60,216 bases of DNA, taken from the NCBI GenBank assembly GCA_034429055.1, contig DAOUGK010000025.1, forward strand, positions 1 to 60,216, written 5' to 3'. The position numbers and the translations under genes were made by a program. Shown here in pieces: positions 1-60,216 of this stretch. The notes under the pieces are model-generated. The model worked only from the letters and a program-made list of their open reading frames with translations, searched no databases and was not told the origin of the DNA. The stretch comes from Anaerolineae bacterium (GTDB taxonomy: Bacteria; Chloroflexota; Anaerolineae; CG2-30-64-16). The stretch's first letter is position 1, and every line of letters begins with the position of its first letter.

Positions 1-6
1 CTTTGC

Positions 7-1450
7 GCTGTAATTCCAACAGATCCTTAACAACCGAATAGCGTTAGTAGTCCAGCGGTACGAGCGCGGACCGGCGCTTCCAGTAAGCCAGGTCAGTCAC
101 GACCGCGGGCGCCTGTACTGCGGGCGGATAGGCGTCCTGCAGCGCGGGCGGCAGGGCCGGGATGCCGGCCAGCCCATGCTGGGCCGGGGTCGGACAGCCG
201 CAGTAGCGCGAGGCAGGCGTGTGATAGGCCAGGCTGCCATGCAGCCGGTAGTAGTTGTAGTACGGCACGAAGGCGGCCAGCGCCGCCTCGACTTCGGCCT
301 GCGTGGCACAGCGCTGGCGCAGGGCTTCCCGCTTCAGGATTTTGACCATAGCTTCGGCCTTGCCGTTGCCTTCGGGATAGTACACGGCGGTGCGGCAGTG
401 GCGGATGCCGTAGTCGTGCAGTTGGCGGCCAAAACGGGTGGGCACGTCCTCGTAGACACTGACAAAGGCCCGGCCGTTATCGGTGACCACCTGCTGGGGG
501 CGGCCAAAGCGCTGGAACGCCGTCTCGCTGACGCTCAGGGCCGTGGCGACGGTCATATCGGGTACCGTGTGGCAGGTCAGGCAGAAACGCGACTGGTCAT
601 CGATGAGCACGACGAAGGTGATCCGGGTGCCATCGCGCAGGGTGGTTTCGGCAAAGTCCATGTGCCACTGCTGGTTGGGCATCGCCATCTCATAGCGTTG
701 TCTGGGAATGCCATCGCACTTGGCCAGGCTGTGGTAAGTGCGGGTGGGCAAGTGATAGCGCCGGAAGATGCGGCCGATGCTGGTGTGACTGAGCTGCGCC
801 AGACCGCGCTGGGCCAACTCCGCCGCCAGGCGTTTCTCGTTCCAGCCCAGCAGGCGGCGCAAGGCGACGACCAGCAGTTCGGTCGCCACGGCGATCTGGC
901 GCGGGGCCGGCGCGGGGCCGGGCCGTTTGGGCAGCAAGGCGGCCACCCCACCCTGGCGATACAGGCGCCACCAGCGCCGCACGGTGGGGACGCTGACTTG
1001 AAACTTATGGGCACACCGGCTGGCCGCCGCCGCTTCACGCCCGTGCTGGCGCCAATGTTCGTAGTAGCGCACCGCCTTGACCCGCCGCCGGACGAGTTCA
1101 CCGAGCAACTTGGGCCAGCCCAACCGGCGCAGCTGCTGGCGCCGCGCCTGCCGTAACCGATCAGCTTCCCGTTTGGCCCACTCGGTCTGGCCCCGGCTGC
1201 TGGCGGCACGGCGCTGCGGCTGTTGGCGCAGCACGGCGGCCTGGGCGAACTCCTGGTCGAGCTGATTGGGCGAGAGGGTCTGACGCCCGCGATGGCGCCG
1301 TTTGGCGGTAGAATCAGTCATAGCAGCAGCCTTTCTGGTCTGGAATGTACTTCGCTAAGCACATTGTCGCTCAGATGGCTGCTGCTTTCCACCGCCAGCC
1401 CCACACCAGCTAACGCTATTCGGTTGTTAAGGATCTGTTGGAATTACAGC
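7..1450 (-). mobile_element. Insertion sequence, IS481-like (family tentative), 1444 bp
   Basis: 41-bp perfect terminal inverted repeats (7-47 gctgtaattccaacagatccttaacaaccgaatagcgttag; 1410-1450 is its reverse complement) bracket one DDE transposase ORF. ctttgc at 1-6 and cctttgc at 1451-1457 fit a target-site duplication of at least 7 bp that is cut by the window edge. TGT-type termini and a single ORF suggest IS481-like. Confidence 0.85.
44..1321 (-). CDS. DDE transposase (HTH + rve/integrase core), 425 aa
   Basis: The N-terminal HTH-like segment is VSVPTVRRWWRLYRQGG. The catalytic-core pattern is D (QQWHMDF), D (VVTDNGRAF), E (YPEGNGKAEA), typical of retroviral-integrase-type transposases. 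The stop codon lies inside the IR. Confidence 0.92.
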   Translation of the reverse strand: MTDSTAKRRHRGRQTLSPNQLDQEFAQAAVLRQQPQRRAASSRGQTEWAKREADRLRQARRQQLRRLGWPKLLGELVRRRVKAVRYYEHWRQHGREAAAASRCAHKFQVSVPTVRRWWRLYRQGGVAALLPKRPGPAPAPRQIAVATELLVVALRRLLGWNEKRLAAELAQRGLAQLSHTSIGRIFRRYHLPTRTYHSLAKCDGIPRQRYEMAMPNQQWHMDFAETTLRDGTRITFVVLIDDQSRFCLTCHTVPDMTVATALSVSETAFQRFGRPQQVVTDNGRAFVSVYEDVPTRFGRQLHDYGIRHCRTAVYYPEGNGKAEAMVKILKREALRQRCATQAEVEAALAAFVPYYNYYRLHGSLAYHTPASRYCGCPTPAQHGLAGIPALPPALQDAYPPAVQAPAVVTDLAYWKRRSALVPLDY

Positions 1451-1559
1451 CCTTTGCGCCTTTGCGTGAGTATGGGTTCGGACTTTTCAAACGCCCTCTA
1501 AGACTGAAGCCTTGGCTTTGCGCTCTTAGCGTCTTCGCGGTTCAATTCCTGCCTCTCAG

Positions 1560-1799
1560 TCAAGCGCGGGGCAGGTGCAGGGCCGAGAACGGCGGGTAGT
1601 TCACGCGTTTCTGCGCGGCCTCGACAGCCGCGACCGATGGCAGCCCCGACCCGATATGACCGAGGGCGGCGACGGAGAATGCCGTTGCCAGCCGCGCACA
1701 TTCGGCCAGCGGCAGGCCGCGCAGCTTGCCCGCGACGGTCCCCGCGATCACCGCATCGCCCGCGCCGACTGTGCTCTTGACCTCGATCGCGGGCGGCAC
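1560..1799 (-). pseudogene. 3'-terminal relic of a PfkB-family (1-phosphofructokinase-type) kinase gene
   Basis: 79 codons (PPAIEVKSTVGAGDAVIAGTVAGKLRGLPLAECARLATAFSVAALGHIGSGLP...) are about 80% identical to residues 249-311 of the intact kinase at 22996-23982. The N-terminal ~248 residues are absent and similarity starts abruptly at 1799. Confidence 0.8.
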
Positions 1800-1820
1800 A
1801 TTGGATACATCTATTTGAAG

Positions 1821-2096
1821 TCATTCAGCCACGACTGATGGTCTCCCCTTCGGAGTGGCGTCCGTTTTCTTCTTGCGCTGCCCCTTGACGATATAGGGCA
1901 GTAGCAGCAGGTACGCTCCGCTGATGGCCATGACCAGCATCAGGATGGATGGGATCTGCTCCAGCCTTTCCCAGGTAGCTGCGAGCTGCGGATCCCCCAA
2001 CAGCTTGATGACGACAGCGACCGGGATCGCGATTGCGGTCGGCACGGCGATCCAACGATGGAACTTGCGAAACCACTTGCTCAAGAACTTCGTCAC
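1821..2096 (-). CDS. Small membrane protein, hypothetical (91 aa)
   Basis: The GTG start lies about 8 nt after gaggt. There are two hydrophobic helices (IAVPTAIAIPVAVVIKLL; ILMLVMAISGAYLLLLPYIV) and a basic tail. No family was recognised. Confidence 0.6.
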   Translation of the reverse strand: MTKFLSKWFRKFHRWIAVPTAIAIPVAVVIKLLGDPQLAATWERLEQIPSILMLVMAISGAYLLLLPYIVKGQRKKKTDATPKGRPSVVAE

Positions 2097-2124
2097 GTGT
2101 GAATACCTCGCATCCTTAAGATTG

Positions 2125-2400
2125 TTACCTGGTCTTCAGGTTCAGGTCGATCTTTCGCGTTGGGCTGGGAGCGCCGGGCGCCGCGATCCGATTTACGACT
2201 CCGCGTACGCCCGGCGTCTGTGCGGCCAGCGTTTCGGCTGCCGCGCGTTCAGCCAGGCTGTCGGCTGCACCGGCCAGGTGGACGATGCCGTGCAGCACGC
2301 CGACGCGCAGGCCGGTGTGGGCGGTGCGGCTGTCCACCGCCAGGGCCGCCATGATCTCCGCACGCAGGCTTTCATCCGGGACGGCCGGGTCGTGTTGCAT
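2125..2400 (-). CDS. BON domain-containing protein (91 aa)
   Basis: GLRVGVLHGIVHLAGAADSLAERAAAETLAAQTPGVRGVVNRI fits the BON-domain pattern. The ATG at 2400 is preceded by gggagg at 7 nt. The longer TTG-initiated ORF reaching 2442 is less likely. Confidence 0.75.
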   Translation of the reverse strand: MQHDPAVPDESLRAEIMAALAVDSRTAHTGLRVGVLHGIVHLAGAADSLAERAAAETLAAQTPGVRGVVNRIAAPGAPSPTRKIDLNLKTR

Positions 2401-2431
2401 CGTCACGCCTCCCGTGAACCATGCGCTCGAA

Positions 2432-2827
2432 CTACGAGGCAAGAGGTTGAACCCGAGTCTCGTTCTTGCGCGTCTGCACCCACATCAGGGCCAGGATGAT
2501 GGCCCACACAATCAGGCGTATGGTCATCGCCCTGATACTGTCCGTCGCGACGACCGCGCGGTAGGCCACCTGGAGGGTAAGCATGACCAGGGCATGCACG
2601 CCGAAGGTCGCGATGGCAGCGGGCAGGGCCAGCCTGCTCTTTGTCCAGATGAGGACGGTGGTCACCAGGACCGTCAGAATACCGGCCGTGTAGTTGTAGA
2701 GCAGCAGCCAGTTGATCACATAGTAGCCCGGATCCCGGCCCAGCAGGGCGCTGCCGCCGGCGAAGACCGCCATCGCGCCGATAACCAGGGCGAGAATCGC
2801 GGCGATTTTGTACAGGGTATTTTTCAT
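2432..2827 (-). CDS. Integral membrane protein, hypothetical (131 aa, ~4 TM)
   Basis: The ATG is preceded by agaggagaag. There are four hydrophobic segments. No family was recognised. Confidence 0.7.
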   Translation of the reverse strand: MKNTLYKIAAILALVIGAMAVFAGGSALLGRDPGYYVINWLLLYNYTAGILTVLVTTVLIWTKSRLALPAAIATFGVHALVMLTLQVAYRAVVATDSIRAMTIRLIVWAIILALMWVQTRKNETRVQPLAS

Positions 2828-2973
2828 TCTATGCTTCTCCTCTGGTGAACTTCAATAGGCGTCACTGTTTCGAGTATAAGCCCAGCCTGCCGGCGGCGGA
2901 ACGACTTAAGTCGGGAATGCAGCAACCGGATGTATAATCGCGATCAGGTGTACCGCTACGGATGTGAGGCAAC

Positions 2974-3666
2974 ATGGATAGAGACGAGGCCCTGCAGAAC
3001 ACGGCCAGGTTATTGAAGGCCGTATCCTACTTTTCCGACATGGACGCGGCTGCTTTGGATTTGGTGGCGCAATCCGCAACTCGTCGCGTCTATGACGCGG
3101 GGCAAGTGATCCTGCTGGAAGGTGAGCCATGCGAGGGCTTACACGTGGTGGAACGCGGTTGGCTGCGGGTCGTCAAGATCGGGCTGGATGGCCGCGAGCA
3201 GGTGCTGCAAACGCTGGGCCCCGGCGAGGCATTCAACGCGATCAGTGTCTTCACCGATGCTCCGAATCAGGCCACGGTCACTGCGTTGGAGACCTCCCAG
3301 GTCTGGATCGTTCGGCGCGCGGTGCTGTTGAGCATGCTGGATGAACATCCAGAGTTGGCGCGGCAGGTTGTGAAGGACCTGGCTGGACGTGTAATGCACC
3401 TCATGCGCATGGTGGAGGACCTGTCGCTGCATTCGGTGGAAGTGCGCCTGGCGCGGCTGTTATTGCAGGGAGCGGAGGGAGACGCAGTCCAGCGCCGGCG
3501 TTGGGCCACGCAAGCCGAGATGGCGGCGCGCCTCGGCACCGTGCCGGACGTGGTTAACCGTGCGTTGCGTAAACTTGCGCTGGCTGGGCTGATCCACGTC
3601 GAACGCCAGCAAATCCGGATTTTGGATCGCGCCAGGCTGCGTGTGGTTGCCCAGGTGGATGCGTAG
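2974..3666 (+). CDS. Crp/Fnr-family transcriptional regulator (230 aa)
   Basis: The cyclic-nucleotide-binding barrel pattern is VILLEGEPCEGLHVVERGWLRVVKIGLDGREQVLQTLGPGEAFN. The C-terminal HTH is ATQAEMAARLGTVPDVVNRALRKLALAGLI. Confidence 0.9.
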   Translation: MDRDEALQNTARLLKAVSYFSDMDAAALDLVAQSATRRVYDAGQVILLEGEPCEGLHVVERGWLRVVKIGLDGREQVLQTLGPGEAFNAISVFTDAPNQATVTALETSQVWIVRRAVLLSMLDEHPELARQVVKDLAGRVMHLMRMVEDLSLHSVEVRLARLLLQGAEGDAVQRRRWATQAEMAARLGTVPDVVNRALRKLALAGLIHVERQQIRILDRARLRVVAQVDA

Positions 3667-3796
3667 CGCGCGCCAGGTCTGTCCTCGAAGCCGCGGCGAT
3701 GTATGCGGCGCGGCCGGTTTCCCGGAACCGCTCTATGGAGTATAATCCTCTCGGAATGTGATCCATAAATCTTAGCGCCGGTGGCGTCTTGCAGCG

Positions 3797-6700
3797 ATGA
3801 GGCATCTTGTGTCACCGACCTTCTATCGGAGCCGTCCGACCATTGGGGTCCTGGCCGGCTGGCAAATCTACTGGACGGCCAGGCCGTTGAGCTACCTGAA
3901 CCCCATCTTTCGCGGAATCCGCCAGGCCGCGGCTGACTTGGGCTGCAATCTCCTTTTAGGCTGCGGGTTAGGGCCGACCGCAACCTCCAGCGATCCTCTG
4001 CGCCCCGCGTGGCCCTTCCTTTCGCCAGAAACCGACTTTGTTCCGATTGGGCCGTGGAACACGGATGGCCTGATCGCGATCAATCCGCTGCATTCAGAAG
4101 CGCGTTCGCATGACCTGCAACAGGTGAGGGCGGCCGGTCACCCGGTGCAATTTATTGGCTCCGGAGAAGACGGCCCGACGATTGTTGCCGACAATGCCGG
4201 GGGCATCCAGATTGCGCTGGAGCACCTGAGCGAGCATGGCCACCGGCGCATCGCCTTCATCGCCGGCAGCCCGGCAGATATGTCCGGTGACACCGGCGCC
4301 CGGCTGACCGCCTATCGCACCGCGCTCGCTCAGCATACGCCGGCGGCCCAACCTGGGTTGGGGGCCCAACCTGGGTTGGGCTTTGACGAGCGCCTGGTGG
4401 CCTACGGCCGGCACACCTACGATGGCGGCGAAGCAGCCATGCGCCAGATCATCGACTCAGGTGCGGCGTTCACCGCGGTTCTGGCGAGCAACGATGAGTC
4501 GGCCTTCGGTGCACTGCAAGTACTCCGCAGCGCCGGTCTGGACGTTCCGCGTGATGTGGCGGTCATCGGCTTCGATGACCGCCCGGAATGTGCGGTGCAG
4601 GAACCGCCGTTAACCAGCGTCCACATTCCCCTGGTCAACATGGGTTATCGCGCGGTCGAGCTGCTCCTGCAGCAGATTAACGGCCGGCCTGCAGCGGTCG
4701 AACCCGTGAAGATTGCCACCCGTCTTGTGCCGCGTGAATCGTGCGGCTGTGGCTGGACGGCTCTTCGTGCCCAGCGCCTACCTTCTGGGTCGGCGGAATC
4801 TGCGGTCGAGACGAGTCAGTCGGCTGATCGACGCGCGCGCCTGGTGCAGGCAATGGTCGAGACCGTCCTGGCTGAGACCCAGGGCTCTTACGCGACAGCC
4901 ATGCGCCAACGCTGTCACGATCTTGTCCATGCCTTCATCCTGAGTGTCGAACAGCGCGAGGTGTCTGTCTTCCAACAGAATCTGGCTGATCTGCTCCGCG
5001 CCACGGCCGGGGAGGGGATTGACACACATATCTGGCAAGGGGTGCTCTCGCAGCTGGGCTGCGAGATGCCTGCCCTGTTGGCCGACTGGGACCAGCCTGC
5101 GACGCGGGATTTCGCGCGGGAATTGTTGGAGCAGGCGCGCGTGGCAATCAGCGCCGCCACACTGCGCCAGAGGCAGCAGTTTGTCGTGGACCAAAGCTGG
5201 ACGGACGGCCGCATCGGGCTGTTGACGGCGCGCCTCCTCACCGCGCTTGACGAAACCCAAGTCTATCAGATTTTGGCGCAGCACTTGCCCGAAATGGGCA
5301 TCCGAACTGCGGTCGTGGCCCTTTTTGAGGCTGAAGGCGAGGACCCCGTGGCATGGAGCTCCCTGCGCTCCGTCACAGCCGCCGGACAGCCGACGTGCCG
5401 TTTCCCCACCCGAGACTATCCACCTGCCGGCCTCTGCGCGGCCGAGCAGCCCTTCAGTCAGGCATTGTTGCCGCTGGTGAACCCGCACGGCCAGCTGGGA
5501 TACGTGGCGTTCGATACCGGTCATCTGGAGCTCTATGGTGCGATCGCACAACAGATTGCCGGCGCCCTCAACACCGCACAGTTGTATCGTGAGGCCACTG
5601 AGGGCCGGCGCCTGGCCGAAGAAGCGGACCGGATGAAGAGCCGTTTCCTTTCGACCGTGAGCCATGAGTTGCGCACGCCGCTGAACCTGATTGTCGGTCT
5701 GGGCGAGATCCTCCTGCGCGACAGTGAGCGGGGCGCTCTGCCGCTGCCCCCGGCCGCGCTGAACGATCTGGCGCGCCTGAACGCCAACGCTCAGCATCTG
5801 GGCCGGCTGATTGGTGACGTGCTGGACCTTGCCAGCAGCGATGCCGGACAGTTGCGGCTGACCAATCAGCTCGTGGATCTGGGACAGACTCTACAGACGG
5901 CGGTGGAGACCGGTCGGAGGCTTGCGGCGGATAAGGGGCTCGGATGGCGTGCGACCCTTCCCGAATCGGGGCCGTGGGTCTGGGGCGATCGCACCCGGCT
6001 ATCACAGGTGGCGCTGAACTTCATCAGCAACGCTATCAAATTTACGACGTACGGAGAAGTCTCCCTGGCGGTGGAGCTTGGCGCCGGGTCTGTCACCGTC
6101 AGCGTGCGCGACACAGGGCTGGGCATCCCGCTAGAGGAGCAGGCCGCGATCTTCGCGGACTTCCGCCGGTCGGAGCGGAGCATCACCCGCGGCTACAGCG
6201 GCCTGGGCCTGGGGCTGGCGATCTGCCGGCGTCTGATCGAGCTGCACGGCGGCACGATCGGCGTGGAGTCTACCGGGCACGAGGGCGCTGGCTCGACCTT
6301 CTACTTCACCTTGCCGGTCGTCGAACCGCCGGCCGTCCAGGTACCGGTTGCCGCGTCGGCGGCGGGGAGCGAAGGGGGCGTCCTGGTGCTTACCCCGTCG
6401 CCGGACACCAGCGAGCGCCTGCGCGTGCACTTACAGCAGCACGGCTTTGAGGTGCAGATGGCCCTGCCGGATCAGCCCTCGAACTGGCAACCTCTGCTCC
6501 TGGCCGCACCCCCCACCGCGATTGTGCTCGATGTGACCCAGGCATCGGATCAGGCCTGGCATGTGCTGAAGATGCTTAAGGCCGACTCCAGAACACAGGA
6601 GATTCCTGTGCTCTTCTACGCGCTCTCGCAGGACAGCGGCGCAGTCCTGGAACTGGACTATCTCACCAAGCCGATCGAACTGGCCGAGCTGACGCGCGCG

Positions 6701-7456
6701 CTCGATCAGCAGTGGCTGCTGCCGGATGCGGTGTCCTCCCCGACGTCGCAGCGCGTGTTTCTGGTGGTCGACGATGACCCGGACACCCTGGAGATGCACG
6801 CGCGCATCGTGCGCCGACATTCGCCTGCCAATCGTGTGCTGCAAGCGCGCAACGGGTTGGCGGCGCTGGACATCCTGCAGCGCGAACACGTCGATCTGGT
6901 GCTGCTGGATCTGATGATGCCGGAAATGGACGGCTTTGCCGTGCTGGCAGCAATGCGGGAACGCGAGGCCACGCGCACCATCCCGGTCATCGTCGTCACC
7001 GGTCAGACGCTCACCGAGCCGGAGATGAGCCGGTTGAATATCGGTGTAACGCGGGTGTTGAGCAAGGGCGTATTCAACCTCGAAGAAACGCTGGCCCACC
7101 TGGACGGCGCGCTGGCGCGCAAGCGGGTCTTGAGCAGCGAAGCGCAACGCCTGGTGCGCCAGGCGATGGCCTATATTCAGGCGCACTACGCCGAGCCGCT
7201 CTCGCGCCAGGCAATCGCCGCGCACGTCGGCCTGAGCGATGACTATCTCACCAGTTGCTTTCATAAGGAACTCGGCCTGACGCCGGTGGCTTACCTCAAC
7301 CGTTATCGTGTGGAGCAGGCCCGCCAACTGCTGGCAAATACGCACAAGAGCATCACCGAGATTGCGCTGGACGTGGGCTTCTCCAGCAGCAGCTATTTCA
7401 GTCGCATCTTCCGCCGTGAGACGGGTGTGTCGCCGGAGGCATATCGGCGCTCGTAA
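3797..7456 (+). CDS. Hybrid sensor-regulator: LacI-type ligand-binding domain + GAF-like + histidine kinase + degenerate receiver + receiver + AraC-type HTH (1219 aa)
   Basis: - aa ~13-318: LacI/periplasmic-binding-fold pattern (RPTIGVLAG..., RIAFIAGSP, VLASNDESAFGALQVLRSAGLDVPRDVAVIGFDD, TSVHIPL) with no HTH.
- aa ~470-600: GAF-like end (LLPLVNPHGQLGYVAFD...AQQIAGALNTAQLYREA).
- H-box SHELRTPL (His623).
- HATPase_c motifs (NFISNAIKFT; DTGLGI; GLGLGLAICRRLIELHGG).
- Receiver-like aa ~861-968, lacking the acidic pair.
- Canonical receiver aa ~987-1095 (VVDDD, LLDLMMP Asp1038, VTG, SKG).
- AraC HTH aa ~1118-1217 (ITEIALDVGFSSSSYFSRIFRRETGVSP).
- No hydrophobic TM segment was seen. Confidence 0.9.
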   Translation: MRHLVSPTFYRSRPTIGVLAGWQIYWTARPLSYLNPIFRGIRQAAADLGCNLLLGCGLGPTATSSDPLRPAWPFLSPETDFVPIGPWNTDGLIAINPLHSEARSHDLQQVRAAGHPVQFIGSGEDGPTIVADNAGGIQIALEHLSEHGHRRIAFIAGSPADMSGDTGARLTAYRTALAQHTPAAQPGLGAQPGLGFDERLVAYGRHTYDGGEAAMRQIIDSGAAFTAVLASNDESAFGALQVLRSAGLDVPRDVAVIGFDDRPECAVQEPPLTSVHIPLVNMGYRAVELLLQQINGRPAAVEPVKIATRLVPRESCGCGWTALRAQRLPSGSAESAVETSQSADRRARLVQAMVETVLAETQGSYATAMRQRCHDLVHAFILSVEQREVSVFQQNLADLLRATAGEGIDTHIWQGVLSQLGCEMPALLADWDQPATRDFARELLEQARVAISAATLRQRQQFVVDQSWTDGRIGLLTARLLTALDETQVYQILAQHLPEMGIRTAVVALFEAEGEDPVAWSSLRSVTAAGQPTCRFPTRDYPPAGLCAAEQPFSQALLPLVNPHGQLGYVAFDTGHLELYGAIAQQIAGALNTAQLYREATEGRRLAEEADRMKSRFLSTVSHELRTPLNLIVGLGEILLRDSERGALPLPPAALNDLARLNANAQHLGRLIGDVLDLASSDAGQLRLTNQLVDLGQTLQTAVETGRRLAADKGLGWRATLPESGPWVWGDRTRLSQVALNFISNAIKFTTYGEVSLAVELGAGSVTVSVRDTGLGIPLEEQAAIFADFRRSERSITRGYSGLGLGLAICRRLIELHGGTIGVESTGHEGAGSTFYFTLPVVEPPAVQVPVAASAAGSEGGVLVLTPSPDTSERLRVHLQQHGFEVQMALPDQPSNWQPLLLAAPPTAIVLDVTQASDQAWHVLKMLKADSRTQEIPVLFYALSQDSGAVLELDYLTKPIELAELTRALDQQWLLPDAVSSPTSQRVFLVVDDDPDTLEMHARIVRRHSPANRVLQARNGLAALDILQREHVDLVLLDLMMPEMDGFAVLAAMREREATRTIPVIVVTGQTLTEPEMSRLNIGVTRVLSKGVFNLEETLAHLDGALARKRVLSSEAQRLVRQAMAYIQAHYAEPLSRQAIAAHVGLSDDYLTSCFHKELGLTPVAYLNRYRVEQARQLLANTHKSITEIALDVGFSSSSYFSRIFRRETGVSPEAYRRS

Positions 7457-7642
7457 CCCTCGCTTTGCGCGTGCCGGGCACTGTGCACCCGCCTGGCCCG
7501 CGGCCTCTTTTCCCCCCCAATTCTTGCATCTTAGCGGAATCCTGCATGTTCCGTACGCTTTTGGGCAAGCCCCCCTTCAATTAACCCGATAGAATCATGT
7601 TCAGTTGTGGAAGCGATCCCAGCCCAATGTGCGGGGGACAGC

Positions 7643-7867
7643 ATGACACTCACCCTTCAGCAAATCGCTCAATTGGCGGGCGTCTCACGCTCGACCGCTT
7701 CGCGCGTCATCAACGGACATCCCCACGTGCGGCCCGAAGTGCGCGAACGGGTCTGGCAGGTTATCGGCGAACACGGCTACCAGCCCAATCCCATCGCGCG
7801 GCTCCTGGCCGCCAGCCGCACCAGTGAATCGGCCCTGGATCGGCCGGACCAGGATACCAGCGCATGA
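7643..7867 (+). CDS. Stand-alone LacI-family HTH domain protein (74 aa), possibly a truncated LacI
   Basis: [62 protein letters not shown] matches the LacI/GalR N-terminal HTH plus hinge. Homology ends at the hinge and no ligand-binding domain follows. The ATG at 7643 follows ggggga. Confidence 0.7.
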
Positions 7868-7880
7868 GCCGCACCTTCTT

Positions 7881-7941
7881 TTTTCGCCAGCGATCCTTTC
7901 GCCAGCAATCCTTTCGCCAGCGATTCCTTCGCCAGTGACTG
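7881..7941. repeat. Four tandem 15-16-bp direct repeats (TTTCGCCAGCRATCC-like) in the regulator/transporter intergenic region
   Basis: The units are tttcgccagcgatcc (7881-7895), tttcgccagcaatcc (7896-7910), tttcgccagcgattcc (7911-7926) and ttcgccagtgactgg (7927-7941). The array lies 119 nt upstream of the binding-protein start codon. Confidence 0.85.
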
Positions 7942-8059
7942 GAAGCGCTTTCAGGATTTCCGAAGGAGGTGGCGCAGCCCATTGATAATCCCAAATCGTG
8001 ATCAGCTAGATGTTGTTCCAACCAATCCTTTCATAATCCGGTATAAGGAGAAGACTCTC

Positions 8060-9409
8060 ATGTCCAGGAAGATCGTGACCCTCGTCAGCATGTTGATCGT
8101 GCTGGCAACCGTGCTGTCCGCTTGCGGCGGCTCGGCCACCCCGGCGCCGTCCACGGCAGCAGGCGGAGCGGCCCAGGCCCCCGCTGCGGATGCCAAAGTG
8201 ACCCTGAAGGTGCTCGTCCACCAGAATCCGCCCATGGTGGAGTTCATGAACACCTTCAATGAGAAGTTCCAGGCCAAATATCCCAACATCACCGTGGATA
8301 TGTCGGTCGTGAACGCCAACGACCTGAGCACCGTCACCCAGACCCGGCTGACCGCCAATGACGTGGATGTCGTAGATATCTTCGGCTTCGCGAATGCGGC
8401 CCAGCCGTACATGAAGAACGTCACCCAGCCCAATTGGCAGACCCTGATCGAGGCCGGCCTGTTGATGGACCTCACGGATCAGCCGTTCGTCAAGAACTAC
8501 GACGAGGCGACGATCAAGGACGCCGGTACCTACAACGGCAAGGTCTATTCGATCAACCTGGGCCGCGTTTCCTACAGCGGCATCTACTACAACAAGGACA
8601 TGTTCACTGCGAACAATGTTAAAGTCCCCACCACCTGGGGCGAGCTGGTGGCTGCCTGCGAAACCTTCAAAGCAGCCAACATCCCGTGCATGACCGCGGG
8701 CGGCAAGGACGGCTGGCCCATCTTCGTGGGCGCGTACGGCCTGACGGGCGCGCTCTATCCTGACCAGGCCGCCCTGGTCGAGGGGCTGTGGACCGGCAGC
8801 ATCAAGTGGAACGATGCCAAGGCCCTGGACATGTGGCAGCGGATGAAGGTCTACACCCAGGACATGATGGAATCGGGCGCCAGCGGCATCGCGGGTGACG
8901 CGGCGCCTGGGCGCTTTGCCTCCGGTGCGGTCGCCATGTTCCCCGGCGGCACCTGGTACGCCTCGGCCATCGACGCGGCCGAACCGGCCTTCGAGTGGGG
9001 CTACATCCCCTTCCCCGGCAGCGACAACGCCGACGACAACAAGTACCTGTTCGGCAAGTACGACCAGGGCTGGGCCGTAGCCGCCAAGACCGCCAACACG
9101 GACGCGGCCATGAAGTACCTGACCGAGTTCTCGGCCCCGGCCAACTACCAGGCGTTTGCCAATGCGGTCGGCTTCATCCCCACCCAGCCGGGCGCCAAGT
9201 TGGAAACCAAGATCGGCCAGGAAGTTGCACCGTATCTCGCCAACTTCCGCGTGGGCTTCGAGCAGTACTGGATCGCGCCGAAGGGCGCCGGCCAGTACGC
9301 CAACCCCTGGGCTTCGTACTTCAAGCCGTTCGGCGAATACGACGACCCGCAAGAACTGGCGAACAAGGTGCAGGCTGACCTGCAATCCGGGCTGGACGCG
9401 AACCAGTAG
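8060..9409 (+). CDS. ABC transporter extracellular solute-binding lipoprotein (CUT1/family-1 sugar-binding type, 449 aa)
   Basis: The ATG at 8060 is preceded by aaggag. The lipoprotein signal is MSRKIVTLVSMLIVLATVLSACGG. Size and composition are typical of sugar SBPs, and two permease genes follow. The upstream ORF extension from 7982 was rejected. Confidence 0.9.
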   Translation: MSRKIVTLVSMLIVLATVLSACGGSATPAPSTAAGGAAQAPAADAKVTLKVLVHQNPPMVEFMNTFNEKFQAKYPNITVDMSVVNANDLSTVTQTRLTANDVDVVDIFGFANAAQPYMKNVTQPNWQTLIEAGLLMDLTDQPFVKNYDEATIKDAGTYNGKVYSINLGRVSYSGIYYNKDMFTANNVKVPTTWGELVAACETFKAANIPCMTAGGKDGWPIFVGAYGLTGALYPDQAALVEGLWTGSIKWNDAKALDMWQRMKVYTQDMMESGASGIAGDAAPGRFASGAVAMFPGGTWYASAIDAAEPAFEWGYIPFPGSDNADDNKYLFGKYDQGWAVAAKTANTDAAMKYLTEFSAPANYQAFANAVGFIPTQPGAKLETKIGQEVAPYLANFRVGFEQYWIAPKGAGQYANPWASYFKPFGEYDDPQELANKVQADLQSGLDANQ

Positions 9410-9493
9410 GCCGTCAGCCGGACCGGCCTTCCCGCTGTGGGCTTCTCGTCCGATCTTCGAGAAGCCCACAGCCATATCGCATGGAGGCACGCC

Positions 9494-10420
9494 ATGAACT
9501 ATCACTTCGGTCACGGCAGGTCCAGGTGGCTGCCCTATCTGTTGCTCCTGCCAGGGATCTTCTTCTACCTGTTGATCAGCCTGGGCCCGTCGCTCGCAAC
9601 CGCCGTCTATTCGTTCACCGATGCCACCGGCATCAAGGGTGCGCCCATCAACTGGGTGGGGTTGGCGAACTATCGCGAATTCCTCTTCATGGGCCAGGCC
9701 TCGCTCGACAACTACAGCGCGCTCTGGCGTACGCTGATCTTCTGCTTCTTCGTGACGACCATCCAGTTCACCCTGGGGCTGGTCATTGCCCTGCTCGTGA
9801 ATCAGAAGCTGCGGGGCGTCAACTTCTTCCGCACCGTCTACTTCATGCCTGTCATCCTGGGCGCGGTAATCCAGGGCCTGATCTGGTCCCTCTTTCTCTA
9901 CCCCCTGGGCGGCCCGATGGCCCAGTTGTTGGGCCTGTTCGGGCTGAAGTCTGAGTTTCTCGGCGGGCAGGCCAGCCAGGCGTTCGCCTGGGTGATCGTC
10001 GTGCAGATCTGGGCCAACATGGGCACGACGATGATGATCTTCATCTCCGGCCTCCAGACCATTCCGGACGAACTTTACGAGGCGGCGCGCATCGATGGCG
10101 CCGGCTCGTGGCACGTCTTCCGCAACGTGGTGTGGCCCCTCCTGACGCCGGTCGTGAACACCAACCTGCTCCTGAACATCATCGGCTCGCTTCAGGCCTG
10201 GCAACTGTTCCTGGTGCTCCTCGGTTACCGCAACGGGACACAGGTTCTCGGCTATCTGATCTTCGCCCAAGGCTTCGGTCAGACCTCCGGCAGCGTCACC
10301 AGTGCGTTCCGGCAAGGCTATGCTGCAGCCGCCTCGATCGTGCTGTTCATCCTCGTGCTGGTGATCGGCATGATCGTCCAGACCGTGCTGCGGCGCAGAG
10401 AAGAAAGGGTCATGGGATGA
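9494..10420 (+). CDS. ABC sugar transporter permease (MalF/UgpA-like, 308 aa)
   Basis: Multiple TM segments are present. The EAA-type loop is IPDELYEAARIDGAGSWHVFRNVVWPLL. The ATG at 9494 follows ggagg. Confidence 0.92.
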   Translation: MNYHFGHGRSRWLPYLLLLPGIFFYLLISLGPSLATAVYSFTDATGIKGAPINWVGLANYREFLFMGQASLDNYSALWRTLIFCFFVTTIQFTLGLVIALLVNQKLRGVNFFRTVYFMPVILGAVIQGLIWSLFLYPLGGPMAQLLGLFGLKSEFLGGQASQAFAWVIVVQIWANMGTTMMIFISGLQTIPDELYEAARIDGAGSWHVFRNVVWPLLTPVVNTNLLLNIIGSLQAWQLFLVLLGYRNGTQVLGYLIFAQGFGQTSGSVTSAFRQGYAAAASIVLFILVLVIGMIVQTVLRRREERVMG

Positions 10421-11280
10421 GCACAACTGTTGCGACTGCACCAACTGCCCGGAAGGTGACCGATACCAGGACGATCAATTGGGGACGCATCCTCTCCTAT
10501 GTGCTCCTGGTGCTCTTCGCGATCATCTATCTGGGCCCGCTGCTCATGCTGGTCAGCACGTCTCTGAAGACGTTGCCCGACTTCATGAAGAACGCGACCT
10601 CCCTGCCCACGTCGCTGAACTTCAAGAATTTCACCGAGGCGTGGACGAGGGCCAATTTCCCCCGGTACCTGACCAACACCGTGCTCTACACGGTCTCCGC
10701 GACGGTCATCTACCTTGTCACGGCGGTGTTTGTCGCGTTCCCCATCTCGCGCGGCTACGTCAAGGGCGCCAAGGTCCTGCTGACCCTGTTCGTGATCGCC
10801 CTGTTCCTGCCCGTGGCGTTGATTCCCCAGTTCCAGCTGATGTTGTCGTTGGGGCTGTACAACAACCCGTTCGGCTACGTCCTGTTGTTCCTGGTGAACC
10901 CCATCGGGATCATCATCCTGGTCAACTACATCAAGACCCTTCCGAAAGAGATGGATGAGGCGGCCGCGATCGACGGCTGCGGCTACTTCCGTTTCGTGCT
11001 TACCGTGGTCTTCCCGCTGATCCAGCCGGCCATCGCCACGGTGGCCGTGCTGCACGCCATCGGCATCTGGAACGAGCTGATCCTGCCGACCATCTACCTG
11101 ACCAACCAGAACTACTATCCCATCACGCGCGGCATGATCGTGTTCCAGGGCGTCTACGGCAGCAACTGGCCGACGCTGGCAGCCGCGGTCCTGATCATGA
11201 CGCTGCCGATGGTCATCATCTTCCTGGTGCTGCAGCGCTACATCGTGTCCGGCCTGACCCAAGGCGCGGTCAAAGGCTAG
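10417..11280 (+). CDS. ABC sugar transporter permease (MalG/UgpE-like, 287 aa)
   Basis: The start overlaps the upstream stop (ATGA at 10417-10420). The EAA loop is LPKEMDEAAAIDGCGYFRFVLTVVFPLI. Six hydrophobic segments are present. Confidence 0.92.
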   Translation: MSTTVATAPTARKVTDTRTINWGRILSYVLLVLFAIIYLGPLLMLVSTSLKTLPDFMKNATSLPTSLNFKNFTEAWTRANFPRYLTNTVLYTVSATVIYLVTAVFVAFPISRGYVKGAKVLLTLFVIALFLPVALIPQFQLMLSLGLYNNPFGYVLLFLVNPIGIIILVNYIKTLPKEMDEAAAIDGCGYFRFVLTVVFPLIQPAIATVAVLHAIGIWNELILPTIYLTNQNYYPITRGMIVFQGVYGSNWPTLAAAVLIMTLPMVIIFLVLQRYIVSGLTQGAVKG

Positions 11281-11517
11281 TAGTGCGCCACGCTGATTTT
11301 GAGGAGCGTAGCGTAGCCCCTTGTGGGCGTAGCTGCGTGTGCGTCAGGGCGGGCACAAGGCCCTAGTAGTGCGCCACGCTGATTTTGAGGAACGTAGCGT
11401 AGCCCCTTGTGGGCGTAGCCGCGTGGGCGTCCGGACGGGCACAAGGCCCTAGACTACACATCATGATCACCGTGGCGAGGTACTAGACGGCACATCATGT
11501 TCACCGTGACGAGGTAC
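11278..11517. repeat. Compound intergenic tandem repeat: 2 x 86 bp followed by 2 x 34 bp
   Basis: The 86-bp units at 11278-11363 and 11364-11449 both begin tagtagtgcgccacgctgattttgagga and contain tagccccttgtgggcgta...cgggcacaaggccc. The 34-bp units are at 11450-11483 and 11484-11517 (tagacNNcacatcatgNtcaccgtgNcgaggtac). Confidence 0.9.
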
Positions 11518-11534
11518 TGGAGTCTGTTTTCACA

Positions 11535-11569
11535 GTTGTTTCGGGCGGCTCCCGGCCGCCCGAAACAAC
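11535..11569 (+). other. 15-bp perfect stem-loop 12 nt upstream of the GH16 start codon (function unknown)
   Basis: gttgtttcgggcggc (11535-11549) pairs with gccgcccgaaacaac (11555-11569) around a 5-nt loop. No U-tract follows on either strand. Confidence 0.6.
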
Positions 11570-11581
11570 CGAAGGGACAAA

Positions 11582-12391
11582 ATGAAGAAGACACGTGCCG
11601 TAACCCTTCTCCTGACGCTGATACTGCTGCTGACAGCCTGCGCGCCCGCTGCCACGCCCGTCCCTGTGCCGGAGGGTTGGCAGTTGGTCTGGCACGACGA
11701 ATTCGACGGCAAGGCGGTTGACAAGGCCAACTGGACCTACGACCTCGGCGGCTCGGGGTGGGGCAATGGGGAGGCCCAATTCTACACCGACCGGCCGGAA
11801 AACGCGCACGTCGAGGATGGTCTGCTCATCATCGAGGCCAGGCAGGAAAAGTACGAGGGCTCCTACTACACCTCAGCGCGGCTGAAGACGCAAGGGCTGC
11901 AGGAATTCCAGTACGGCCGGATCGAGGCGCGCATCAAGGTGCCCGCCGGCGCAGGGCTGTGGCCCGCGTTCTGGATGTTAGGCGCAGGCTTCGACGGCAC
12001 GAACTGGCCCGATTGCGGCGAAATTGATATCATGGAGTACGTTGGCCGTGAGCCGGACCTGGTCATGGGCACTGCCCACGGGCCGGGCTATTCGGGCGCG
12101 CTCGGATTGAGCCGGTGGAACCGGCAGACCTACAACCTCGCCGACGATTTCCACACCTTCGCCATCGAATGGCAGGCCGGCCAGATCAAATGGTTCTATG
12201 ACGGCGCCGAGTATTTCACACTGACCAGCGCCGATGTAGGCGACCGCCAGTGGGTCTTTGACCAGCCGTTCTTCATCATCCTGAACCTGGCGATAGGAGG
12301 CACGCTGGGCGGCACGATCGGCCTCGACACGGCTTTCCCCACGCAGTTGCAGGTGGACTACGTACGGGTCTTTCAGGTGGCGGACTCGTAA
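11582..12391 (+). CDS. GH16 beta-1,3(-1,4)-glucanase / laminarinase-type lipoprotein (269 aa)
   Basis: The lipobox is LLLTACAP. GH16 laminarinase-type motifs are present: GLWPAFWMLG, the catalytic GEIDIMEY, and FHTFAIEW. Confidence 0.9.
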   Translation: MKKTRAVTLLLTLILLLTACAPAATPVPVPEGWQLVWHDEFDGKAVDKANWTYDLGGSGWGNGEAQFYTDRPENAHVEDGLLIIEARQEKYEGSYYTSARLKTQGLQEFQYGRIEARIKVPAGAGLWPAFWMLGAGFDGTNWPDCGEIDIMEYVGREPDLVMGTAHGPGYSGALGLSRWNRQTYNLADDFHTFAIEWQAGQIKWFYDGAEYFTLTSADVGDRQWVFDQPFFIILNLAIGGTLGGTIGLDTAFPTQLQVDYVRVFQVADS

Positions 12392-12450
12392 CGCCAAGCT
12401 CTGCGGGTTCCATGAACCCGCAGAGCCCATATCGTCAGAGGAGTTCAGTC

Positions 12451-15400
12451 ATGAAGCTAACGACCACTTTTGTTAATTTGGCCGCGATTCTGAGTCTGCT
12501 GCTCGGCGGCGCGCTCGTGCTCCCCGGCCCGCAGGCTCAGGCGCGGGTGGCGGCCGCGAGCGCCGCGCTGCCCCTCGTGGACGACTTCGAGGCCGGGCTG
12601 CCGGCCGGGCAGGATGGTTCGGTGCCGATCGGGTTCAACACCTTCGCGGACCCCAACAGCACGGCTGCAATCTCGACCACCAATGCGGATCCGGCGCCGT
12701 CAGTGCCGGGGCGGGGCGCGGGGAACCATGTTCTGAAGCTGGACCTCAATGTCGTGGCATGGGCCGGCGTCACCCATGCCTTCGAGAATGCCGGGGCCAC
12801 GGCCTGGGTGACCCAGGATTGGAGCGCGTACGCAGGCATCTCCTTCTATCTCTACGGCACGGGGACGGGCACTGACCTGTTCATGGATGTGCTCGACAAC
12901 CGTAACCCCGGCTCGACCAGGGACGACGCCGAGCGCTGGACCCTGGCCTTCAAGGACGATTTCACCGGCTGGAAGCTGATCGAGCTCCCGTTCGCCAGCA
13001 TGACCCGCAAGGAGATCGGCAACGGCGCGCCGAACGACGGCTTCGGGCTGACCGAGGTGCACGGCTGGGGCTTCGGCACGCTGGGCACGGGCGGCGCAAA
13101 GGCCTACTACCTGGACGATGTATCGGTCTACGGTGTTGCACCAGTCAAGCCGCTGACGGTCGGCTTTAATACGCTCAACTATCCGGTCACCGAGGGCGAT
13201 GCTGCAACGATCACGGCCAAGCTCAGCAAGCCTTCCGCCGATGTGGTGACGGTGGATTATGCGACGACCTCCGGCCCCGCAGTTGCGAATCGCGACTATG
13301 TGCCGACCTCCGGTACGTTGACCTTCCCGCCGGGCGTCACCCAGCAGTCGTTCGCGGTGCAGACGATTGACGACGCCAAGTTCCAGGGCGAACGCGGCGT
13401 GCTGGTCGAGCTGTCCAACCCGACCGGCGGCCTCGCGATGGGCATGCCGCCGTTGGCGCGGGTGAACATCCTGGACAATGAGGCGTACTACCCGCCGCTG
13501 CTGGACGACTTCGAGACCTATCCGTACCTCTGGTCCGCGACCCCGCGCGCGGCCCTGTCCAACCCGGAGATTGCCGCGGGCGACATGCTGGCGCTGCCGG
13601 GCCAGGGCGCGTACGAGCACGTGCTCCAGGTCGGTCCACAGCGCCTCAGCTATCTGCCGCTCATGGCGCACAAGGGTCTCGCAGCACCCCCGCCTGTCCA
13701 GCAGCCCGCCGCGCCGCCCACCCAACGCTTTGGCCGCACCTTCCCTGTCGGCCAGGACTGGAGCGCCGCGTCGGGGTTGAGCTTCTGGTACTACGGCCGC
13801 AACAGCGGCAAAGCGGTCCAGGTTGCGCTGACCAACGACCTGGCGGCTCCGACCAATCCCGCGAACTGGCAGCTTGTCTGGCGCGATGAGTTCAATACGG
13901 CTGCCGGCGCCCCGCCCAACCCGCGCGTCTGGGGCAACGAGGTCGGCGACGGCACCGTCAACGGCATCCCCGGCTGGGGCAACGATGAGCTGGAGTATTA
14001 CACCCCAGGCGGCACGAACGCATCCACCGACGGCCAGGGCCACCTGGTAATCACCACCGCGGCAGCTGACGGCTCGCTGCAGTGCTACTATGGACCCTGC
14101 AAGTACACCTCGGCGCGGCTGCTGACCAAGAACCGGTTCGAGGTCGCCTACGGCCGGGTCGAGGCGCGCGTCAAAGTGCCCGTCGGCGCCGGGCTCTGGC
14201 CGGCGTTCTGGATGCTCGGCACGGACATCGACCGGGTCGGCTGGCCGCTGACCGGCGAAATCGACATCATGGAGCACGTCGGGCGCCTGCCCAACGAGAT
14301 CTTCGGCACCCTGCACGGCCCCGGCTATTCGGGCGGCAACAGCTACGGCAAGGTCGTCGATCTGGGCAAACCGGTCGCCGATGAATTCCATACCTTCGCG
14401 GTGGAATGGCAGCCGAATAAGATCACCTGGTTCCTGGACGGCGTCGCTTACTTCACGGCGACCCCGGCCGATCCGTTCCTTGCGGGCAAGCAGTGGGTCT
14501 ACAACCACCCGTTCTACATGCTGCTGAACGTGGCGGTCGGCGGCAACTTCGGCGGGGCAGTCAGCCCCGACACGGTCTTCCCGCAGCAGACCCTGGTGGA
14601 CTACGTGCGCCTCTACCAGGCTGCGCCGCAGCCCGTGTCGTTTGCGACGTCGTTCGTCGACAACTTCAGCGGCTGGCAGCAGATCAGCCTCCCCTTCACC
14701 GCCTTCAAGGACGCGGTGGGAACCACGCTGGACCCGTCGGCCGTGCGGTCGATCAGCTTCGGCGTACCGGCTCCCCTGCGCACTCCGGTGCTGCTCGACC
14801 AGGTGCGCCTGACGTACGACGATGCCACGCCGCCAACGGTGGACATCACCAGCAGCGCGGCCGGCCAGACGGCGGCGGGCCCGGTCACGTTCACCTTCAC
14901 GTTCAGCGAAGACATCGGCACGAGCTTCACCGCCGATGACATCGCGGTCACGGGCGGCGCAGCGGGCACCTTCACGCGCGTCAGCGGCACGCTGGCGACG
15001 TTGGTTGTGACGCCGCCTGCGAATGCGACCGGCACGATCACCGTCAGCGTGGCGGCGGGCAAGTTCTACGACCTTGCCTACAATGCCAACACGGCCGCGG
15101 CCTCTCTCGATCAAGTTTACGACACGAAGAGTGTTGTGCTGAACGGGCTGCCGGTGACGTTTGACGACCCGGCGGTGACGTACACGCTGACGGGCTTCGG
15201 CGGGGCTGAGGCGGCGAGCGTGGTGACCGACCCAGCGGGCGGCACGAACAAGGTGGCGCAGGTCACCAAGTCGGCGACGGCGGAGCTGTGGGCGGGCGTG
15301 ACCGTCTCGACCGAGCCGGGCAACTCGCTCGCACCGATTCCGTTCACCGCGACGGCCAAGACCATCACGGTGCGGGTGTGGTCGCCCACGGCGGGTGTGC

Positions 15401-16680
15401 CGATCCGGCTGAAGGTGGAAGACGCGTCGGACGGCAGCAAGAGCTGCGAGACGGAGGCGACAACGACGGTGGCGAACGCCTGGGAGACGCTGACCTTCGA
15501 CTTCGCCAACCCGGCTGCGGGCACCGCACCGCTGAACCTGGCGACGACCTACAACCGCATGTCGGTGTTCCCGAACTTCGGCAAGACCGGTGCGCAGATC
15601 GGCGGCGCGTCGACCTACTACTTCGACGACTTCGCAATGGGCGGCGGTGTCGTGCTGAACGGGCTGCCGGTGACGTTCGATGACCCGGCGGTGACGTACA
15701 CGCTGACGGGCTTCGGCGGGGCCGAGGCGGCGAGCGTGGTGGCCGACCCGGCGGGCGGCACGAACAAGGTGGCGCAGGTCACCAAGTCGGCGACGGCGGA
15801 GCTGTGGGCGGGCGTGACCGTTTCGACCGAGCCGGGCAACTCGCTTGCACCGATTCCGTTCACCGCGACGGCCAAGACGATCACGGTGCGGGTGTGGTCG
15901 CCCACCGCGGGTGTGCCGATCCGGCTGAAGGTGGAGGACGCGGCGGACGGCAGCAAGAGCTGCGAGACGGAGGCGACGACCACGGTGGCAAACGCCTGGG
16001 AGACGCTGACCTTCGACTTCGCCAACCCGGCCGCGGGCACCGCGCCGCTCAACCTGGCGACGACCTACAACCGGATGTCGGTGTTCCCGAACTTCGGCAA
16101 GACCGGCGCACAGATCGGCGGCGCGTCGACCTACTACTTCGACGACTTTGCGATGGGCGGCGGTGTTGTGCTGAACGGGCTGCCGGTGACGTTCGACGAC
16201 CCGGCGGTGACGTACACGCTGACGGGCTTCGGCGGGGCCGAGGCGGCGAGCGTGGTGACCGACCCGGCGGGCGGCACGAACAAGGTGGCCCAGGTGGCCA
16301 AGTCGGCCACGGCGGAGCTGTGGGCGGGCGTGACGGTCTCGACGGAGCCGGGCAACTCGCTCGCACCGATTCCGTTCACCGCGACGGCCAAGACGATCAC
16401 GGTGCGGGTGTGGTCGCCCACGGCAGGCGTGCCGATCCGGCTGAAGGTGGAGGACGCGGCGGACGGCAGCAAGAGCTGCGAGACGGAGGCGACGACCACG
16501 GTGGCAAACGCCTGGGAGACGCTGACCTTCGACTTCGCCAACCCGGCTGCGGGCACCGCGCCGCTGAACCTGGCGACGACCTACAACCGCATGTCGGTGT
16601 TCCCGAACTTCGGCAAGACCGGCGCACAGATCGGCGGCGCATCGACCTACTACTTCGACGACTTCGCCTTCGTGCCCTGA
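12451..16680 (+). CDS. Secreted multidomain GH16 glucanase (1409 aa): CBM11-like modules, Calx-beta, GH16 catalytic domain, Ig-like domain, three C-terminal CBM-like modules
   Basis: - The ATG at 12451 follows gaggag; the signal peptide is MKLTTTFVNLAAILSLLLGGALVLPGPQAQA.
- DDFE-type beta-sandwich modules are present.
- Calx-beta pattern: VTVDYATTSGPAVANRDYVPTSGTLTFPPGVTQQSFAVQTIDD.
- GH16 core: GLWPAFWMLG, GEIDIMEH, FHTFAVEW.
- Ig-like segment: PPTVDITSSAAGQTAAGPVTFTFTFSEDI.
- Three modules of 172 aa each follow. Confidence 0.9.
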   Translation: MKLTTTFVNLAAILSLLLGGALVLPGPQAQARVAAASAALPLVDDFEAGLPAGQDGSVPIGFNTFADPNSTAAISTTNADPAPSVPGRGAGNHVLKLDLNVVAWAGVTHAFENAGATAWVTQDWSAYAGISFYLYGTGTGTDLFMDVLDNRNPGSTRDDAERWTLAFKDDFTGWKLIELPFASMTRKEIGNGAPNDGFGLTEVHGWGFGTLGTGGAKAYYLDDVSVYGVAPVKPLTVGFNTLNYPVTEGDAATITAKLSKPSADVVTVDYATTSGPAVANRDYVPTSGTLTFPPGVTQQSFAVQTIDDAKFQGERGVLVELSNPTGGLAMGMPPLARVNILDNEAYYPPLLDDFETYPYLWSATPRAALSNPEIAAGDMLALPGQGAYEHVLQVGPQRLSYLPLMAHKGLAAPPPVQQPAAPPTQRFGRTFPVGQDWSAASGLSFWYYGRNSGKAVQVALTNDLAAPTNPANWQLVWRDEFNTAAGAPPNPRVWGNEVGDGTVNGIPGWGNDELEYYTPGGTNASTDGQGHLVITTAAADGSLQCYYGPCKYTSARLLTKNRFEVAYGRVEARVKVPVGAGLWPAFWMLGTDIDRVGWPLTGEIDIMEHVGRLPNEIFGTLHGPGYSGGNSYGKVVDLGKPVADEFHTFAVEWQPNKITWFLDGVAYFTATPADPFLAGKQWVYNHPFYMLLNVAVGGNFGGAVSPDTVFPQQTLVDYVRLYQAAPQPVSFATSFVDNFSGWQQISLPFTAFKDAVGTTLDPSAVRSISFGVPAPLRTPVLLDQVRLTYDDATPPTVDITSSAAGQTAAGPVTFTFTFSEDIGTSFTADDIAVTGGAAGTFTRVSGTLATLVVTPPANATGTITVSVAAGKFYDLAYNANTAAASLDQVYDTKSVVLNGLPVTFDDPAVTYTLTGFGGAEAASVVTDPAGGTNKVAQVTKSATAELWAGVTVSTEPGNSLAPIPFTATAKTITVRVWSPTAGVPIRLKVEDASDGSKSCETEATTTVANAWETLTFDFANPAAGTAPLNLATTYNRMSVFPNFGKTGAQIGGASTYYFDDFAMGGGVVLNGLPVTFDDPAVTYTLTGFGGAEAASVVADPAGGTNKVAQVTKSATAELWAGVTVSTEPGNSLAPIPFTATAKTITVRVWSPTAGVPIRLKVEDAADGSKSCETEATTTVANAWETLTFDFANPAAGTAPLNLATTYNRMSVFPNFGKTGAQIGGASTYYFDDFAMGGGVVLNGLPVTFDDPAVTYTLTGFGGAEAASVVTDPAGGTNKVAQVAKSATAELWAGVTVSTEPGNSLAPIPFTATAKTITVRVWSPTAGVPIRLKVEDAADGSKSCETEATTTVANAWETLTFDFANPAAGTAPLNLATTYNRMSVFPNFGKTGAQIGGASTYYFDDFAFVP
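15133..16677. repeat. Three tandem 516-bp near-identical coding repeats (172-aa modules)
   Basis: The units start at 15133, 15649 and 16165 (VVLNGLPVTFDDPAVTYTLTGFGG...). They differ by 1-3 aa per 172, plus scattered synonymous changes. Confidence 0.95.
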
Positions 16681-16697
16681 TTCACATAAGTGCCTAT

Positions 16698-16768
16698 CCG
16701 AAAAAGGGGTAGCATAGCCCCTTGTGGGCGTACTAACGGGCACAAGGCCCTAGACTACGACTTTTCGG
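16698..16768. repeat. REP/MITE-like intergenic element, related to the core of the 86-bp repeats at 11278-11449
   Basis: It shares tagccccttgtgggcgta...cgggcacaaggccctagacta with the copies at 11278-11455. It is flanked by the 7-bp inverted repeat ccgaaaa (16698-16704) / ttttcgg (16762-16768). Confidence 0.8.
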
Positions 16769-16875
16769 TAGACACTAAGGGCTCGTAAAAGAATAAGTTC
16801 CGCCGCTGGCACGGTCGGAGACCGGCCAGAGCAGGAAGTAATACTTTTACAGACCCTAAGCCTCCTGAGCGGAAC

Positions 16876-16911
16876 TTTGCACCGCCTGCATCAGCTCGCA
16901 GGCGGTGCAAA
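16876..16911 (+). other. 14-bp perfect stem-loop / palindrome 17 nt upstream of the phosphorylase-like gene start (function unknown)
   Basis: tttgcaccgcctgc (16876-16889) pairs with gcaggcggtgcaaa (16898-16911) around an 8-nt loop. No U-tract follows. Confidence 0.6.
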
Positions 16912-16928
16912 TTGAAAGCGAACACACC

Positions 16929-19900
16929 ATGACCCAACATCATTTCGACCCTCAGAACCGTTTCGTCATCGAGGATTTCGACGCTTTTCCCTCGTTTGCC
17001 AGCTTCCTGCCGGGGATCGCGGGGCCGTTGGGCATTCCCCTCTGGGCGTTCTACGTCAACCGCGGCCAGGCCATTGCCGGCTTCGGCGTGGAAAGCAAGG
17101 ACAACCCCATTATGGAGTTCCAGCCGGCGAACAAGGCGTATCAGATGACGCCGTACATGGGATTCCGCACCTTCATCAAGCTGCGCGACCAGGCCGGTGA
17201 TAGGTATTACGAGCCGTTTTCCGCGGTAGCGCCGACCTCACCCTCAGCCCCTCTCCTGCAAGGAGAGGGGTCGGAGGTGAGGCCTCGCCGCATGTTCATC
17301 GCGCCGAACGAGCTGGAACTGGAAGAAGCGAGCCCGGTGCATGGTCTCCAGACCAACGTCGTGTACTTCATCCTGCCCGGCGAAGGCTTCGCCGCGCTGG
17401 TGCGCCAGGTGACGGTCAAAAACATCGCCGCACAACCGGTCGCGATCGAACTACTGGACGGCCTGCCGGCGATCATTCCATTCGGTGTGACGAACGGGAT
17501 GCTCAAGGAGATCGGCCGCACCGCTGAGGCGTGGATGGCGGTCACCAACCTGGCCCAGGGCATCCCGTTCTATCGGGTGCAGGCCAGCATTGCGGATCGC
17601 GCCGAGGTGGAAACATTCGAGGCGGGGCATTTCTACCTCGCCTTCACGGGTGGGGGTCAACACGGCGGTTCACCCCTGCTGTTCGTCGATCCTACGGTGA
17701 TCTTCGGTCCCAACACCGCCCTCAGCTATCCCGATCGCTTCCTCGCCGGCTCGCTGGCCGAGTTGGCTGCCGCGCCGCAGGTCCCGCTGTGCCGGACGCC
17801 CTGCGGGTTTGCCGGTGCCGCGGCCACGCTGGCGCCGGGTGAAGCGCTGACGCTCTATGCCATCATCGGCCACGTGGGCGAGGTGGAGGTCATCAACCGG
17901 GCGCGGGCGCGCCTGGCCGATCCCGTATTTGTCGCCGCCAAGCGCGCCGAGGCGCAGGCGCTGGCCGCGCAGTTGACCGCTTCCATTTCAACGCAAACCG
18001 GCGACTCGCGTTTCGACGCGTACTGCCGGCAGGCGATGCTCGACAACATCCTGCGCGGCGGCTGGCCCGTGTCCCTGGACGGCCACATTTACCACCTCTA
18101 CGGCCGCCGGCACGGCGACCTGGAGCGCGACTACAACGCGTTCCTCCTGCCGGCCGAGTTCTACTCACAGGGCAACGCGAGCTATCGGGATGTCAACCAG
18201 AATCGGCGCTCCGATGTGCTCTTCAACCCTGCGGTCGGTGATCAGGAGTTCCTGGCTTTCCTCAGTTTGATCCAACCCGACGGCTATAACCCGCTCACCG
18301 TGCTGGGCAGCCGGTTCACGATCCCGTCTGAGCGGCAAGCGGCGGTGCTTGCGCTGGTGGACCGGCCTGATCTGCTGCGTCCGCTGCTGAGCAACCCCTT
18401 CACGGCCGGCTCTCTGCTCAAGACGGTTGCGCAACACGGCATCCGCCTGACCGTGCCGCCGGCGGCCCTCGTCGAAGCGGCCGCGGCCCAGGCCGACTGG
18501 GAGTTCGCGGCGACGTTTACCGAGGGCTACTGGGTTGACCATTGGTTCTACAATCTTGATCTGCTGGACGCGTACCTGGCAATCTACCCGGACCGCCAAG
18601 ACGAGTTGTTGTTCGAGAAGACCGTGCCTTATTATCAAGGTGCGGCGTTCGTGCAGCCGCGCGAGCGGAAGACTGTGCTGCTGGCGAACGGCCAGGTGCG
18701 CCAGTATGGGGCACTTCTGGAAGACGAGGAATTGGCGCATCGGCTTGCCGGTGGACCCCACCCGCGCCACCTCGCGCGGGCGGGCCAGGGGGAGGGCGAG
18801 GTCTTCACGAGCACCGTCTTCGCCAAGCTGACCGGCCTCGCGCTGCTCAAGTTCGCCACCCTCGACCCGTCTGGCATGGGCGTCGAGATGGAGGCGGGCA
18901 AGCCGGGCTGGTGTGACGCGCTCAACGGCCTGCCGGGGTTGTTCGGCTCATCGCTGTCAGAGACCTATGAACTGCTGCGTCTGCTCGACTTCCTGCTGGG
19001 GAACCTCACCCCCCTGCCCTCCTCTCCCTCGCAGGGAGGGGGACGGGAGGAGGGTGTCGCTCTGCCCATCGAGCTGGCTGGGCTGCTGCGCGAGGTCGTG
19101 ACGCAGCTTACTGCCTACCAGCGCGCGTTTGACGCCGAGCGTGATCACCGCTATTGGGATGCCGTGGCGACTGCGCGCGAGGCTTATCGGCAGCGCGTCC
19201 GCCTGGGCTTCGACGGCCGCACGGAGACGATTGACTCTGCGAATCTCGGCTCGATCCTGCAGGCCTTCCGTGACAAGGTTGCCGCGGGTATCGCGCGGGC
19301 CGAGGCGCTGGCCGGCGGCATCCCGCCCACCTACTTCGTCCACGAAGCGCGCGATTACGAGGTCATGACCGGGGCGGCCGGCGAGCCGCTGCGTGACGGC
19401 CAGGGCCGGCCTTTCGTGCGCGTGACCCATTTTGAACTGCAAACCCTGCCCCCGTTCCTGGAGGGGCCGGTGCACGCCATGATGGCTTATCAGGCTGACC
19501 TCGCACGCACTCGCCTCATCTACGAACAGGTGAAGGCCGGACCGCTCTTCGACGCCGCGCTGGGCATGTACAAGACCAACGCGCCGCTGGCGGATTGCTC
19601 CCCCGAGATCGGCCGGCTGCGCGCCTTCACGCCGGGTTGGCTGGAGAACGAATCCGTATTCCTGCACATGGCCTACAAGTACCTGTTGGCGACCTTGCGG
19701 GCGGGGCTGCGCGACGAGTTCTTCACCGACATCCGCCGCGGCCTCGTACCGTTCTTCGATCCGCAGACTTATGGCCGCAGCCCGCTGGAGAACTCTTCGT
19801 TCATCGTCAGCAGCGCCCATCCCGATGCCGCGCTGCACGGCCGCGGGTATGTCGCCCGCCTCACCGGCGCCACTGCCGAGTTCCTCAGCATGTGGTCGCT

Positions 19901-20222
19901 GATGATGGTGGGGCCGCAGCCCTTCTGCCTGCGCGACGGCGAACTGTGTCTGGCGTTCAGACCGGTCCTGCCGGACTGGCTCTTCCGGGAGGATGGTACG
20001 CTGACCTTCACGTTCCTGGGGCAGTGCGAGGTCACTTACCGAAAGTCCGGGCCCCTCACCGGCGCAGCGCAGGTGGCTGCCGCGACGGTGCACCTGGCGA
20101 ACGGCGACCAACTCACCCTGCAGGGTGACCGTATCACCCTACAGGGTGACGTGATCCCTGCGCCCTATGCCGCGATGGTCCGCAGCGGCGAGATCCGGCG
20201 GATCGAGATGAGCTTGGAGTGA
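16929..20222 (+). CDS. Large GH94-related glycoside phosphorylase-like protein (1097 aa; GH149/GH161-type beta-1,3-glucan phosphorylase is a hypothesis)
   Basis: Motifs parallel those of the adjacent GH94-like protein: YRDVNQN vs WRDLWQD, GWCDALNG vs ADWNDGMD, VFLHMAYKY vs MFSHMAVMY. The ATG at 16929 (MTQHHF) is preferred over the GTG at 16905. The genomic context is GH16 enzymes plus an ABC importer. Confidence 0.75.
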   Translation: MTQHHFDPQNRFVIEDFDAFPSFASFLPGIAGPLGIPLWAFYVNRGQAIAGFGVESKDNPIMEFQPANKAYQMTPYMGFRTFIKLRDQAGDRYYEPFSAVAPTSPSAPLLQGEGSEVRPRRMFIAPNELELEEASPVHGLQTNVVYFILPGEGFAALVRQVTVKNIAAQPVAIELLDGLPAIIPFGVTNGMLKEIGRTAEAWMAVTNLAQGIPFYRVQASIADRAEVETFEAGHFYLAFTGGGQHGGSPLLFVDPTVIFGPNTALSYPDRFLAGSLAELAAAPQVPLCRTPCGFAGAAATLAPGEALTLYAIIGHVGEVEVINRARARLADPVFVAAKRAEAQALAAQLTASISTQTGDSRFDAYCRQAMLDNILRGGWPVSLDGHIYHLYGRRHGDLERDYNAFLLPAEFYSQGNASYRDVNQNRRSDVLFNPAVGDQEFLAFLSLIQPDGYNPLTVLGSRFTIPSERQAAVLALVDRPDLLRPLLSNPFTAGSLLKTVAQHGIRLTVPPAALVEAAAAQADWEFAATFTEGYWVDHWFYNLDLLDAYLAIYPDRQDELLFEKTVPYYQGAAFVQPRERKTVLLANGQVRQYGALLEDEELAHRLAGGPHPRHLARAGQGEGEVFTSTVFAKLTGLALLKFATLDPSGMGVEMEAGKPGWCDALNGLPGLFGSSLSETYELLRLLDFLLGNLTPLPSSPSQGGGREEGVALPIELAGLLREVVTQLTAYQRAFDAERDHRYWDAVATAREAYRQRVRLGFDGRTETIDSANLGSILQAFRDKVAAGIARAEALAGGIPPTYFVHEARDYEVMTGAAGEPLRDGQGRPFVRVTHFELQTLPPFLEGPVHAMMAYQADLARTRLIYEQVKAGPLFDAALGMYKTNAPLADCSPEIGRLRAFTPGWLENESVFLHMAYKYLLATLRAGLRDEFFTDIRRGLVPFFDPQTYGRSPLENSSFIVSSAHPDAALHGRGYVARLTGATAEFLSMWSLMMVGPQPFCLRDGELCLAFRPVLPDWLFREDGTLTFTFLGQCEVTYRKSGPLTGAAQVAAATVHLANGDQLTLQGDRITLQGDVIPAPYAAMVRSGEIRRIEMSLE
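17236..17282. repeat. GC-rich palindromic element embedded in frame in the CDS (copy 1)
   Basis: cctcacc-ctcag-cccctctcc-tgcaa-ggagagggg-tcgga-ggtgagg has 9-bp and 7-bp stems. It encodes the low-complexity peptide TSPSAPLLQGEGSEVR. Confidence 0.8.
19004..19056. repeat. GC-rich palindromic element embedded in frame in the CDS (copy 2, related to 17236-17282)
   Basis: cctcacccccctg-ccctcct-ctccct-cgc-agggag-ggggacggg-aggaggg has 6-bp and 7-bp stems and shares the cctcaccc start with copy 1. It encodes LTPLPSSPSQGGGREEGV. Confidence 0.7.
20113..20149. repeat. Two 16-bp palindromes spaced 21 bp apart (in-frame 21-bp tandem duplication) near the 3' end of the CDS
   Basis: tcaccctgcagggtga (20113-20128) is a perfect palindrome. 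tcaccctacagggtga (20134-20149) has one central mismatch. They encode LTLQGDR/ITLQGDV and lie 80-116 nt upstream of the next start codon. Confidence 0.8.
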
Positions 20223-20228
20223 TAACCG

Positions 20229-22994
20229 ATGAGAGATAACGCGACAACCGGCTGGCAGTTCACCGGCCCCGACGGCACGTTCCGCCTCGATACGCCTCAC
20301 CGGACGAGCTACCTCTACTTCCCGCTGGTCAATGAGGCCGGGATGATGTCCGCGGTGACGCCGATGCTGTATGGCGACTGCAAGACGGGCCAGAACAGCT
20401 TCCTGACCCTGCCGGTCTCCGTGGAGGACCTGCACAACACGCGTTCGGCGCGCAACTTCTGGGTGAATATCGCGGGGCATGGGGCCTGGTCGGCCACGGG
20501 CAACTCTGCGCCGCAGGTGGCGCAGACGTTTGCAGCGGACTCCGACGAGACGGTCACGCTGGAAGCCGGGCTGCTGTGGCACAAGGTCACGCGGCGCAAC
20601 GCGCGTCTCGGCCTGGCCGCAGAGATCGTGAACTTCGTGCCCGCGGGTGAACCGTCCCCCGGTGACGCGTCACCCGGTGACCCGGTGGAGCTGATGCAGG
20701 TGACGCTGACCAACATCGGGTCTGCGCCCCTGACGCTCACCCCGACCGCAGCCATCCCCATCTACGGCCGCTCGGCCGACAACCTGCGCGACCACCGGCA
20801 TGTCACCTCGCTGCTGCACCGCATCCGCACCGTCCGCCACGGCATCGAGGTGTGCCCGACCCTCACCTTTGATGAGCGCGGCCACCGGCCCAACAGTATG
20901 ACCTATGCCGTGCTGGGCGCAGAAGGTAACGGCGCGGCGCCGGCCAGCTTCTATCCGGTCGTCGAGGACTTCATCGGCGAGGGCGGCAGCCTGGAGTGGC
21001 CGGCCGCGGTGGTGCAGCCCGAAACGGTTGGGGTAGGTGCGGGCGCGGCTGTGGACGGCTACGAAGCCATCGGCGCGCTGCGTTTCGCGGATGTGGCCCT
21101 GGCCCCGGGCGAATCGCGCTCGTACGTGCTGATTCTCGTCGTGCTGGCCGAAGGCTCCGTTGACATAAATGAGTTGGTCCGACGTTACGGCAGCGCGGCT
21201 GCTTTCGCTGATCGGCTCGAACGTACGCGCTTACATTGGCAGGGTGTGGTCGCGCCGCTGGCCTTCCGCACCGCCGATCCGCGCTTCGATAGCTGGTTGA
21301 AATGGGTGGCGGTCCAGCCGACCCTGCGCCGTCTGTTCGGCAATTCGTTCCTGCCGGCCCACGATTACGGTCGCGGCGGCCGCGGCTGGCGCGACCTCTG
21401 GCAGGACTGCCTGGCGCTGCTGGTGATGGAACCCGAGCCGGTACACGACCTGCTGTTCAGCAGCTTCGCGGGCGTGCGCATAGATGGCAGCAACGCGACC
21501 ATCATCGGCAACCGGCCCGGCGAATTCATCGCCGATCGCAACAATATTCCGCGCGTCTGGATGGACCACGGTGCGTGGCCCTACCTGACAACTCGTCTCT
21601 ACATCGACCGCAGCGGCGACCTGGGTTTCCTGCTGCAGGAGCAGAGTTACTTCAAGGACCAGCACATCCATCGCTGCCAGAGGAAAGACGCGGCCTGGGC
21701 GCCGGAGCAGGGCACAGAGCTGCGCACCGCGCAGGGTGCTATCCACCGCGGCTCCATCCTGGAACATCTGCTGGTTCAACACCTCACCGCGTTCTTCAAC
21801 GTGGGCGCAGCCGGCAATATCTTGCTGGAGGGCGCCGACTGGAACGACGGCATGGACATGGCGCGCGAGCGCGGGGAAAGCGTGGCTTTTACCGCGCTGT
21901 ATGCGGGCAACCTGGCCGACCTGAGCAAGCTGGTGCTGGCGTTGGACCGGCTGGGCGTCACGGAAGTCGAACTGGCGGCTGAACTGCGGCTGCTGCTCGA
22001 CACGGTGGGCGAGCCGGTGGACTACACCAGTGTGACCGCCAAACAAGCCCGCCTGGCCCAATACTTTGCCGCCTGCACGCACACGATCTCCGGCGACAAG
22101 GCCAAGGTGAGCCTGGCTGACCTGAGCCGCGATCTGGATGCCAAGGCCGCCTGGCTTGCGGCGCACATCCGGGACCAGGAATGGGTGAGGGATGCCGAGG
22201 GCTACGGCTGGTTCAACGGTTACTACGACAACGATGGCCGGCGCGTCGAGGGCGACCATGCCAACGGCGTCCGCATGACGTTGACCGGGCAGGTGTTCAC
22301 CCTGATGGGCGGCATCGCCTCCGCTGCGCAGGAGGCCGAGATCGTGCGCGCGGTCGATCGTTATCTCTACGATCCGCGCCTGGGCGGCTACCGGCTCAAC
22401 ACCGATTTCGGGGGCGTGCAGCTCAATCTGGGGCGGTGCTTCGGCTTCGCGTACGGCCACAAGGAGAACGGCGCGATGTTCAGCCACATGGCGGTGATGT
22501 ATGCCAATGCGCTCTATCGTCGTGGGCTGGCGCAAGCGGGCTACATGGTGCTGGCAGGGATCTACGGCCACTGCCAGGATTTCGCTGTCAGCCGCATGTA
22601 TCCCGGCCTGCCGGAATACATCAGCGAGCGGGGCCGCGGCATGTACCCGTGGTTGACCGGTTCGGCAAGCTGGTATCTGCTGACGCTGCTGAACGAGGTG
22701 TTCGGCGTGCAGGGCGACCTGGGTGACCTGGTGCTGGCGCCGAAACTGGCCGCGGTGCAATTCGATGACCAGGACAGGGCGGCTGTCCGTACGCAGTTTG
22801 CCGGGTGTGAATGGGAGGTTGTCTATCACAACCCGCGCCGGCTTGAGTACGGCGCGTATGCGGTTCGCCGGGTCGCTGTTGGCGGGGTTGAGCTGCCGGT
22901 GACATACGAGGAGAAGGGCGCTCGTATCGGCCGGGAGGTCATCACCGGCCTCCACACGGGGCTGATGCAGCGTCTCGACGTCGAACTCGGCTGA
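20229..22994 (+). CDS. GH94-family glycoside phosphorylase (cellobiose/laminaribiose phosphorylase-like, 921 aa)
   Basis: GH94-type motifs are present: GGRGWRDLWQDCLALL, EGADWNDGMDMA (catalytic Asp context) and GAMFSHMAVMYANAL. The ~900-aa size is typical of the family. The start lies 6 nt after the upstream stop. Confidence 0.88.
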   Translation: MRDNATTGWQFTGPDGTFRLDTPHRTSYLYFPLVNEAGMMSAVTPMLYGDCKTGQNSFLTLPVSVEDLHNTRSARNFWVNIAGHGAWSATGNSAPQVAQTFAADSDETVTLEAGLLWHKVTRRNARLGLAAEIVNFVPAGEPSPGDASPGDPVELMQVTLTNIGSAPLTLTPTAAIPIYGRSADNLRDHRHVTSLLHRIRTVRHGIEVCPTLTFDERGHRPNSMTYAVLGAEGNGAAPASFYPVVEDFIGEGGSLEWPAAVVQPETVGVGAGAAVDGYEAIGALRFADVALAPGESRSYVLILVVLAEGSVDINELVRRYGSAAAFADRLERTRLHWQGVVAPLAFRTADPRFDSWLKWVAVQPTLRRLFGNSFLPAHDYGRGGRGWRDLWQDCLALLVMEPEPVHDLLFSSFAGVRIDGSNATIIGNRPGEFIADRNNIPRVWMDHGAWPYLTTRLYIDRSGDLGFLLQEQSYFKDQHIHRCQRKDAAWAPEQGTELRTAQGAIHRGSILEHLLVQHLTAFFNVGAAGNILLEGADWNDGMDMARERGESVAFTALYAGNLADLSKLVLALDRLGVTEVELAAELRLLLDTVGEPVDYTSVTAKQARLAQYFAACTHTISGDKAKVSLADLSRDLDAKAAWLAAHIRDQEWVRDAEGYGWFNGYYDNDGRRVEGDHANGVRMTLTGQVFTLMGGIASAAQEAEIVRAVDRYLYDPRLGGYRLNTDFGGVQLNLGRCFGFAYGHKENGAMFSHMAVMYANALYRRGLAQAGYMVLAGIYGHCQDFAVSRMYPGLPEYISERGRGMYPWLTGSASWYLLTLLNEVFGVQGDLGDLVLAPKLAAVQFDDQDRAAVRTQFAGCEWEVVYHNPRRLEYGAYAVRRVAVGGVELPVTYEEKGARIGREVITGLHTGLMQRLDVELG

Positions 22995-22995
22995 C

Positions 22996-23982
22996 CTAGC
23001 GGGTCTCGGTAAGCTGAGACGAAGAGAGCGGTCGGACGGTGACGCCCTCCCGCGCGGCCTCAAGTGCGGCGAGGGAGGGCAACCCGGCCCCGATGTGACC
23101 GATGGCGGTCACCGAGAAGGCCGTCGCCAGGCGGGCGCACTCGGCCAGCGGCAGGCCGCGCAGCTTGCCCGCAACGATGCCCGCGACCATCGCATCCCCC
23201 GCGCCCACCGTGCTCTTGACCTCGACTGCGGGCGGCACGGCCCAGACGGTCTCGTCGCCTTCGAGGAAGATGGCACCGTCCTTCCCCATGGACACGACCA
23301 CGCTCGTGATGTTATGGCGCTGCATGAGCGCGCGCGCGACTCTGACGATGGCCGCGCTCGTCTCCAGCCGCTCCCCGGCGAACTCGCCCAGTTCGTCGGC
23401 GTTCGGCTTGATGAGCCACGGCCCGGCCGCGACCGCATGCCTGAACCCCTCGCCGCTGGTGTCGAGCACGACCTTGGGTGTGCGCTCAGCCCGCGCAGCC
23501 GTCAGGGTCTGAATCATCTGCGCGTAGATGTCTGCCGACACACCGGCGGGGATGCTGCCCGAGAGCACGAACCACTCATGGTCTGCGGCCAGTTCCCGGA
23601 GGATGTCGAACAGGCGCACAATGTCTGCCGGCTCCGGCGCCTGGCCGGGGAAGTTGATGTCGGTGGTCTGCTGTAGCACGGGATCGGTAATCTTGACGCC
23701 GGTACGGGTGGCGCCCGCAATGCGCACGCAGCGGTCTTCGATGCCCTTCTGGCTGAAAAGGCGGCGGAAAATCTCATCGTTCGCGCTGCCGAGGAAGCCA
23801 GTAACCGTGGCCGGCTGGCCGAAGTCGGCCAGGAACGCGGCGACGTTGATGCCCTTGCCCCCGGCGTCCATCTGCGAACTCCGGACGCGATTGACCGCCC
23901 CCGCCGTGAAGTTGGGGACGGAGATCGTTTGATCGATGGCCGGGTTGACGGTGACCGTGACGACCCGGTTGGCCTGGCGCAT
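22996..23982 (-). CDS. pfkB: 1-phosphofructokinase-family hexose kinase (PfkB family, 328 aa)
   Basis: The N-terminus VVTVTVNPAIDQTISVPNFTAGAVNRV...AGGKGINVA and the C-terminal VKSTVGAGDAMVAG motif are typical of the FruK/PfkB/LacC subfamily. Confidence 0.9.
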   Translation of the reverse strand: MRQANRVVTVTVNPAIDQTISVPNFTAGAVNRVRSSQMDAGGKGINVAAFLADFGQPATVTGFLGSANDEIFRRLFSQKGIEDRCVRIAGATRTGVKITDPVLQQTTDINFPGQAPEPADIVRLFDILRELAADHEWFVLSGSIPAGVSADIYAQMIQTLTAARAERTPKVVLDTSGEGFRHAVAAGPWLIKPNADELGEFAGERLETSAAIVRVARALMQRHNITSVVVSMGKDGAIFLEGDETVWAVPPAVEVKSTVGAGDAMVAGIVAGKLRGLPLAECARLATAFSVTAIGHIGAGLPSLAALEAAREGVTVRPLSSSQLTETR

Positions 23983-24005
23983 GGTCTATCCTCCCGCCTG
24001 ACCTT

Positions 24006-25562
24006 CTATAACCAGCCGGCGGCCCGCCACATCGCAAGCTCTGCGCCGTACCGGTCATACATGACCTCGCACCGGGTGTCGATGCGCAGGCTGGCTCGTC
24101 CGTCTAGCGTGTACGCAGGCCATTCCGGCACGCCCTCCGCAGCCGGCCTCCCGGTGCGCGCGAAGCTGGTCCAGAGCGCGGCCATGTTGTGCGAGGCCAT
24201 AAAACGCTCAGGTCGCTTGCCGGACAGAAAGCCAAAGTTGTTGACGGGCGACTCGTTGTTGAACTTGAAGCTGATGTCCATGGCATGGGGCGTGCCCAGA
24301 GGATAGTCTGTGCCGGGGATGGTCTGCTCCGACTTGTAGCCAAACTGATAGAGGTAGACCGGCGCGTCGCCTTGCGCCGCCTTCTTCTCCGCAATCTCCA
24401 CGGACCCGAGCCCCATCATAGTGATGGAGGAGATGGCGACGTAGATATCGGGCGCGGAGGCTGCGGGCAGGGCGCGGCAGTAGGTGTCGATGACCTGCTG
24501 CGTGGCCGCCCCGAATTGGGGCTCCAGCCGGGCGTACAGGCCCGCAAAGTCCAGGCTGAAGGCGCTCGTATCGCCTCTTTCCCAGGCAAAGAAGGTGTAT
24601 TCGTCCTCGTTCCAGCCCGTAAGTAGCGGCTTATCGCGGGAAATGGCAGGTGCGGTCGGGTCGAAGGGGTGCTGCGGGAGCCCCAGGCCATCCACCACCG
24701 GCCCGAAGCCGCCGCGAAAGGACTCGGCAGCCCCCTCGCGCTGGCCCTTCTTGCCGTGCGGCGGCACGGGCGGGAACTGCCCCTGGATGCGCAGCAACTC
24801 GGCGGCCGGGACATCCAGCAGCCGGCGCCACTCCTGCGGGGCGATGTCCAGTTCGCGCAATACCCCGGCCGTTGTTGCAGCCGCCATCTCGCGCGTATGC
24901 ATCCGCACGCCCGGCCCGCTCTCGATGGACGCCTTGTTGAAGTACGGCGCGGCCGCAGGCATGGCATACAGGCAGGATGTCTTCGCGCCGCCGCCCGATT
25001 CGCCGAAGACCATCACGTTATCCCCATCACCGCCGAAACCGCTGATGTTCCGGTGCACCCAGGCCAGTGCATCCACGATGTCCAGAAGGCCCTGGTTCCC
25101 TGATCCGGCGTAGTCCGATCCGGCCAGTTCTTCGAGATAGAGAAACCCCAGCAGCCCCAGGCGATGGTTGGTCTGCACGACGACGACATCGAAGTTGCGC
25201 GCCAGGTTGGCGCCATCCTGCAACGGACTGCCCCCGGAGCCGACCACGAAGCCGCCGCCATGGTTGTAGAACATAACGGGGCGCTTCCCGTTGTCGTTGG
25301 CAGGCGTCCAGATATTGAGGAAGAGGCAATCCTCGGCCGGCTCAGGCTCGTTCCGGCGGGGCGGTTGGATGGCCGGCGCGCCCAGGTGCAGTGCCTCGCG
25401 GACGCCGGTCCAGGGCTCCAGTTCAGCAGGCCGCCGGAATCTCCGGTCGCCGGAGACCCTCCCCGCGTAGGGAATCCCCTTGAAGATGCTGACGCCGTCA
25501 CTCCGGGCGCCACTGACCTTGCCGTAGCTGGTCTCGACCTGGCTTGCATCCATCTCCGCCAT
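24006..25562 (-). CDS. Carboxylesterase type B (para-nitrobenzyl-esterase-like, 518 aa)
   Basis: Family motifs are present: VSIFKGIPYAG, EDCLFLNIWTP, HGGGF and the nucleophile elbow FGESGGG. The start is set at MAEMDAS (25562) because the longer ORF (to 25823) would overlap the tRNA gene. Confidence 0.88.
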   Translation of the reverse strand: MAEMDASQVETSYGKVSGARSDGVSIFKGIPYAGRVSGDRRFRRPAELEPWTGVREALHLGAPAIQPPRRNEPEPAEDCLFLNIWTPANDNGKRPVMFYNHGGGFVVGSGGSPLQDGANLARNFDVVVVQTNHRLGLLGFLYLEELAGSDYAGSGNQGLLDIVDALAWVHRNISGFGGDGDNVMVFGESGGGAKTSCLYAMPAAAPYFNKASIESGPGVRMHTREMAAATTAGVLRELDIAPQEWRRLLDVPAAELLRIQGQFPPVPPHGKKGQREGAAESFRGGFGPVVDGLGLPQHPFDPTAPAISRDKPLLTGWNEDEYTFFAWERGDTSAFSLDFAGLYARLEPQFGAATQQVIDTYCRALPAASAPDIYVAISSITMMGLGSVEIAEKKAAQGDAPVYLYQFGYKSEQTIPGTDYPLGTPHAMDISFKFNNESPVNNFGFLSGKRPERFMASHNMAALWTSFARTGRPAAEGVPEWPAYTLDGRASLRIDTRCEVMYDRYGAELAMWRAAGWL

Positions 25563-25798
25563 GGGTCCTTTCTGTGTTACTCGCCACATTATACTACCAG
25601 ACCGGACCATCCCGCTCGCCAGCCCGGCCCGCGCGCGACATGTCTGGGTGTTCGAAGGAGCCCAGAGTGCTGAGGATGGCGGTCTGTTGCCAGGGGTTGT
25701 GGCGCGGCCCGCTGCCTCACAAGTGAGTGCTTGAAAAAGGGAAGCCCACGGATAACCATCCGTGGGCTTCGAAGGTGCGGCTGATGACGATGTTGAGG

Positions 25799-25872
<74 letters not shown>

Positions 25873-25883
25873 GAACAACGGCT

Positions 25884-25912
25884 ACTATATCATAGAGGCC
25901 GGAATCGTGCAA
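25884..25912 (-). promoter_or_regulatory. Candidate sigma70-type promoter for tRNA-Val
   Basis: On the coding strand: TTGCAC, a 17-nt spacer, then TATAGT. It ends 11 nt before the first tRNA base. Confidence 0.5.
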
Positions 25913-26029
25913 AACGCGGAAGGTCACTCATCGCACGGCCCCATTTACCGGTTTGGCATGATTGGGGTTATAATTTGTTCGTTGCAGTGCAATCGGCAAC
26001 TAAACCGGTTCTTGACGCTCAGGTGAGGT

Positions 26030-26773
26030 ATGGCTCGACGCGCTTATGCGCTCCTCTTTGTGATCATCTTGCTGCTGGCAGGCATTGCCGGTGTTTTTGG
26101 CGCCCGGTTTCTGCTGGCTCGATTGCAGAGTGATTTTGAGCCGCGGCCGGCCTGGACGCCTTCGACCGAAGTTGCTTCCGGCGCGACGGAGCCGGTTTCA
26201 GGCGCAGACACCCCACCGCCAACTAGCCCGGCCTTACCAACCAGCACGTTCACGCCGCGGCCCACGGGGACCCTCATGGTCGTCGCCACACCGACTGGTG
26301 TGGCTCCTGTGCCGCTGACTCCGATCCCGACGGTCGACGCGACCGGTCAGCCTGAGACAGCCCTGACGCCCGACGCCTCGTTCAGCGAGGGTACGCCGAC
26401 CGAGACCCTGACCCCTGCCGAAGTTCCCGTTAGTGCGCTCCCCTACATCCTGGCTGCGCCAGTCCGTGACACCGCCGGCGACTGCCCCGGCAACTATGTC
26501 CTGGGACAGGTGACCGACCGCGCAGGCAATCCGCTGCCGGATATCCGGTTGAAGCTGGTAGATGAGTACGGCAACGTGCAGTATGCCGTTTCCAAGCCCG
26601 GTCCCGCGGACAAGGGGTTGTATGACTTCCCGGTAACCGGCCCGCCGCGCCGGCTCACGCTCACCGTGGTCGATGCGGACGAGGGGCCGCTCAGCGAAGG
26701 CATCGAAATCGGTCACCAGGTGGGCGACAATCCCGACGCGACCTGCCACTGGGTCGATTGGCAGCGCCGTTGA
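26030..26773 (+). CDS. Membrane-anchored hypothetical protein with Pro/Thr-rich linker (247 aa)
   Basis: The N-terminal TM anchor is AYALLFVIILLLAGIAGVFGARFLL. A P/T-rich spacer follows, then a C-terminal ~100-aa beta-rich region (DCPGNYVLGQVTDRAGNPLPDIRLKLVDEYGNVQYAV). The RBS is aggtgagg. Confidence 0.75.
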   Translation: MARRAYALLFVIILLLAGIAGVFGARFLLARLQSDFEPRPAWTPSTEVASGATEPVSGADTPPPTSPALPTSTFTPRPTGTLMVVATPTGVAPVPLTPIPTVDATGQPETALTPDASFSEGTPTETLTPAEVPVSALPYILAAPVRDTAGDCPGNYVLGQVTDRAGNPLPDIRLKLVDEYGNVQYAVSKPGPADKGLYDFPVTGPPRRLTLTVVDADEGPLSEGIEIGHQVGDNPDATCHWVDWQRR

Positions 26774-26811
26774 CACATCAGGAATTCCCGATACAGTCCC
26801 TGCTGAATCAT

Positions 26812-26881
26812 GGAGTCGAGACTTCAGCCGGTTGGGGTATCTATCTCTGAAGCCAACCTAACCGGCTGAAGCCTCGACTCC
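26812..26881. repeat. 22-bp-arm inverted repeat (1 mismatch, 26-nt loop) between convergent genes
   Basis: ggagtcgagacttcagccggtt (26812-26833) pairs with aaccggctgaagcctcgactcc (26860-26881). No U-tract is present. It may be a transcript-end structure for the 247-aa gene. Confidence 0.7.
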
Positions 26882-26943
26882 GAATAGGTCTGGAGAGCCT
26901 GCCTGGCCTGCTCCATCCTCTACCCCTGGGTTCTGTACTCTGA

Positions 26944-26988
26944 TCCAAACAAAAGGAGGAAGACGACAACCCTGTCATCTTCCTCCTT
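26944..26988 (-). terminator. Rho-independent terminator of the GH5-like gene
   Basis: On the minus strand: aaggaggaaga, a 14-nt loop, tcttcctcctt, then ttgtttgg. It lies 29 nt downstream of the stop codon. Confidence 0.7.
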
Positions 26989-27016
26989 ACTCGTTACTGC
27001 TTACTCGTTACGCACA

Positions 27017-28429
27017 TCACTCCGGCGGCACGTACGGGCACTTCTGCCCGCGCAGGTCGTTCAGGTAGATGCACAGAATGACATACGCGTCCCGCAGGAA
27101 TAGCTCCGGATAGCCCGGGCCAATGACCGACCAGTAGAATTGCTCCGTGTCCTTGGTCCAATCGCGGTCGGGCATGTAGATGACGGTCATCAGGCCAATC
27201 CACGGCGTCCAGTTCTCGCGCGCATAGCGGAAGGCTCTTTCGAGATACTGCCCCTTCAGCGCCTCCGAGATGCCTGCGCCCGCGCCGTGCCAGTAGTAGG
27301 GCGAATCCGGCCGGTTGTCGGTCGTCCAGCCGAACTCAAGGATCGCGATGCGCTTGTCCTGGTCGCCGTAGCGCTCCATGACGGCGCGCACATCCTCGAC
27401 ATGGCGGAAGGCGAAGAACCGTTCGCCGCCATACTCGGCCTTGTTCGCGGCCGTCTCGTCAGGCGAGATTTCCGGCGCGGCCGCAAAGCCCGCCGCGTGG
27501 ACGCCCAGCAGGTCGAAGTACCCGTCGCTGTCGCCGCCCATCGCCTGATACAACTGCTCGTAGAACTTGATATCCGGCATGGCCTCGTTCGTGTCGGTGC
27601 CGGTGGGCGCCATGCCAGCCGTGATGACGAGTGCATTCGGGTCGATGCCCTTGATGGCCTTGTAGGACATCTGGAGCATGCGCGCATAGCCGGCCGGGTC
27701 GGGCCGCTTGCCGCCCCACTCGCGCGCCAGGTTCGGCTCATTCCAGACCTGGTATGCGTGGATGCGGCCCGCGTAACGGCTGGCGACCGCGGCCAGGAAG
27801 TCTGCGAAGTGGCCCGCGTTGTCCGGCGGGTTGCCCGCCCAGAAGGGCCGGTCCGGGTCCTGGCTCACGCGCACGATCAGCTTGAGGTTGTGTGCCTCCA
27901 CCTCGTCCACGACGCGGTCCGCATTCGTCCAGTCGAACTGCCCCTTGCCCGCGCCCTCGATGTCCTGCCAGGAGAACAACTGCTTGACCCACGTGAAGCC
28001 CGCCTCCTGGATGAGGCCGAGGTCGCGGTCCGCGACTTCGGGCCGCCACCAGAGGAAGGCCTGGATGCCGTAGTCCGGCGAGGCCATCAAGTCACCTTTG
28101 CCGACAACGGGCGTCGCCGCAGGCGGCTTCGTGGTCGGCGTCGGTGGGATGGGCGTGGGACTCGGCCCGGCCGTCGGTTTAGCGGCAGGGGTGTCCGTCG
28201 GGGCCGCGGTGGCGGTCGGCTCAGCAGCGGCTTCCGCAGGGGTCGCTGTCGCTGCGGCGGCTACCTCTGCGGCGGTCGGCGAAGCCTCCGCACGCGGGGT
28301 CTTGGTCGGTGTGGGGGTGGCTGCCGGCCCGGCCGACCCGCAGGAGGCCAGCACCGGCCCGGCTGCCAGCATCACGATGATGAGCAACCAGGGCCACAAC
28401 CTACGCAAACTGACACGGTTGATGGACAT
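27017..28429 (-). CDS. Secreted GH5-like (clan GH-A TIM-barrel) glycosidase lipoprotein (470 aa)
   Basis: The start MSINRV is preceded by aaggag, and the lipobox is LASCGS. A long A/P/T linker follows. The acid/base motif is YQVWNEPNLAREWGG and the nucleophile context is ILEFGWTT. Confidence 0.82.
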   Translation of the reverse strand: MSINRVSLRRLWPWLLIIVMLAAGPVLASCGSAGPAATPTPTKTPRAEASPTAAEVAAAATATPAEAAAEPTATAAPTDTPAAKPTAGPSPTPIPPTPTTKPPAATPVVGKGDLMASPDYGIQAFLWWRPEVADRDLGLIQEAGFTWVKQLFSWQDIEGAGKGQFDWTNADRVVDEVEAHNLKLIVRVSQDPDRPFWAGNPPDNAGHFADFLAAVASRYAGRIHAYQVWNEPNLAREWGGKRPDPAGYARMLQMSYKAIKGIDPNALVITAGMAPTGTDTNEAMPDIKFYEQLYQAMGGDSDGYFDLLGVHAAGFAAAPEISPDETAANKAEYGGERFFAFRHVEDVRAVMERYGDQDKRIAILEFGWTTDNRPDSPYYWHGAGAGISEALKGQYLERAFRYARENWTPWIGLMTVIYMPDRDWTKDTEQFYWSVIGPGYPELFLRDAYVILCIYLNDLRGQKCPYVPPE

Positions 28430-28487
28430 GGTAAGGTAAAACTCCTTATGAGAAACCCGGTTTCTTGGAATACCGGGTTTCAGAAGG

Positions 28488-29885
28488 TTACTTGGGCATC
28501 CCCTGGAGCATACCATAGGCCGCGCGGCCGCGAATGCCGAAGGCGGCCATCTCCGAGCTGGGATTGGTCTGATTATAGTTCAGGTTCCAGAGGAACGCCA
28601 CGCCGACCCAGCCCCAGTTGCGCATCATCTCATAGGCCCGCACGATGTACTCGCCCTGCTGCTGCTCGGAGTTGTACGCGGCATACTCGTAGCCGCCCAC
28701 CGGGTTGCCGCTGGAGGCCCAGCCGAACTCGGTCGGCCACAGGCGCTTGTTGCCATCACCGTACTTGACCATGATGTTGCGGTACTGCTCCATGGTGTTG
28801 CGGAAATAGAACGATGGATCTGCGACGTGCGAGGGCCGCCCGTAGTTCCCGGCCTGCCAATCCTGGAAGCGGGCATCCGGCGGATTGCCGTAGCCGCTGG
28901 GATGCACGCCCACCGCATCGCAGAAGTTGCGCAGGCCTGCGCGGTACATCTGCTCGAGGTAGGTCGTGTCGCGGATAGCCGCGGGCGGCTGCGCACCGGT
29001 GGGGGTCGGCGCGCCGCTGACGACGATCATGCCGGGGCACGCGGCCTTGATGGCCCGATAAGCGGCGGCCAGCAGCCGCACATAGCGCGCCGCGTCCAGC
29101 GCTTCGTTGCCCCACTCGTAATGCAGGTTCTGCTCGTTCCAAACCTCGATGGCCTGCACGCGGCCGCAGTAGCGGCCGGCAAACTCACCGACGAAGCTGG
29201 CGTAGGTGTTCGGGTCGGCGGGCGGCCCTTCCACACCCAGGTCGGTGCCTCCGGGGCGCGCCCACTGGGGCGCCTTGACGATGCTGGCGAGAATCTGGAT
29301 GCCGTTGCTGTTGAACGCGCCGATAATATCGTCCGGCCAGTTGCGTTGGCCCGGCCCGCCGCCCTCGAAATCCTTCCACGGCAACTGGAACTTTACCCAA
29401 CTGAAGCCCAGCCCCTTGACACCATCCACCGAACCCCAGAGGTCACCGGGGTCCACCTGGATGCCGTAGCCGAAGAAGCCCGGCGCAGAGGGCCGCGGCG
29501 CCGCCCCGGCAGAGACGTTCCGAGCCGCCGCCGGAGGCGCGGCCACCTTGACGACCTGCAAACTGTCGAGGCTGCCATTGGTCTTGACGTAGGAGCCGGA
29601 AATCCAGCCGGCCTTGCCGTTGACATCGATCTGCCACCACCCGCCGGTCTCGCTCTTGCCGGTGATGGTGAAGGTCTGGCCGGCCTTCGTGCTGCCGATC
29701 CGACCATAGGCCGTGCTGGGCCCGCTGCGCAGGTTGACGACGCTGCCGGTGACGGTGGCCGTGGGGCCTTCCGCCGCGTACGCAGGCGGCACAGCAGCGA
29801 GCAGCAGGCTCGCCAGCATGACAACTGCGACAAACAGCGTGAGATGCCTGTGGGGCGAAAAATGGCCGGGTTTATTGCGCATCAT
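28488..29885 (-). CDS. Secreted SH3b-domain + GH5-like (clan GH-A TIM-barrel) glycosidase (465 aa)
   Basis: A signal peptide ends at PPAYA|AEG. The SH3_3-type domain is ATVTGSVVNLRSGPSTAYGRIGSTKAGQTFTITGKSETGGWWQIDVNGKAGWISGSYV. The catalytic motifs are IEVWNEQNLHYEWG and PTEFGWAS. The ATG at 29885 lies 7 nt after ggag. Confidence 0.82.
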   Translation of the reverse strand: MMRNKPGHFSPHRHLTLFVAVVMLASLLLAAVPPAYAAEGPTATVTGSVVNLRSGPSTAYGRIGSTKAGQTFTITGKSETGGWWQIDVNGKAGWISGSYVKTNGSLDSLQVVKVAAPPAAARNVSAGAAPRPSAPGFFGYGIQVDPGDLWGSVDGVKGLGFSWVKFQLPWKDFEGGGPGQRNWPDDIIGAFNSNGIQILASIVKAPQWARPGGTDLGVEGPPADPNTYASFVGEFAGRYCGRVQAIEVWNEQNLHYEWGNEALDAARYVRLLAAAYRAIKAACPGMIVVSGAPTPTGAQPPAAIRDTTYLEQMYRAGLRNFCDAVGVHPSGYGNPPDARFQDWQAGNYGRPSHVADPSFYFRNTMEQYRNIMVKYGDGNKRLWPTEFGWASSGNPVGGYEYAAYNSEQQQGEYIVRAYEMMRNWGWVGVAFLWNLNYNQTNPSSEMAAFGIRGRAAYGMLQGMPK

Positions 29886-30331
29886 GAACACTCCAGAAGA
29901 TAGGGTTGTGGTATGGATTGCGAATGGTGCGTGGGGTTAACAACTGAACAGCGGCCTGGAAGGCAGCCGCAGTACAGGCTCAGAAGGGAGCGGGAACGTA
30001 CGCCGGGTTTCATCCGGTGTCCTCTGGTTCGGCTCTGGGTGAGCCGCGGGCTATCTGGCCCGCGGCAGACAGGTGCAAGGGAGAGAAAAGACGGGTGCCG
30101 CGCGTCGTACGACGCGCGGCACCCGTCTTTTCTCTCCCTTGCACCTGTCTGCCGCGGGCCAGATAGCCCGCGGCTCACCCAGAGCCGAACCAGAGGACAC
30201 CGGATGAAACCCGGCGTACGTTCCCGCTCCCTTCTGAGCCTGTACTGCGGCTGCCTTCCAGGCCGCTGTTCAGTTGTTAACCCCACGCACCATTCGCAAT
30301 CCATACCACAACCCTATCTTCTGGAGTGTTC

Positions 30332-31729
30332 ATGATGCGCAATAAACCCGGCCATTTTTCGCCCCACAGGCATCTCACGCTGTTTGTCGCAGTTGTCATG
30401 CTGGCGAGCCTGCTGCTCGCTGCTGTGCCGCCTGCGTACGCGGCGGAAGGCCCCACGGCCACCGTCACCGGCAGCGTCGTCAACCTGCGCAGCGGGCCCA
30501 GCACGGCCTATGGTCGGATCGGCAGCACGAAGGCCGGCCAGACCTTCACCATCACCGGCAAGAGCGAGACCGGCGGGTGGTGGCAGATCGATGTCAACGG
30601 CAAGGCCGGCTGGATTTCCGGCTCCTACGTCAAGACCAATGGCAGCCTCGACAGTTTGCAGGTCGTCAAGGTGGCCGCGCCTCCGGCGGCGGCTCGGAAC
30701 GTCTCTGCCGGGGCGGCGCCGCGGCCCTCTGCGCCGGGCTTCTTCGGCTACGGCATCCAGGTGGACCCCGGTGACCTCTGGGGTTCGGTGGATGGTGTCA
30801 AGGGGCTGGGCTTCAGTTGGGTAAAGTTCCAGTTGCCGTGGAAGGATTTCGAGGGCGGCGGGCCGGGCCAACGCAACTGGCCGGACGATATTATCGGCGC
30901 GTTCAACAGCAACGGCATCCAGATTCTCGCCAGCATCGTCAAGGCGCCCCAGTGGGCGCGCCCCGGAGGCACCGACCTGGGTGTGGAAGGGCCGCCCGCC
31001 GACCCGAACACCTACGCCAGCTTCGTCGGTGAGTTTGCCGGCCGCTACTGCGGCCGCGTGCAGGCCATCGAGGTTTGGAACGAGCAGAACCTGCATTACG
31101 AGTGGGGCAACGAAGCGCTGGACGCGGCGCGCTATGTGCGGCTGCTGGCCGCCGCTTATCGGGCCATCAAGGCCGCGTGCCCCGGCATGATCGTCGTCAG
31201 CGGCGCGCCGACCCCCACCGGTGCGCAGCCGCCCGCGGCTATCCGCGACACGACCTACCTCGAGCAGATGTACCGCGCAGGCCTGCGCAACTTCTGCGAT
31301 GCGGTGGGCGTGCATCCCAGCGGCTACGGCAATCCGCCGGATGCCCGCTTCCAGGATTGGCAGGCCGGGAACTACGGGCGGCCCTCGCACGTCGCAGATC
31401 CATCGTTCTATTTCCGCAACACCATGGAGCAGTACCGCAACATCATGGTCAAGTACGGTGATGGCAACAAGCGCCTGTGGCCGACCGAGTTCGGCTGGGC
31501 CTCCAGCGGCAACCCGGTGGGCGGCTACGAGTATGCCGCGTACAACTCCGAGCAGCAGCAGGGCGAGTACATCGTGCGGGCCTATGAGATGATGCGCAAC
31601 TGGGGCTGGGTCGGCGTGGCGTTCCTCTGGAACCTGAACTATAATCAGACCAATCCCAGCTCGGAGATGGCCGCCTTCGGCATTCGCGGCCGCGCGGCCT
31701 ATGGTATGCTCCAGGGGATGCCCAAGTAA
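30332..31729 (+). CDS. Secreted SH3b-domain + GH5-like glycosidase (mirror copy)
   Basis: Exact reverse-complement twin of 28488-29885; same evidence. Confidence 0.82.
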   Translation: MMRNKPGHFSPHRHLTLFVAVVMLASLLLAAVPPAYAAEGPTATVTGSVVNLRSGPSTAYGRIGSTKAGQTFTITGKSETGGWWQIDVNGKAGWISGSYVKTNGSLDSLQVVKVAAPPAAARNVSAGAAPRPSAPGFFGYGIQVDPGDLWGSVDGVKGLGFSWVKFQLPWKDFEGGGPGQRNWPDDIIGAFNSNGIQILASIVKAPQWARPGGTDLGVEGPPADPNTYASFVGEFAGRYCGRVQAIEVWNEQNLHYEWGNEALDAARYVRLLAAAYRAIKAACPGMIVVSGAPTPTGAQPPAAIRDTTYLEQMYRAGLRNFCDAVGVHPSGYGNPPDARFQDWQAGNYGRPSHVADPSFYFRNTMEQYRNIMVKYGDGNKRLWPTEFGWASSGNPVGGYEYAAYNSEQQQGEYIVRAYEMMRNWGWVGVAFLWNLNYNQTNPSSEMAAFGIRGRAAYGMLQGMPK

Positions 31730-31787
31730 CCTTCTGAAACCCGGTATTCCAAGAAACCGGGTTTCTCATAAGGAGTTTTACCTTACC

Positions 31788-33200
31788 ATGTCCATCAACC
31801 GTGTCAGTTTGCGTAGGTTGTGGCCCTGGTTGCTCATCATCGTGATGCTGGCAGCCGGGCCGGTGCTGGCCTCCTGCGGGTCGGCCGGGCCGGCAGCCAC
31901 CCCCACACCGACCAAGACCCCGCGTGCGGAGGCTTCGCCGACCGCCGCAGAGGTAGCCGCCGCAGCGACAGCGACCCCTGCGGAAGCCGCTGCTGAGCCG
32001 ACCGCCACCGCGGCCCCGACGGACACCCCTGCCGCTAAACCGACGGCCGGGCCGAGTCCCACGCCCATCCCACCGACGCCGACCACGAAGCCGCCTGCGG
32101 CGACGCCCGTTGTCGGCAAAGGTGACTTGATGGCCTCGCCGGACTACGGCATCCAGGCCTTCCTCTGGTGGCGGCCCGAAGTCGCGGACCGCGACCTCGG
32201 CCTCATCCAGGAGGCGGGCTTCACGTGGGTCAAGCAGTTGTTCTCCTGGCAGGACATCGAGGGCGCGGGCAAGGGGCAGTTCGACTGGACGAATGCGGAC
32301 CGCGTCGTGGACGAGGTGGAGGCACACAACCTCAAGCTGATCGTGCGCGTGAGCCAGGACCCGGACCGGCCCTTCTGGGCGGGCAACCCGCCGGACAACG
32401 CGGGCCACTTCGCAGACTTCCTGGCCGCGGTCGCCAGCCGTTACGCGGGCCGCATCCACGCATACCAGGTCTGGAATGAGCCGAACCTGGCGCGCGAGTG
32501 GGGCGGCAAGCGGCCCGACCCGGCCGGCTATGCGCGCATGCTCCAGATGTCCTACAAGGCCATCAAGGGCATCGACCCGAATGCACTCGTCATCACGGCT
32601 GGCATGGCGCCCACCGGCACCGACACGAACGAGGCCATGCCGGATATCAAGTTCTACGAGCAGTTGTATCAGGCGATGGGCGGCGACAGCGACGGGTACT
32701 TCGACCTGCTGGGCGTCCACGCGGCGGGCTTTGCGGCCGCGCCGGAAATCTCGCCTGACGAGACGGCCGCGAACAAGGCCGAGTATGGCGGCGAACGGTT
32801 CTTCGCCTTCCGCCATGTCGAGGATGTGCGCGCCGTCATGGAGCGCTACGGCGACCAGGACAAGCGCATCGCGATCCTTGAGTTCGGCTGGACGACCGAC
32901 AACCGGCCGGATTCGCCCTACTACTGGCACGGCGCGGGCGCAGGCATCTCGGAGGCGCTGAAGGGGCAGTATCTCGAAAGAGCCTTCCGCTATGCGCGCG
33001 AGAACTGGACGCCGTGGATTGGCCTGATGACCGTCATCTACATGCCCGACCGCGATTGGACCAAGGACACGGAGCAATTCTACTGGTCGGTCATTGGCCC
33101 GGGCTATCCGGAGCTATTCCTGCGGGACGCGTATGTCATTCTGTGCATCTACCTGAACGACCTGCGCGGGCAGAAGTGCCCGTACGTGCCGCCGGAGTGA
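31788..33200 (+). CDS. Secreted GH5-like glycosidase lipoprotein (mirror copy)
   Basis: Exact twin of 27017-28429. Confidence 0.82.
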   Translation: MSINRVSLRRLWPWLLIIVMLAAGPVLASCGSAGPAATPTPTKTPRAEASPTAAEVAAAATATPAEAAAEPTATAAPTDTPAAKPTAGPSPTPIPPTPTTKPPAATPVVGKGDLMASPDYGIQAFLWWRPEVADRDLGLIQEAGFTWVKQLFSWQDIEGAGKGQFDWTNADRVVDEVEAHNLKLIVRVSQDPDRPFWAGNPPDNAGHFADFLAAVASRYAGRIHAYQVWNEPNLAREWGGKRPDPAGYARMLQMSYKAIKGIDPNALVITAGMAPTGTDTNEAMPDIKFYEQLYQAMGGDSDGYFDLLGVHAAGFAAAPEISPDETAANKAEYGGERFFAFRHVEDVRAVMERYGDQDKRIAILEFGWTTDNRPDSPYYWHGAGAGISEALKGQYLERAFRYARENWTPWIGLMTVIYMPDRDWTKDTEQFYWSVIGPGYPELFLRDAYVILCIYLNDLRGQKCPYVPPE

Positions 33201-33228
33201 TGTGCGTAACGAGTAAGCAGTAACGAGT

Positions 33229-33273
33229 AAGGAGGAAGATGACAGGGTTGTCGTCTTCCTCCTTTTGTTTGGA
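33229..33273 (+). terminator. Rho-independent terminator (mirror copy)
   Basis: Exact twin of 26944-26988: aaggaggaaga...tcttcctcctt followed by ttgtttgg. Confidence 0.7.
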
Positions 33274-33335
33274 TCAGAGTACAGAACCCAGGGGTAGAGG
33301 ATGGAGCAGGCCAGGCAGGCTCTCCAGACCTATTC

Positions 33336-33405
33336 GGAGTCGAGGCTTCAGCCGGTTAGGTTGGCTTCAGAGATAGATACCCCAACCGGCTGAAGTCTCG
33401 ACTCC
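33336..33405. repeat. 22-bp-arm inverted repeat (mirror copy)
   Basis: Exact twin of 26812-26881. Confidence 0.7.
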
Positions 33406-33443
33406 ATGATTCAGCAGGGACTGTATCGGGAATTCCTGATGTG

Positions 33444-34187
33444 TCAACGGCGCTGCCAATCGACCCAGTGGCAGGTCGCGTCGGGATTGTCGCCCACCTG
33501 GTGACCGATTTCGATGCCTTCGCTGAGCGGCCCCTCGTCCGCATCGACCACGGTGAGCGTGAGCCGGCGCGGCGGGCCGGTTACCGGGAAGTCATACAAC
33601 CCCTTGTCCGCGGGACCGGGCTTGGAAACGGCATACTGCACGTTGCCGTACTCATCTACCAGCTTCAACCGGATATCCGGCAGCGGATTGCCTGCGCGGT
33701 CGGTCACCTGTCCCAGGACATAGTTGCCGGGGCAGTCGCCGGCGGTGTCACGGACTGGCGCAGCCAGGATGTAGGGGAGCGCACTAACGGGAACTTCGGC
33801 AGGGGTCAGGGTCTCGGTCGGCGTACCCTCGCTGAACGAGGCGTCGGGCGTCAGGGCTGTCTCAGGCTGACCGGTCGCGTCGACCGTCGGGATCGGAGTC
33901 AGCGGCACAGGAGCCACACCAGTCGGTGTGGCGACGACCATGAGGGTCCCCGTGGGCCGCGGCGTGAACGTGCTGGTTGGTAAGGCCGGGCTAGTTGGCG
34001 GTGGGGTGTCTGCGCCTGAAACCGGCTCCGTCGCGCCGGAAGCAACTTCGGTCGAAGGCGTCCAGGCCGGCCGCGGCTCAAAATCACTCTGCAATCGAGC
34101 CAGCAGAAACCGGGCGCCAAAAACACCGGCAATGCCTGCCAGCAGCAAGATGATCACAAAGAGGAGCGCATAAGCGCGTCGAGCCAT
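33444..34187 (-). CDS. Membrane-anchored hypothetical protein (mirror copy)
   Basis: Exact twin of 26030-26773. Confidence 0.75.
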   Translation of the reverse strand: MARRAYALLFVIILLLAGIAGVFGARFLLARLQSDFEPRPAWTPSTEVASGATEPVSGADTPPPTSPALPTSTFTPRPTGTLMVVATPTGVAPVPLTPIPTVDATGQPETALTPDASFSEGTPTETLTPAEVPVSALPYILAAPVRDTAGDCPGNYVLGQVTDRAGNPLPDIRLKLVDEYGNVQYAVSKPGPADKGLYDFPVTGPPRRLTLTVVDADEGPLSEGIEIGHQVGDNPDATCHWVDWQRR

Positions 34188-34304
34188 ACCTCACCTGAGC
34201 GTCAAGAACCGGTTTAGTTGCCGATTGCACTGCAACGAACAAATTATAACCCCAATCATGCCAAACCGGTAAATGGGGCCGTGCGATGAGTGACCTTCCG
34301 CGTT

Positions 34305-34333
34305 TTGCACGATTCCGGCCTCTATGATATAGT
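34305..34333 (+). promoter_or_regulatory. Candidate sigma70-type promoter for tRNA-Val (mirror copy)
   Basis: TTGCAC (34305-34310), a 17-nt spacer, then TATAGT (34328-34333). The tRNA starts at 34345. Confidence 0.5.
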
Positions 34334-34344
34334 AGCCGTTGTTC

Positions 34345-34418
<74 letters not shown>

Positions 34419-34654
34419 CCTCAACATCGTCATCAGCCGCACCTTCGAAGCCCACGGATGGTTATCCGTGGGCTTCCCTTTTTCAAGCACTCACTTGTGA
34501 GGCAGCGGGCCGCGCCACAACCCCTGGCAACAGACCGCCATCCTCAGCACTCTGGGCTCCTTCGAACACCCAGACATGTCGCGCGCGGGCCGGGCTGGCG
34601 AGCGGGATGGTCCGGTCTGGTAGTATAATGTGGCGAGTAACACAGAAAGGACCC

Positions 34655-36211
34655 ATGGCGGAGATGGATGCAAGCCAGGTCGAGACCAGCTACGGCAAGG
34701 TCAGTGGCGCCCGGAGTGACGGCGTCAGCATCTTCAAGGGGATTCCCTACGCGGGGAGGGTCTCCGGCGACCGGAGATTCCGGCGGCCTGCTGAACTGGA
34801 GCCCTGGACCGGCGTCCGCGAGGCACTGCACCTGGGCGCGCCGGCCATCCAACCGCCCCGCCGGAACGAGCCTGAGCCGGCCGAGGATTGCCTCTTCCTC
34901 AATATCTGGACGCCTGCCAACGACAACGGGAAGCGCCCCGTTATGTTCTACAACCATGGCGGCGGCTTCGTGGTCGGCTCCGGGGGCAGTCCGTTGCAGG
35001 ATGGCGCCAACCTGGCGCGCAACTTCGATGTCGTCGTCGTGCAGACCAACCATCGCCTGGGGCTGCTGGGGTTTCTCTATCTCGAAGAACTGGCCGGATC
35101 GGACTACGCCGGATCAGGGAACCAGGGCCTTCTGGACATCGTGGATGCACTGGCCTGGGTGCACCGGAACATCAGCGGTTTCGGCGGTGATGGGGATAAC
35201 GTGATGGTCTTCGGCGAATCGGGCGGCGGCGCGAAGACATCCTGCCTGTATGCCATGCCTGCGGCCGCGCCGTACTTCAACAAGGCGTCCATCGAGAGCG
35301 GGCCGGGCGTGCGGATGCATACGCGCGAGATGGCGGCTGCAACAACGGCCGGGGTATTGCGCGAACTGGACATCGCCCCGCAGGAGTGGCGCCGGCTGCT
35401 GGATGTCCCGGCCGCCGAGTTGCTGCGCATCCAGGGGCAGTTCCCGCCCGTGCCGCCGCACGGCAAGAAGGGCCAGCGCGAGGGGGCTGCCGAGTCCTTT
35501 CGCGGCGGCTTCGGGCCGGTGGTGGATGGCCTGGGGCTCCCGCAGCACCCCTTCGACCCGACCGCACCTGCCATTTCCCGCGATAAGCCGCTACTTACGG
35601 GCTGGAACGAGGACGAATACACCTTCTTTGCCTGGGAAAGAGGCGATACGAGCGCCTTCAGCCTGGACTTTGCGGGCCTGTACGCCCGGCTGGAGCCCCA
35701 ATTCGGGGCGGCCACGCAGCAGGTCATCGACACCTACTGCCGCGCCCTGCCCGCAGCCTCCGCGCCCGATATCTACGTCGCCATCTCCTCCATCACTATG
35801 ATGGGGCTCGGGTCCGTGGAGATTGCGGAGAAGAAGGCGGCGCAAGGCGACGCGCCGGTCTACCTCTATCAGTTTGGCTACAAGTCGGAGCAGACCATCC
35901 CCGGCACAGACTATCCTCTGGGCACGCCCCATGCCATGGACATCAGCTTCAAGTTCAACAACGAGTCGCCCGTCAACAACTTTGGCTTTCTGTCCGGCAA
36001 GCGACCTGAGCGTTTTATGGCCTCGCACAACATGGCCGCGCTCTGGACCAGCTTCGCGCGCACCGGGAGGCCGGCTGCGGAGGGCGTGCCGGAATGGCCT
36101 GCGTACACGCTAGACGGACGAGCCAGCCTGCGCATCGACACCCGGTGCGAGGTCATGTATGACCGGTACGGCGCAGAGCTTGCGATGTGGCGGGCCGCCG
36201 GCTGGTTATAG
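34655..36211 (+). CDS. Carboxylesterase type B (mirror copy)
   Basis: Exact twin of 24006-25562. Confidence 0.88.
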   Translation: MAEMDASQVETSYGKVSGARSDGVSIFKGIPYAGRVSGDRRFRRPAELEPWTGVREALHLGAPAIQPPRRNEPEPAEDCLFLNIWTPANDNGKRPVMFYNHGGGFVVGSGGSPLQDGANLARNFDVVVVQTNHRLGLLGFLYLEELAGSDYAGSGNQGLLDIVDALAWVHRNISGFGGDGDNVMVFGESGGGAKTSCLYAMPAAAPYFNKASIESGPGVRMHTREMAAATTAGVLRELDIAPQEWRRLLDVPAAELLRIQGQFPPVPPHGKKGQREGAAESFRGGFGPVVDGLGLPQHPFDPTAPAISRDKPLLTGWNEDEYTFFAWERGDTSAFSLDFAGLYARLEPQFGAATQQVIDTYCRALPAASAPDIYVAISSITMMGLGSVEIAEKKAAQGDAPVYLYQFGYKSEQTIPGTDYPLGTPHAMDISFKFNNESPVNNFGFLSGKRPERFMASHNMAALWTSFARTGRPAAEGVPEWPAYTLDGRASLRIDTRCEVMYDRYGAELAMWRAAGWL

Positions 36212-36234
36212 AAGGTCAGGCGGGAGGATAGACC

Positions 36235-37221
36235 ATGCGCCAGGCCAACCGGGTCGTCACGGTCACCGTCAACCCGGCCATCGATCAAACGATCTCCGTC
36301 CCCAACTTCACGGCGGGGGCGGTCAATCGCGTCCGGAGTTCGCAGATGGACGCCGGGGGCAAGGGCATCAACGTCGCCGCGTTCCTGGCCGACTTCGGCC
36401 AGCCGGCCACGGTTACTGGCTTCCTCGGCAGCGCGAACGATGAGATTTTCCGCCGCCTTTTCAGCCAGAAGGGCATCGAAGACCGCTGCGTGCGCATTGC
36501 GGGCGCCACCCGTACCGGCGTCAAGATTACCGATCCCGTGCTACAGCAGACCACCGACATCAACTTCCCCGGCCAGGCGCCGGAGCCGGCAGACATTGTG
36601 CGCCTGTTCGACATCCTCCGGGAACTGGCCGCAGACCATGAGTGGTTCGTGCTCTCGGGCAGCATCCCCGCCGGTGTGTCGGCAGACATCTACGCGCAGA
36701 TGATTCAGACCCTGACGGCTGCGCGGGCTGAGCGCACACCCAAGGTCGTGCTCGACACCAGCGGCGAGGGGTTCAGGCATGCGGTCGCGGCCGGGCCGTG
36801 GCTCATCAAGCCGAACGCCGACGAACTGGGCGAGTTCGCCGGGGAGCGGCTGGAGACGAGCGCGGCCATCGTCAGAGTCGCGCGCGCGCTCATGCAGCGC
36901 CATAACATCACGAGCGTGGTCGTGTCCATGGGGAAGGACGGTGCCATCTTCCTCGAAGGCGACGAGACCGTCTGGGCCGTGCCGCCCGCAGTCGAGGTCA
37001 AGAGCACGGTGGGCGCGGGGGATGCGATGGTCGCGGGCATCGTTGCGGGCAAGCTGCGCGGCCTGCCGCTGGCCGAGTGCGCCCGCCTGGCGACGGCCTT
37101 CTCGGTGACCGCCATCGGTCACATCGGGGCCGGGTTGCCCTCCCTCGCCGCACTTGAGGCCGCGCGGGAGGGCGTCACCGTCCGACCGCTCTCTTCGTCT
37201 CAGCTTACCGAGACCCGCTAG
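36235..37221 (+). CDS. pfkB: 1-phosphofructokinase-family hexose kinase (mirror copy)
   Basis: Exact twin of 22996-23982. Confidence 0.9.
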   Translation: MRQANRVVTVTVNPAIDQTISVPNFTAGAVNRVRSSQMDAGGKGINVAAFLADFGQPATVTGFLGSANDEIFRRLFSQKGIEDRCVRIAGATRTGVKITDPVLQQTTDINFPGQAPEPADIVRLFDILRELAADHEWFVLSGSIPAGVSADIYAQMIQTLTAARAERTPKVVLDTSGEGFRHAVAAGPWLIKPNADELGEFAGERLETSAAIVRVARALMQRHNITSVVVSMGKDGAIFLEGDETVWAVPPAVEVKSTVGAGDAMVAGIVAGKLRGLPLAECARLATAFSVTAIGHIGAGLPSLAALEAAREGVTVRPLSSSQLTETR

Positions 37222-37222
37222 G

Positions 37223-39988
37223 TCAGCCGAGTTCGACGTCGAGACGCTGCATCAGCCCCGTGTGGAGGCCGGTGATGACCTCCCGGCCGATACGAGCGCC
37301 CTTCTCCTCGTATGTCACCGGCAGCTCAACCCCGCCAACAGCGACCCGGCGAACCGCATACGCGCCGTACTCAAGCCGGCGCGGGTTGTGATAGACAACC
37401 TCCCATTCACACCCGGCAAACTGCGTACGGACAGCCGCCCTGTCCTGGTCATCGAATTGCACCGCGGCCAGTTTCGGCGCCAGCACCAGGTCACCCAGGT
37501 CGCCCTGCACGCCGAACACCTCGTTCAGCAGCGTCAGCAGATACCAGCTTGCCGAACCGGTCAACCACGGGTACATGCCGCGGCCCCGCTCGCTGATGTA
37601 TTCCGGCAGGCCGGGATACATGCGGCTGACAGCGAAATCCTGGCAGTGGCCGTAGATCCCTGCCAGCACCATGTAGCCCGCTTGCGCCAGCCCACGACGA
37701 TAGAGCGCATTGGCATACATCACCGCCATGTGGCTGAACATCGCGCCGTTCTCCTTGTGGCCGTACGCGAAGCCGAAGCACCGCCCCAGATTGAGCTGCA
37801 CGCCCCCGAAATCGGTGTTGAGCCGGTAGCCGCCCAGGCGCGGATCGTAGAGATAACGATCGACCGCGCGCACGATCTCGGCCTCCTGCGCAGCGGAGGC
37901 GATGCCGCCCATCAGGGTGAACACCTGCCCGGTCAACGTCATGCGGACGCCGTTGGCATGGTCGCCCTCGACGCGCCGGCCATCGTTGTCGTAGTAACCG
38001 TTGAACCAGCCGTAGCCCTCGGCATCCCTCACCCATTCCTGGTCCCGGATGTGCGCCGCAAGCCAGGCGGCCTTGGCATCCAGATCGCGGCTCAGGTCAG
38101 CCAGGCTCACCTTGGCCTTGTCGCCGGAGATCGTGTGCGTGCAGGCGGCAAAGTATTGGGCCAGGCGGGCTTGTTTGGCGGTCACACTGGTGTAGTCCAC
38201 CGGCTCGCCCACCGTGTCGAGCAGCAGCCGCAGTTCAGCCGCCAGTTCGACTTCCGTGACGCCCAGCCGGTCCAACGCCAGCACCAGCTTGCTCAGGTCG
38301 GCCAGGTTGCCCGCATACAGCGCGGTAAAAGCCACGCTTTCCCCGCGCTCGCGCGCCATGTCCATGCCGTCGTTCCAGTCGGCGCCCTCCAGCAAGATAT
38401 TGCCGGCTGCGCCCACGTTGAAGAACGCGGTGAGGTGTTGAACCAGCAGATGTTCCAGGATGGAGCCGCGGTGGATAGCACCCTGCGCGGTGCGCAGCTC
38501 TGTGCCCTGCTCCGGCGCCCAGGCCGCGTCTTTCCTCTGGCAGCGATGGATGTGCTGGTCCTTGAAGTAACTCTGCTCCTGCAGCAGGAAACCCAGGTCG
38601 CCGCTGCGGTCGATGTAGAGACGAGTTGTCAGGTAGGGCCACGCACCGTGGTCCATCCAGACGCGCGGAATATTGTTGCGATCGGCGATGAATTCGCCGG
38701 GCCGGTTGCCGATGATGGTCGCGTTGCTGCCATCTATGCGCACGCCCGCGAAGCTGCTGAACAGCAGGTCGTGTACCGGCTCGGGTTCCATCACCAGCAG
38801 CGCCAGGCAGTCCTGCCAGAGGTCGCGCCAGCCGCGGCCGCCGCGACCGTAATCGTGGGCCGGCAGGAACGAATTGCCGAACAGACGGCGCAGGGTCGGC
38901 TGGACCGCCACCCATTTCAACCAGCTATCGAAGCGCGGATCGGCGGTGCGGAAGGCCAGCGGCGCGACCACACCCTGCCAATGTAAGCGCGTACGTTCGA
39001 GCCGATCAGCGAAAGCAGCCGCGCTGCCGTAACGTCGGACCAACTCATTTATGTCAACGGAGCCTTCGGCCAGCACGACGAGAATCAGCACGTACGAGCG
39101 CGATTCGCCCGGGGCCAGGGCCACATCCGCGAAACGCAGCGCGCCGATGGCTTCGTAGCCGTCCACAGCCGCGCCCGCACCTACCCCAACCGTTTCGGGC
39201 TGCACCACCGCGGCCGGCCACTCCAGGCTGCCGCCCTCGCCGATGAAGTCCTCGACGACCGGATAGAAGCTGGCCGGCGCCGCGCCGTTACCTTCTGCGC
39301 CCAGCACGGCATAGGTCATACTGTTGGGCCGGTGGCCGCGCTCATCAAAGGTGAGGGTCGGGCACACCTCGATGCCGTGGCGGACGGTGCGGATGCGGTG
39401 CAGCAGCGAGGTGACATGCCGGTGGTCGCGCAGGTTGTCGGCCGAGCGGCCGTAGATGGGGATGGCTGCGGTCGGGGTGAGCGTCAGGGGCGCAGACCCG
39501 ATGTTGGTCAGCGTCACCTGCATCAGCTCCACCGGGTCACCGGGTGACGCGTCACCGGGGGACGGTTCACCCGCGGGCACGAAGTTCACGATCTCTGCGG
39601 CCAGGCCGAGACGCGCGTTGCGCCGCGTGACCTTGTGCCACAGCAGCCCGGCTTCCAGCGTGACCGTCTCGTCGGAGTCCGCTGCAAACGTCTGCGCCAC
39701 CTGCGGCGCAGAGTTGCCCGTGGCCGACCAGGCCCCATGCCCCGCGATATTCACCCAGAAGTTGCGCGCCGAACGCGTGTTGTGCAGGTCCTCCACGGAG
39801 ACCGGCAGGGTCAGGAAGCTGTTCTGGCCCGTCTTGCAGTCGCCATACAGCATCGGCGTCACCGCGGACATCATCCCGGCCTCATTGACCAGCGGGAAGT
39901 AGAGGTAGCTCGTCCGGTGAGGCGTATCGAGGCGGAACGTGCCGTCGGGGCCGGTGAACTGCCAGCCGGTTGTCGCGTTATCTCTCAT
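37223..39988 (-). CDS. GH94-family glycoside phosphorylase (mirror copy)
   Basis: Exact twin of 20229-22994. Confidence 0.88.
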   Translation of the reverse strand: MRDNATTGWQFTGPDGTFRLDTPHRTSYLYFPLVNEAGMMSAVTPMLYGDCKTGQNSFLTLPVSVEDLHNTRSARNFWVNIAGHGAWSATGNSAPQVAQTFAADSDETVTLEAGLLWHKVTRRNARLGLAAEIVNFVPAGEPSPGDASPGDPVELMQVTLTNIGSAPLTLTPTAAIPIYGRSADNLRDHRHVTSLLHRIRTVRHGIEVCPTLTFDERGHRPNSMTYAVLGAEGNGAAPASFYPVVEDFIGEGGSLEWPAAVVQPETVGVGAGAAVDGYEAIGALRFADVALAPGESRSYVLILVVLAEGSVDINELVRRYGSAAAFADRLERTRLHWQGVVAPLAFRTADPRFDSWLKWVAVQPTLRRLFGNSFLPAHDYGRGGRGWRDLWQDCLALLVMEPEPVHDLLFSSFAGVRIDGSNATIIGNRPGEFIADRNNIPRVWMDHGAWPYLTTRLYIDRSGDLGFLLQEQSYFKDQHIHRCQRKDAAWAPEQGTELRTAQGAIHRGSILEHLLVQHLTAFFNVGAAGNILLEGADWNDGMDMARERGESVAFTALYAGNLADLSKLVLALDRLGVTEVELAAELRLLLDTVGEPVDYTSVTAKQARLAQYFAACTHTISGDKAKVSLADLSRDLDAKAAWLAAHIRDQEWVRDAEGYGWFNGYYDNDGRRVEGDHANGVRMTLTGQVFTLMGGIASAAQEAEIVRAVDRYLYDPRLGGYRLNTDFGGVQLNLGRCFGFAYGHKENGAMFSHMAVMYANALYRRGLAQAGYMVLAGIYGHCQDFAVSRMYPGLPEYISERGRGMYPWLTGSASWYLLTLLNEVFGVQGDLGDLVLAPKLAAVQFDDQDRAAVRTQFAGCEWEVVYHNPRRLEYGAYAVRRVAVGGVELPVTYEEKGARIGREVITGLHTGLMQRLDVELG

Positions 39989-39994
39989 CGGTTA

Positions 39995-42900
39995 TCACTC
40001 CAAGCTCATCTCGATCCGCCGGATCTCGCCGCTGCGGACCATCGCGGCATAGGGCGCAGGGATCACGTCACCCTGTAGGGTGATACGGTCACCCTGCAGG
40101 GTGAGTTGGTCGCCGTTCGCCAGGTGCACCGTCGCGGCAGCCACCTGCGCTGCGCCGGTGAGGGGCCCGGACTTTCGGTAAGTGACCTCGCACTGCCCCA
40201 GGAACGTGAAGGTCAGCGTACCATCCTCCCGGAAGAGCCAGTCCGGCAGGACCGGTCTGAACGCCAGACACAGTTCGCCGTCGCGCAGGCAGAAGGGCTG
40301 CGGCCCCACCATCATCAGCGACCACATGCTGAGGAACTCGGCAGTGGCGCCGGTGAGGCGGGCGACATACCCGCGGCCGTGCAGCGCGGCATCGGGATGG
40401 GCGCTGCTGACGATGAACGAAGAGTTCTCCAGCGGGCTGCGGCCATAAGTCTGCGGATCGAAGAACGGTACGAGGCCGCGGCGGATGTCGGTGAAGAACT
40501 CGTCGCGCAGCCCCGCCCGCAAGGTCGCCAACAGGTACTTGTAGGCCATGTGCAGGAATACGGATTCGTTCTCCAGCCAACCCGGCGTGAAGGCGCGCAG
40601 CCGGCCGATCTCGGGGGAGCAATCCGCCAGCGGCGCGTTGGTCTTGTACATGCCCAGCGCGGCGTCGAAGAGCGGTCCGGCCTTCACCTGTTCGTAGATG
40701 AGGCGAGTGCGTGCGAGGTCAGCCTGATAAGCCATCATGGCGTGCACCGGCCCCTCCAGGAACGGGGGCAGGGTTTGCAGTTCAAAATGGGTCACGCGCA
40801 CGAAAGGCCGGCCCTGGCCGTCACGCAGCGGCTCGCCGGCCGCCCCGGTCATGACCTCGTAATCGCGCGCTTCGTGGACGAAGTAGGTGGGCGGGATGCC
40901 GCCGGCCAGCGCCTCGGCCCGCGCGATACCCGCGGCAACCTTGTCACGGAAGGCCTGCAGGATCGAGCCGAGATTCGCAGAGTCAATCGTCTCCGTGCGG
41001 CCGTCGAAGCCCAGGCGGACGCGCTGCCGATAAGCCTCGCGCGCAGTCGCCACGGCATCCCAATAGCGGTGATCACGCTCGGCGTCAAACGCGCGCTGGT
41101 AGGCAGTAAGCTGCGTCACGACCTCGCGCAGCAGCCCAGCCAGCTCGATGGGCAGAGCGACACCCTCCTCCCGTCCCCCTCCCTGCGAGGGAGAGGAGGG
41201 CAGGGGGGTGAGGTTCCCCAGCAGGAAGTCGAGCAGACGCAGCAGTTCATAGGTCTCTGACAGCGATGAGCCGAACAACCCCGGCAGGCCGTTGAGCGCG
41301 TCACACCAGCCCGGCTTGCCCGCCTCCATCTCGACGCCCATGCCAGACGGGTCGAGGGTGGCGAACTTGAGCAGCGCGAGGCCGGTCAGCTTGGCGAAGA
41401 CGGTGCTCGTGAAGACCTCGCCCTCCCCCTGGCCCGCCCGCGCGAGGTGGCGCGGGTGGGGTCCACCGGCAAGCCGATGCGCCAATTCCTCGTCTTCCAG
41501 AAGTGCCCCATACTGGCGCACCTGGCCGTTCGCCAGCAGCACAGTCTTCCGCTCGCGCGGCTGCACGAACGCCGCACCTTGATAATAAGGCACGGTCTTC
41601 TCGAACAACAACTCGTCTTGGCGGTCCGGGTAGATTGCCAGGTACGCGTCCAGCAGATCAAGATTGTAGAACCAATGGTCAACCCAGTAGCCCTCGGTAA
41701 ACGTCGCCGCGAACTCCCAGTCGGCCTGGGCCGCGGCCGCTTCGACGAGGGCCGCCGGCGGCACGGTCAGGCGGATGCCGTGTTGCGCAACCGTCTTGAG
41801 CAGAGAGCCGGCCGTGAAGGGGTTGCTCAGCAGCGGACGCAGCAGATCAGGCCGGTCCACCAGCGCAAGCACCGCCGCTTGCCGCTCAGACGGGATCGTG
41901 AACCGGCTGCCCAGCACGGTGAGCGGGTTATAGCCGTCGGGTTGGATCAAACTGAGGAAAGCCAGGAACTCCTGATCACCGACCGCAGGGTTGAAGAGCA
42001 CATCGGAGCGCCGATTCTGGTTGACATCCCGATAGCTCGCGTTGCCCTGTGAGTAGAACTCGGCCGGCAGGAGGAACGCGTTGTAGTCGCGCTCCAGGTC
42101 GCCGTGCCGGCGGCCGTAGAGGTGGTAAATGTGGCCGTCCAGGGACACGGGCCAGCCGCCGCGCAGGATGTTGTCGAGCATCGCCTGCCGGCAGTACGCG
42201 TCGAAACGCGAGTCGCCGGTTTGCGTTGAAATGGAAGCGGTCAACTGCGCGGCCAGCGCCTGCGCCTCGGCGCGCTTGGCGGCGACAAATACGGGATCGG
42301 CCAGGCGCGCCCGCGCCCGGTTGATGACCTCCACCTCGCCCACGTGGCCGATGATGGCATAGAGCGTCAGCGCTTCACCCGGCGCCAGCGTGGCCGCGGC
42401 ACCGGCAAACCCGCAGGGCGTCCGGCACAGCGGGACCTGCGGCGCGGCAGCCAACTCGGCCAGCGAGCCGGCGAGGAAGCGATCGGGATAGCTGAGGGCG
42501 GTGTTGGGACCGAAGATCACCGTAGGATCGACGAACAGCAGGGGTGAACCGCCGTGTTGACCCCCACCCGTGAAGGCGAGGTAGAAATGCCCCGCCTCGA
42601 ATGTTTCCACCTCGGCGCGATCCGCAATGCTGGCCTGCACCCGATAGAACGGGATGCCCTGGGCCAGGTTGGTGACCGCCATCCACGCCTCAGCGGTGCG
42701 GCCGATCTCCTTGAGCATCCCGTTCGTCACACCGAATGGAATGATCGCCGGCAGGCCGTCCAGTAGTTCGATCGCGACCGGTTGTGCGGCGATGTTTTTG
42801 ACCGTCACCTGGCGCACCAGCGCGGCGAAGCCTTCGCCGGGCAGGATGAAGTACACGACGTTGGTCTGGAGACCATGCACCGGGCTCGCTTCTTCCAGTT

Positions 42901-43288
42901 CCAGCTCGTTCGGCGCGATGAACATGCGGCGAGGCCTCACCTCCGACCCCTCTCCTTGCAGGAGAGGGGCTGAGGGTGAGGTCGGCGCTACCGCGGAAAA
43001 CGGCTCGTAATACCTATCACCGGCCTGGTCGCGCAGCTTGATGAAGGTGCGGAATCCCATGTACGGCGTCATCTGATACGCCTTGTTCGCCGGCTGGAAC
43101 TCCATAATGGGGTTGTCCTTGCTTTCCACGCCGAAGCCGGCAATGGCCTGGCCGCGGTTGACGTAGAACGCCCAGAGGGGAATGCCCAACGGCCCCGCGA
43201 TCCCCGGCAGGAAGCTGGCAAACGAGGGAAAAGCGTCGAAATCCTCGATGACGAAACGGTTCTGAGGGTCGAAATGATGTTGGGTCAT
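39995..43288 (-). CDS. Large GH94-related glycoside phosphorylase-like protein (mirror copy)
   Basis: Exact twin of 16929-20222. Confidence 0.75.
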   Translation of the reverse strand: MTQHHFDPQNRFVIEDFDAFPSFASFLPGIAGPLGIPLWAFYVNRGQAIAGFGVESKDNPIMEFQPANKAYQMTPYMGFRTFIKLRDQAGDRYYEPFSAVAPTSPSAPLLQGEGSEVRPRRMFIAPNELELEEASPVHGLQTNVVYFILPGEGFAALVRQVTVKNIAAQPVAIELLDGLPAIIPFGVTNGMLKEIGRTAEAWMAVTNLAQGIPFYRVQASIADRAEVETFEAGHFYLAFTGGGQHGGSPLLFVDPTVIFGPNTALSYPDRFLAGSLAELAAAPQVPLCRTPCGFAGAAATLAPGEALTLYAIIGHVGEVEVINRARARLADPVFVAAKRAEAQALAAQLTASISTQTGDSRFDAYCRQAMLDNILRGGWPVSLDGHIYHLYGRRHGDLERDYNAFLLPAEFYSQGNASYRDVNQNRRSDVLFNPAVGDQEFLAFLSLIQPDGYNPLTVLGSRFTIPSERQAAVLALVDRPDLLRPLLSNPFTAGSLLKTVAQHGIRLTVPPAALVEAAAAQADWEFAATFTEGYWVDHWFYNLDLLDAYLAIYPDRQDELLFEKTVPYYQGAAFVQPRERKTVLLANGQVRQYGALLEDEELAHRLAGGPHPRHLARAGQGEGEVFTSTVFAKLTGLALLKFATLDPSGMGVEMEAGKPGWCDALNGLPGLFGSSLSETYELLRLLDFLLGNLTPLPSSPSQGGGREEGVALPIELAGLLREVVTQLTAYQRAFDAERDHRYWDAVATAREAYRQRVRLGFDGRTETIDSANLGSILQAFRDKVAAGIARAEALAGGIPPTYFVHEARDYEVMTGAAGEPLRDGQGRPFVRVTHFELQTLPPFLEGPVHAMMAYQADLARTRLIYEQVKAGPLFDAALGMYKTNAPLADCSPEIGRLRAFTPGWLENESVFLHMAYKYLLATLRAGLRDEFFTDIRRGLVPFFDPQTYGRSPLENSSFIVSSAHPDAALHGRGYVARLTGATAEFLSMWSLMMVGPQPFCLRDGELCLAFRPVLPDWLFREDGTLTFTFLGQCEVTYRKSGPLTGAAQVAAATVHLANGDQLTLQGDRITLQGDVIPAPYAAMVRSGEIRRIEMSLE
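40068..40104. repeat. Two 16-bp palindromes spaced 21 bp apart (mirror copy)
   Basis: Exact twin of 20113-20149. Confidence 0.8.
41161..41213. repeat. In-frame GC-rich palindromic element, copy 2 (mirror copy)
   Basis: Exact twin of 19004-19056. Confidence 0.7.
42935..42981. repeat. In-frame GC-rich palindromic element, copy 1 (mirror copy)
   Basis: Exact twin of 17236-17282. Confidence 0.8.
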
Positions 43289-43305
43289 GGTGTGTTCGCT
43301 TTCAA

Positions 43306-43341
43306 TTTGCACCGCCTGCGAGCTGATGCAGGCGGTGCAAA
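43306..43341 (-). other. 14-bp stem-loop upstream of the phosphorylase-like gene (mirror copy)
   Basis: Exact twin of 16876-16911. Confidence 0.6.
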
Positions 43342-43448
43342 GTTCCGCTCAGGAGGCTTAGGGTCTGTAAAAGTATTACTTCCTGCTCTGGCCGGTCTCC
43401 GACCGTGCCAGCGGCGGAACTTATTCTTTTACGAGCCCTTAGTGTCTA

Positions 43449-43519
43449 CCGAAAAGTCGTAGTCTAGGGCCTTGTGCCCGTTAGTACGCCCACAAGGGGC
43501 TATGCTACCCCTTTTTCGG
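43449..43519. repeat. REP/MITE-like intergenic element (mirror copy)
   Basis: Exact twin of 16698-16768. Confidence 0.8.
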
Positions 43520-43536
43520 ATAGGCACTTATGTGAA

Positions 43537-46500
43537 TCAGGGCACGAAGGCGAAGTCGTCGAAGTAGTAGGTCGATGCGCCGCCGATCTGTGCGCCGGTC
43601 TTGCCGAAGTTCGGGAACACCGACATGCGGTTGTAGGTCGTCGCCAGGTTCAGCGGCGCGGTGCCCGCAGCCGGGTTGGCGAAGTCGAAGGTCAGCGTCT
43701 CCCAGGCGTTTGCCACCGTGGTCGTCGCCTCCGTCTCGCAGCTCTTGCTGCCGTCCGCCGCGTCCTCCACCTTCAGCCGGATCGGCACGCCTGCCGTGGG
43801 CGACCACACCCGCACCGTGATCGTCTTGGCCGTCGCGGTGAACGGAATCGGTGCGAGCGAGTTGCCCGGCTCCGTCGAGACCGTCACGCCCGCCCACAGC
43901 TCCGCCGTGGCCGACTTGGCCACCTGGGCCACCTTGTTCGTGCCGCCCGCCGGGTCGGTCACCACGCTCGCCGCCTCGGCCCCGCCGAAGCCCGTCAGCG
44001 TGTACGTCACCGCCGGGTCGTCGAACGTCACCGGCAGCCCGTTCAGCACAACACCGCCGCCCATCGCAAAGTCGTCGAAGTAGTAGGTCGACGCGCCGCC
44101 GATCTGTGCGCCGGTCTTGCCGAAGTTCGGGAACACCGACATCCGGTTGTAGGTCGTCGCCAGGTTGAGCGGCGCGGTGCCCGCGGCCGGGTTGGCGAAG
44201 TCGAAGGTCAGCGTCTCCCAGGCGTTTGCCACCGTGGTCGTCGCCTCCGTCTCGCAGCTCTTGCTGCCGTCCGCCGCGTCCTCCACCTTCAGCCGGATCG
44301 GCACACCCGCGGTGGGCGACCACACCCGCACCGTGATCGTCTTGGCCGTCGCGGTGAACGGAATCGGTGCAAGCGAGTTGCCCGGCTCGGTCGAAACGGT
44401 CACGCCCGCCCACAGCTCCGCCGTCGCCGACTTGGTGACCTGCGCCACCTTGTTCGTGCCGCCCGCCGGGTCGGCCACCACGCTCGCCGCCTCGGCCCCG
44501 CCGAAGCCCGTCAGCGTGTACGTCACCGCCGGGTCATCGAACGTCACCGGCAGCCCGTTCAGCACGACACCGCCGCCCATTGCGAAGTCGTCGAAGTAGT
44601 AGGTCGACGCGCCGCCGATCTGCGCACCGGTCTTGCCGAAGTTCGGGAACACCGACATGCGGTTGTAGGTCGTCGCCAGGTTCAGCGGTGCGGTGCCCGC
44701 AGCCGGGTTGGCGAAGTCGAAGGTCAGCGTCTCCCAGGCGTTCGCCACCGTCGTTGTCGCCTCCGTCTCGCAGCTCTTGCTGCCGTCCGACGCGTCTTCC
44801 ACCTTCAGCCGGATCGGCACACCCGCCGTGGGCGACCACACCCGCACCGTGATGGTCTTGGCCGTCGCGGTGAACGGAATCGGTGCGAGCGAGTTGCCCG
44901 GCTCGGTCGAGACGGTCACGCCCGCCCACAGCTCCGCCGTCGCCGACTTGGTGACCTGCGCCACCTTGTTCGTGCCGCCCGCTGGGTCGGTCACCACGCT
45001 CGCCGCCTCAGCCCCGCCGAAGCCCGTCAGCGTGTACGTCACCGCCGGGTCGTCAAACGTCACCGGCAGCCCGTTCAGCACAACACTCTTCGTGTCGTAA
45101 ACTTGATCGAGAGAGGCCGCGGCCGTGTTGGCATTGTAGGCAAGGTCGTAGAACTTGCCCGCCGCCACGCTGACGGTGATCGTGCCGGTCGCATTCGCAG
45201 GCGGCGTCACAACCAACGTCGCCAGCGTGCCGCTGACGCGCGTGAAGGTGCCCGCTGCGCCGCCCGTGACCGCGATGTCATCGGCGGTGAAGCTCGTGCC
45301 GATGTCTTCGCTGAACGTGAAGGTGAACGTGACCGGGCCCGCCGCCGTCTGGCCGGCCGCGCTGCTGGTGATGTCCACCGTTGGCGGCGTGGCATCGTCG
45401 TACGTCAGGCGCACCTGGTCGAGCAGCACCGGAGTGCGCAGGGGAGCCGGTACGCCGAAGCTGATCGACCGCACGGCCGACGGGTCCAGCGTGGTTCCCA
45501 CCGCGTCCTTGAAGGCGGTGAAGGGGAGGCTGATCTGCTGCCAGCCGCTGAAGTTGTCGACGAACGACGTCGCAAACGACACGGGCTGCGGCGCAGCCTG
45601 GTAGAGGCGCACGTAGTCCACCAGGGTCTGCTGCGGGAAGACCGTGTCGGGGCTGACTGCCCCGCCGAAGTTGCCGCCGACCGCCACGTTCAGCAGCATG
45701 TAGAACGGGTGGTTGTAGACCCACTGCTTGCCCGCAAGGAACGGATCGGCCGGGGTCGCCGTGAAGTAAGCGACGCCGTCCAGGAACCAGGTGATCTTAT
45801 TCGGCTGCCATTCCACCGCGAAGGTATGGAATTCATCGGCGACCGGTTTGCCCAGATCGACGACCTTGCCGTAGCTGTTGCCGCCCGAATAGCCGGGGCC
45901 GTGCAGGGTGCCGAAGATCTCGTTGGGCAGGCGCCCGACGTGCTCCATGATGTCGATTTCGCCGGTCAGCGGCCAGCCGACCCGGTCGATGTCCGTGCCG
46001 AGCATCCAGAACGCCGGCCAGAGCCCGGCGCCGACGGGCACTTTGACGCGCGCCTCGACCCGGCCGTAGGCGACCTCGAACCGGTTCTTGGTCAGCAGCC
46101 GCGCCGAGGTGTACTTGCAGGGTCCATAGTAGCACTGCAGCGAGCCGTCAGCTGCCGCGGTGGTGATTACCAGGTGGCCCTGGCCGTCGGTGGATGCGTT
46201 CGTGCCGCCTGGGGTGTAATACTCCAGCTCATCGTTGCCCCAGCCGGGGATGCCGTTGACGGTGCCGTCGCCGACCTCGTTGCCCCAGACGCGCGGGTTG
46301 GGCGGGGCGCCGGCAGCCGTATTGAACTCATCGCGCCAGACAAGCTGCCAGTTCGCGGGATTGGTCGGAGCCGCCAGGTCGTTGGTCAGCGCAACCTGGA
46401 CCGCTTTGCCGCTGTTGCGGCCGTAGTACCAGAAGCTCAACCCCGACGCGGCGCTCCAGTCCTGGCCGACAGGGAAGGTGCGGCCAAAGCGTTGGGTGGG

Positions 46501-47766
46501 CGGCGCGGCGGGCTGCTGGACAGGCGGGGGTGCTGCGAGACCCTTGTGCGCCATGAGCGGCAGATAGCTGAGGCGCTGTGGACCGACCTGGAGCACGTGC
46601 TCGTACGCGCCCTGGCCCGGCAGCGCCAGCATGTCGCCCGCGGCAATCTCCGGGTTGGACAGGGCCGCGCGCGGGGTCGCGGACCAGAGGTACGGATAGG
46701 TCTCGAAGTCGTCCAGCAGCGGCGGGTAGTACGCCTCATTGTCCAGGATGTTCACCCGCGCCAACGGCGGCATGCCCATCGCGAGGCCGCCGGTCGGGTT
46801 GGACAGCTCGACCAGCACGCCGCGTTCGCCCTGGAACTTGGCGTCGTCAATCGTCTGCACCGCGAACGACTGCTGGGTGACGCCCGGCGGGAAGGTCAAC
46901 GTACCGGAGGTCGGCACATAGTCGCGATTCGCAACTGCGGGGCCGGAGGTCGTCGCATAATCCACCGTCACCACATCGGCGGAAGGCTTGCTGAGCTTGG
47001 CCGTGATCGTTGCAGCATCGCCCTCGGTGACCGGATAGTTGAGCGTATTAAAGCCGACCGTCAGCGGCTTGACTGGTGCAACACCGTAGACCGATACATC
47101 GTCCAGGTAGTAGGCCTTTGCGCCGCCCGTGCCCAGCGTGCCGAAGCCCCAGCCGTGCACCTCGGTCAGCCCGAAGCCGTCGTTCGGCGCGCCGTTGCCG
47201 ATCTCCTTGCGGGTCATGCTGGCGAACGGGAGCTCGATCAGCTTCCAGCCGGTGAAATCGTCCTTGAAGGCCAGGGTCCAGCGCTCGGCGTCGTCCCTGG
47301 TCGAGCCGGGGTTACGGTTGTCGAGCACATCCATGAACAGGTCAGTGCCCGTCCCCGTGCCGTAGAGATAGAAGGAGATGCCTGCGTACGCGCTCCAATC
47401 CTGGGTCACCCAGGCCGTGGCCCCGGCATTCTCGAAGGCATGGGTGACGCCGGCCCATGCCACGACATTGAGGTCCAGCTTCAGAACATGGTTCCCCGCG
47501 CCCCGCCCCGGCACTGACGGCGCCGGATCCGCATTGGTGGTCGAGATTGCAGCCGTGCTGTTGGGGTCCGCGAAGGTGTTGAACCCGATCGGCACCGAAC
47601 CATCCTGCCCGGCCGGCAGCCCGGCCTCGAAGTCGTCCACGAGGGGCAGCGCGGCGCTCGCGGCCGCCACCCGCGCCTGAGCCTGCGGGCCGGGGAGCAC
47701 GAGCGCGCCGCCGAGCAGCAGACTCAGAATCGCGGCCAAATTAACAAAAGTGGTCGTTAGCTTCAT
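43537..47766 (-). CDS. Secreted multidomain GH16 glucanase (mirror copy)
   Basis: Exact twin of 12451-16680. Confidence 0.9.
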   Translation of the reverse strand: MKLTTTFVNLAAILSLLLGGALVLPGPQAQARVAAASAALPLVDDFEAGLPAGQDGSVPIGFNTFADPNSTAAISTTNADPAPSVPGRGAGNHVLKLDLNVVAWAGVTHAFENAGATAWVTQDWSAYAGISFYLYGTGTGTDLFMDVLDNRNPGSTRDDAERWTLAFKDDFTGWKLIELPFASMTRKEIGNGAPNDGFGLTEVHGWGFGTLGTGGAKAYYLDDVSVYGVAPVKPLTVGFNTLNYPVTEGDAATITAKLSKPSADVVTVDYATTSGPAVANRDYVPTSGTLTFPPGVTQQSFAVQTIDDAKFQGERGVLVELSNPTGGLAMGMPPLARVNILDNEAYYPPLLDDFETYPYLWSATPRAALSNPEIAAGDMLALPGQGAYEHVLQVGPQRLSYLPLMAHKGLAAPPPVQQPAAPPTQRFGRTFPVGQDWSAASGLSFWYYGRNSGKAVQVALTNDLAAPTNPANWQLVWRDEFNTAAGAPPNPRVWGNEVGDGTVNGIPGWGNDELEYYTPGGTNASTDGQGHLVITTAAADGSLQCYYGPCKYTSARLLTKNRFEVAYGRVEARVKVPVGAGLWPAFWMLGTDIDRVGWPLTGEIDIMEHVGRLPNEIFGTLHGPGYSGGNSYGKVVDLGKPVADEFHTFAVEWQPNKITWFLDGVAYFTATPADPFLAGKQWVYNHPFYMLLNVAVGGNFGGAVSPDTVFPQQTLVDYVRLYQAAPQPVSFATSFVDNFSGWQQISLPFTAFKDAVGTTLDPSAVRSISFGVPAPLRTPVLLDQVRLTYDDATPPTVDITSSAAGQTAAGPVTFTFTFSEDIGTSFTADDIAVTGGAAGTFTRVSGTLATLVVTPPANATGTITVSVAAGKFYDLAYNANTAAASLDQVYDTKSVVLNGLPVTFDDPAVTYTLTGFGGAEAASVVTDPAGGTNKVAQVTKSATAELWAGVTVSTEPGNSLAPIPFTATAKTITVRVWSPTAGVPIRLKVEDASDGSKSCETEATTTVANAWETLTFDFANPAAGTAPLNLATTYNRMSVFPNFGKTGAQIGGASTYYFDDFAMGGGVVLNGLPVTFDDPAVTYTLTGFGGAEAASVVADPAGGTNKVAQVTKSATAELWAGVTVSTEPGNSLAPIPFTATAKTITVRVWSPTAGVPIRLKVEDAADGSKSCETEATTTVANAWETLTFDFANPAAGTAPLNLATTYNRMSVFPNFGKTGAQIGGASTYYFDDFAMGGGVVLNGLPVTFDDPAVTYTLTGFGGAEAASVVTDPAGGTNKVAQVAKSATAELWAGVTVSTEPGNSLAPIPFTATAKTITVRVWSPTAGVPIRLKVEDAADGSKSCETEATTTVANAWETLTFDFANPAAGTAPLNLATTYNRMSVFPNFGKTGAQIGGASTYYFDDFAFVP
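43540..45084. repeat. Three tandem 516-bp coding repeats (mirror copy)
   Basis: Exact twin of 15133-16677. Confidence 0.95.
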
Positions 47767-47825
47767 GACTGAACTCCTCTGACGATATGGGCTCTGCGGG
47801 TTCATGGAACCCGCAGAGCTTGGCG

Positions 47826-48635
47826 TTACGAGTCCGCCACCTGAAAGACCCGTACGTAGTCCACCTGCAACTGCGTGGGGAAAGCCGTGTCGAGGCCGAT
47901 CGTGCCGCCCAGCGTGCCTCCTATCGCCAGGTTCAGGATGATGAAGAACGGCTGGTCAAAGACCCACTGGCGGTCGCCTACATCGGCGCTGGTCAGTGTG
48001 AAATACTCGGCGCCGTCATAGAACCATTTGATCTGGCCGGCCTGCCATTCGATGGCGAAGGTGTGGAAATCGTCGGCGAGGTTGTAGGTCTGCCGGTTCC
48101 ACCGGCTCAATCCGAGCGCGCCCGAATAGCCCGGCCCGTGGGCAGTGCCCATGACCAGGTCCGGCTCACGGCCAACGTACTCCATGATATCAATTTCGCC
48201 GCAATCGGGCCAGTTCGTGCCGTCGAAGCCTGCGCCTAACATCCAGAACGCGGGCCACAGCCCTGCGCCGGCGGGCACCTTGATGCGCGCCTCGATCCGG
48301 CCGTACTGGAATTCCTGCAGCCCTTGCGTCTTCAGCCGCGCTGAGGTGTAGTAGGAGCCCTCGTACTTTTCCTGCCTGGCCTCGATGATGAGCAGACCAT
48401 CCTCGACGTGCGCGTTTTCCGGCCGGTCGGTGTAGAATTGGGCCTCCCCATTGCCCCACCCCGAGCCGCCGAGGTCGTAGGTCCAGTTGGCCTTGTCAAC
48501 CGCCTTGCCGTCGAATTCGTCGTGCCAGACCAACTGCCAACCCTCCGGCACAGGGACGGGCGTGGCAGCGGGCGCGCAGGCTGTCAGCAGCAGTATCAGC
48601 GTCAGGAGAAGGGTTACGGCACGTGTCTTCTTCAT
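47826..48635 (-). CDS. GH16 laminarinase-type lipoprotein (mirror copy)
   Basis: Exact twin of 11582-12391. Confidence 0.9.
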   Translation of the reverse strand: MKKTRAVTLLLTLILLLTACAPAATPVPVPEGWQLVWHDEFDGKAVDKANWTYDLGGSGWGNGEAQFYTDRPENAHVEDGLLIIEARQEKYEGSYYTSARLKTQGLQEFQYGRIEARIKVPAGAGLWPAFWMLGAGFDGTNWPDCGEIDIMEYVGREPDLVMGTAHGPGYSGALGLSRWNRQTYNLADDFHTFAIEWQAGQIKWFYDGAEYFTLTSADVGDRQWVFDQPFFIILNLAIGGTLGGTIGLDTAFPTQLQVDYVRVFQVADS

Positions 48636-48647
48636 TTTGTCCCTTCG

Positions 48648-48682
48648 GTTGTTTCGGGCGGCCGGGAGCCGCCCGAAACAAC
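48648..48682 (-). other. 15-bp stem-loop upstream of the GH16 gene (mirror copy)
   Basis: Exact twin of 11535-11569. Confidence 0.6.
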
Positions 48683-48699
48683 TGTGAAAACAGACTCCA

Positions 48700-48939
48700 G
48701 TACCTCGTCACGGTGAACATGATGTGCCGTCTAGTACCTCGCCACGGTGATCATGATGTGTAGTCTAGGGCCTTGTGCCCGTCCGGACGCCCACGCGGCT
48801 ACGCCCACAAGGGGCTACGCTACGTTCCTCAAAATCAGCGTGGCGCACTACTAGGGCCTTGTGCCCGCCCTGACGCACACGCAGCTACGCCCACAAGGGG
48901 CTACGCTACGCTCCTCAAAATCAGCGTGGCGCACTACTA
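48700..48939. repeat. Compound intergenic tandem repeat, 2 x 34 bp + 2 x 86 bp (mirror copy)
   Basis: Exact twin of 11278-11517. Confidence 0.9.
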
Positions 48940-49800
48940 GCCTTTGACCGCGCCTTGGGTCAGGCCGGACACGATGTAGCGCTGCAGCACCAGGAAGATG
49001 ATGACCATCGGCAGCGTCATGATCAGGACCGCGGCTGCCAGCGTCGGCCAGTTGCTGCCGTAGACGCCCTGGAACACGATCATGCCGCGCGTGATGGGAT
49101 AGTAGTTCTGGTTGGTCAGGTAGATGGTCGGCAGGATCAGCTCGTTCCAGATGCCGATGGCGTGCAGCACGGCCACCGTGGCGATGGCCGGCTGGATCAG
49201 CGGGAAGACCACGGTAAGCACGAAACGGAAGTAGCCGCAGCCGTCGATCGCGGCCGCCTCATCCATCTCTTTCGGAAGGGTCTTGATGTAGTTGACCAGG
49301 ATGATGATCCCGATGGGGTTCACCAGGAACAACAGGACGTAGCCGAACGGGTTGTTGTACAGCCCCAACGACAACATCAGCTGGAACTGGGGAATCAACG
49401 CCACGGGCAGGAACAGGGCGATCACGAACAGGGTCAGCAGGACCTTGGCGCCCTTGACGTAGCCGCGCGAGATGGGGAACGCGACAAACACCGCCGTGAC
49501 AAGGTAGATGACCGTCGCGGAGACCGTGTAGAGCACGGTGTTGGTCAGGTACCGGGGGAAATTGGCCCTCGTCCACGCCTCGGTGAAATTCTTGAAGTTC
49601 AGCGACGTGGGCAGGGAGGTCGCGTTCTTCATGAAGTCGGGCAACGTCTTCAGAGACGTGCTGACCAGCATGAGCAGCGGGCCCAGATAGATGATCGCGA
49701 AGAGCACCAGGAGCACATAGGAGAGGATGCGTCCCCAATTGATCGTCCTGGTATCGGTCACCTTCCGGGCAGTTGGTGCAGTCGCAACAGTTGTGCTCAT
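48937..49800 (-). CDS. ABC sugar transporter permease, MalG/UgpE-like (mirror copy)
   Basis: Exact twin of 10417-11280. Confidence 0.92.
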   Translation of the reverse strand: MSTTVATAPTARKVTDTRTINWGRILSYVLLVLFAIIYLGPLLMLVSTSLKTLPDFMKNATSLPTSLNFKNFTEAWTRANFPRYLTNTVLYTVSATVIYLVTAVFVAFPISRGYVKGAKVLLTLFVIALFLPVALIPQFQLMLSLGLYNNPFGYVLLFLVNPIGIIILVNYIKTLPKEMDEAAAIDGCGYFRFVLTVVFPLIQPAIATVAVLHAIGIWNELILPTIYLTNQNYYPITRGMIVFQGVYGSNWPTLAAAVLIMTLPMVIIFLVLQRYIVSGLTQGAVKG

Positions 49801-50723
49801 CCCATGACCCTTTCTTCTCTGCGCCGCAGCACGGTCTGGACGATCATGCCGATCACCAGCACGAGGATGAACAGCACGATCGAGGCGGCTGCAGCATAGC
49901 CTTGCCGGAACGCACTGGTGACGCTGCCGGAGGTCTGACCGAAGCCTTGGGCGAAGATCAGATAGCCGAGAACCTGTGTCCCGTTGCGGTAACCGAGGAG
50001 CACCAGGAACAGTTGCCAGGCCTGAAGCGAGCCGATGATGTTCAGGAGCAGGTTGGTGTTCACGACCGGCGTCAGGAGGGGCCACACCACGTTGCGGAAG
50101 ACGTGCCACGAGCCGGCGCCATCGATGCGCGCCGCCTCGTAAAGTTCGTCCGGAATGGTCTGGAGGCCGGAGATGAAGATCATCATCGTCGTGCCCATGT
50201 TGGCCCAGATCTGCACGACGATCACCCAGGCGAACGCCTGGCTGGCCTGCCCGCCGAGAAACTCAGACTTCAGCCCGAACAGGCCCAACAACTGGGCCAT
50301 CGGGCCGCCCAGGGGGTAGAGAAAGAGGGACCAGATCAGGCCCTGGATTACCGCGCCCAGGATGACAGGCATGAAGTAGACGGTGCGGAAGAAGTTGACG
50401 CCCCGCAGCTTCTGATTCACGAGCAGGGCAATGACCAGCCCCAGGGTGAACTGGATGGTCGTCACGAAGAAGCAGAAGATCAGCGTACGCCAGAGCGCGC
50501 TGTAGTTGTCGAGCGAGGCCTGGCCCATGAAGAGGAATTCGCGATAGTTCGCCAACCCCACCCAGTTGATGGGCGCACCCTTGATGCCGGTGGCATCGGT
50601 GAACGAATAGACGGCGGTTGCGAGCGACGGGCCCAGGCTGATCAACAGGTAGAAGAAGATCCCTGGCAGGAGCAACAGATAGGGCAGCCACCTGGACCTG
50701 CCGTGACCGAAGTGATAGTTCAT
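49797..50723 (-). CDS. ABC sugar transporter permease, MalF/UgpA-like (mirror copy)
   Basis: Exact twin of 9494-10420. Confidence 0.92.
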   Translation of the reverse strand: MNYHFGHGRSRWLPYLLLLPGIFFYLLISLGPSLATAVYSFTDATGIKGAPINWVGLANYREFLFMGQASLDNYSALWRTLIFCFFVTTIQFTLGLVIALLVNQKLRGVNFFRTVYFMPVILGAVIQGLIWSLFLYPLGGPMAQLLGLFGLKSEFLGGQASQAFAWVIVVQIWANMGTTMMIFISGLQTIPDELYEAARIDGAGSWHVFRNVVWPLLTPVVNTNLLLNIIGSLQAWQLFLVLLGYRNGTQVLGYLIFAQGFGQTSGSVTSAFRQGYAAAASIVLFILVLVIGMIVQTVLRRREERVMG

Positions 50724-50807
50724 GGCGTGCCTCCATGCGATATGGCTGTGGGCTTCTCGAAGATCGGACGAGAAGCCCACAGCGGGAAGGCCGGTCCGGC
50801 TGACGGC

Positions 50808-52157
50808 CTACTGGTTCGCGTCCAGCCCGGATTGCAGGTCAGCCTGCACCTTGTTCGCCAGTTCTTGCGGGTCGTCGTATTCGCCGAACGGCTTGAAGTA
50901 CGAAGCCCAGGGGTTGGCGTACTGGCCGGCGCCCTTCGGCGCGATCCAGTACTGCTCGAAGCCCACGCGGAAGTTGGCGAGATACGGTGCAACTTCCTGG
51001 CCGATCTTGGTTTCCAACTTGGCGCCCGGCTGGGTGGGGATGAAGCCGACCGCATTGGCAAACGCCTGGTAGTTGGCCGGGGCCGAGAACTCGGTCAGGT
51101 ACTTCATGGCCGCGTCCGTGTTGGCGGTCTTGGCGGCTACGGCCCAGCCCTGGTCGTACTTGCCGAACAGGTACTTGTTGTCGTCGGCGTTGTCGCTGCC
51201 GGGGAAGGGGATGTAGCCCCACTCGAAGGCCGGTTCGGCCGCGTCGATGGCCGAGGCGTACCAGGTGCCGCCGGGGAACATGGCGACCGCACCGGAGGCA
51301 AAGCGCCCAGGCGCCGCGTCACCCGCGATGCCGCTGGCGCCCGATTCCATCATGTCCTGGGTGTAGACCTTCATCCGCTGCCACATGTCCAGGGCCTTGG
51401 CATCGTTCCACTTGATGCTGCCGGTCCACAGCCCCTCGACCAGGGCGGCCTGGTCAGGATAGAGCGCGCCCGTCAGGCCGTACGCGCCCACGAAGATGGG
51501 CCAGCCGTCCTTGCCGCCCGCGGTCATGCACGGGATGTTGGCTGCTTTGAAGGTTTCGCAGGCAGCCACCAGCTCGCCCCAGGTGGTGGGGACTTTAACA
51601 TTGTTCGCAGTGAACATGTCCTTGTTGTAGTAGATGCCGCTGTAGGAAACGCGGCCCAGGTTGATCGAATAGACCTTGCCGTTGTAGGTACCGGCGTCCT
51701 TGATCGTCGCCTCGTCGTAGTTCTTGACGAACGGCTGATCCGTGAGGTCCATCAACAGGCCGGCCTCGATCAGGGTCTGCCAATTGGGCTGGGTGACGTT
51801 CTTCATGTACGGCTGGGCCGCATTCGCGAAGCCGAAGATATCTACGACATCCACGTCATTGGCGGTCAGCCGGGTCTGGGTGACGGTGCTCAGGTCGTTG
51901 GCGTTCACGACCGACATATCCACGGTGATGTTGGGATATTTGGCCTGGAACTTCTCATTGAAGGTGTTCATGAACTCCACCATGGGCGGATTCTGGTGGA
52001 CGAGCACCTTCAGGGTCACTTTGGCATCCGCAGCGGGGGCCTGGGCCGCTCCGCCTGCTGCCGTGGACGGCGCCGGGGTGGCCGAGCCGCCGCAAGCGGA
52101 CAGCACGGTTGCCAGCACGATCAACATGCTGACGAGGGTCACGATCTTCCTGGACAT
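50808..52157 (-). CDS. ABC transporter solute-binding lipoprotein (mirror copy)
   Basis: Exact twin of 8060-9409. Confidence 0.9.
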   Translation of the reverse strand: MSRKIVTLVSMLIVLATVLSACGGSATPAPSTAAGGAAQAPAADAKVTLKVLVHQNPPMVEFMNTFNEKFQAKYPNITVDMSVVNANDLSTVTQTRLTANDVDVVDIFGFANAAQPYMKNVTQPNWQTLIEAGLLMDLTDQPFVKNYDEATIKDAGTYNGKVYSINLGRVSYSGIYYNKDMFTANNVKVPTTWGELVAACETFKAANIPCMTAGGKDGWPIFVGAYGLTGALYPDQAALVEGLWTGSIKWNDAKALDMWQRMKVYTQDMMESGASGIAGDAAPGRFASGAVAMFPGGTWYASAIDAAEPAFEWGYIPFPGSDNADDNKYLFGKYDQGWAVAAKTANTDAAMKYLTEFSAPANYQAFANAVGFIPTQPGAKLETKIGQEVAPYLANFRVGFEQYWIAPKGAGQYANPWASYFKPFGEYDDPQELANKVQADLQSGLDANQ

Positions 52158-52275
52158 GAGAGTCTTCTCCTTATACCGGATTATGAAAGGATTGGTTGGA
52201 ACAACATCTAGCTGATCACGATTTGGGATTATCAATGGGCTGCGCCACCTCCTTCGGAAATCCTGAAAGCGCTTC

Positions 52276-52336
52276 CAGTCACTGGCGAAGGAATCGCTGG
52301 CGAAAGGATTGCTGGCGAAAGGATCGCTGGCGAAAA
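52276..52336. repeat. Four tandem 15-16-bp direct repeats (mirror copy)
   Basis: Exact twin of 7881-7941. Confidence 0.85.
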
Positions 52337-52349
52337 AAGAAGGTGCGGC

Positions 52350-52574
52350 TCATGCGCTGGTATCCTGGTCCGGCCGATCCAGGGCCGATTCACTGGTGCG
52401 GCTGGCGGCCAGGAGCCGCGCGATGGGATTGGGCTGGTAGCCGTGTTCGCCGATAACCTGCCAGACCCGTTCGCGCACTTCGGGCCGCACGTGGGGATGT
52501 CCGTTGATGACGCGCGAAGCGGTCGAGCGTGAGACGCCCGCCAATTGAGCGATTTGCTGAAGGGTGAGTGTCAT
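52350..52574 (-). CDS. Stand-alone LacI-family HTH domain protein (mirror copy)
   Basis: Exact twin of 7643-7867. Confidence 0.7.
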
Positions 52575-52760
52575 GCTGTCCCCCGCACATTGGGCTGGGA
52601 TCGCTTCCACAACTGAACATGATTCTATCGGGTTAATTGAAGGGGGGCTTGCCCAAAAGCGTACGGAACATGCAGGATTCCGCTAAGATGCAAGAATTGG
52701 GGGGGAAAAGAGGCCGCGGGCCAGGCGGGTGCACAGTGCCCGGCACGCGCAAAGCGAGGG

Positions 52761-55700
52761 TTACGAGCGCCGATATGCCTCCGGCGACACACCCGTCTCA
52801 CGGCGGAAGATGCGACTGAAATAGCTGCTGCTGGAGAAGCCCACGTCCAGCGCAATCTCGGTGATGCTCTTGTGCGTATTTGCCAGCAGTTGGCGGGCCT
52901 GCTCCACACGATAACGGTTGAGGTAAGCCACCGGCGTCAGGCCGAGTTCCTTATGAAAGCAACTGGTGAGATAGTCATCGCTCAGGCCGACGTGCGCGGC
53001 GATTGCCTGGCGCGAGAGCGGCTCGGCGTAGTGCGCCTGAATATAGGCCATCGCCTGGCGCACCAGGCGTTGCGCTTCGCTGCTCAAGACCCGCTTGCGC
53101 GCCAGCGCGCCGTCCAGGTGGGCCAGCGTTTCTTCGAGGTTGAATACGCCCTTGCTCAACACCCGCGTTACACCGATATTCAACCGGCTCATCTCCGGCT
53201 CGGTGAGCGTCTGACCGGTGACGACGATGACCGGGATGGTGCGCGTGGCCTCGCGTTCCCGCATTGCTGCCAGCACGGCAAAGCCGTCCATTTCCGGCAT
53301 CATCAGATCCAGCAGCACCAGATCGACGTGTTCGCGCTGCAGGATGTCCAGCGCCGCCAACCCGTTGCGCGCTTGCAGCACACGATTGGCAGGCGAATGT
53401 CGGCGCACGATGCGCGCGTGCATCTCCAGGGTGTCCGGGTCATCGTCGACCACCAGAAACACGCGCTGCGACGTCGGGGAGGACACCGCATCCGGCAGCA
53501 GCCACTGCTGATCGAGCGCGCGCGTCAGCTCGGCCAGTTCGATCGGCTTGGTGAGATAGTCCAGTTCCAGGACTGCGCCGCTGTCCTGCGAGAGCGCGTA
53601 GAAGAGCACAGGAATCTCCTGTGTTCTGGAGTCGGCCTTAAGCATCTTCAGCACATGCCAGGCCTGATCCGATGCCTGGGTCACATCGAGCACAATCGCG
53701 GTGGGGGGTGCGGCCAGGAGCAGAGGTTGCCAGTTCGAGGGCTGATCCGGCAGGGCCATCTGCACCTCAAAGCCGTGCTGCTGTAAGTGCACGCGCAGGC
53801 GCTCGCTGGTGTCCGGCGACGGGGTAAGCACCAGGACGCCCCCTTCGCTCCCCGCCGCCGACGCGGCAACCGGTACCTGGACGGCCGGCGGTTCGACGAC
53901 CGGCAAGGTGAAGTAGAAGGTCGAGCCAGCGCCCTCGTGCCCGGTAGACTCCACGCCGATCGTGCCGCCGTGCAGCTCGATCAGACGCCGGCAGATCGCC
54001 AGCCCCAGGCCCAGGCCGCTGTAGCCGCGGGTGATGCTCCGCTCCGACCGGCGGAAGTCCGCGAAGATCGCGGCCTGCTCCTCTAGCGGGATGCCCAGCC
54101 CTGTGTCGCGCACGCTGACGGTGACAGACCCGGCGCCAAGCTCCACCGCCAGGGAGACTTCTCCGTACGTCGTAAATTTGATAGCGTTGCTGATGAAGTT
54201 CAGCGCCACCTGTGATAGCCGGGTGCGATCGCCCCAGACCCACGGCCCCGATTCGGGAAGGGTCGCACGCCATCCGAGCCCCTTATCCGCCGCAAGCCTC
54301 CGACCGGTCTCCACCGCCGTCTGTAGAGTCTGTCCCAGATCCACGAGCTGATTGGTCAGCCGCAACTGTCCGGCATCGCTGCTGGCAAGGTCCAGCACGT
54401 CACCAATCAGCCGGCCCAGATGCTGAGCGTTGGCGTTCAGGCGCGCCAGATCGTTCAGCGCGGCCGGGGGCAGCGGCAGAGCGCCCCGCTCACTGTCGCG
54501 CAGGAGGATCTCGCCCAGACCGACAATCAGGTTCAGCGGCGTGCGCAACTCATGGCTCACGGTCGAAAGGAAACGGCTCTTCATCCGGTCCGCTTCTTCG
54601 GCCAGGCGCCGGCCCTCAGTGGCCTCACGATACAACTGTGCGGTGTTGAGGGCGCCGGCAATCTGTTGTGCGATCGCACCATAGAGCTCCAGATGACCGG
54701 TATCGAACGCCACGTATCCCAGCTGGCCGTGCGGGTTCACCAGCGGCAACAATGCCTGACTGAAGGGCTGCTCGGCCGCGCAGAGGCCGGCAGGTGGATA
54801 GTCTCGGGTGGGGAAACGGCACGTCGGCTGTCCGGCGGCTGTGACGGAGCGCAGGGAGCTCCATGCCACGGGGTCCTCGCCTTCAGCCTCAAAAAGGGCC
54901 ACGACCGCAGTTCGGATGCCCATTTCGGGCAAGTGCTGCGCCAAAATCTGATAGACTTGGGTTTCGTCAAGCGCGGTGAGGAGGCGCGCCGTCAACAGCC
55001 CGATGCGGCCGTCCGTCCAGCTTTGGTCCACGACAAACTGCTGCCTCTGGCGCAGTGTGGCGGCGCTGATTGCCACGCGCGCCTGCTCCAACAATTCCCG
55101 CGCGAAATCCCGCGTCGCAGGCTGGTCCCAGTCGGCCAACAGGGCAGGCATCTCGCAGCCCAGCTGCGAGAGCACCCCTTGCCAGATATGTGTGTCAATC
55201 CCCTCCCCGGCCGTGGCGCGGAGCAGATCAGCCAGATTCTGTTGGAAGACAGACACCTCGCGCTGTTCGACACTCAGGATGAAGGCATGGACAAGATCGT
55301 GACAGCGTTGGCGCATGGCTGTCGCGTAAGAGCCCTGGGTCTCAGCCAGGACGGTCTCGACCATTGCCTGCACCAGGCGCGCGCGTCGATCAGCCGACTG
55401 ACTCGTCTCGACCGCAGATTCCGCCGACCCAGAAGGTAGGCGCTGGGCACGAAGAGCCGTCCAGCCACAGCCGCACGATTCACGCGGCACAAGACGGGTG
55501 GCAATCTTCACGGGTTCGACCGCTGCAGGCCGGCCGTTAATCTGCTGCAGGAGCAGCTCGACCGCGCGATAACCCATGTTGACCAGGGGAATGTGGACGC
55601 TGGTTAACGGCGGTTCCTGCACCGCACATTCCGGGCGGTCATCGAAGCCGATGACCGCCACATCACGCGGAACGTCCAGACCGGCGCTGCGGAGTACTTG

Positions 55701-56420
55701 CAGTGCACCGAAGGCCGACTCATCGTTGCTCGCCAGAACCGCGGTGAACGCCGCACCTGAGTCGATGATCTGGCGCATGGCTGCTTCGCCGCCATCGTAG
55801 GTGTGCCGGCCGTAGGCCACCAGGCGCTCGTCAAAGCCCAACCCAGGTTGGGCCCCCAACCCAGGTTGGGCCGCCGGCGTATGCTGAGCGAGCGCGGTGC
55901 GATAGGCGGTCAGCCGGGCGCCGGTGTCACCGGACATATCTGCCGGGCTGCCGGCGATGAAGGCGATGCGCCGGTGGCCATGCTCGCTCAGGTGCTCCAG
56001 CGCAATCTGGATGCCCCCGGCATTGTCGGCAACAATCGTCGGGCCGTCTTCTCCGGAGCCAATAAATTGCACCGGGTGACCGGCCGCCCTCACCTGTTGC
56101 AGGTCATGCGAACGCGCTTCTGAATGCAGCGGATTGATCGCGATCAGGCCATCCGTGTTCCACGGCCCAATCGGAACAAAGTCGGTTTCTGGCGAAAGGA
56201 AGGGCCACGCGGGGCGCAGAGGATCGCTGGAGGTTGCGGTCGGCCCTAACCCGCAGCCTAAAAGGAGATTGCAGCCCAAGTCAGCCGCGGCCTGGCGGAT
56301 TCCGCGAAAGATGGGGTTCAGGTAGCTCAACGGCCTGGCCGTCCAGTAGATTTGCCAGCCGGCCAGGACCCCAATGGTCGGACGGCTCCGATAGAAGGTC
56401 GGTGACACAAGATGCCTCAT
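52761..56420 (-). CDS. Hybrid LacI-LBD/GAF/histidine kinase/receiver/AraC sensor-regulator (mirror copy)
   Basis: Exact twin of 3797-7456. Confidence 0.9.
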   Translation of the reverse strand: MRHLVSPTFYRSRPTIGVLAGWQIYWTARPLSYLNPIFRGIRQAAADLGCNLLLGCGLGPTATSSDPLRPAWPFLSPETDFVPIGPWNTDGLIAINPLHSEARSHDLQQVRAAGHPVQFIGSGEDGPTIVADNAGGIQIALEHLSEHGHRRIAFIAGSPADMSGDTGARLTAYRTALAQHTPAAQPGLGAQPGLGFDERLVAYGRHTYDGGEAAMRQIIDSGAAFTAVLASNDESAFGALQVLRSAGLDVPRDVAVIGFDDRPECAVQEPPLTSVHIPLVNMGYRAVELLLQQINGRPAAVEPVKIATRLVPRESCGCGWTALRAQRLPSGSAESAVETSQSADRRARLVQAMVETVLAETQGSYATAMRQRCHDLVHAFILSVEQREVSVFQQNLADLLRATAGEGIDTHIWQGVLSQLGCEMPALLADWDQPATRDFARELLEQARVAISAATLRQRQQFVVDQSWTDGRIGLLTARLLTALDETQVYQILAQHLPEMGIRTAVVALFEAEGEDPVAWSSLRSVTAAGQPTCRFPTRDYPPAGLCAAEQPFSQALLPLVNPHGQLGYVAFDTGHLELYGAIAQQIAGALNTAQLYREATEGRRLAEEADRMKSRFLSTVSHELRTPLNLIVGLGEILLRDSERGALPLPPAALNDLARLNANAQHLGRLIGDVLDLASSDAGQLRLTNQLVDLGQTLQTAVETGRRLAADKGLGWRATLPESGPWVWGDRTRLSQVALNFISNAIKFTTYGEVSLAVELGAGSVTVSVRDTGLGIPLEEQAAIFADFRRSERSITRGYSGLGLGLAICRRLIELHGGTIGVESTGHEGAGSTFYFTLPVVEPPAVQVPVAASAAGSEGGVLVLTPSPDTSERLRVHLQQHGFEVQMALPDQPSNWQPLLLAAPPTAIVLDVTQASDQAWHVLKMLKADSRTQEIPVLFYALSQDSGAVLELDYLTKPIELAELTRALDQQWLLPDAVSSPTSQRVFLVVDDDPDTLEMHARIVRRHSPANRVLQARNGLAALDILQREHVDLVLLDLMMPEMDGFAVLAAMREREATRTIPVIVVTGQTLTEPEMSRLNIGVTRVLSKGVFNLEETLAHLDGALARKRVLSSEAQRLVRQAMAYIQAHYAEPLSRQAIAAHVGLSDDYLTSCFHKELGLTPVAYLNRYRVEQARQLLANTHKSITEIALDVGFSSSSYFSRIFRRETGVSPEAYRRS

Positions 56421-56550
56421 CGCTGCAAGACGCCACCGGCGCTAAGATTTATGGATCACATTCCGAGAGGATTATACTCCATAGAGCGGTTCCGGGAAAC
56501 CGGCCGCGCCGCATACATCGCCGCGGCTTCGAGGACAGACCTGGCGCGCG

Positions 56551-57243
56551 CTACGCATCCACCTGGGCAACCACACGCAGCCTGGCGCGATCCAAAATCC
56601 GGATTTGCTGGCGTTCGACGTGGATCAGCCCAGCCAGCGCAAGTTTACGCAACGCACGGTTAACCACGTCCGGCACGGTGCCGAGGCGCGCCGCCATCTC
56701 GGCTTGCGTGGCCCAACGCCGGCGCTGGACTGCGTCTCCCTCCGCTCCCTGCAATAACAGCCGCGCCAGGCGCACTTCCACCGAATGCAGCGACAGGTCC
56801 TCCACCATGCGCATGAGGTGCATTACACGTCCAGCCAGGTCCTTCACAACCTGCCGCGCCAACTCTGGATGTTCATCCAGCATGCTCAACAGCACCGCGC
56901 GCCGAACGATCCAGACCTGGGAGGTCTCCAACGCAGTGACCGTGGCCTGATTCGGAGCATCGGTGAAGACACTGATCGCGTTGAATGCCTCGCCGGGGCC
57001 CAGCGTTTGCAGCACCTGCTCGCGGCCATCCAGCCCGATCTTGACGACCCGCAGCCAACCGCGTTCCACCACGTGTAAGCCCTCGCATGGCTCACCTTCC
57101 AGCAGGATCACTTGCCCCGCGTCATAGACGCGACGAGTTGCGGATTGCGCCACCAAATCCAAAGCAGCCGCGTCCATGTCGGAAAAGTAGGATACGGCCT
57201 TCAATAACCTGGCCGTGTTCTGCAGGGCCTCGTCTCTATCCAT
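56551..57243 (-). CDS. Crp/Fnr-family transcriptional regulator (mirror copy)
   Basis: Exact twin of 2974-3666. Confidence 0.9.
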   Translation of the reverse strand: MDRDEALQNTARLLKAVSYFSDMDAAALDLVAQSATRRVYDAGQVILLEGEPCEGLHVVERGWLRVVKIGLDGREQVLQTLGPGEAFNAISVFTDAPNQATVTALETSQVWIVRRAVLLSMLDEHPELARQVVKDLAGRVMHLMRMVEDLSLHSVEVRLARLLLQGAEGDAVQRRRWATQAEMAARLGTVPDVVNRALRKLALAGLIHVERQQIRILDRARLRVVAQVDA

Positions 57244-57389
57244 GTTGCCTCACATCCGTAGCGGTACACCTGATCGCGATTATACATCCGGTTGCTGCAT
57301 TCCCGACTTAAGTCGTTCCGCCGCCGGCAGGCTGGGCTTATACTCGAAACAGTGACGCCTATTGAAGTTCACCAGAGGAGAAGCATAGA

Positions 57390-57785
57390 ATGAAAAATAC
57401 CCTGTACAAAATCGCCGCGATTCTCGCCCTGGTTATCGGCGCGATGGCGGTCTTCGCCGGCGGCAGCGCCCTGCTGGGCCGGGATCCGGGCTACTATGTG
57501 ATCAACTGGCTGCTGCTCTACAACTACACGGCCGGTATTCTGACGGTCCTGGTGACCACCGTCCTCATCTGGACAAAGAGCAGGCTGGCCCTGCCCGCTG
57601 CCATCGCGACCTTCGGCGTGCATGCCCTGGTCATGCTTACCCTCCAGGTGGCCTACCGCGCGGTCGTCGCGACGGACAGTATCAGGGCGATGACCATACG
57701 CCTGATTGTGTGGGCCATCATCCTGGCCCTGATGTGGGTGCAGACGCGCAAGAACGAGACTCGGGTTCAACCTCTTGCCTCGTAG
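57390..57785 (+). CDS. Integral membrane protein, hypothetical (mirror copy)
   Basis: Exact twin of 2432-2827. Confidence 0.7.
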   Translation: MKNTLYKIAAILALVIGAMAVFAGGSALLGRDPGYYVINWLLLYNYTAGILTVLVTTVLIWTKSRLALPAAIATFGVHALVMLTLQVAYRAVVATDSIRAMTIRLIVWAIILALMWVQTRKNETRVQPLAS

Positions 57786-57816
57786 TTCGAGCGCATGGTT
57801 CACGGGAGGCGTGACG

Positions 57817-58092
57817 ATGCAACACGACCCGGCCGTCCCGGATGAAAGCCTGCGTGCGGAGATCATGGCGGCCCTGGCGGTGGACAGCCGCACCGCCCAC
57901 ACCGGCCTGCGCGTCGGCGTGCTGCACGGCATCGTCCACCTGGCCGGTGCAGCCGACAGCCTGGCTGAACGCGCGGCAGCCGAAACGCTGGCCGCACAGA
58001 CGCCGGGCGTACGCGGAGTCGTAAATCGGATCGCGGCGCCCGGCGCTCCCAGCCCAACGCGAAAGATCGACCTGAACCTGAAGACCAGGTAA
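57817..58092 (+). CDS. BON domain-containing protein (mirror copy)
   Basis: Exact twin of 2125-2400. Confidence 0.75.
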   Translation: MQHDPAVPDESLRAEIMAALAVDSRTAHTGLRVGVLHGIVHLAGAADSLAERAAAETLAAQTPGVRGVVNRIAAPGAPSPTRKIDLNLKTR

Positions 58093-58120
58093 CAATCTTA
58101 AGGATGCGAGGTATTCACAC

Positions 58121-58396
58121 GTGACGAAGTTCTTGAGCAAGTGGTTTCGCAAGTTCCATCGTTGGATCGCCGTGCCGACCGCAATCGCGATCCCGGTCGC
58201 TGTCGTCATCAAGCTGTTGGGGGATCCGCAGCTCGCAGCTACCTGGGAAAGGCTGGAGCAGATCCCATCCATCCTGATGCTGGTCATGGCCATCAGCGGA
58301 GCGTACCTGCTGCTACTGCCCTATATCGTCAAGGGGCAGCGCAAGAAGAAAACGGACGCCACTCCGAAGGGGAGACCATCAGTCGTGGCTGAATGA
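58121..58396 (+). CDS. Small membrane protein, hypothetical (mirror copy)
   Basis: Exact twin of 1821-2096. Confidence 0.6.
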   Translation: MTKFLSKWFRKFHRWIAVPTAIAIPVAVVIKLLGDPQLAATWERLEQIPSILMLVMAISGAYLLLLPYIVKGQRKKKTDATPKGRPSVVAE

Positions 58397-58417
58397 CTTC
58401 AAATAGATGTATCCAAT

Positions 58418-58657
58418 GTGCCGCCCGCGATCGAGGTCAAGAGCACAGTCGGCGCGGGCGATGCGGTGATCGCGGGGACCGTCGCGGGCAAGCTGCGCGG
58501 CCTGCCGCTGGCCGAATGTGCGCGGCTGGCAACGGCATTCTCCGTCGCCGCCCTCGGTCATATCGGGTCGGGGCTGCCATCGGTCGCGGCTGTCGAGGCC
58601 GCGCAGAAACGCGTGAACTACCCGCCGTTCTCGGCCCTGCACCTGCCCCGCGCTTGA
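58418..58657 (+). pseudogene. 3' relic of a PfkB-family kinase gene (mirror copy)
   Basis: Exact twin of 1560-1799. Confidence 0.8.
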
Positions 58658-58766
58658 CTGAGAGGCAGGAATTGAACCGCGAAGACGCTAAGAGCGCAAA
58701 GCCAAGGCTTCAGTCTTAGAGGGCGTTTGAAAAGTCCGAACCCATACTCACGCAAAGGCGCAAAGG

Positions 58767-60210
58767 GCTGTAATTCCAACAGATCCTTAACAACCGAATA
58801 GCGTTAGCTGGTGTGGGGCTGGCGGTGGAAAGCAGCAGCCATCTGAGCGACAATGTGCTTAGCGAAGTACATTCCAGACCAGAAAGGCTGCTGCTATGAC
58901 TGATTCTACCGCCAAACGGCGCCATCGCGGGCGTCAGACCCTCTCGCCCAATCAGCTCGACCAGGAGTTCGCCCAGGCCGCCGTGCTGCGCCAACAGCCG
59001 CAGCGCCGTGCCGCCAGCAGCCGGGGCCAGACCGAGTGGGCCAAACGGGAAGCTGATCGGTTACGGCAGGCGCGGCGCCAGCAGCTGCGCCGGTTGGGCT
59101 GGCCCAAGTTGCTCGGTGAACTCGTCCGGCGGCGGGTCAAGGCGGTGCGCTACTACGAACATTGGCGCCAGCACGGGCGTGAAGCGGCGGCGGCCAGCCG
59201 GTGTGCCCATAAGTTTCAAGTCAGCGTCCCCACCGTGCGGCGCTGGTGGCGCCTGTATCGCCAGGGTGGGGTGGCCGCCTTGCTGCCCAAACGGCCCGGC
59301 CCCGCGCCGGCCCCGCGCCAGATCGCCGTGGCGACCGAACTGCTGGTCGTCGCCTTGCGCCGCCTGCTGGGCTGGAACGAGAAACGCCTGGCGGCGGAGT
59401 TGGCCCAGCGCGGTCTGGCGCAGCTCAGTCACACCAGCATCGGCCGCATCTTCCGGCGCTATCACTTGCCCACCCGCACTTACCACAGCCTGGCCAAGTG
59501 CGATGGCATTCCCAGACAACGCTATGAGATGGCGATGCCCAACCAGCAGTGGCACATGGACTTTGCCGAAACCACCCTGCGCGATGGCACCCGGATCACC
59601 TTCGTCGTGCTCATCGATGACCAGTCGCGTTTCTGCCTGACCTGCCACACGGTACCCGATATGACCGTCGCCACGGCCCTGAGCGTCAGCGAGACGGCGT
59701 TCCAGCGCTTTGGCCGCCCCCAGCAGGTGGTCACCGATAACGGCCGGGCCTTTGTCAGTGTCTACGAGGACGTGCCCACCCGTTTTGGCCGCCAACTGCA
59801 CGACTACGGCATCCGCCACTGCCGCACCGCCGTGTACTATCCCGAAGGCAACGGCAAGGCCGAAGCTATGGTCAAAATCCTGAAGCGGGAAGCCCTGCGC
59901 CAGCGCTGTGCCACGCAGGCCGAAGTCGAGGCGGCGCTGGCCGCCTTCGTGCCGTACTACAACTACTACCGGCTGCATGGCAGCCTGGCCTATCACACGC
60001 CTGCCTCGCGCTACTGCGGCTGTCCGACCCCGGCCCAGCATGGGCTGGCCGGCATCCCGGCCCTGCCGCCCGCGCTGCAGGACGCCTATCCGCCCGCAGT
60101 ACAGGCGCCCGCGGTCGTGACTGACCTGGCTTACTGGAAGCGCCGGTCCGCGCTCGTACCGCTGGACTACTAACGCTATTCGGTTGTTAAGGATCTGTTG
60201 GAATTACAGC
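58767..60210 (+). mobile_element. IS481-like insertion sequence (mirror copy)
   Basis: Exact twin of 7-1450. Confidence 0.85.
58896..60173 (+). CDS. DDE transposase (mirror copy)
   Basis: Exact twin of 44-1321. Confidence 0.92.
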   Translation: MTDSTAKRRHRGRQTLSPNQLDQEFAQAAVLRQQPQRRAASSRGQTEWAKREADRLRQARRQQLRRLGWPKLLGELVRRRVKAVRYYEHWRQHGREAAAASRCAHKFQVSVPTVRRWWRLYRQGGVAALLPKRPGPAPAPRQIAVATELLVVALRRLLGWNEKRLAAELAQRGLAQLSHTSIGRIFRRYHLPTRTYHSLAKCDGIPRQRYEMAMPNQQWHMDFAETTLRDGTRITFVVLIDDQSRFCLTCHTVPDMTVATALSVSETAFQRFGRPQQVVTDNGRAFVSVYEDVPTRFGRQLHDYGIRHCRTAVYYPEGNGKAEAMVKILKREALRQRCATQAEVEAALAAFVPYYNYYRLHGSLAYHTPASRYCGCPTPAQHGLAGIPALPPALQDAYPPAVQAPAVVTDLAYWKRRSALVPLDY

Positions 60211-60216
60211 GCAAAG

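Follow-up and report, generated by a model that had tools for sequence, protein, structure and literature searches.

A perfect 60.2-kb palindromic contig from an uncultured Anaerolineae bacterium is very probably an artefactual fold-back at a terminator hairpin

Introduction

Contigs that are palindromic over their whole length have been described as assembly errors: SPAdes assemblies of M. bovis isolates yielded 81 exact whole-contig palindromes (PMC9455707), and whole-contig palindromes were likewise reported as errors in cyanobacterial single-cell assemblies (bioRxiv 10.1101/2023.06.06.543983). At the level of single reads, fold-back or inverted chimeras originate in library preparation (Breakinator, PMC12870357; ligation-prep nanopore, PMC13141652; PDSM, PMC10908179). 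Such reads join the strands of one locus head to head, often through an adapter-free junction nucleated by genomic inverted repeats or palindromes.

Large inverted structures also exist in cells. In E. coli sbcCD recA mutants, palindromes can seed inverted duplications centred on themselves, the pre-existing seed being a 246-bp engineered interrupted palindrome (PMC3315005). Natural large inverted repeats occur in the chromosome of L. delbrueckii ssp. bulgaricus, where arms of 23–38 kb surround a unique centre of 1–8.8 kb that is retained in all documented natural cases; these repeats lie at the terminus including dif, are conserved among strains and show doubled read depth (PMC5345009). Across 1,368 complete circular genomes, inverted repeats longer than 8 kb with a spacer below 10 kb were found in only 5, and spacer-less ones in 0 (PMC5345009).

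The contig described here resembles the M. bovis and cyanobacterial contigs in being a full palindrome with an exact mirror, reverse-complement gene twins and ordinary chromosomal content. Unlike in those reports, where the content of the axis is not described, the axis maps here to the centre of a terminator loop; in addition, the outer ends map to the edge of an insertion sequence (IS), and the source is a metagenome-assembled genome (MAG).

Results

The window, that is, the whole 60,216-nt stretch analysed, is an entire deposited NCBI contig. Compared with its own reverse complement it shows complete identity, with 0 mismatches over 60,216 nt, and the symmetry axis lies between T30108 and A30109 with a spacer of 0 nt. 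An earlier sequence-only reading had claimed a perfect 60.2-kb spacer-less palindrome with its axis at 30108/30109 and all features doubled as mirror twins, and the self-comparison bears this out on each count. Specifically, the unique arm (1–30108, plus strand) is a 30.1-kb (30,108-bp) chromosomal segment of an uncultured Anaerolineae bacterium, while the mirror arm (30109–60216, minus strand) is the exact reverse complement of 1–30108 and carries no independent information, so that the mirror twin of any feature at position p (1–30108) sits at 60217−p. Base composition follows the same symmetry (A = T = 10,625; C = G = 19,483). The odds of such a palindrome by chance are 4^-30108. Reading the centre as a restriction site (GTAC or CGTACG) proved uninformative, since every perfect palindrome has a palindromic centre.

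With a probability of roughly 90%, the contig is an artefactual fold-back, in which a 30,108-bp stretch of chromosome (U) is followed by its own reverse complement, turned at a terminator hairpin. The turn-round would have taken place in the assembler or the library rather than in the cell, a placement that we infer, like any choice between those two, from sequence alone.

The axis coincides with a hairpin at positions 30093–30124 (unstranded), formed by GGGTGCCGCGCGTCGT and ACGACGCGCGGCACCC on the two sides of the axis, and flanked on each side by a U-rich tract, GTCTTTTCTCTCCC, at 30125–30138 and mirrored at 30079–30092. This hairpin matches the intrinsic-terminator stem-loop of a neighbour gene of about 1,050 aa that is missing from the contig. 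In relatives, folds and alignments place a 14–17-bp stem-loop 12 nt past the stop codon of that gene, followed by a U-rich tract, and the T/A axis of the window aligns with the centre of the GCCU loop (GC/CU) in the related contig L009. Native status can be assigned only to the hairpin half proximal to the gene for an SH3-domain protein, the other half being its mirror. Elsewhere the arm contains only six hairpins with a perfect stem of at least 10 bp, so a random breakpoint would fall at a hairpin centre (±1 nt) with a probability below 0.1%; moreover, the loops of these hairpins are asymmetric in 6/6 cases, and the axis is therefore the sole site able to form a spacer-less palindrome. The position of the axis at the hairpin centre thus argues for a hairpin-guided fold-back, either at the level of the assembly graph or through snap-back chimeric reads.

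The turn-round point thus coincides with a short native palindrome, the conserved terminator hairpin, although a perfect native stem in this strain is an assumption. In the relatives the hairpin is imperfect at the DNA level, with G·T positions, and two of the related contigs (L087 and L096) lack any perfect run as long as 9 bp. If the hairpin of the source strain were equally imperfect, a turn-round purely in the k-mer graph would fail and chimeric fold-back reads would be needed; a perfectly symmetric centre would in that case also require a self-complementary loop.

Related contigs reveal the native arrangement at this position. All 14 independent related contigs (L009, L010, L087–L097 and L100; 84–93% DNA identity) run past the axis position into a tandem paralogous gene of 1,050–1,054 aa, and none of the 14 is mirrored. 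These contigs come from different samples (NCBI MAGs, JGI metagenomes and Logan assemblies) and represent relatives rather than the same strain, the closest at about 92% DNA identity. In every one the order is the 1,050–1,054-aa gene, 250 bp, the SH3 gene and a glycoside hydrolase (GH) gene. When L010 and L100 are aligned to the window, both alignments end precisely at 30108, and the L100 junction is native, with its hairpin centre at the axis position. The candidate P0282/L100 was rejected as a same-strain native junction, being an L010-like relative at 84% identity.

A same-strain contig across the axis was not found. Searched for exact DNA matches to the axis region, the viral collection gave none, and neither did the JGI metagenomes, whether the query was the entire 32-bp palindrome or a 37-mer taken only from its native side. 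P0287, a distinct ortholog of the neighbour gene missing here, is present on a separate 3.5-kb NCBI contig, which is suggestive, and only suggestive, of a likely copy of the displaced gene. The relatives were examined for another palindrome at the other end that is predicted for it, and none was found.

These observations are consistent with the following route to an artefactual fold-back. In the real genome, the spacer of about 250 bp before the SH3 gene would hold the terminator hairpin of the tandem paralogous gene of about 1,050 aa, a G+C-rich palindrome of up to about 32–34 bp that is alike on both strands. The graph junction at this hairpin would be its own reverse complement, with two exits leading either to the true neighbour or to the complement of the unitig of entry, and fold-back chimeric reads formed at hairpins during library preparation may add weight to the wrong exit. 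Having taken that exit, the assembler would then lengthen both mirrored ends up to a multi-copy IS481-like element. The arms would be identical to the base because a single consensus is used twice, and 0 mismatches fit better with one reused consensus than with two separately sequenced arms or a raw read. An artefact of this kind should have an exactly mirrored second half without a spacer, a non-mirrored continuation in independent assemblies and termini at break points; the window shows the first, the relatives the second (14/14, at 84–93% DNA identity), and the edge of the multi-copy IS the third.

The outer ends are defined by this IS481-like element, which occupies 9–1450 (minus strand; mirror twin 58767–60208) and is bounded by 39-bp terminal inverted repeats (TGTAATTCC...). 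Its transposase gene (44–1321, minus strand) encodes rve and HTH domains and scores 201.8 bits against the IS481 model NF033577, under the cut-off of 224. Window bases 1–8 (CTTTGCGC) lie just beyond the inverted repeat, so that the contig ends 8 nt outside the element. At least 8 other short contigs carry copies of the IS at 99.7–100% identity; compared with each other, these copies have at least 2 different outer flanks and 3 different inner flanks. The contig probably ends at the IS edge because a multi-copy element in several genomic contexts leaves the assembler without a unique continuation. The outer ends are thus a typical assembly break point, a graph branch at a multi-copy IS, rather than the end of a DNA molecule.

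Scans against Pfam, NCBIfam and PHROG identify the unique arm as ordinary chromosome of the Anaerolineae (Chloroflexota), consisting of a beta-1,3-glucan utilisation locus and the IS481-like element. It carries the IS, a Crp-family regulator, a hybrid sensor kinase, an ABC sugar transporter, two GH16 genes, a GH149-like and a GH94-like gene, a PfkB kinase, a carboxylesterase, the GH gene and the SH3-domain protein. The last of these (28488–29885, minus strand; 465 aa; Pfam SH3_3; mirror twin 30332–31729, plus strand) is the final native gene ahead of the axis; its product has an exact match, P0121, in the protein collection, and its orthologs are 92–98% identical. The gene order of the arm is common to Anaerolineae MAG contigs, including one of 834 kb, at 84–93% DNA identity. 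Plasmid and phage collections contain no match to the arm, no protelomerase, replication, partition or phage gene occurs among the scanned ORFs (Pfam 20, PHROG 8, NCBIfam 6), and GC skew along the 30-kb arm has no informative trend.

This gene content and its surroundings bear directly on the idea that the contig is a linear replicon of 30 kb whose telomeres are covalently closed hairpins and which was sequenced, like a single-stranded circle, round both of its ends. N15, phiKO2 and Borrelia are hairpin-telomere linear replicons, and the likeness of the window to them is one of formal topology only. Such a replicon should encode a protelomerase or telomere resolvase together with replicon functions and possess genuine termini, whereas here the scanned ORFs include none of these functions and the supposed telomeres are a terminator hairpin between two genes at one end and a multi-copy IS edge at the other, both within a chromosomal gene order. 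In the interior of the 834-kb chromosomal contig, that order continues beyond the supposed telomere. Together with the lack of similarity to plasmid or phage records, the gene order common to relatives leaves this explanation, as far as sequence comparison can tell, effectively refuted. The sequence-only reading had proposed a single-stranded circle with two hairpin ends and pointed to a second symmetry axis formed on joining the ends; the circle finds no support, and the outer symmetry is a tautology, true of any sequence equal to its own reverse complement.

The identity of the arms also bears on whether a single pass took in the two strands of one 30-kb duplex and then became the contig, through a missed SMRTbell adapter, a nanopore template-complement fold-back or one MDA chimera. 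The palindromic topology agrees with such a read-through, 30 kb is a plausible insert size for long reads, and fold-back reads do occur in ONT and PacBio data (PMC12870357; PMC13141652). However, zero mismatches between the arms exclude a raw read, and adapter 12-mers are absent from the whole window, as is any spacer at the axis. Moreover, a read-through would place its axis at a random fragment end, whereas the axis found here is the exact centre of a native hairpin, and its outer ends would be shear points rather than an assembly stop at a multi-copy IS. With neither an adapter remnant nor read-level errors nor an arbitrary axis, this origin is very improbable. The window thus differs from the chimeric reads described (PMC12870357; PMC13141652; PMC10908179), which are single reads with errors, in being a consensus, polished or derived from the graph, with 0 differences between the arms, and chimeric fold-back reads supplied at most the wrong graph link. 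The sequence-only reading was accordingly sound in favouring a data-integrity artefact over a real structure, but the missed-adapter and template-complement mechanisms that it listed fit less well than a hairpin-guided fold-back.

Discussion

A cellular origin would require a real, very recent in-vivo fold-back inverted duplication nucleated at the terminator hairpin. By this route, the hairpin would form, or a break occur near it, and the chromosome would then be copied back on itself through snap-back priming or through a switch of strands at a fork; the arms would reach at least the IS copies, where the assembly breaks. Both the axis at a native hairpin and the ending of the arms at IS copies would fit this sequence of events, and a real repeat with identical arms would yield the same contig from an assembler. 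However, the native junction is kept in 14/14 related contigs, the divergence between the arms is zero, and the displaced neighbour gene may have a copy on a contig of its own. SbcCD cleavage and loss of long palindromes, which the sequence-only reading invoked, is reasonable background, and to our knowledge long perfect palindromes are not tolerated by wild-type bacteria. We regard such a duplication as very improbable.

Comparison with the described cellular structures points the same way. The E. coli sbcCD recA system (PMC3315005) resembles the window in that a large inverted duplication is centred on a pre-existing palindrome, which holds here as well; but that system combined its 246-bp engineered seed with a double mutant, whereas the seed here is a terminator stem-loop of only about 32 bp in a wild organism. 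Moreover, the E. coli duplication is a cellular structure, whereas the window is known from its sequence record alone. The L. bulgaricus repeats (PMC5345009) resemble it in scale and in their chromosomal location, but the window lacks the unique 1–8.8-kb centre, and its repeat, rather than being conserved among related strains, is absent from all 14 related contigs. A genuine, terminator-hairpin-seeded palindrome of at least 2 × 30 kb without a spacer, in this uncultured Anaerolineae member of a wastewater-type community, is very improbable. If true, it would give bacterial chromosomes their first natural giant palindrome without a spacer, an unprecedented structure, and it would indicate unusual palindrome tolerance in this lineage, for example through weak SbcCD activity.

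The structure is almost certainly a data-quality flag and not new biology; the arm being an ordinary glucan-utilisation locus, its biological importance is nil and its importance lies in data hygiene. Contigs of this kind inflate duplication and contamination estimates of MAGs, introduce false paralogues into pangenomes, and may be misread as inverted terminal repeats, as 'divergent twin genes' or as paired IS elements. A simple diagnostic combines self-complementarity of the whole contig, a short native hairpin at the axis and a repeat at the ends.

As an artefactual fold-back, the deposited contig has twice its true length, its genes are counted double, its true neighbour gene is displaced, and two fake ORFs arise at the junction. 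The latter, of 140 aa each in the ORF listing, cross the axis at 29882–30304 (minus strand) and 29913–30335 (plus strand), together spanning 29882–30335, and belong to no family in Pfam or PHROG. Both are spurious, created by the mirror junction, and the region in which they lie is an intergenic spacer in every relative.

Exact palindromy of the contig

The window matches its own reverse complement at 60,216 of 60,216 positions and has no spacer at its axis, which lies between T30108 and A30109; with 0 differences over 60,216 nt, the palindrome described by the sequence-only reading is confirmed. Only 30,108 nt, the arm (1–30108), are unique sequence, with a G+C content of 64.7%, and exact-sequence look-up of the encoded proteins shows that the window is a whole deposited NCBI contig. 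The simplest account of the symmetry is a fold-back contig, in which the arm is written forwards and then as its reverse complement (probability about 0.9). From comparison with relatives, the structure of the axis and ends, and prior knowledge, we infer that the palindrome is an artefact and not a real biological feature; its significance is low beyond the warning that a deposited contig has twice its true length. Crossing the axis are two mirror-image ORFs of 140 aa (29882–30304, minus strand; 29913–30335, plus strand) without family matches. Their region is an intergenic spacer in all relatives, and both are spurious genes made by the junction, which may be present as annotations in the deposited record.

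Whole-contig palindromes of this kind have been published. SPAdes assemblies of M. bovis contained 81 exact examples, considered assembly errors (PMC9455707), and others occur in single-cell assemblies (bioRxiv 10.1101/2023.06.06.543983). As an artefact, library preparation also generates fold-back or inverted chimeric reads, in ONT, PacBio and Illumina data alike; inverted repeats and palindromes serve as their nucleation sites (PMC12870357; PMC13141652; PMC10908179). These cases support assignment of the contig to the fold-back class.

Relatives across the axis

An ortholog of the axis-proximal SH3-domain protein gene (28488–29885, minus strand) is present on 14 contigs: L009 and L010 from species-representative genomes, L087–L097 from Logan assemblies of six sequencing runs, two JGI metagenomes and three NCBI assemblies, and L100 from a further JGI metagenome. 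All 14 share the gene order of a 1,050–1,054-aa gene (the neighbour gene, missing from the window), a spacer of ~250 bp, the SH3 gene and a GH gene, and 0/14 are mirrored. Homology between the window and these relatives covers the SH3 gene and the spacer and ends at the axis, and the alignments of L010 and L100 to the window stop precisely at 30108. Past this point comes the neighbour gene's stop codon in the relatives; in the window, the preceding sequence returns in mirror image. Exact-pattern scans of JGI metagenomes found no same-strain contig spanning the axis.

The SH3 gene and the neighbour gene (L009 6595–9747; L096 6587–9751) are tandem paralogues, with 69% DNA identity over ~920 bp. 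Members of their family are found very widely in MAGs of Anaerolineae and Caldilineales, at least 593 loci being confirmed by tblastn among the 600 pattern matches listed in one scan.

A terminator hairpin at the axis

Every relative has a G+C-rich stem-loop of 14–17 bp that starts 12 nt past the TAA of the neighbour gene, with a U-rich tract after it, the arrangement of an intrinsic terminator (L009 9757–9794; L010 ~9767–9797; equivalents in L087 and L096; L100 486–522). Predicted folds reach −43.9 and −36.8 kcal/mol, with z = −4.0 and −3.7. Stem sequences vary among the relatives while pairing, including G.U pairs, is retained, which fits a role as a functional RNA hairpin. In the window, the homologous hairpin arm ACGACGCGCGGCACCC occurs together with the same U-rich tract GTCTTTTCTCTCCC, and the T|A axis aligns exactly with the loop centre of the L009 hairpin (GC|CU) and also with the centre of the L100 hairpin. 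Only six other hairpins in the arm have a perfect stem of at least 10 bp, so a random breakpoint would fall within 1 nt of such a hairpin centre with a chance below 0.1%. These observations indicate that the turn-round was guided by the terminator hairpin. All six have asymmetric loops, and the axis hairpin is the sole hairpin of the arm able to be a spacer-less palindrome. Owing to their G.U pairs the relatives' hairpins are imperfect as DNA palindromes, so the native hairpin in the strain of the window may likewise fall short of perfect symmetry.

A real inverted duplication arising in vivo could also place an axis at such a site, since palindromes can seed inverted duplications in E. coli sbcCD recA mutants (PMC3315005), and the axis here likewise sits at a native hairpin; the seed, however, would be just ~32 bp. 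Natural inverted repeats of 38–76 kb are known in L. delbrueckii ssp. bulgaricus, but they always flank a unique centre of 1–8.8 kb, unlike the spacer-less window, and among 1,368 complete genomes five had inverted repeats >8 kb with spacers <10 kb and none had a spacer-less one (PMC5345009). Moreover, the native junction is kept in all relatives. P0287, a full-length and distinct ortholog of the displaced neighbour gene, lies on a separate NCBI contig of 3,502 bp. It shares ~97% identity with every known relative and could be the window's true neighbour gene, orphaned within the same assembly, although this is suggestive only. An in-vivo duplication is accordingly very improbable.

An IS481-like element at the outer ends

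Each outer end of the window is occupied by an IS481-like element (9–1450, mirrored at 58767–60208; transposase 44–1321, minus strand), which scores 201.8 bits against NF033577, under the cut-off of 224. It is bounded by 39-bp terminal inverted repeats (TGTAATTCC...), the outer of which ends at window base 9. At least eight other metagenomes or assemblies have copies with 99.7–100% identity on short contigs (L001–L008); compared with one another, these copies show at least two distinct outer and three distinct inner flanks, so the element is multi-copy and probably active. Given these several flanks, the contig ends lie at the edge of a multi-copy repeat, at which an assembler has no unique continuation, and not at a physical DNA end. 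No sign of a hairpin was seen at the outer ends of the window. The proposal that the molecule is a single-stranded circle with two hairpin ends therefore loses its footing, as the second axis formed on joining the ends holds for any self-reverse-complementary sequence and carries no information.

In two datasets a copy of the element adjoins the sequence of window 16779–16857 (L001 460–538; L003 30–108), an intergenic site between the 1,422-aa GH16 gene and the GH149-like gene that is uninterrupted in the window, suggesting an insertion polymorphism within the population. Every copy has short CTTTGCG(N)CTTTGCG / CGCAAAG repeats immediately beyond its inverted repeats (window 1452–1466; flanks of L001, L003, L005 and L006). 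The uninterrupted site (window ~16857) lacks this motif, which therefore seems to move with the element as a sub-terminal repeat and not to be target sequence.

Proposed origin of the fold-back

In the proposed fold-back, a unitig U would span the arm from the IS to the hairpin. Because the hairpin is alike on both strands, U would have two graph exits, the true neighbour and the reverse complement of U; the assembler would leave via the latter and halt at the IS on each mirrored end. Use of a single consensus twice would explain why the arms show no differences. Judged from the relatives' flanks, the native palindrome can be at most ~32–34 bp, and a purely k-mer-based turn-round would thus need k ≤33, for example in the early rounds of a multi-k assembler. 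Alternatively, a few snap-back or fold-back chimeric reads, formed at the hairpin during library preparation, would give the link. Either route would fit the evidence; chimeric reads may well have been needed, because the relatives' hairpins do not form perfect palindromes in DNA.

The artefact proposed by the sequence-only reading holds in outline, but its mechanism gives way to hairpin-guided fold-back at a native terminator with ends at an IS. Single-molecule read-through, by a missed SMRTbell adapter or an ONT template-complement, is quite improbable: the arms are free of errors, a screen of the window for adapter remnants found none, a spacer is absent, the axis sits at a native hairpin instead of a random end, and the termini lie at a repeat edge.

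Gene content of the arm

Arm genes were defined by a GC3-based ORF filter and scanned against Pfam, NCBIfam and PHROGs. The arm is an ordinary chromosomal segment. It encodes a PfkB fragment, a BON-domain protein, a Crp-family regulator, a 1,219-aa hybrid sensor kinase/response regulator with periplasmic-binding and AraC domains, an ABC sugar transporter, two GH16 enzymes (the 1,422-aa one with CBM11, Calx-beta and Ig-like domains), a 1,105-aa GH149-like protein (a weak match), a GH94-like protein, an intact PfkB kinase (22996–23982), a carboxylesterase, a glycoside hydrolase and the SH3-domain protein. The sensor kinase, transporter, both GH16 enzymes and the GH149-like and GH94-like proteins form, at 3797–22994, a coherent locus for the utilisation of beta-1,3-glucan (laminarin-type). 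Anaerolineae (Chloroflexota) MAGs are the nearest genomes; the top match, within a contig of 834 kb, has 96% protein identity for the SH3 gene and a DNA identity of ~92%. The Pfam, NCBIfam and PHROG scans found no protelomerase, replication, partition or phage structural genes among the ORFs scanned, and megablast searches of 72,556 plasmids and 50,697 phage records gave no match. A linear replicon with hairpin telomeres, which the data contradict on every testable point, has a practically negligible probability.

The PfkB fragment (1560–1799, minus strand; 79 aa, C-terminal part) adjoins the IS and matches the intact PfkB kinase gene at its 3′ end, with ~82% DNA identity, which identifies the fragment as a relic of a gene that was duplicated or truncated. 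The junction between IS and fragment recurs in L002 (ERZ2624663), one of the contigs with an IS copy, and is therefore genuine.

Follow-up and report, generated by a model that had tools for sequence, protein, structure and literature searches.

A soluble one-polypeptide regulator with a LacI-type core, histidine kinase and AraC domain beside a β-1,3-glucan locus in Chloroflexota

Can a sensor of the LacI-repressor type, a histidine kinase, receivers and an AraC DNA-binding domain be joined in one cytoplasmic chain, and which genes would such a protein control? This question is raised by a long open reading frame in the 60216-base stretch of DNA analysed here (referred to as the window).

One gene in a palindromic contig

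The reading frame starts with ATG and encodes 1219 amino acids. The gene and its domains, together with the data that define them, are as follows.

3797-7456 (+): hybrid regulator gene (ORF, Pfam domains, full-length homologues, alignment)
3833-4750 (+): LacI/GalR-type ligand-binding core without helix-turn-helix (HTH), residues 13-318 (Pfam, PDB, Foldseek)
4811-5239 (+): all-helical bundle that connects sugar domain and GAF-like domain, residues 339-481 (AlphaFold models)
5252-5629 (+): GAF-fold domain, residues 486-611 (AlphaFold model and Foldseek)
5633-6319 (+): histidine kinase core, HisKA 613-684 (with His623) and HATPase_c 730-841 (Pfam, NCBIfam, alignment)
6374-6721 (+): degenerate (pseudo-)receiver, residues about 860-975 (phmmer, hhalign, alignment)
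6761-7084 (+): canonical receiver, residues 989-1096 (Pfam Response_reg, invariant active site)
7214-7450 (+): AraC/XylS-type DNA-binding domain, HTH_18, residues 1140-1218 (Pfam)

The window and its reverse complement agree at every base (0 mismatches), so that it forms a perfect palindrome. The mirror copy at 52761-56420 listed in the first-pass annotation is therefore an artefact of the palindromic contig and not a second gene. Since the palindrome is itself an assembly artefact, and since copies split by frameshifts occur in some related contigs (L008, L015, L016, L023), the long reading frame might also be a frameshift fusion of several genes or a product of the misassembly. We rejected this explanation, which retains practically no probability. 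The centre of the palindrome (30108/30109) is 22 kb away from the gene, and a homologue search yielded more than 100 full-length cluster representatives of 1137-1229 aa and 57-92% identity with the same single-chain architecture. These were drawn independently from NCBI, JGI, ENA and Logan assemblies, which rules out a frameshift fusion; the reading frame is one gene, not several. All homologues that carry names belong to the Chloroflexota. The regulator is a real, soluble protein of 1219 residues from a Chloroflexota bacterium. Its family is large, unstudied and uncharacterised; a literature search found no published work on it.

Domains from sensor to output

A profile scan, also suggested earlier, matched the Peripla_BP, HisKA, HATPase_c, Response_reg and HTH_18 models and gave no match for GAF. 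The N-terminal core is covered by Peripla_BP_3 (residues 142-316, E = 1.9e-36) and Peripla_BP_1 (residues 104-310, E = 2.6e-12) and ends in an invariant R-E-S-C-G-C motif. Its best PDB sequence match is the CelR-cellobiose complex 5ysz (5.4e-30), which Foldseek also matched to the core (5e-17). All of the 60 best PDB sequence matches and all of the 50 best fold matches are LacI-family regulators. Judged by sequence and predicted fold, the core belongs to the lineage of cytoplasmic LacI repressors and not to that of periplasmic binding proteins. The usual LacI HTH (PF00356) had no Pfam match on the chain, which begins only 14 residues ahead of the first core strand. In-frame stop codons close to the 5' side of the ATG leave no room for a hidden HTH upstream, so that the LacI-type ligand domain without HTH described previously is indeed what the gene encodes.

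The earlier description of an intracellular sensor without transmembrane segment is borne out as well. The highest mean Kyte-Doolittle value over 19 residues is 1.52 and lies within the receiver; the same scan of the chain found no hydrophobic stretch at the N-terminus, which is not signal-like. An extracytoplasmic sensor like that of Bacteroides BT1754, with the N-terminal domain detecting sugar beyond the membrane, is very improbable and was rejected: no hydrophobic segment occurs anywhere in the chain, the first β-strand of the core already starts at residue 15, the core groups with cytoplasmic repressors, and we found nothing in favour of such a location.

Alignment with LacI places R169, N232 and D260 of the core opposite R197, N246 and D274. 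All three are invariant, also across 98 diverse family representatives. The numbering of the LacI sequence used here was checked against these three known positions. Probably the core binds an imported oligosaccharide, but we also considered that its signal is a metabolite further down the pathway (glucose, glucose-1-phosphate) or a partner protein, in which case the regulator would report metabolic state instead of substrate availability. Two close structural relatives, CcpA and PurR, do not bind the substrate sugars of their own pathways; CcpA binds HPr-Ser-P. Furthermore, D149 of LacI is replaced by G121, and both a conserved, family-specific insertion (W72 ... F81-P83-G85-W87-N88-T89-G91) and conserved cysteines have no counterpart in LacI. 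Against this, the best match in sequence and fold is a disaccharide-bound repressor, the three residues that bind sugar hydroxyls are invariant, and the gene is tightly linked to one import and degradation locus (see below), as is typical of substrate-specific sensors. We consider the alternative unlikely.

Between core and kinase, the helical bundle had no match in Pfam or in a PDB sequence search. The AlphaFold model of residues 335-612 has a pLDDT of 89.6, and a Foldseek search of the PDB with this model placed GAF domains on top at 6.9e-5 to 1e-2 (PDE6C at 6.9e-5, PDE5A, NlhH, Lcd1, KdpD). Almost all of the top 30 matches are GAF domains, with modest E-values from 6.9e-5 to 4e-2 and low TM-scores, whereas the Pfam models GAF, GAF_2 and GAF_3 did not match the regulator at E ≤ 0.1. 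The helical and GAF-like region of the first-pass annotation thus holds as a predicted fold and not at the level of Pfam sequence models; the label GAF-like applies to the fold only. In the AlphaFold models the last helix of this domain (residues 574-611) runs continuously into the HisKA helix.

The sensor module made up of core, bundle and GAF-fold domain also occurs in fusions with AraC alone, with GGDEF and with further outputs; in a relative of 714 aa (P0125) it is joined directly to AraC. That the module moves as a unit suggests that bundle and GAF-fold domain act as transducer for the core. Conversely, the GAF-fold domain could be the true signal input, with the sugar core serving mainly as a dimerisation scaffold, or two signals could be integrated. 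LacI-type cores are obligate dimers, and it is the GAF-fold domain that is wired directly to the kinase helix. This arrangement is improbable, considering that the domain has diverged too far for any Pfam GAF model, that the sugar-binding residues of the core are conserved and that the whole module shifts between architectures. A second signal could nevertheless be carried by the GAF-fold domain.

The kinase core is complete, with His623 as annotated. HisKA (E = 4.8e-15) and HATPase_c (E = 3.2e-26) are both matched by Pfam, and the residues of the H, N, G1 and G2 boxes (H623, N741/N745, D772-x-G774-x-G776 and G802-G806) are invariant in 19 homologues. The first receiver is degenerate, again as described before. 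It is related to PDB receivers by phmmer (RpaA and PleD, 3.6e-6) and to the second receiver by hhalign (P = 3.8e-6, D912 opposite D1038). Where the acidic pair would be expected it reads VLVLT..., conservation is lost at the Thr position and only D912 and K958-P959 are kept. As D912 is invariant, it may still have a role in phosphotransfer. The second receiver is canonical (Response_reg, E = 1.9e-22), and D992, D993, D1038, T1068 and K1090 are invariant in the 19 homologues, in agreement with the assignment of Asp1038. No HPt domain was detected in the regulator by the Pfam scan at E ≤ 0.1.

The C-terminal AraC/XylS HTH was likewise recovered (HTH_18, E = 6.8e-27). Its best PDB match is 12aw (4.8e-17), and the C-terminal part also matches E. 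coli XylR (4fe4, 4fe7; 1.6e-10).

The neighbouring locus and its conserved DNA elements

The region downstream of the regulator gene contains the following features.

7535-7562 (+): conserved 28-nt box CGGAATCCTGCATGTTCCGTACGCTTTT (conservation)
7608-7621 (+): LacI-family-operator-like site O1, TGGAAGCGATCCCA (conservation, pattern scan)
7643-7867 (+): mini-gene whose 74-aa product consists of a LacI HTH headpiece and hinge only, without ligand-binding core (Pfam LacI)
7882-7935 (+): three overlapping 24-nt copies with 15-nt spacing, about 3.6 tandem units of TTTCGCCAGCGATCC
7940-7953 (+): LacI-family-operator-like palindrome O2, TGGAAGCGCTTTCA, in the gap between mini-gene and transporter genes
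8060-11280 (+): ABC sugar importer, with a solute-binding lipoprotein (8060-9409) followed by two permeases (9437-10420 and about 10420-11280)
11582-16680 (+): two secreted GH16 β-glucanases (Pfam domains, signal peptides)
16905-22994 (+): two cytoplasmic phosphorylases, homologues of GH161 and GH94 enzymes (PDB matches)

The importer was identified by one SBP_bac_8 and two BPD_transp_1 domains (Pfam), and its solute-binding protein carries a lipoprotein signal. One GH16 enzyme is a lipoprotein of 269 aa; the other has 1422 aa and contains CBM11, Calx-beta and Ig-like domains. The first phosphorylase (1105 aa) is a homologue of GH161 β-1,3-glucan phosphorylase (PDB 9h8v and 9qqk, about 1e-250), the second (921 aa) of GH94 laminaribiose phosphorylase (PDB 6ggy, E = 0, 1202 bits). 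Neither has a signal peptide.

The position of the regulator directly upstream of an ABC importer, GH16 and phosphorylase locus, pointed out in the first-pass annotation, is not peculiar to this contig. In 14 independent contigs, including that of Ca. Amarolinea aalborgensis, a regulator of 61-92% identity precedes the GH16 genes directly or, in most cases, with the ABC importer in between, and the phosphorylases adjoin as well where the contigs reach far enough. Since the family keeps its place beside a locus for β-1,3-glucan import and breakdown, it probably controls this locus and responds to intracellular sugar. Other transport genes adjoin the more distant paralogues (44-60% identity); the ligand is therefore not the same across the family.

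The LacI HTH that is absent from the regulator chain is, as far as sequence comparison tells, encoded by a separate conserved mini-gene directly downstream. This gene starts 187 nt 3' of the regulator gene, between O1 and O2, and its product matches Pfam LacI (PF00356) at 2e-18. It follows the regulator gene directly in 11 related loci and is under purifying selection (median dN/dS 0.10). Homologues form 234 clusters, with lengths of 65-99 aa among the 120 listed. In locus L023 a full-length LacI occupies the same position, and its HTH is 65% identical to the mini-gene product. Three orthologue loci at 61% identity (L020-L022) have no mini-gene, so that the mechanism can evidently do without it.

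Conservation extends from the 28-nt box in the 3' direction to about position 7571, and a -10-like hexamer, TAGAAT (7590-7595), follows. The box is conserved in 10 of the 11 aligned loci and unique in the window, with 0.00 chance matches expected, and we regard it as the most promising candidate for the DNA site of the AraC domain. O1 is placed directly 3' of the -10-like hexamer and is kept in each of the 11 aligned loci. Within the unique half of the window its pattern, for which 0.29 chance matches are expected, has no occurrence other than O1 and O2. A palindrome related to O2 is present at the same position in nine of the ten other loci inspected; L005 has lost it in a deletion that also took the sequence around it, and none was observed in L009. 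The 24-nt repeat is present in one or two copies in orthologous loci. No promoter of sigma-70 type emerged from a consensus scan of 3600-8100, and the promoter assignment is thus based on conservation only. The mini-gene and its LacI-type operators lie inside and next to the region 7868-8059, which had been proposed earlier as the target of the AraC domain.

Proposed mechanism and relation to known systems

We propose that the regulator, a soluble and presumably dimeric single polypeptide, turns on the β-1,3-glucan locus in response to intracellular breakdown products. To this reading we assign a probability of roughly 65%; from the data above we infer the ligand, the sign of regulation, the route of phosphotransfer and the pairing of proteins with DNA elements. 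Extracellular β-1,3-glucan would be cleaved by the secreted GH16 enzymes, and the resulting laminari-oligosaccharides would be taken in by the ABC importer and degraded by the two phosphorylases. The ligand bound in the cleft of the LacI-type core would be an imported oligosaccharide, with laminaribiose or a short laminari-oligosaccharide as the most likely candidates. Closure of the cleft would be relayed via the helical bundle and the GAF-fold domain. As the last helix of the latter is continuous with the helix of His623, this movement would alter autokinase or phosphatase activity. Since the chain contains no HPt domain and its first receiver is without the acidic pair that binds the metal, the phosphoryl group would pass directly from His623 to Asp1038, with the first receiver probably acting as a structural or regulatory spacer. 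Phosphorylation would then free or dimerise the AraC domain; in Bacteroides hybrid two-component systems (HTCSs), phosphorylation of the fused receiver releases the AraC domain (PMC11253607). The AraC domain would bind the conserved box at 7535-7571 and activate a promoter for the mini-gene, transporter and enzyme genes. By binding to O1 and O2, the 74-aa LacI headpiece probably serves as a brake or feedback element that does not depend on a ligand.

The likeness to the Bacteroides systems seen in the first-pass annotation extends to the order of the domains and not to the sensor. HTCSs such as BT1754 and BT4124 also combine HisKA, HATPase_c, receiver and AraC HTH in that order in one chain, have no HPt domain and are encoded beside the glycan-utilisation locus they presumably control; the PDB entry matched best by the AraC domain, 12aw, is named 'hybrid two-component system protein'. 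The sensor of BT1754, too, has a periplasmic-binding-protein fold. In contrast, the regulator has a cytoplasmic sensor of LacI-repressor lineage instead of a periplasmic one bounded by transmembrane segments, a helical bundle and GAF-fold transducer in place of membrane helices, an additional degenerate receiver and a host from the phylum Chloroflexota. At least 84% of 6908 Bacteroides HTCSs keep an S/C-H-I-P motif in the α3-β4 loop of the receiver (PMC11253607). This motif was not found in the alignment of the regulator receiver, which reads T-R-T-I-P; the family consensus is T-R-D-I-P ahead of the β4 strand PVIVVTG, so that R-T/D-I-P takes the place of S/C-H-I-P. Lacking both periplasmic sensor and motif, the regulator was rejected as a Bacteroides-type HTCS, and its architecture was probably assembled independently.

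With the LacI/GalR repressors LacI, CelR, CcpA and PurR the regulator shares the type I periplasmic-binding-protein core, the motifs of the C-terminal subdomain and the three sugar-contacting residues. It differs in that the HTH is encoded separately downstream and that the output is a phosphorelay with AraC domain instead of direct operator binding. E. coli XylR likewise couples a cytoplasmic sugar sensor of periplasmic-binding-protein type to an AraC output, an arrangement also seen in the direct fusion of family relatives such as P0125. XylR (4FE7 structure) has neither helical bundle nor GAF-fold domain, and sensor and output of the regulator are separated by a complete kinase, a pseudo-receiver and a receiver.

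The succession of kinase core and receiver region is also that of classical hybrid kinases (BarA, TorS, RcsC, ArcB). Kinase and following receiver match the NCBIfam models of BarA, TorS and RcsC with E-values of 1e-56 to 1e-65; all of these matches stay far below the equivalog cut-offs. Unlike these proteins, the regulator lacks an HPt domain, its receiver in the hybrid-kinase position is degenerate, and it is soluble, with the final receiver and the DNA-binding domain on the same chain.

Architecture of the regulator

The 60,216-base window is its own reverse complement with 0 mismatches and a centre at 30108/30109. As a perfect palindrome it contains only 30,108 unique bases, each feature being present twice, and the deposited contig is most likely a hairpin misassembly. 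The mirror copy of the regulator reported in the first-pass annotation is an artefact of this palindromic contig and not a second gene.

The open reading frame of the regulator (3797–7456, forward strand) starts with ATG and encodes 1219 residues. A Pfam scan assigned the following domains.

Pfam domains of the regulator
Residues 104–310: Peripla_BP_1, E = 2.6e-12
Residues 142–316: Peripla_BP_3, E = 1.9e-36
Residues 613–684: HisKA, E = 4.8e-15
Residues 730–841: HATPase_c, E = 3.2e-26
Residues 989–1096: Response_reg, E = 1.9e-22
Residues 1140–1218: HTH_18, E = 6.8e-27

The scan and the conserved residues confirm the previously described chain with a HisKA/HATPase_c kinase (His623), a receiver (Asp1038) and an AraC helix-turn-helix (HTH). 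The H-box His623 and the N, G1 and G2 boxes are invariant in an alignment of 19 homologues, as are D992, D993, D1038, T1068 and K1090 of the second receiver. Residues ~860–975 also match receivers (phmmer to the RpaA receiver at 3.6e-6, also PleD), and hhalign aligned them to the regulator's own second receiver with P = 3.8e-6 and D912 opposite D1038. This first receiver lacks the metal-holding acidic pair; D912 and K958-P959 are invariant in the same alignment. Its earlier description as degenerate is therefore correct.

Stop codons in frame 5' of the ATG, together with the first strand of the sugar core starting at residue 15, leave no HTH concealed at the N-terminus. The hydropathy maximum (1.52 in a 19-residue window) is located within the receiver, so the regulator has no membrane segment, in agreement with the first-pass annotation, and no signal-like N-terminus.

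Among 5.8 billion proteins searched, 1532 homologues were obtained at E ≤ 1e-10. The best 120 of these share 57–92% identity with the regulator and are nearly all full length (1137–1229 aa). With the exception of P0051, a homologue of 988 aa, they all carry the same domain set in a single chain, which excludes a frameshift fusion as the origin of the reading frame and establishes the regulator as one gene.

Sugar-binding core and sensor module

For residues 1–340 all 60 sequence matches listed from the PDB belong either to LacI-family regulators or to LacI-like structural-genomics entries. First among them is the CelR-cellobiose complex (5ysz, 5.4e-30), and Foldseek agrees. The sensor is a member of the cytoplasmic LacI lineage, and the initial reading of a LacI-type N-terminal domain devoid of an HTH was right. 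BLASTP against E. coli LacI (numbering checked at R197, N246 and D274) aligned R169, N232 and D260 of the regulator to R197, N246 and D274, the inducer contacts established by the LacI structures. The three residues are invariant in orthologues and nearly so in 98 representatives sharing ≤50% identity. LacI D149 is not conserved. A conserved insertion (W72, F81, P83, G85, W87, N88, T89 and G91) is peculiar to the regulator family.

The cysteines C50, C56 and C316-G-C318 (window 3944–3964 and 4742–4750) are kept across the 98 diverse representatives. The C-G-C motif closes the LacI-type core, and LacI repressors lack these four cysteines. They might form a redox or metal site; a single Cys4 metal site formed by all four is unlikely, since C50 and C56 are located at opposite ends of one β-strand in the model. 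An 18-nt tandem duplication GCCCAACCTGGGTTGGGG/C at window 4334–4369 encodes AQPGLG twice (residues 180–191). The repeat lies within a 12-residue insertion that is unique to the window's copy and is part of a sugar-domain loop modelled with low confidence.

Residues 321–612 had no match in Pfam, and a PDB sequence search with residues 321–618 gave nothing useful. As there was no Pfam GAF match in the regulator, structure prediction and Foldseek were applied instead. AlphaFold models of parts of the regulator, built on 25 homologues (residues 1–612: pLDDT 81.7, pTM 0.82; residues 335–612: pLDDT 89.6), predict a helical bundle (residues 339–481), followed by an α/β-domain (residues 486–573) and a last helix (residues 574–611) that continues into the HisKA helix. 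Foldseek hits of the α/β part in the PDB were almost only GAF domains (PDE6C at 6.9e-5, PDE5A, phytochrome GAFs, NlhH, Lcd1 and KdpD). Because the scores are modest, the predicted domain is GAF-like at the level of fold only. The GAF-like region proposed earlier is thus supported by fold and not by sequence.

Searched alone against 1.84 billion representatives, the middle region (residues 321–612) matched 570 clusters at E ≤ 1e-3, 200 of them at E ≤ 1e-10. These roughly 570 clusters at 50% identity hold the specific middle region of the sensor, and the match nearly always begins at residue 300–350 of the hit. In a Pfam scan of ten hits for fused outputs, the LacI core and middle region were joined to the following partners (P-numbers denote homologous proteins).

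Partners of the LacI core and middle region
Full set of kinase, receiver and AraC
AraC alone: P0125, 714 aa, Chloroflexota, five contigs
Receiver and AraC: P0132
GGDEF: P0141 and P0162
PAS and GAF repeats with a kinase: P0158
PAS and GAF repeats, kinase domain not detected: P0268

A kinase-only architecture (P0124, 883 aa) was discarded. This protein falls into one 90% cluster together with a 1194-aa member and a 313-aa fragment from the same contig and is probably a frameshift fragment. Judged by these sequences, the HTH-less LacI core, the bundle and the GAF-fold domain appear to constitute a portable cytoplasmic input module. The nearest accounts in the literature searched are a review that counts Periplas_BP among the sensory domains of c-di-GMP enzymes that are still unstudied (PMC8846402) and an SBP survey that excludes Peripla_BP_3, which it treats as the sensor domain of receptors (PMC10443332).

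Gene neighbourhood and the LacI mini-gene

The genes downstream of the regulator and the evidence for their identity are as follows.

Genes downstream of the regulator
8060–9409: lipoprotein solute-binding protein (Pfam, lipoprotein signal)
9437–10420 and ~10420–11280: two permeases (Pfam)
11582–12391: GH16 lipoprotein, 269 aa (Pfam, signal peptide)
12412–16680: secreted GH16 protein, 1422 aa, with CBM11, Calx-beta and Ig-like domains (Pfam, signal peptide)
16905–20222: GH161 β-1,3-glucan phosphorylase homologue (~1e-250)
20229–22994: GH94 laminaribiose phosphorylase homologue (E = 0, 1202 bits)

Neither phosphorylase homologue has a signal peptide. The genes read as a coherent β-1,3-glucan locus, whose products are predicted to cleave the glucan extracellularly, import the fragments by the ABC system and phosphorolyse them inside the cell. 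The order of regulator, binding protein, permeases and GH16 recurs in ten contigs at 72–92% regulator identity, where the contig reaches far enough, and again in L020 at 61% identity (L-numbers denote loci with relatives of the regulator). In L021 and L022 (~61%) the regulator is located directly beside the large GH16. Gene identities and conserved order bear out the annotated position directly upstream of an ABC importer, GH16 and phosphorylase locus. The pairing is conserved, and the regulator would control this locus. Paralogues at 40–60% identity are found beside other ABC uptake genes. In L015 (8672–9985) and L016 (7955–9985), Chloroflexia paralogues at 40–48% identity, a gene for a sugar-type solute-binding protein ends right before the regulator gene and, unlike in the GH16 locus, an SBP_bac_5 ABC system lies downstream.

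A PfkB-family sugar kinase gene (22996–23982, opposite strand) follows the side-by-side GH161 and GH94 genes, and the three make up a phosphorolytic β-1,3-glucan pathway in a Chloroflexota MAG. At the other side, a Crp/Fnr-family regulator gene (2974–3666, forward strand) immediately precedes the hybrid regulator gene, and an rve-type transposase (44–1321, reverse strand) is located at the contig end.

Between the regulator and binding-protein genes, a 74-residue open reading frame (7643–7867, forward strand), referred to as the mini-gene and its product as the headpiece, matches only the LacI HTH (PF00356, 2e-18). It lies right after the regulator gene in 11 of the 11 related loci that carry it, and its median dN/dS is 0.10. 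The family comprises 234 clusters; the 120 listed measure 65–99 aa, and at least 14 listed clusters are on contigs equal in size to those with regulator homologues. L023 has a full-length LacI repressor at this position, with an HTH 65% identical to the mini-protein. Most simply, the mini-gene would thus be a LacI gene shorn of its core and retained by selection. Its absence from the three 61%-identity orthologues L020–L022 marks it as an accessory.

Two sites either side of the mini-gene, O1 (7608–7621) and O2 (7940–7953), fit the LacI-family operator pattern, and nothing else in the unique half of the window does (0.29 matches expected). O1 is kept in 11 of 11 loci; O2-like palindromes are present in nine of the ten other loci inspected, whereas L005 and L009 showed none. 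At both sites the headpiece probably serves as a brake. Located 5' of O1 are a –10-like hexamer and a conserved stretch of ~37 nt, which is the candidate AraC site; its 28-nt core (7535–7562) is unique in the window.

Just 5' of O2, ~3.6 tandem copies of the 15-nt unit TTTCGCCAGCGATCC were observed (7882–7935). Orthologous loci have one or two, the number differing between strains; an array is therefore not required, and the repeats were rejected as AraC site. A strongly conserved GAAGGAGGTGGCGCA box resembling a ribosome-binding site (7962–7976) lies in the leader, ~85 nt before the binding-protein ATG at 8060, which is preceded by its own AAGGAGAAG. The box is kept in 10 of 11 related loci, including L005, where O2 is lost; L009 showed none. 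It may represent a leader peptide or else an RNA element. A scan of 3600–8100 gave no sigma-70 promoter match and three terminator-like sites, all inside the gene and in line with the chance expectation.

Proposed mechanism and distribution

In Bacteroides, the textbook glycan sensors are hybrid two-component systems (HTCSs), which detect sugars in the periplasm. The likeness to them noted in the first-pass annotation extends to the one-chain logic, in which the regulator works alike. It is, however, not a member of the HTCS family: it has neither a periplasmic sensor nor transmembrane helices, lacks the HTCS receiver motif S/C-H-I-P, contains an extra pseudo-receiver and comes from another phylum, Chloroflexota. 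E. coli XylR likewise joins a LacI-like core to AraC (match to the regulator 1.6e-10), and the kinase region is similar to that of BarA/TorS-type hybrid kinases. Chloroflexota, which abound in wastewater and sediments as glycan degraders, have built the kinase-receiver-AraC logic on a cytoplasmic LacI-type pocket, and the sugar would be sensed after import, not before.

As the best-supported model, we propose that the signal starts with an imported laminari-oligosaccharide that would occupy the LacI-type cleft. The bundle and the GAF-fold domain would relay the change to the kinase helix. His623 would phosphorylate Asp1038 directly; the chain contains no HPt, and its first receiver is degenerate at the catalytic site. 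The phosphorylated receiver would free or dimerise the AraC domain, which would then activate the promoter 5' of the mini-gene and the importer. We infer the ligand, the sign of regulation, the phosphotransfer route and the DNA targets alike. In Bacteroides HTCSs, phosphorylation relieves an inhibitory contact between receiver and AraC (PMC11253607); since the S/C-H-I-P contact motif is absent from the regulator, the details of release may differ.

If this mechanism is true, the regulator would be a soluble, membrane-free sugar-to-phosphorylation switch, far easier to study and to engineer than membrane HTCSs, and would help to predict which substrates the glycan loci of uncultured Chloroflexota serve. 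Because relatives exist in which the sensor is directly fused to AraC, it would also be a natural case of a one-component regulator with a phosphorelay inserted between its input and its output.

A stand-alone LacI headpiece without a core, with operators and yet under selection, is a puzzle. Regulator and headpiece might together be a split LacI repressor and, more broadly, core, bundle and GAF-fold domain a portable Chloroflexota sugar-sensing module for kinases, diguanylate cyclases and AraC, a reading that we consider distinctly improbable. In this scheme the regulator's HTH-less LacI core would be the docking partner, or the controller, of the headpiece, and a single sugar-binding event would cause both phospho-activation through AraC and derepression at O1 and O2.

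The regulator family appears to be catalogued by automatic annotation and uncharacterised. Source names among the best homologues are generic ("substrate-binding domain-containing protein", "ATP-binding protein"), and the taxa named are Anaerolineae and Chloroflexi only. A literature search that drew largely on papers outside the subscription journals found the family described nowhere, which is no proof of absence. When a single genome of each species was scanned, relatives occurred solely in MAGs of Anaerolineae and Chloroflexia and in Candidatus Amarolinea aalborgensis (Chloroflexota, Caldilineae; 72% identity). All named members are Chloroflexota.

The MAG AnMBR.bin525 contains both L017, a contig of 2879 bp, and L001. 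Over the part that L017 shares with the window (orf1924, the Crp gene, regulator residues 1–93), the encoded proteins are 100% identical; L001 encodes a 92%-identical regulator in unchanged gene order. This MAG may be a mixture of two strains or contain a recent duplication.

Follow-up and report, generated by a model that had tools for sequence, protein, structure and literature searches.

The window, which is the whole 60,216-nt contig, carries on its forward strand (16929..20222) a single intact open frame of 1097 amino acids, whose predicted product is a GH161-type beta-1,3-glucan phosphorylase. Relatives of this gene carry the source name 'cellobiose phosphorylase', and the more than 3000 homologues of the protein are mostly from Anaerolineae. 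Searches with the protein gave no match in Pfam and a weak GH149 match in NCBIfam. The GH161 entries PDB 9h8v/9qqk are matched by phmmer with E = 2e-250 over residues 11-1095, and the best Foldseek matches are 9gy9/9qqk (E = 1e-71, 39-40% identity); this full-length likeness to solved enzymes, in sequence and in modelled fold, assigns the protein to GH161. The reading frame is open across two related palindromic elements on the same strand, which the initial annotation had described as lying in frame within the coding sequence and whose sequences are exactly as given there.

Element 1 (17236-17282) reads CCTCACC-CTCAG-CCCCTCTCC-TGCAA-GGAGAGGGG-TCGGA-GGTGAGG. Its outer arms, CCTCACC (17236-17242) and GGTGAGG (17276-17282), enclose the inner clamps CCCCTCTCC (17248-17256) and GGAGAGGGG (17262-17270), with the apex TGCAA between them, and together they form a near-perfect 9 + 7 bp nested hairpin that encodes the peptide TSPSAPLLQGEGSEVR (residues 103-118). 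The folding energy of its DNA is -18.3 kcal/mol, compared with -8.3 +/- 2.0 for shuffled versions (z = -4.9; none of 200 shuffles equal), and shuffles of the window predict 0.00 chance occurrences of the core pattern CCCCTCTCC-N3-7-GGAGAGGGG. Element 2 (19004-19056) reads CCTCACCCCCC-TG-CCCTCCT-CTCCCT-CGC-AGGGAG-GGGGACGGG-AGGAGGG-TG and encodes the peptide LTPLPSSPSQGGGREEGV (residues 692-710). It comprises an outer arm, CCTCACCCCCC (19004-19014), and an inner 'hairpin B', CCCTCCT/CTCCCT-CGC-AGGGAG (19017-19038), with a decayed right side, GGGGACGGGAGGAGGGTG. Its fold energy is no better than that of shuffled sequences (z = -0.9; 41 of 200 equally good), so its place in the family follows from sequence matches and not from folding: its opening 16 nt coincide exactly with the left arm of the copies on contigs C161 and C216, and in relatives intact copies at the corresponding site agree with its 3' part. 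At this site the related genome G001 and the metagenome locus P0008 keep a better-preserved form, CCCCCTCCCT-TGC-AGGGAGGGGG..GGGGGGTAGGTG. Element 1 is a well-preserved copy, and element 2 a degenerate, decaying copy, of the same repeat family.

Both elements recur on the reverse strand, element 2 at 41161..41213 and element 1 at 42935..42981, and these had been listed initially as mirror copies. They are explained entirely by the contig being a perfect fold-back palindrome over its full length: the window is identical to its own reverse complement with 0 mismatches and holds only 30.1 kb of unique sequence. These duplicates are therefore artefacts of the fold-back and not independent copies. 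The palindrome axis (30090..30127, strandless, with the axis itself between 30108 and 30109) coincides with the tip of a natural, terminator-like hairpin, GACGGGTGCCGCGCGTCGT on one side and ACGACGCGCGGCACCCGTC on the other. Three contigs of the assembly are perfect palindromes, the axis of contig C1 coincides with the apex of a family member, and family motifs are enriched about 11-fold at contig ends. Hairpins of this family fragment MAGs and seed fold-back contigs during assembly.

The two elements belong to a dispersed, multi-copy, G/C-rich family that is over-represented relative to chance, with about 45-46 loci in this MAG. The general layout is modular, CCTCACCCCCC..CCCCCTCTCC-variable self-complementary apex-GGAGAGGGGG..GGGGGGTGAGG; the inner clamp is a polypyrimidine/polypurine pair (CCCCCTCTCC ... 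GGAGAGGGGG), and the outer blocks, CCTCACCCCCC and GGGGGGTGAGG, mirror the inner arms. Hairpins with the pyrimidine arm first number 30 in the genome against 8 purine-arm-first controls, and 46 half-sites lie within 4 errors of the consensus, compared with 7 after shuffling. A simple 9-mer count shows no enrichment of the single arms; the enrichment is a property of the combined architecture. The apexes of 45 inner hairpins comprise 43 different sequences, which nevertheless lengthen the stem by 4.4 bp on average (0.41 bp when shuffled). The pattern occurs in 33 of 41 related genomes, in 0-133 copies per genome, compared with 0-4 for a reversed-pattern control. An Rfam search returned nothing meaningful at E up to 1, and no paper on palindromic repeats in Anaerolineae was found in the literature searched.

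Most copies are intergenic and lie at gene 3' ends (10 between convergent genes, 12 between unidirectional genes, 7 after a 3' end and 0 between divergent genes). Intragenic loci make up 8 of 45, far below the 85% coding density (p = 2e-23), in a census that rests on a simple in-house codon-usage gene caller. The in-frame intragenic copies amount to 8-9 in the genome (about 18%), 7 of them in other genes. The further genomic copies anticipated by the initial annotation do exist, mostly outside genes. The motif CTCCTGA is found in 18 of 33 intergenic copies and in 0 of 8 intragenic ones (p = 0.0056). Pfam was largely uninformative for six of the other host proteins, for which orthologue DNA was compared instead.

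Within the GH161-type protein, an alignment of 50 homologues shows both segments to be insertions in loops that vary in length across all homologues. They are missing from most homologues, including orthologues at 81% and 73% identity, and the solved GH161 sequence has a gap at each of the two sites. The AlphaFold model places both segments between well-predicted secondary-structure elements, that of element 1 as coil with pLDDT <50 at residues 104-116 and that of element 2 as coil between a helix (676-691) and a strand (709-713), in keeping with the lineage-specific surface-loop insertions foreseen at the outset. At the DNA level, the sites are empty in G010 and G015, G006 holds a decayed relic, and G001 and the P0008 locus have fuller versions; in one relative only 67% identical, both sites hold arrays of well-formed hairpins. 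Presence does not track protein identity (absent at 81%, a relic at 69%), a pattern that calls for losses or for recurrent insertion at a hot spot. Genomes and metagenome contigs that were assembled independently (G001, G003, P0002, P0003 and P0008) carry the same insertions at identical positions. Orthologue DNA yielded no clean, high-identity filled/empty pair for an intragenic copy, and the empty-site orthologues are too diverged for insertion boundaries or a target-site duplication to be recovered.

Sister species differ in the hairpin units present and in their order, through gains, losses and rearrangements that leave the frames intact. In the gene on contig C607, the apex is CGAAACCGCAGTTTCG in this genome (G000) and TGACGCAGCGTCA in G003, while G001 has both and G002 has both in reverse order, all in frame; the genes on C50 and C288 provide further cases of hairpin turnover between genomes, and loop length differs between sister species. 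A comparison of G000 with G001 gives divergences of 16.7% (nucleotides) and 28% (residues) for the element codons, against 8.3% and 6.3% for the remainder of the host gene and 18.7% for fourfold-degenerate sites. The inserted segments thus diverge at about the synonymous rate and look neutral.

Among known repeat classes, the family has the three-block, G/C-rich architecture of the BoxC/PIT/TM elements, with a putative triplex. These intrastrand-triplex motifs were described from E. coli and other bacteria by Holder et al. 2015 (PMC4666352), who cite earlier work by Bachellier and by Hoyne & Maher. They are defined by stems of 8-15 nt with at most 1 mismatch and by a second purine block that can form purine-motif triads antiparallel to the first, and triplex formation in vivo has never been demonstrated, even in E. 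coli (PMC4666352). The shared features include the order of blocks (pyrimidine stem, loop, purine stem, short loop, second purine block), G·G-C triads throughout except for one T·A-T and one A·A-T, the two-sided 'palindromic TM' form, which is the form of the present family, tens of dispersed copies whose number varies strongly between relatives, small deletions that leave the hairpin intact, and the lack of a known transposase. At least 9 of 10 purine-motif triads could form with the adjacent block on 37 of 90 hairpin sides, compared with 1.8% for shuffled flanks, and 10 of 10 on 30 of 90; the third-strand blocks of element 1 give 8/10 and 9/10 triads on its two sides.

The family is nevertheless outside the TM_ECO subfamily, with the same architecture in another register and with a longer apex. 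The strict TM_ECO consensus, CCCTCNCCC-N3-6-GGGNGAGGG-N3-GGGNGAGGG (PMC4666352), has 0 matches on either strand of the genome owing to the different register of the A/T positions, GGAGAGGGGG-TC-GGGGGTGAGG here as opposed to GGGAGAGGG-TTA-GGGTGAGGG. The apex is long, hypervariable and self-complementary instead of a 3-6-nt loop, extra hairpin modules are nested within the element, and the host is a member of the Chloroflexota with 8-9 in-frame copies, whereas TM_ECO copies in E. coli K-12 are reported to be always intergenic. Kinship with BoxC may therefore be one of structural convergence and not of common descent. We know of no function or mobiliser established for BoxC/PIT/TM elements since the 1990s.

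In behaviour, the repeats resemble the Rickettsia palindromic elements (RPEs) of Ogata et al. 2000, as these are summarised in PMC3733652 and PMC10969869: dispersed palindromes that are found both between genes and in frame within functional genes, absent from orthologues, in variable surface regions where the extra peptide is tolerated, and that encode no transposase. The analogy drawn in the initial annotation to selfish palindromes tolerated in frame is apt. RPEs are longer, A/T-richer, confined to Rickettsia and devoid of triplex-type mirror blocks, and in the present family intragenic copies are in the minority (about 18%). Given the host phylum, the size (45-60 nt) and the G+C content of the present elements, membership in the RPEs by sequence is implausible, the behaviour alone being shared. 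As to MITEs, which combine terminal inverted repeats with a target-site duplication and derive from an IS, the present element is palindromic over its entire length, a parent IS was not seen, and the filled/empty pairs are too diverged to reveal a target-site duplication.

The initial annotation had also likened the elements to REP-type palindromes, and here the selfish-palindrome behaviour stands while the type does not. REP/BIME sequences are likewise short GC-rich hairpins in mosaic clusters with a preference for 3' sides and for convergent or unidirectional gene pairs, they occur inside ORFs in several species, where in-frame copies occasionally encode 20-80 residues (Di Nocera et al. 2013, PMC3733652), and Y1_Tnp proteins of the kind that would move them as classical REPs or REPINs (RAYT, IS200/IS605-like Y1 transposases) are encoded in this genome. 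Yet the RAYT-like genes (PF01797 Y1_Tnp) on C135 and C308 are flanked by GCCTGAGGTTTGTAGCCTCAGGC and TGGAGTCGAGGCTTCAGCCGGTT, which are unrelated repeats, and the GTAG/CGTC tag does not adjoin the outer arms. The four bases outside these arms are mostly TC-- (TCCG, TCAC, TCGC), with CGTC seen 3 times and GTAG not among the twelve commonest tags listed. The REP/RAYT type is rejected on these grounds, and mobilisation by a RAYT is very unlikely. It is even less probable that the segments are ordinary Pro/Gly-rich linkers that arose in situ by slippage and protein-level selection: loop lengths do vary in all homologues and Pro/Ser/Gly-rich linkers are common, but about 45 further loci, most of them outside coding sequence, share these 9-11-nt modules and their order, a genome-wide family that contradicts this origin, and the dyad symmetry with its null chance expectation and the unconstrained residues of the segments argue likewise. 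Least credible of all is an origin of the intragenic copies as artefacts of assembly in a fragmented MAG with fold-back contigs. The perfectly palindromic contigs and the family motifs at contig ends would be compatible with it, but insertions at the same sites, with the frame kept, in independent assemblies all but dispose of this explanation.

An unlikely alternative, though less so than these, is that the hairpins are functional nucleic-acid elements, either a pausing or stabilising structure in the mRNA or a DNA hairpin or triplex that acts as a recombination hot spot and diversifies the loops. The TM loci of E. coli are rearranged more than controls (PMC4666352), and several of the present observations point in the same direction, namely the near-perfect nested hairpin of element 1, the arrays of good hairpins at both sites in the relative at 67% identity, the shifts in loop length between sister species, and apexes that vary in sequence yet stay self-complementary. 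The divergence of the segments at about the synonymous rate speaks against such a role, as do the loss of significant folding in element 2 and the many orthologues that lack the elements. Template-switch correction of quasi-palindromes can keep self-complementarity in place without selection, and may account for the self-complementary apexes on a neutral reading as well.

The reading preferred here, which we hold to be very probably correct, is that dispersed, modular nested-hairpin repeats of triplex-type design entered loops of the GH161 gene, are tolerated there and drift neutrally. The copies would have entered two poorly conserved surface loops in an ancestor of the genus and some of its neighbours, and would have survived in the gene because they are open in the reading frame that is used, with no in-frame TGA. 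We infer that they are translated as disordered loops, Pro/Ser-rich and then Gly/Glu/Arg-rich, which the enzyme tolerates. After insertion they would drift at an approximately neutral rate, while recombination or slippage from one constant clamp to another would add, remove and rearrange hairpin units.

The sole candidate partner seen for the repeats is a small DUF559 nuclease (YcjD-type, Vsr-like PD-(D/E)xK). In related genomes, hairpins of this class lie no more than 300 nt from the gene at 10-11 of 12 DUF559 loci and flank it on both sides at 9-10 of these, and in G001 and G002, which are of the same genus, the flanks are exactly of the CCTCACCCC/CCCCTCTCC family; in E. coli, a TM_ECO copy lies about 165 nt past the 3' end of ycjD. 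No DUF559 gene was found in the assembly of this genome, where contig C390 represents an empty site for the DUF559 unit, and it is this empty site, together with the bracketing in relatives, that makes the nuclease a candidate. Across 41 genomes there is no clean correlation between DUF559 and repeat copy number: the 133 repeat copies of G016 are not accompanied by a DUF559 gene, and the gene is present in G035 and G039 with 0 copies of the exact repeat pattern. No paper linking BoxC with DUF559 or ycjD was found in the literature searched. To our knowledge, no activity of a DUF559 nuclease on the repeat has been reported. A tentative and rather doubtful extension is that triplex-type repeats and the DUF559 genes between them are parts of a single selfish system that extends from E. 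coli to Chloroflexota, in which the nuclease would act on the folded repeat. The unit of gene and repeats would move into and out of chromosomal repeats by recombination, a course suggested by the filled site in G001 and the empty C390 site in G000. The gene-less repeats would then have spread into coding sequence in Chloroflexota, where clamp-to-clamp recombination would quickly change loop lengths between species.

In-frame selfish palindromes, initially found in Rickettsia and subsequently in certain bacteria with REPs, now extend to free-living Chloroflexota, and a BoxC/PIT/TM-like repeat class reported as strictly intergenic in E. coli is here found within genes. The DUF559 bracketing offers a testable lead on what handles these repeats. 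Disordered loops of the P/S...G/E/R kind in Anaerolineae proteins can be repeat-derived and functionally ignorable.

The two palindromic elements described in the initial annotation lie on the forward strand within a single open reading frame (16929-20222, + strand, 1097 aa), and their positions, sequences and translations were confirmed: element 1 at 17236-17282 (+ strand), encoding residues 103-118 (peptide TSPSAPLLQGEGSEVR), and element 2 at 19004-19056 (+ strand), encoding residues 692-710 (peptide LTPLPSSPSQGGGREEGV). In shuffles of the window, the expected number of occurrences of the core pattern CCCCTCTCC-N3-7-GGAGAGGGG is 0.00. By folding energy, the claim that both form hairpins holds for element 1, which as single-stranded DNA folds into a nested hairpin of 9 + 7 bp at -18.3 kcal/mol (shuffles, -8.3 +/- 2.0 kcal/mol; z = -4.9; 0/200 as good), but not for element 2, whose fold is no better than that of shuffles of the same composition (z = -0.9). 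Element 2 is a decayed copy, identified by its sequence and not by its energy.

The host protein has no match in Pfam and only a weak GH149 match in NCBIfam, and its more than 3000 homologues, chiefly from Anaerolineae, are publicly annotated as 'cellobiose phosphorylase' in some sources or as 'hypothetical'. It is clearly a GH161 beta-1,3-glucan phosphorylase, matched over its full length by the solved GH161 enzymes (PDB 9h8v/9qqk; phmmer E = 2e-250; Foldseek E = 1e-71, identity 39-40%). As had been proposed, both segments are lineage-specific insertions: in an alignment of 50 homologues they fall in loops of variable length, distant homologues having loops of 6-7 residues at the first site and of about 5 at the second, and the solved GH161 sequence is gapped at both. 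The expected loop position was also borne out by an AlphaFold model (mean pLDDT 73), in which both sites are coil: strands 90-94 and 121-124 flank site 1 (pLDDT <50 at residues 104-116), and site 2 is bounded by helix 676-691 and strand 709-713. In DNA comparisons, orthologues from two related genomes (G010, 81% identity; G015, 73%) carry short unrelated loops instead of the elements, a third (G006, 69%) retains a decayed relic at site 1, and G001, of the same genus (93%), has both elements plus a second hairpin at site 1, CTCTCCCCCCTCCCT-CGC-AGAGAGGGGGG. In a metagenome contig whose encoded protein is 67% identical (P0008), each of the two sites carries an array of well-formed copies, and the 3' end of its site 2, GCGCAGGGAGGGGGACGGGGGGTAGGTG, matches the element 2 counterpart TCGCAGGGAGGGGGACGGGAGGAGGGTG.

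The search for further copies in the genome returned 45 loci by clustering (about 46 overall), mostly outside genes. With a minimum stem of 8 bp, the genome has 30 hairpins whose pyrimidine arm comes first, nearly all with the same motifs, compared with 8 in the purine-arm-first control; the half-site CCTCACCCCCCGACCCCCTCTCC occurs 46 times at no more than 4 errors, compared with 7 in a shuffle. The layout is modular: an outer arm (tGA)CCTCACCCCCC, a spacer of 2-3 nt and an inner clamp CCCCCTCTCC(TG) precede the apex, which is followed by (CA)GGAGAGGGGG, a spacer and GGGGGGTGAGG(TCa). Apexes are hypervariable (43 different among 45 inner hairpins) but self-complementary, extending the stem by a mean of 4.4 bp versus 0.41 bp when shuffled. 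Smaller hairpin modules are nested in some copies, and recur inside or beside the main elements on contigs C216, C356, C400, C482, C289 and C36 (GTGCGAGC-loop-GCTCGCAC) and C161, C373, C405, C102 and C539 (GCGGCC-TAC-GGCCGC), giving a BIME-like mosaic. Among related genomes, the core pattern is present in 33/41, at 0-133 copies (reversed-pattern control, 0-4).

No Rfam family matches the repeats. The interpretation as a dispersed palindromic repeat inserted in frame stands, whereas its assignment to the REP type does not: the Y1-transposase genes of this genome adjoin other repeats, and the outer arms lack a neighbouring GTAG/CGTC tag. Those RAYT-like genes are accompanied by repeats at L001 (C135) 1352-1415 and at L002 (C308) 1346-1430 and 2014-2103, with flanks that differ between the two (GCCTGAGGTTTGTAGCCTCAGGC, with GTAG inside, at one; four TGGAGTCGAGGCTTCAGCCGGTT copies at the other), and may represent separate REP/RAYT systems. 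By contrast, the architecture resembles that of TM_ECO, CCCTCNCCC-N3-6-GGGNGAGGG-N3-GGGNGAGGG, in which a pyrimidine stem is followed by a purine stem and then by another purine block capable of purine-motif triplex formation. TM_ECO is reported to occur only between genes in E. coli K-12 and to be present in 262 proteobacterial genomes (Holder et al. 2015, PMC4666352). In the present family, reading GGGGGTGAGG antiparallel with GGAGAGGGGG yields ten permitted triads (eight G*G-C, one T*A-T, one A*A-T), and at least 9/10 triads are available at 37/90 hairpin sides versus 1.8% with shuffled flanks. The strict TM_ECO expression has 0 matches in this genome; the family shares the architecture class in a two-sided palindromic form and lies outside the E. 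coli subfamily. Judged by architecture, and leaving descent from a common ancestor aside, the repeats belong to the BoxC/PIT/TM class, not to REP.

The mirror copies of the elements are an assembly artefact, not biology, since the window, which is a complete contig (C25), is identical to its own reverse complement (0 mismatches); its unique sequence amounts to only 30.1 kb, so all genes in 30109-60216 are duplicates. Contigs C1 (12712 nt) and C308 (19696 nt) are likewise perfect palindromes. Because the axis of the window (30108/30109) is the apex of a terminator-like hairpin and that of C1 falls exactly at the apex of a family member, these contigs point to an assembler that turned back at natural hairpins. 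Family motifs also stand at 5/1260 contig ends (C14, C283, C387, C390, C565) versus 0.035% of random windows, an approximately 11-fold enrichment which indicates that the repeats break up the assembly and that copy number is probably underestimated.

According to our own simple codon-usage gene caller (85% coding), 10 of the 45 loci are flanked by convergent and 12 by unidirectional gene pairs, 7 lie directly past a 3' end, none is flanked by divergent genes and 4 overlap ORF ends, while 8 lie deep in long ORFs (the window gene, C50, C288 with two copies, C373, C400, C513 and C607); element 2 is a ninth intragenic copy. The low intragenic share (8/45 against 85% coding density, p = 2e-23) and the distribution of the CTCCTGA motif, which contains TGA and occurs in 18/33 intergenic versus 0/8 intragenic copies (p = 0.0056), fit a survival filter whereby only copies that leave the host frame open, in tolerant loops, persist.

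Three further intragenic cases were compared with their orthologues. The C607 gene carries a single hairpin in this genome (apex CGAAACCGCAGTTTCG) and in G003 (apex TGACGCAGCGTCA), both in tandem in G001 and both in swapped order in G002, in frame in all four. The C50 element is common to this genome and G001 and decayed in G002, with contig breaks at the site in G002 and G003; in C288, a 10-residue loop in G002 corresponds to 49 residues including the element in this genome and G001. Hairpin units between constant clamps have been gained, lost and reordered across genomes. Separately, residues about 113-150 of the C50 protein (C50:6083-8242, membrane glycosyltransferase-like) form a Ser/Thr-rich repetitive stretch, ITSNGVTSNEVTSKGVTSKEAASSSLLITLYSSLVTHYS, with the appearance of an in-frame repeat insertion of another kind. 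Between this genome and G001, the codons of elements 1 and 2 show 16.7% nucleotide and 28% residue divergence, versus 8.3% and 6.3% in the remainder of the host gene, whose fourfold-degenerate sites differ at 18.7%. Drift in the inserted segments is therefore close to the neutral rate, which argues for tolerated passengers rather than a functional peptide or a strongly selected nucleic-acid structure.

A candidate partner is the DUF559 nuclease. Contig C390 (1-160) carries a single element and no gene, and in the orthologous site of G001 (L020, G001:C3:521500-524300, 1054-1700) about 503 bp lie between two inner-hairpin copies, comprising a 123-codon DUF559 ORF with an outer arm on either side; the two are an orthologous empty/filled pair differing by the whole cassette. 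Family-class hairpins occur within 300 nt of the gene in 10-11/12 small DUF559 loci, and on both sides in 9-10/12 (background chance about 0.005 per flank), with flanks in three genera forming direct repeats of 85-157 nt, 94-98% identical. In E. coli K-12, a TM_ECO copy lies about 165 nt past the 3' end of the DUF559 gene ycjD. Downstream of ycjD, this region (L026, NC_000913.3 1351000-1351840) also contains a second partial copy of the gene 3' end, with aatattctccagcaccgtctcc twice, suggesting either an earlier duplication or the remnant of a cassette.

The DUF559 gene is present in 23/41 relatives and absent from the present assembly. Two points speak against a simple mobiliser role: repeat number does not track the gene, which G016 lacks despite its 133 copies, and the nuclease is not known to act on the repeat. 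It could be a passenger targeting repeats. A bolder reading, in which triplex-type repeats and the DUF559 genes they bracket constitute one selfish system extending from E. coli to Chloroflexota, seems rather unlikely; no paper connecting BoxC-type repeats with DUF559 was found in the literature searched.

Overall, the observation and interpretation of the initial annotation stand with these refinements. Palindromic repeats inserted in frame were already known from RPE and intragenic REPs (PMC3733652); the novelty here lies in the class of repeat and the phylum, in the modular design with hypervariable apexes and in the turnover of units visible inside reading frames.
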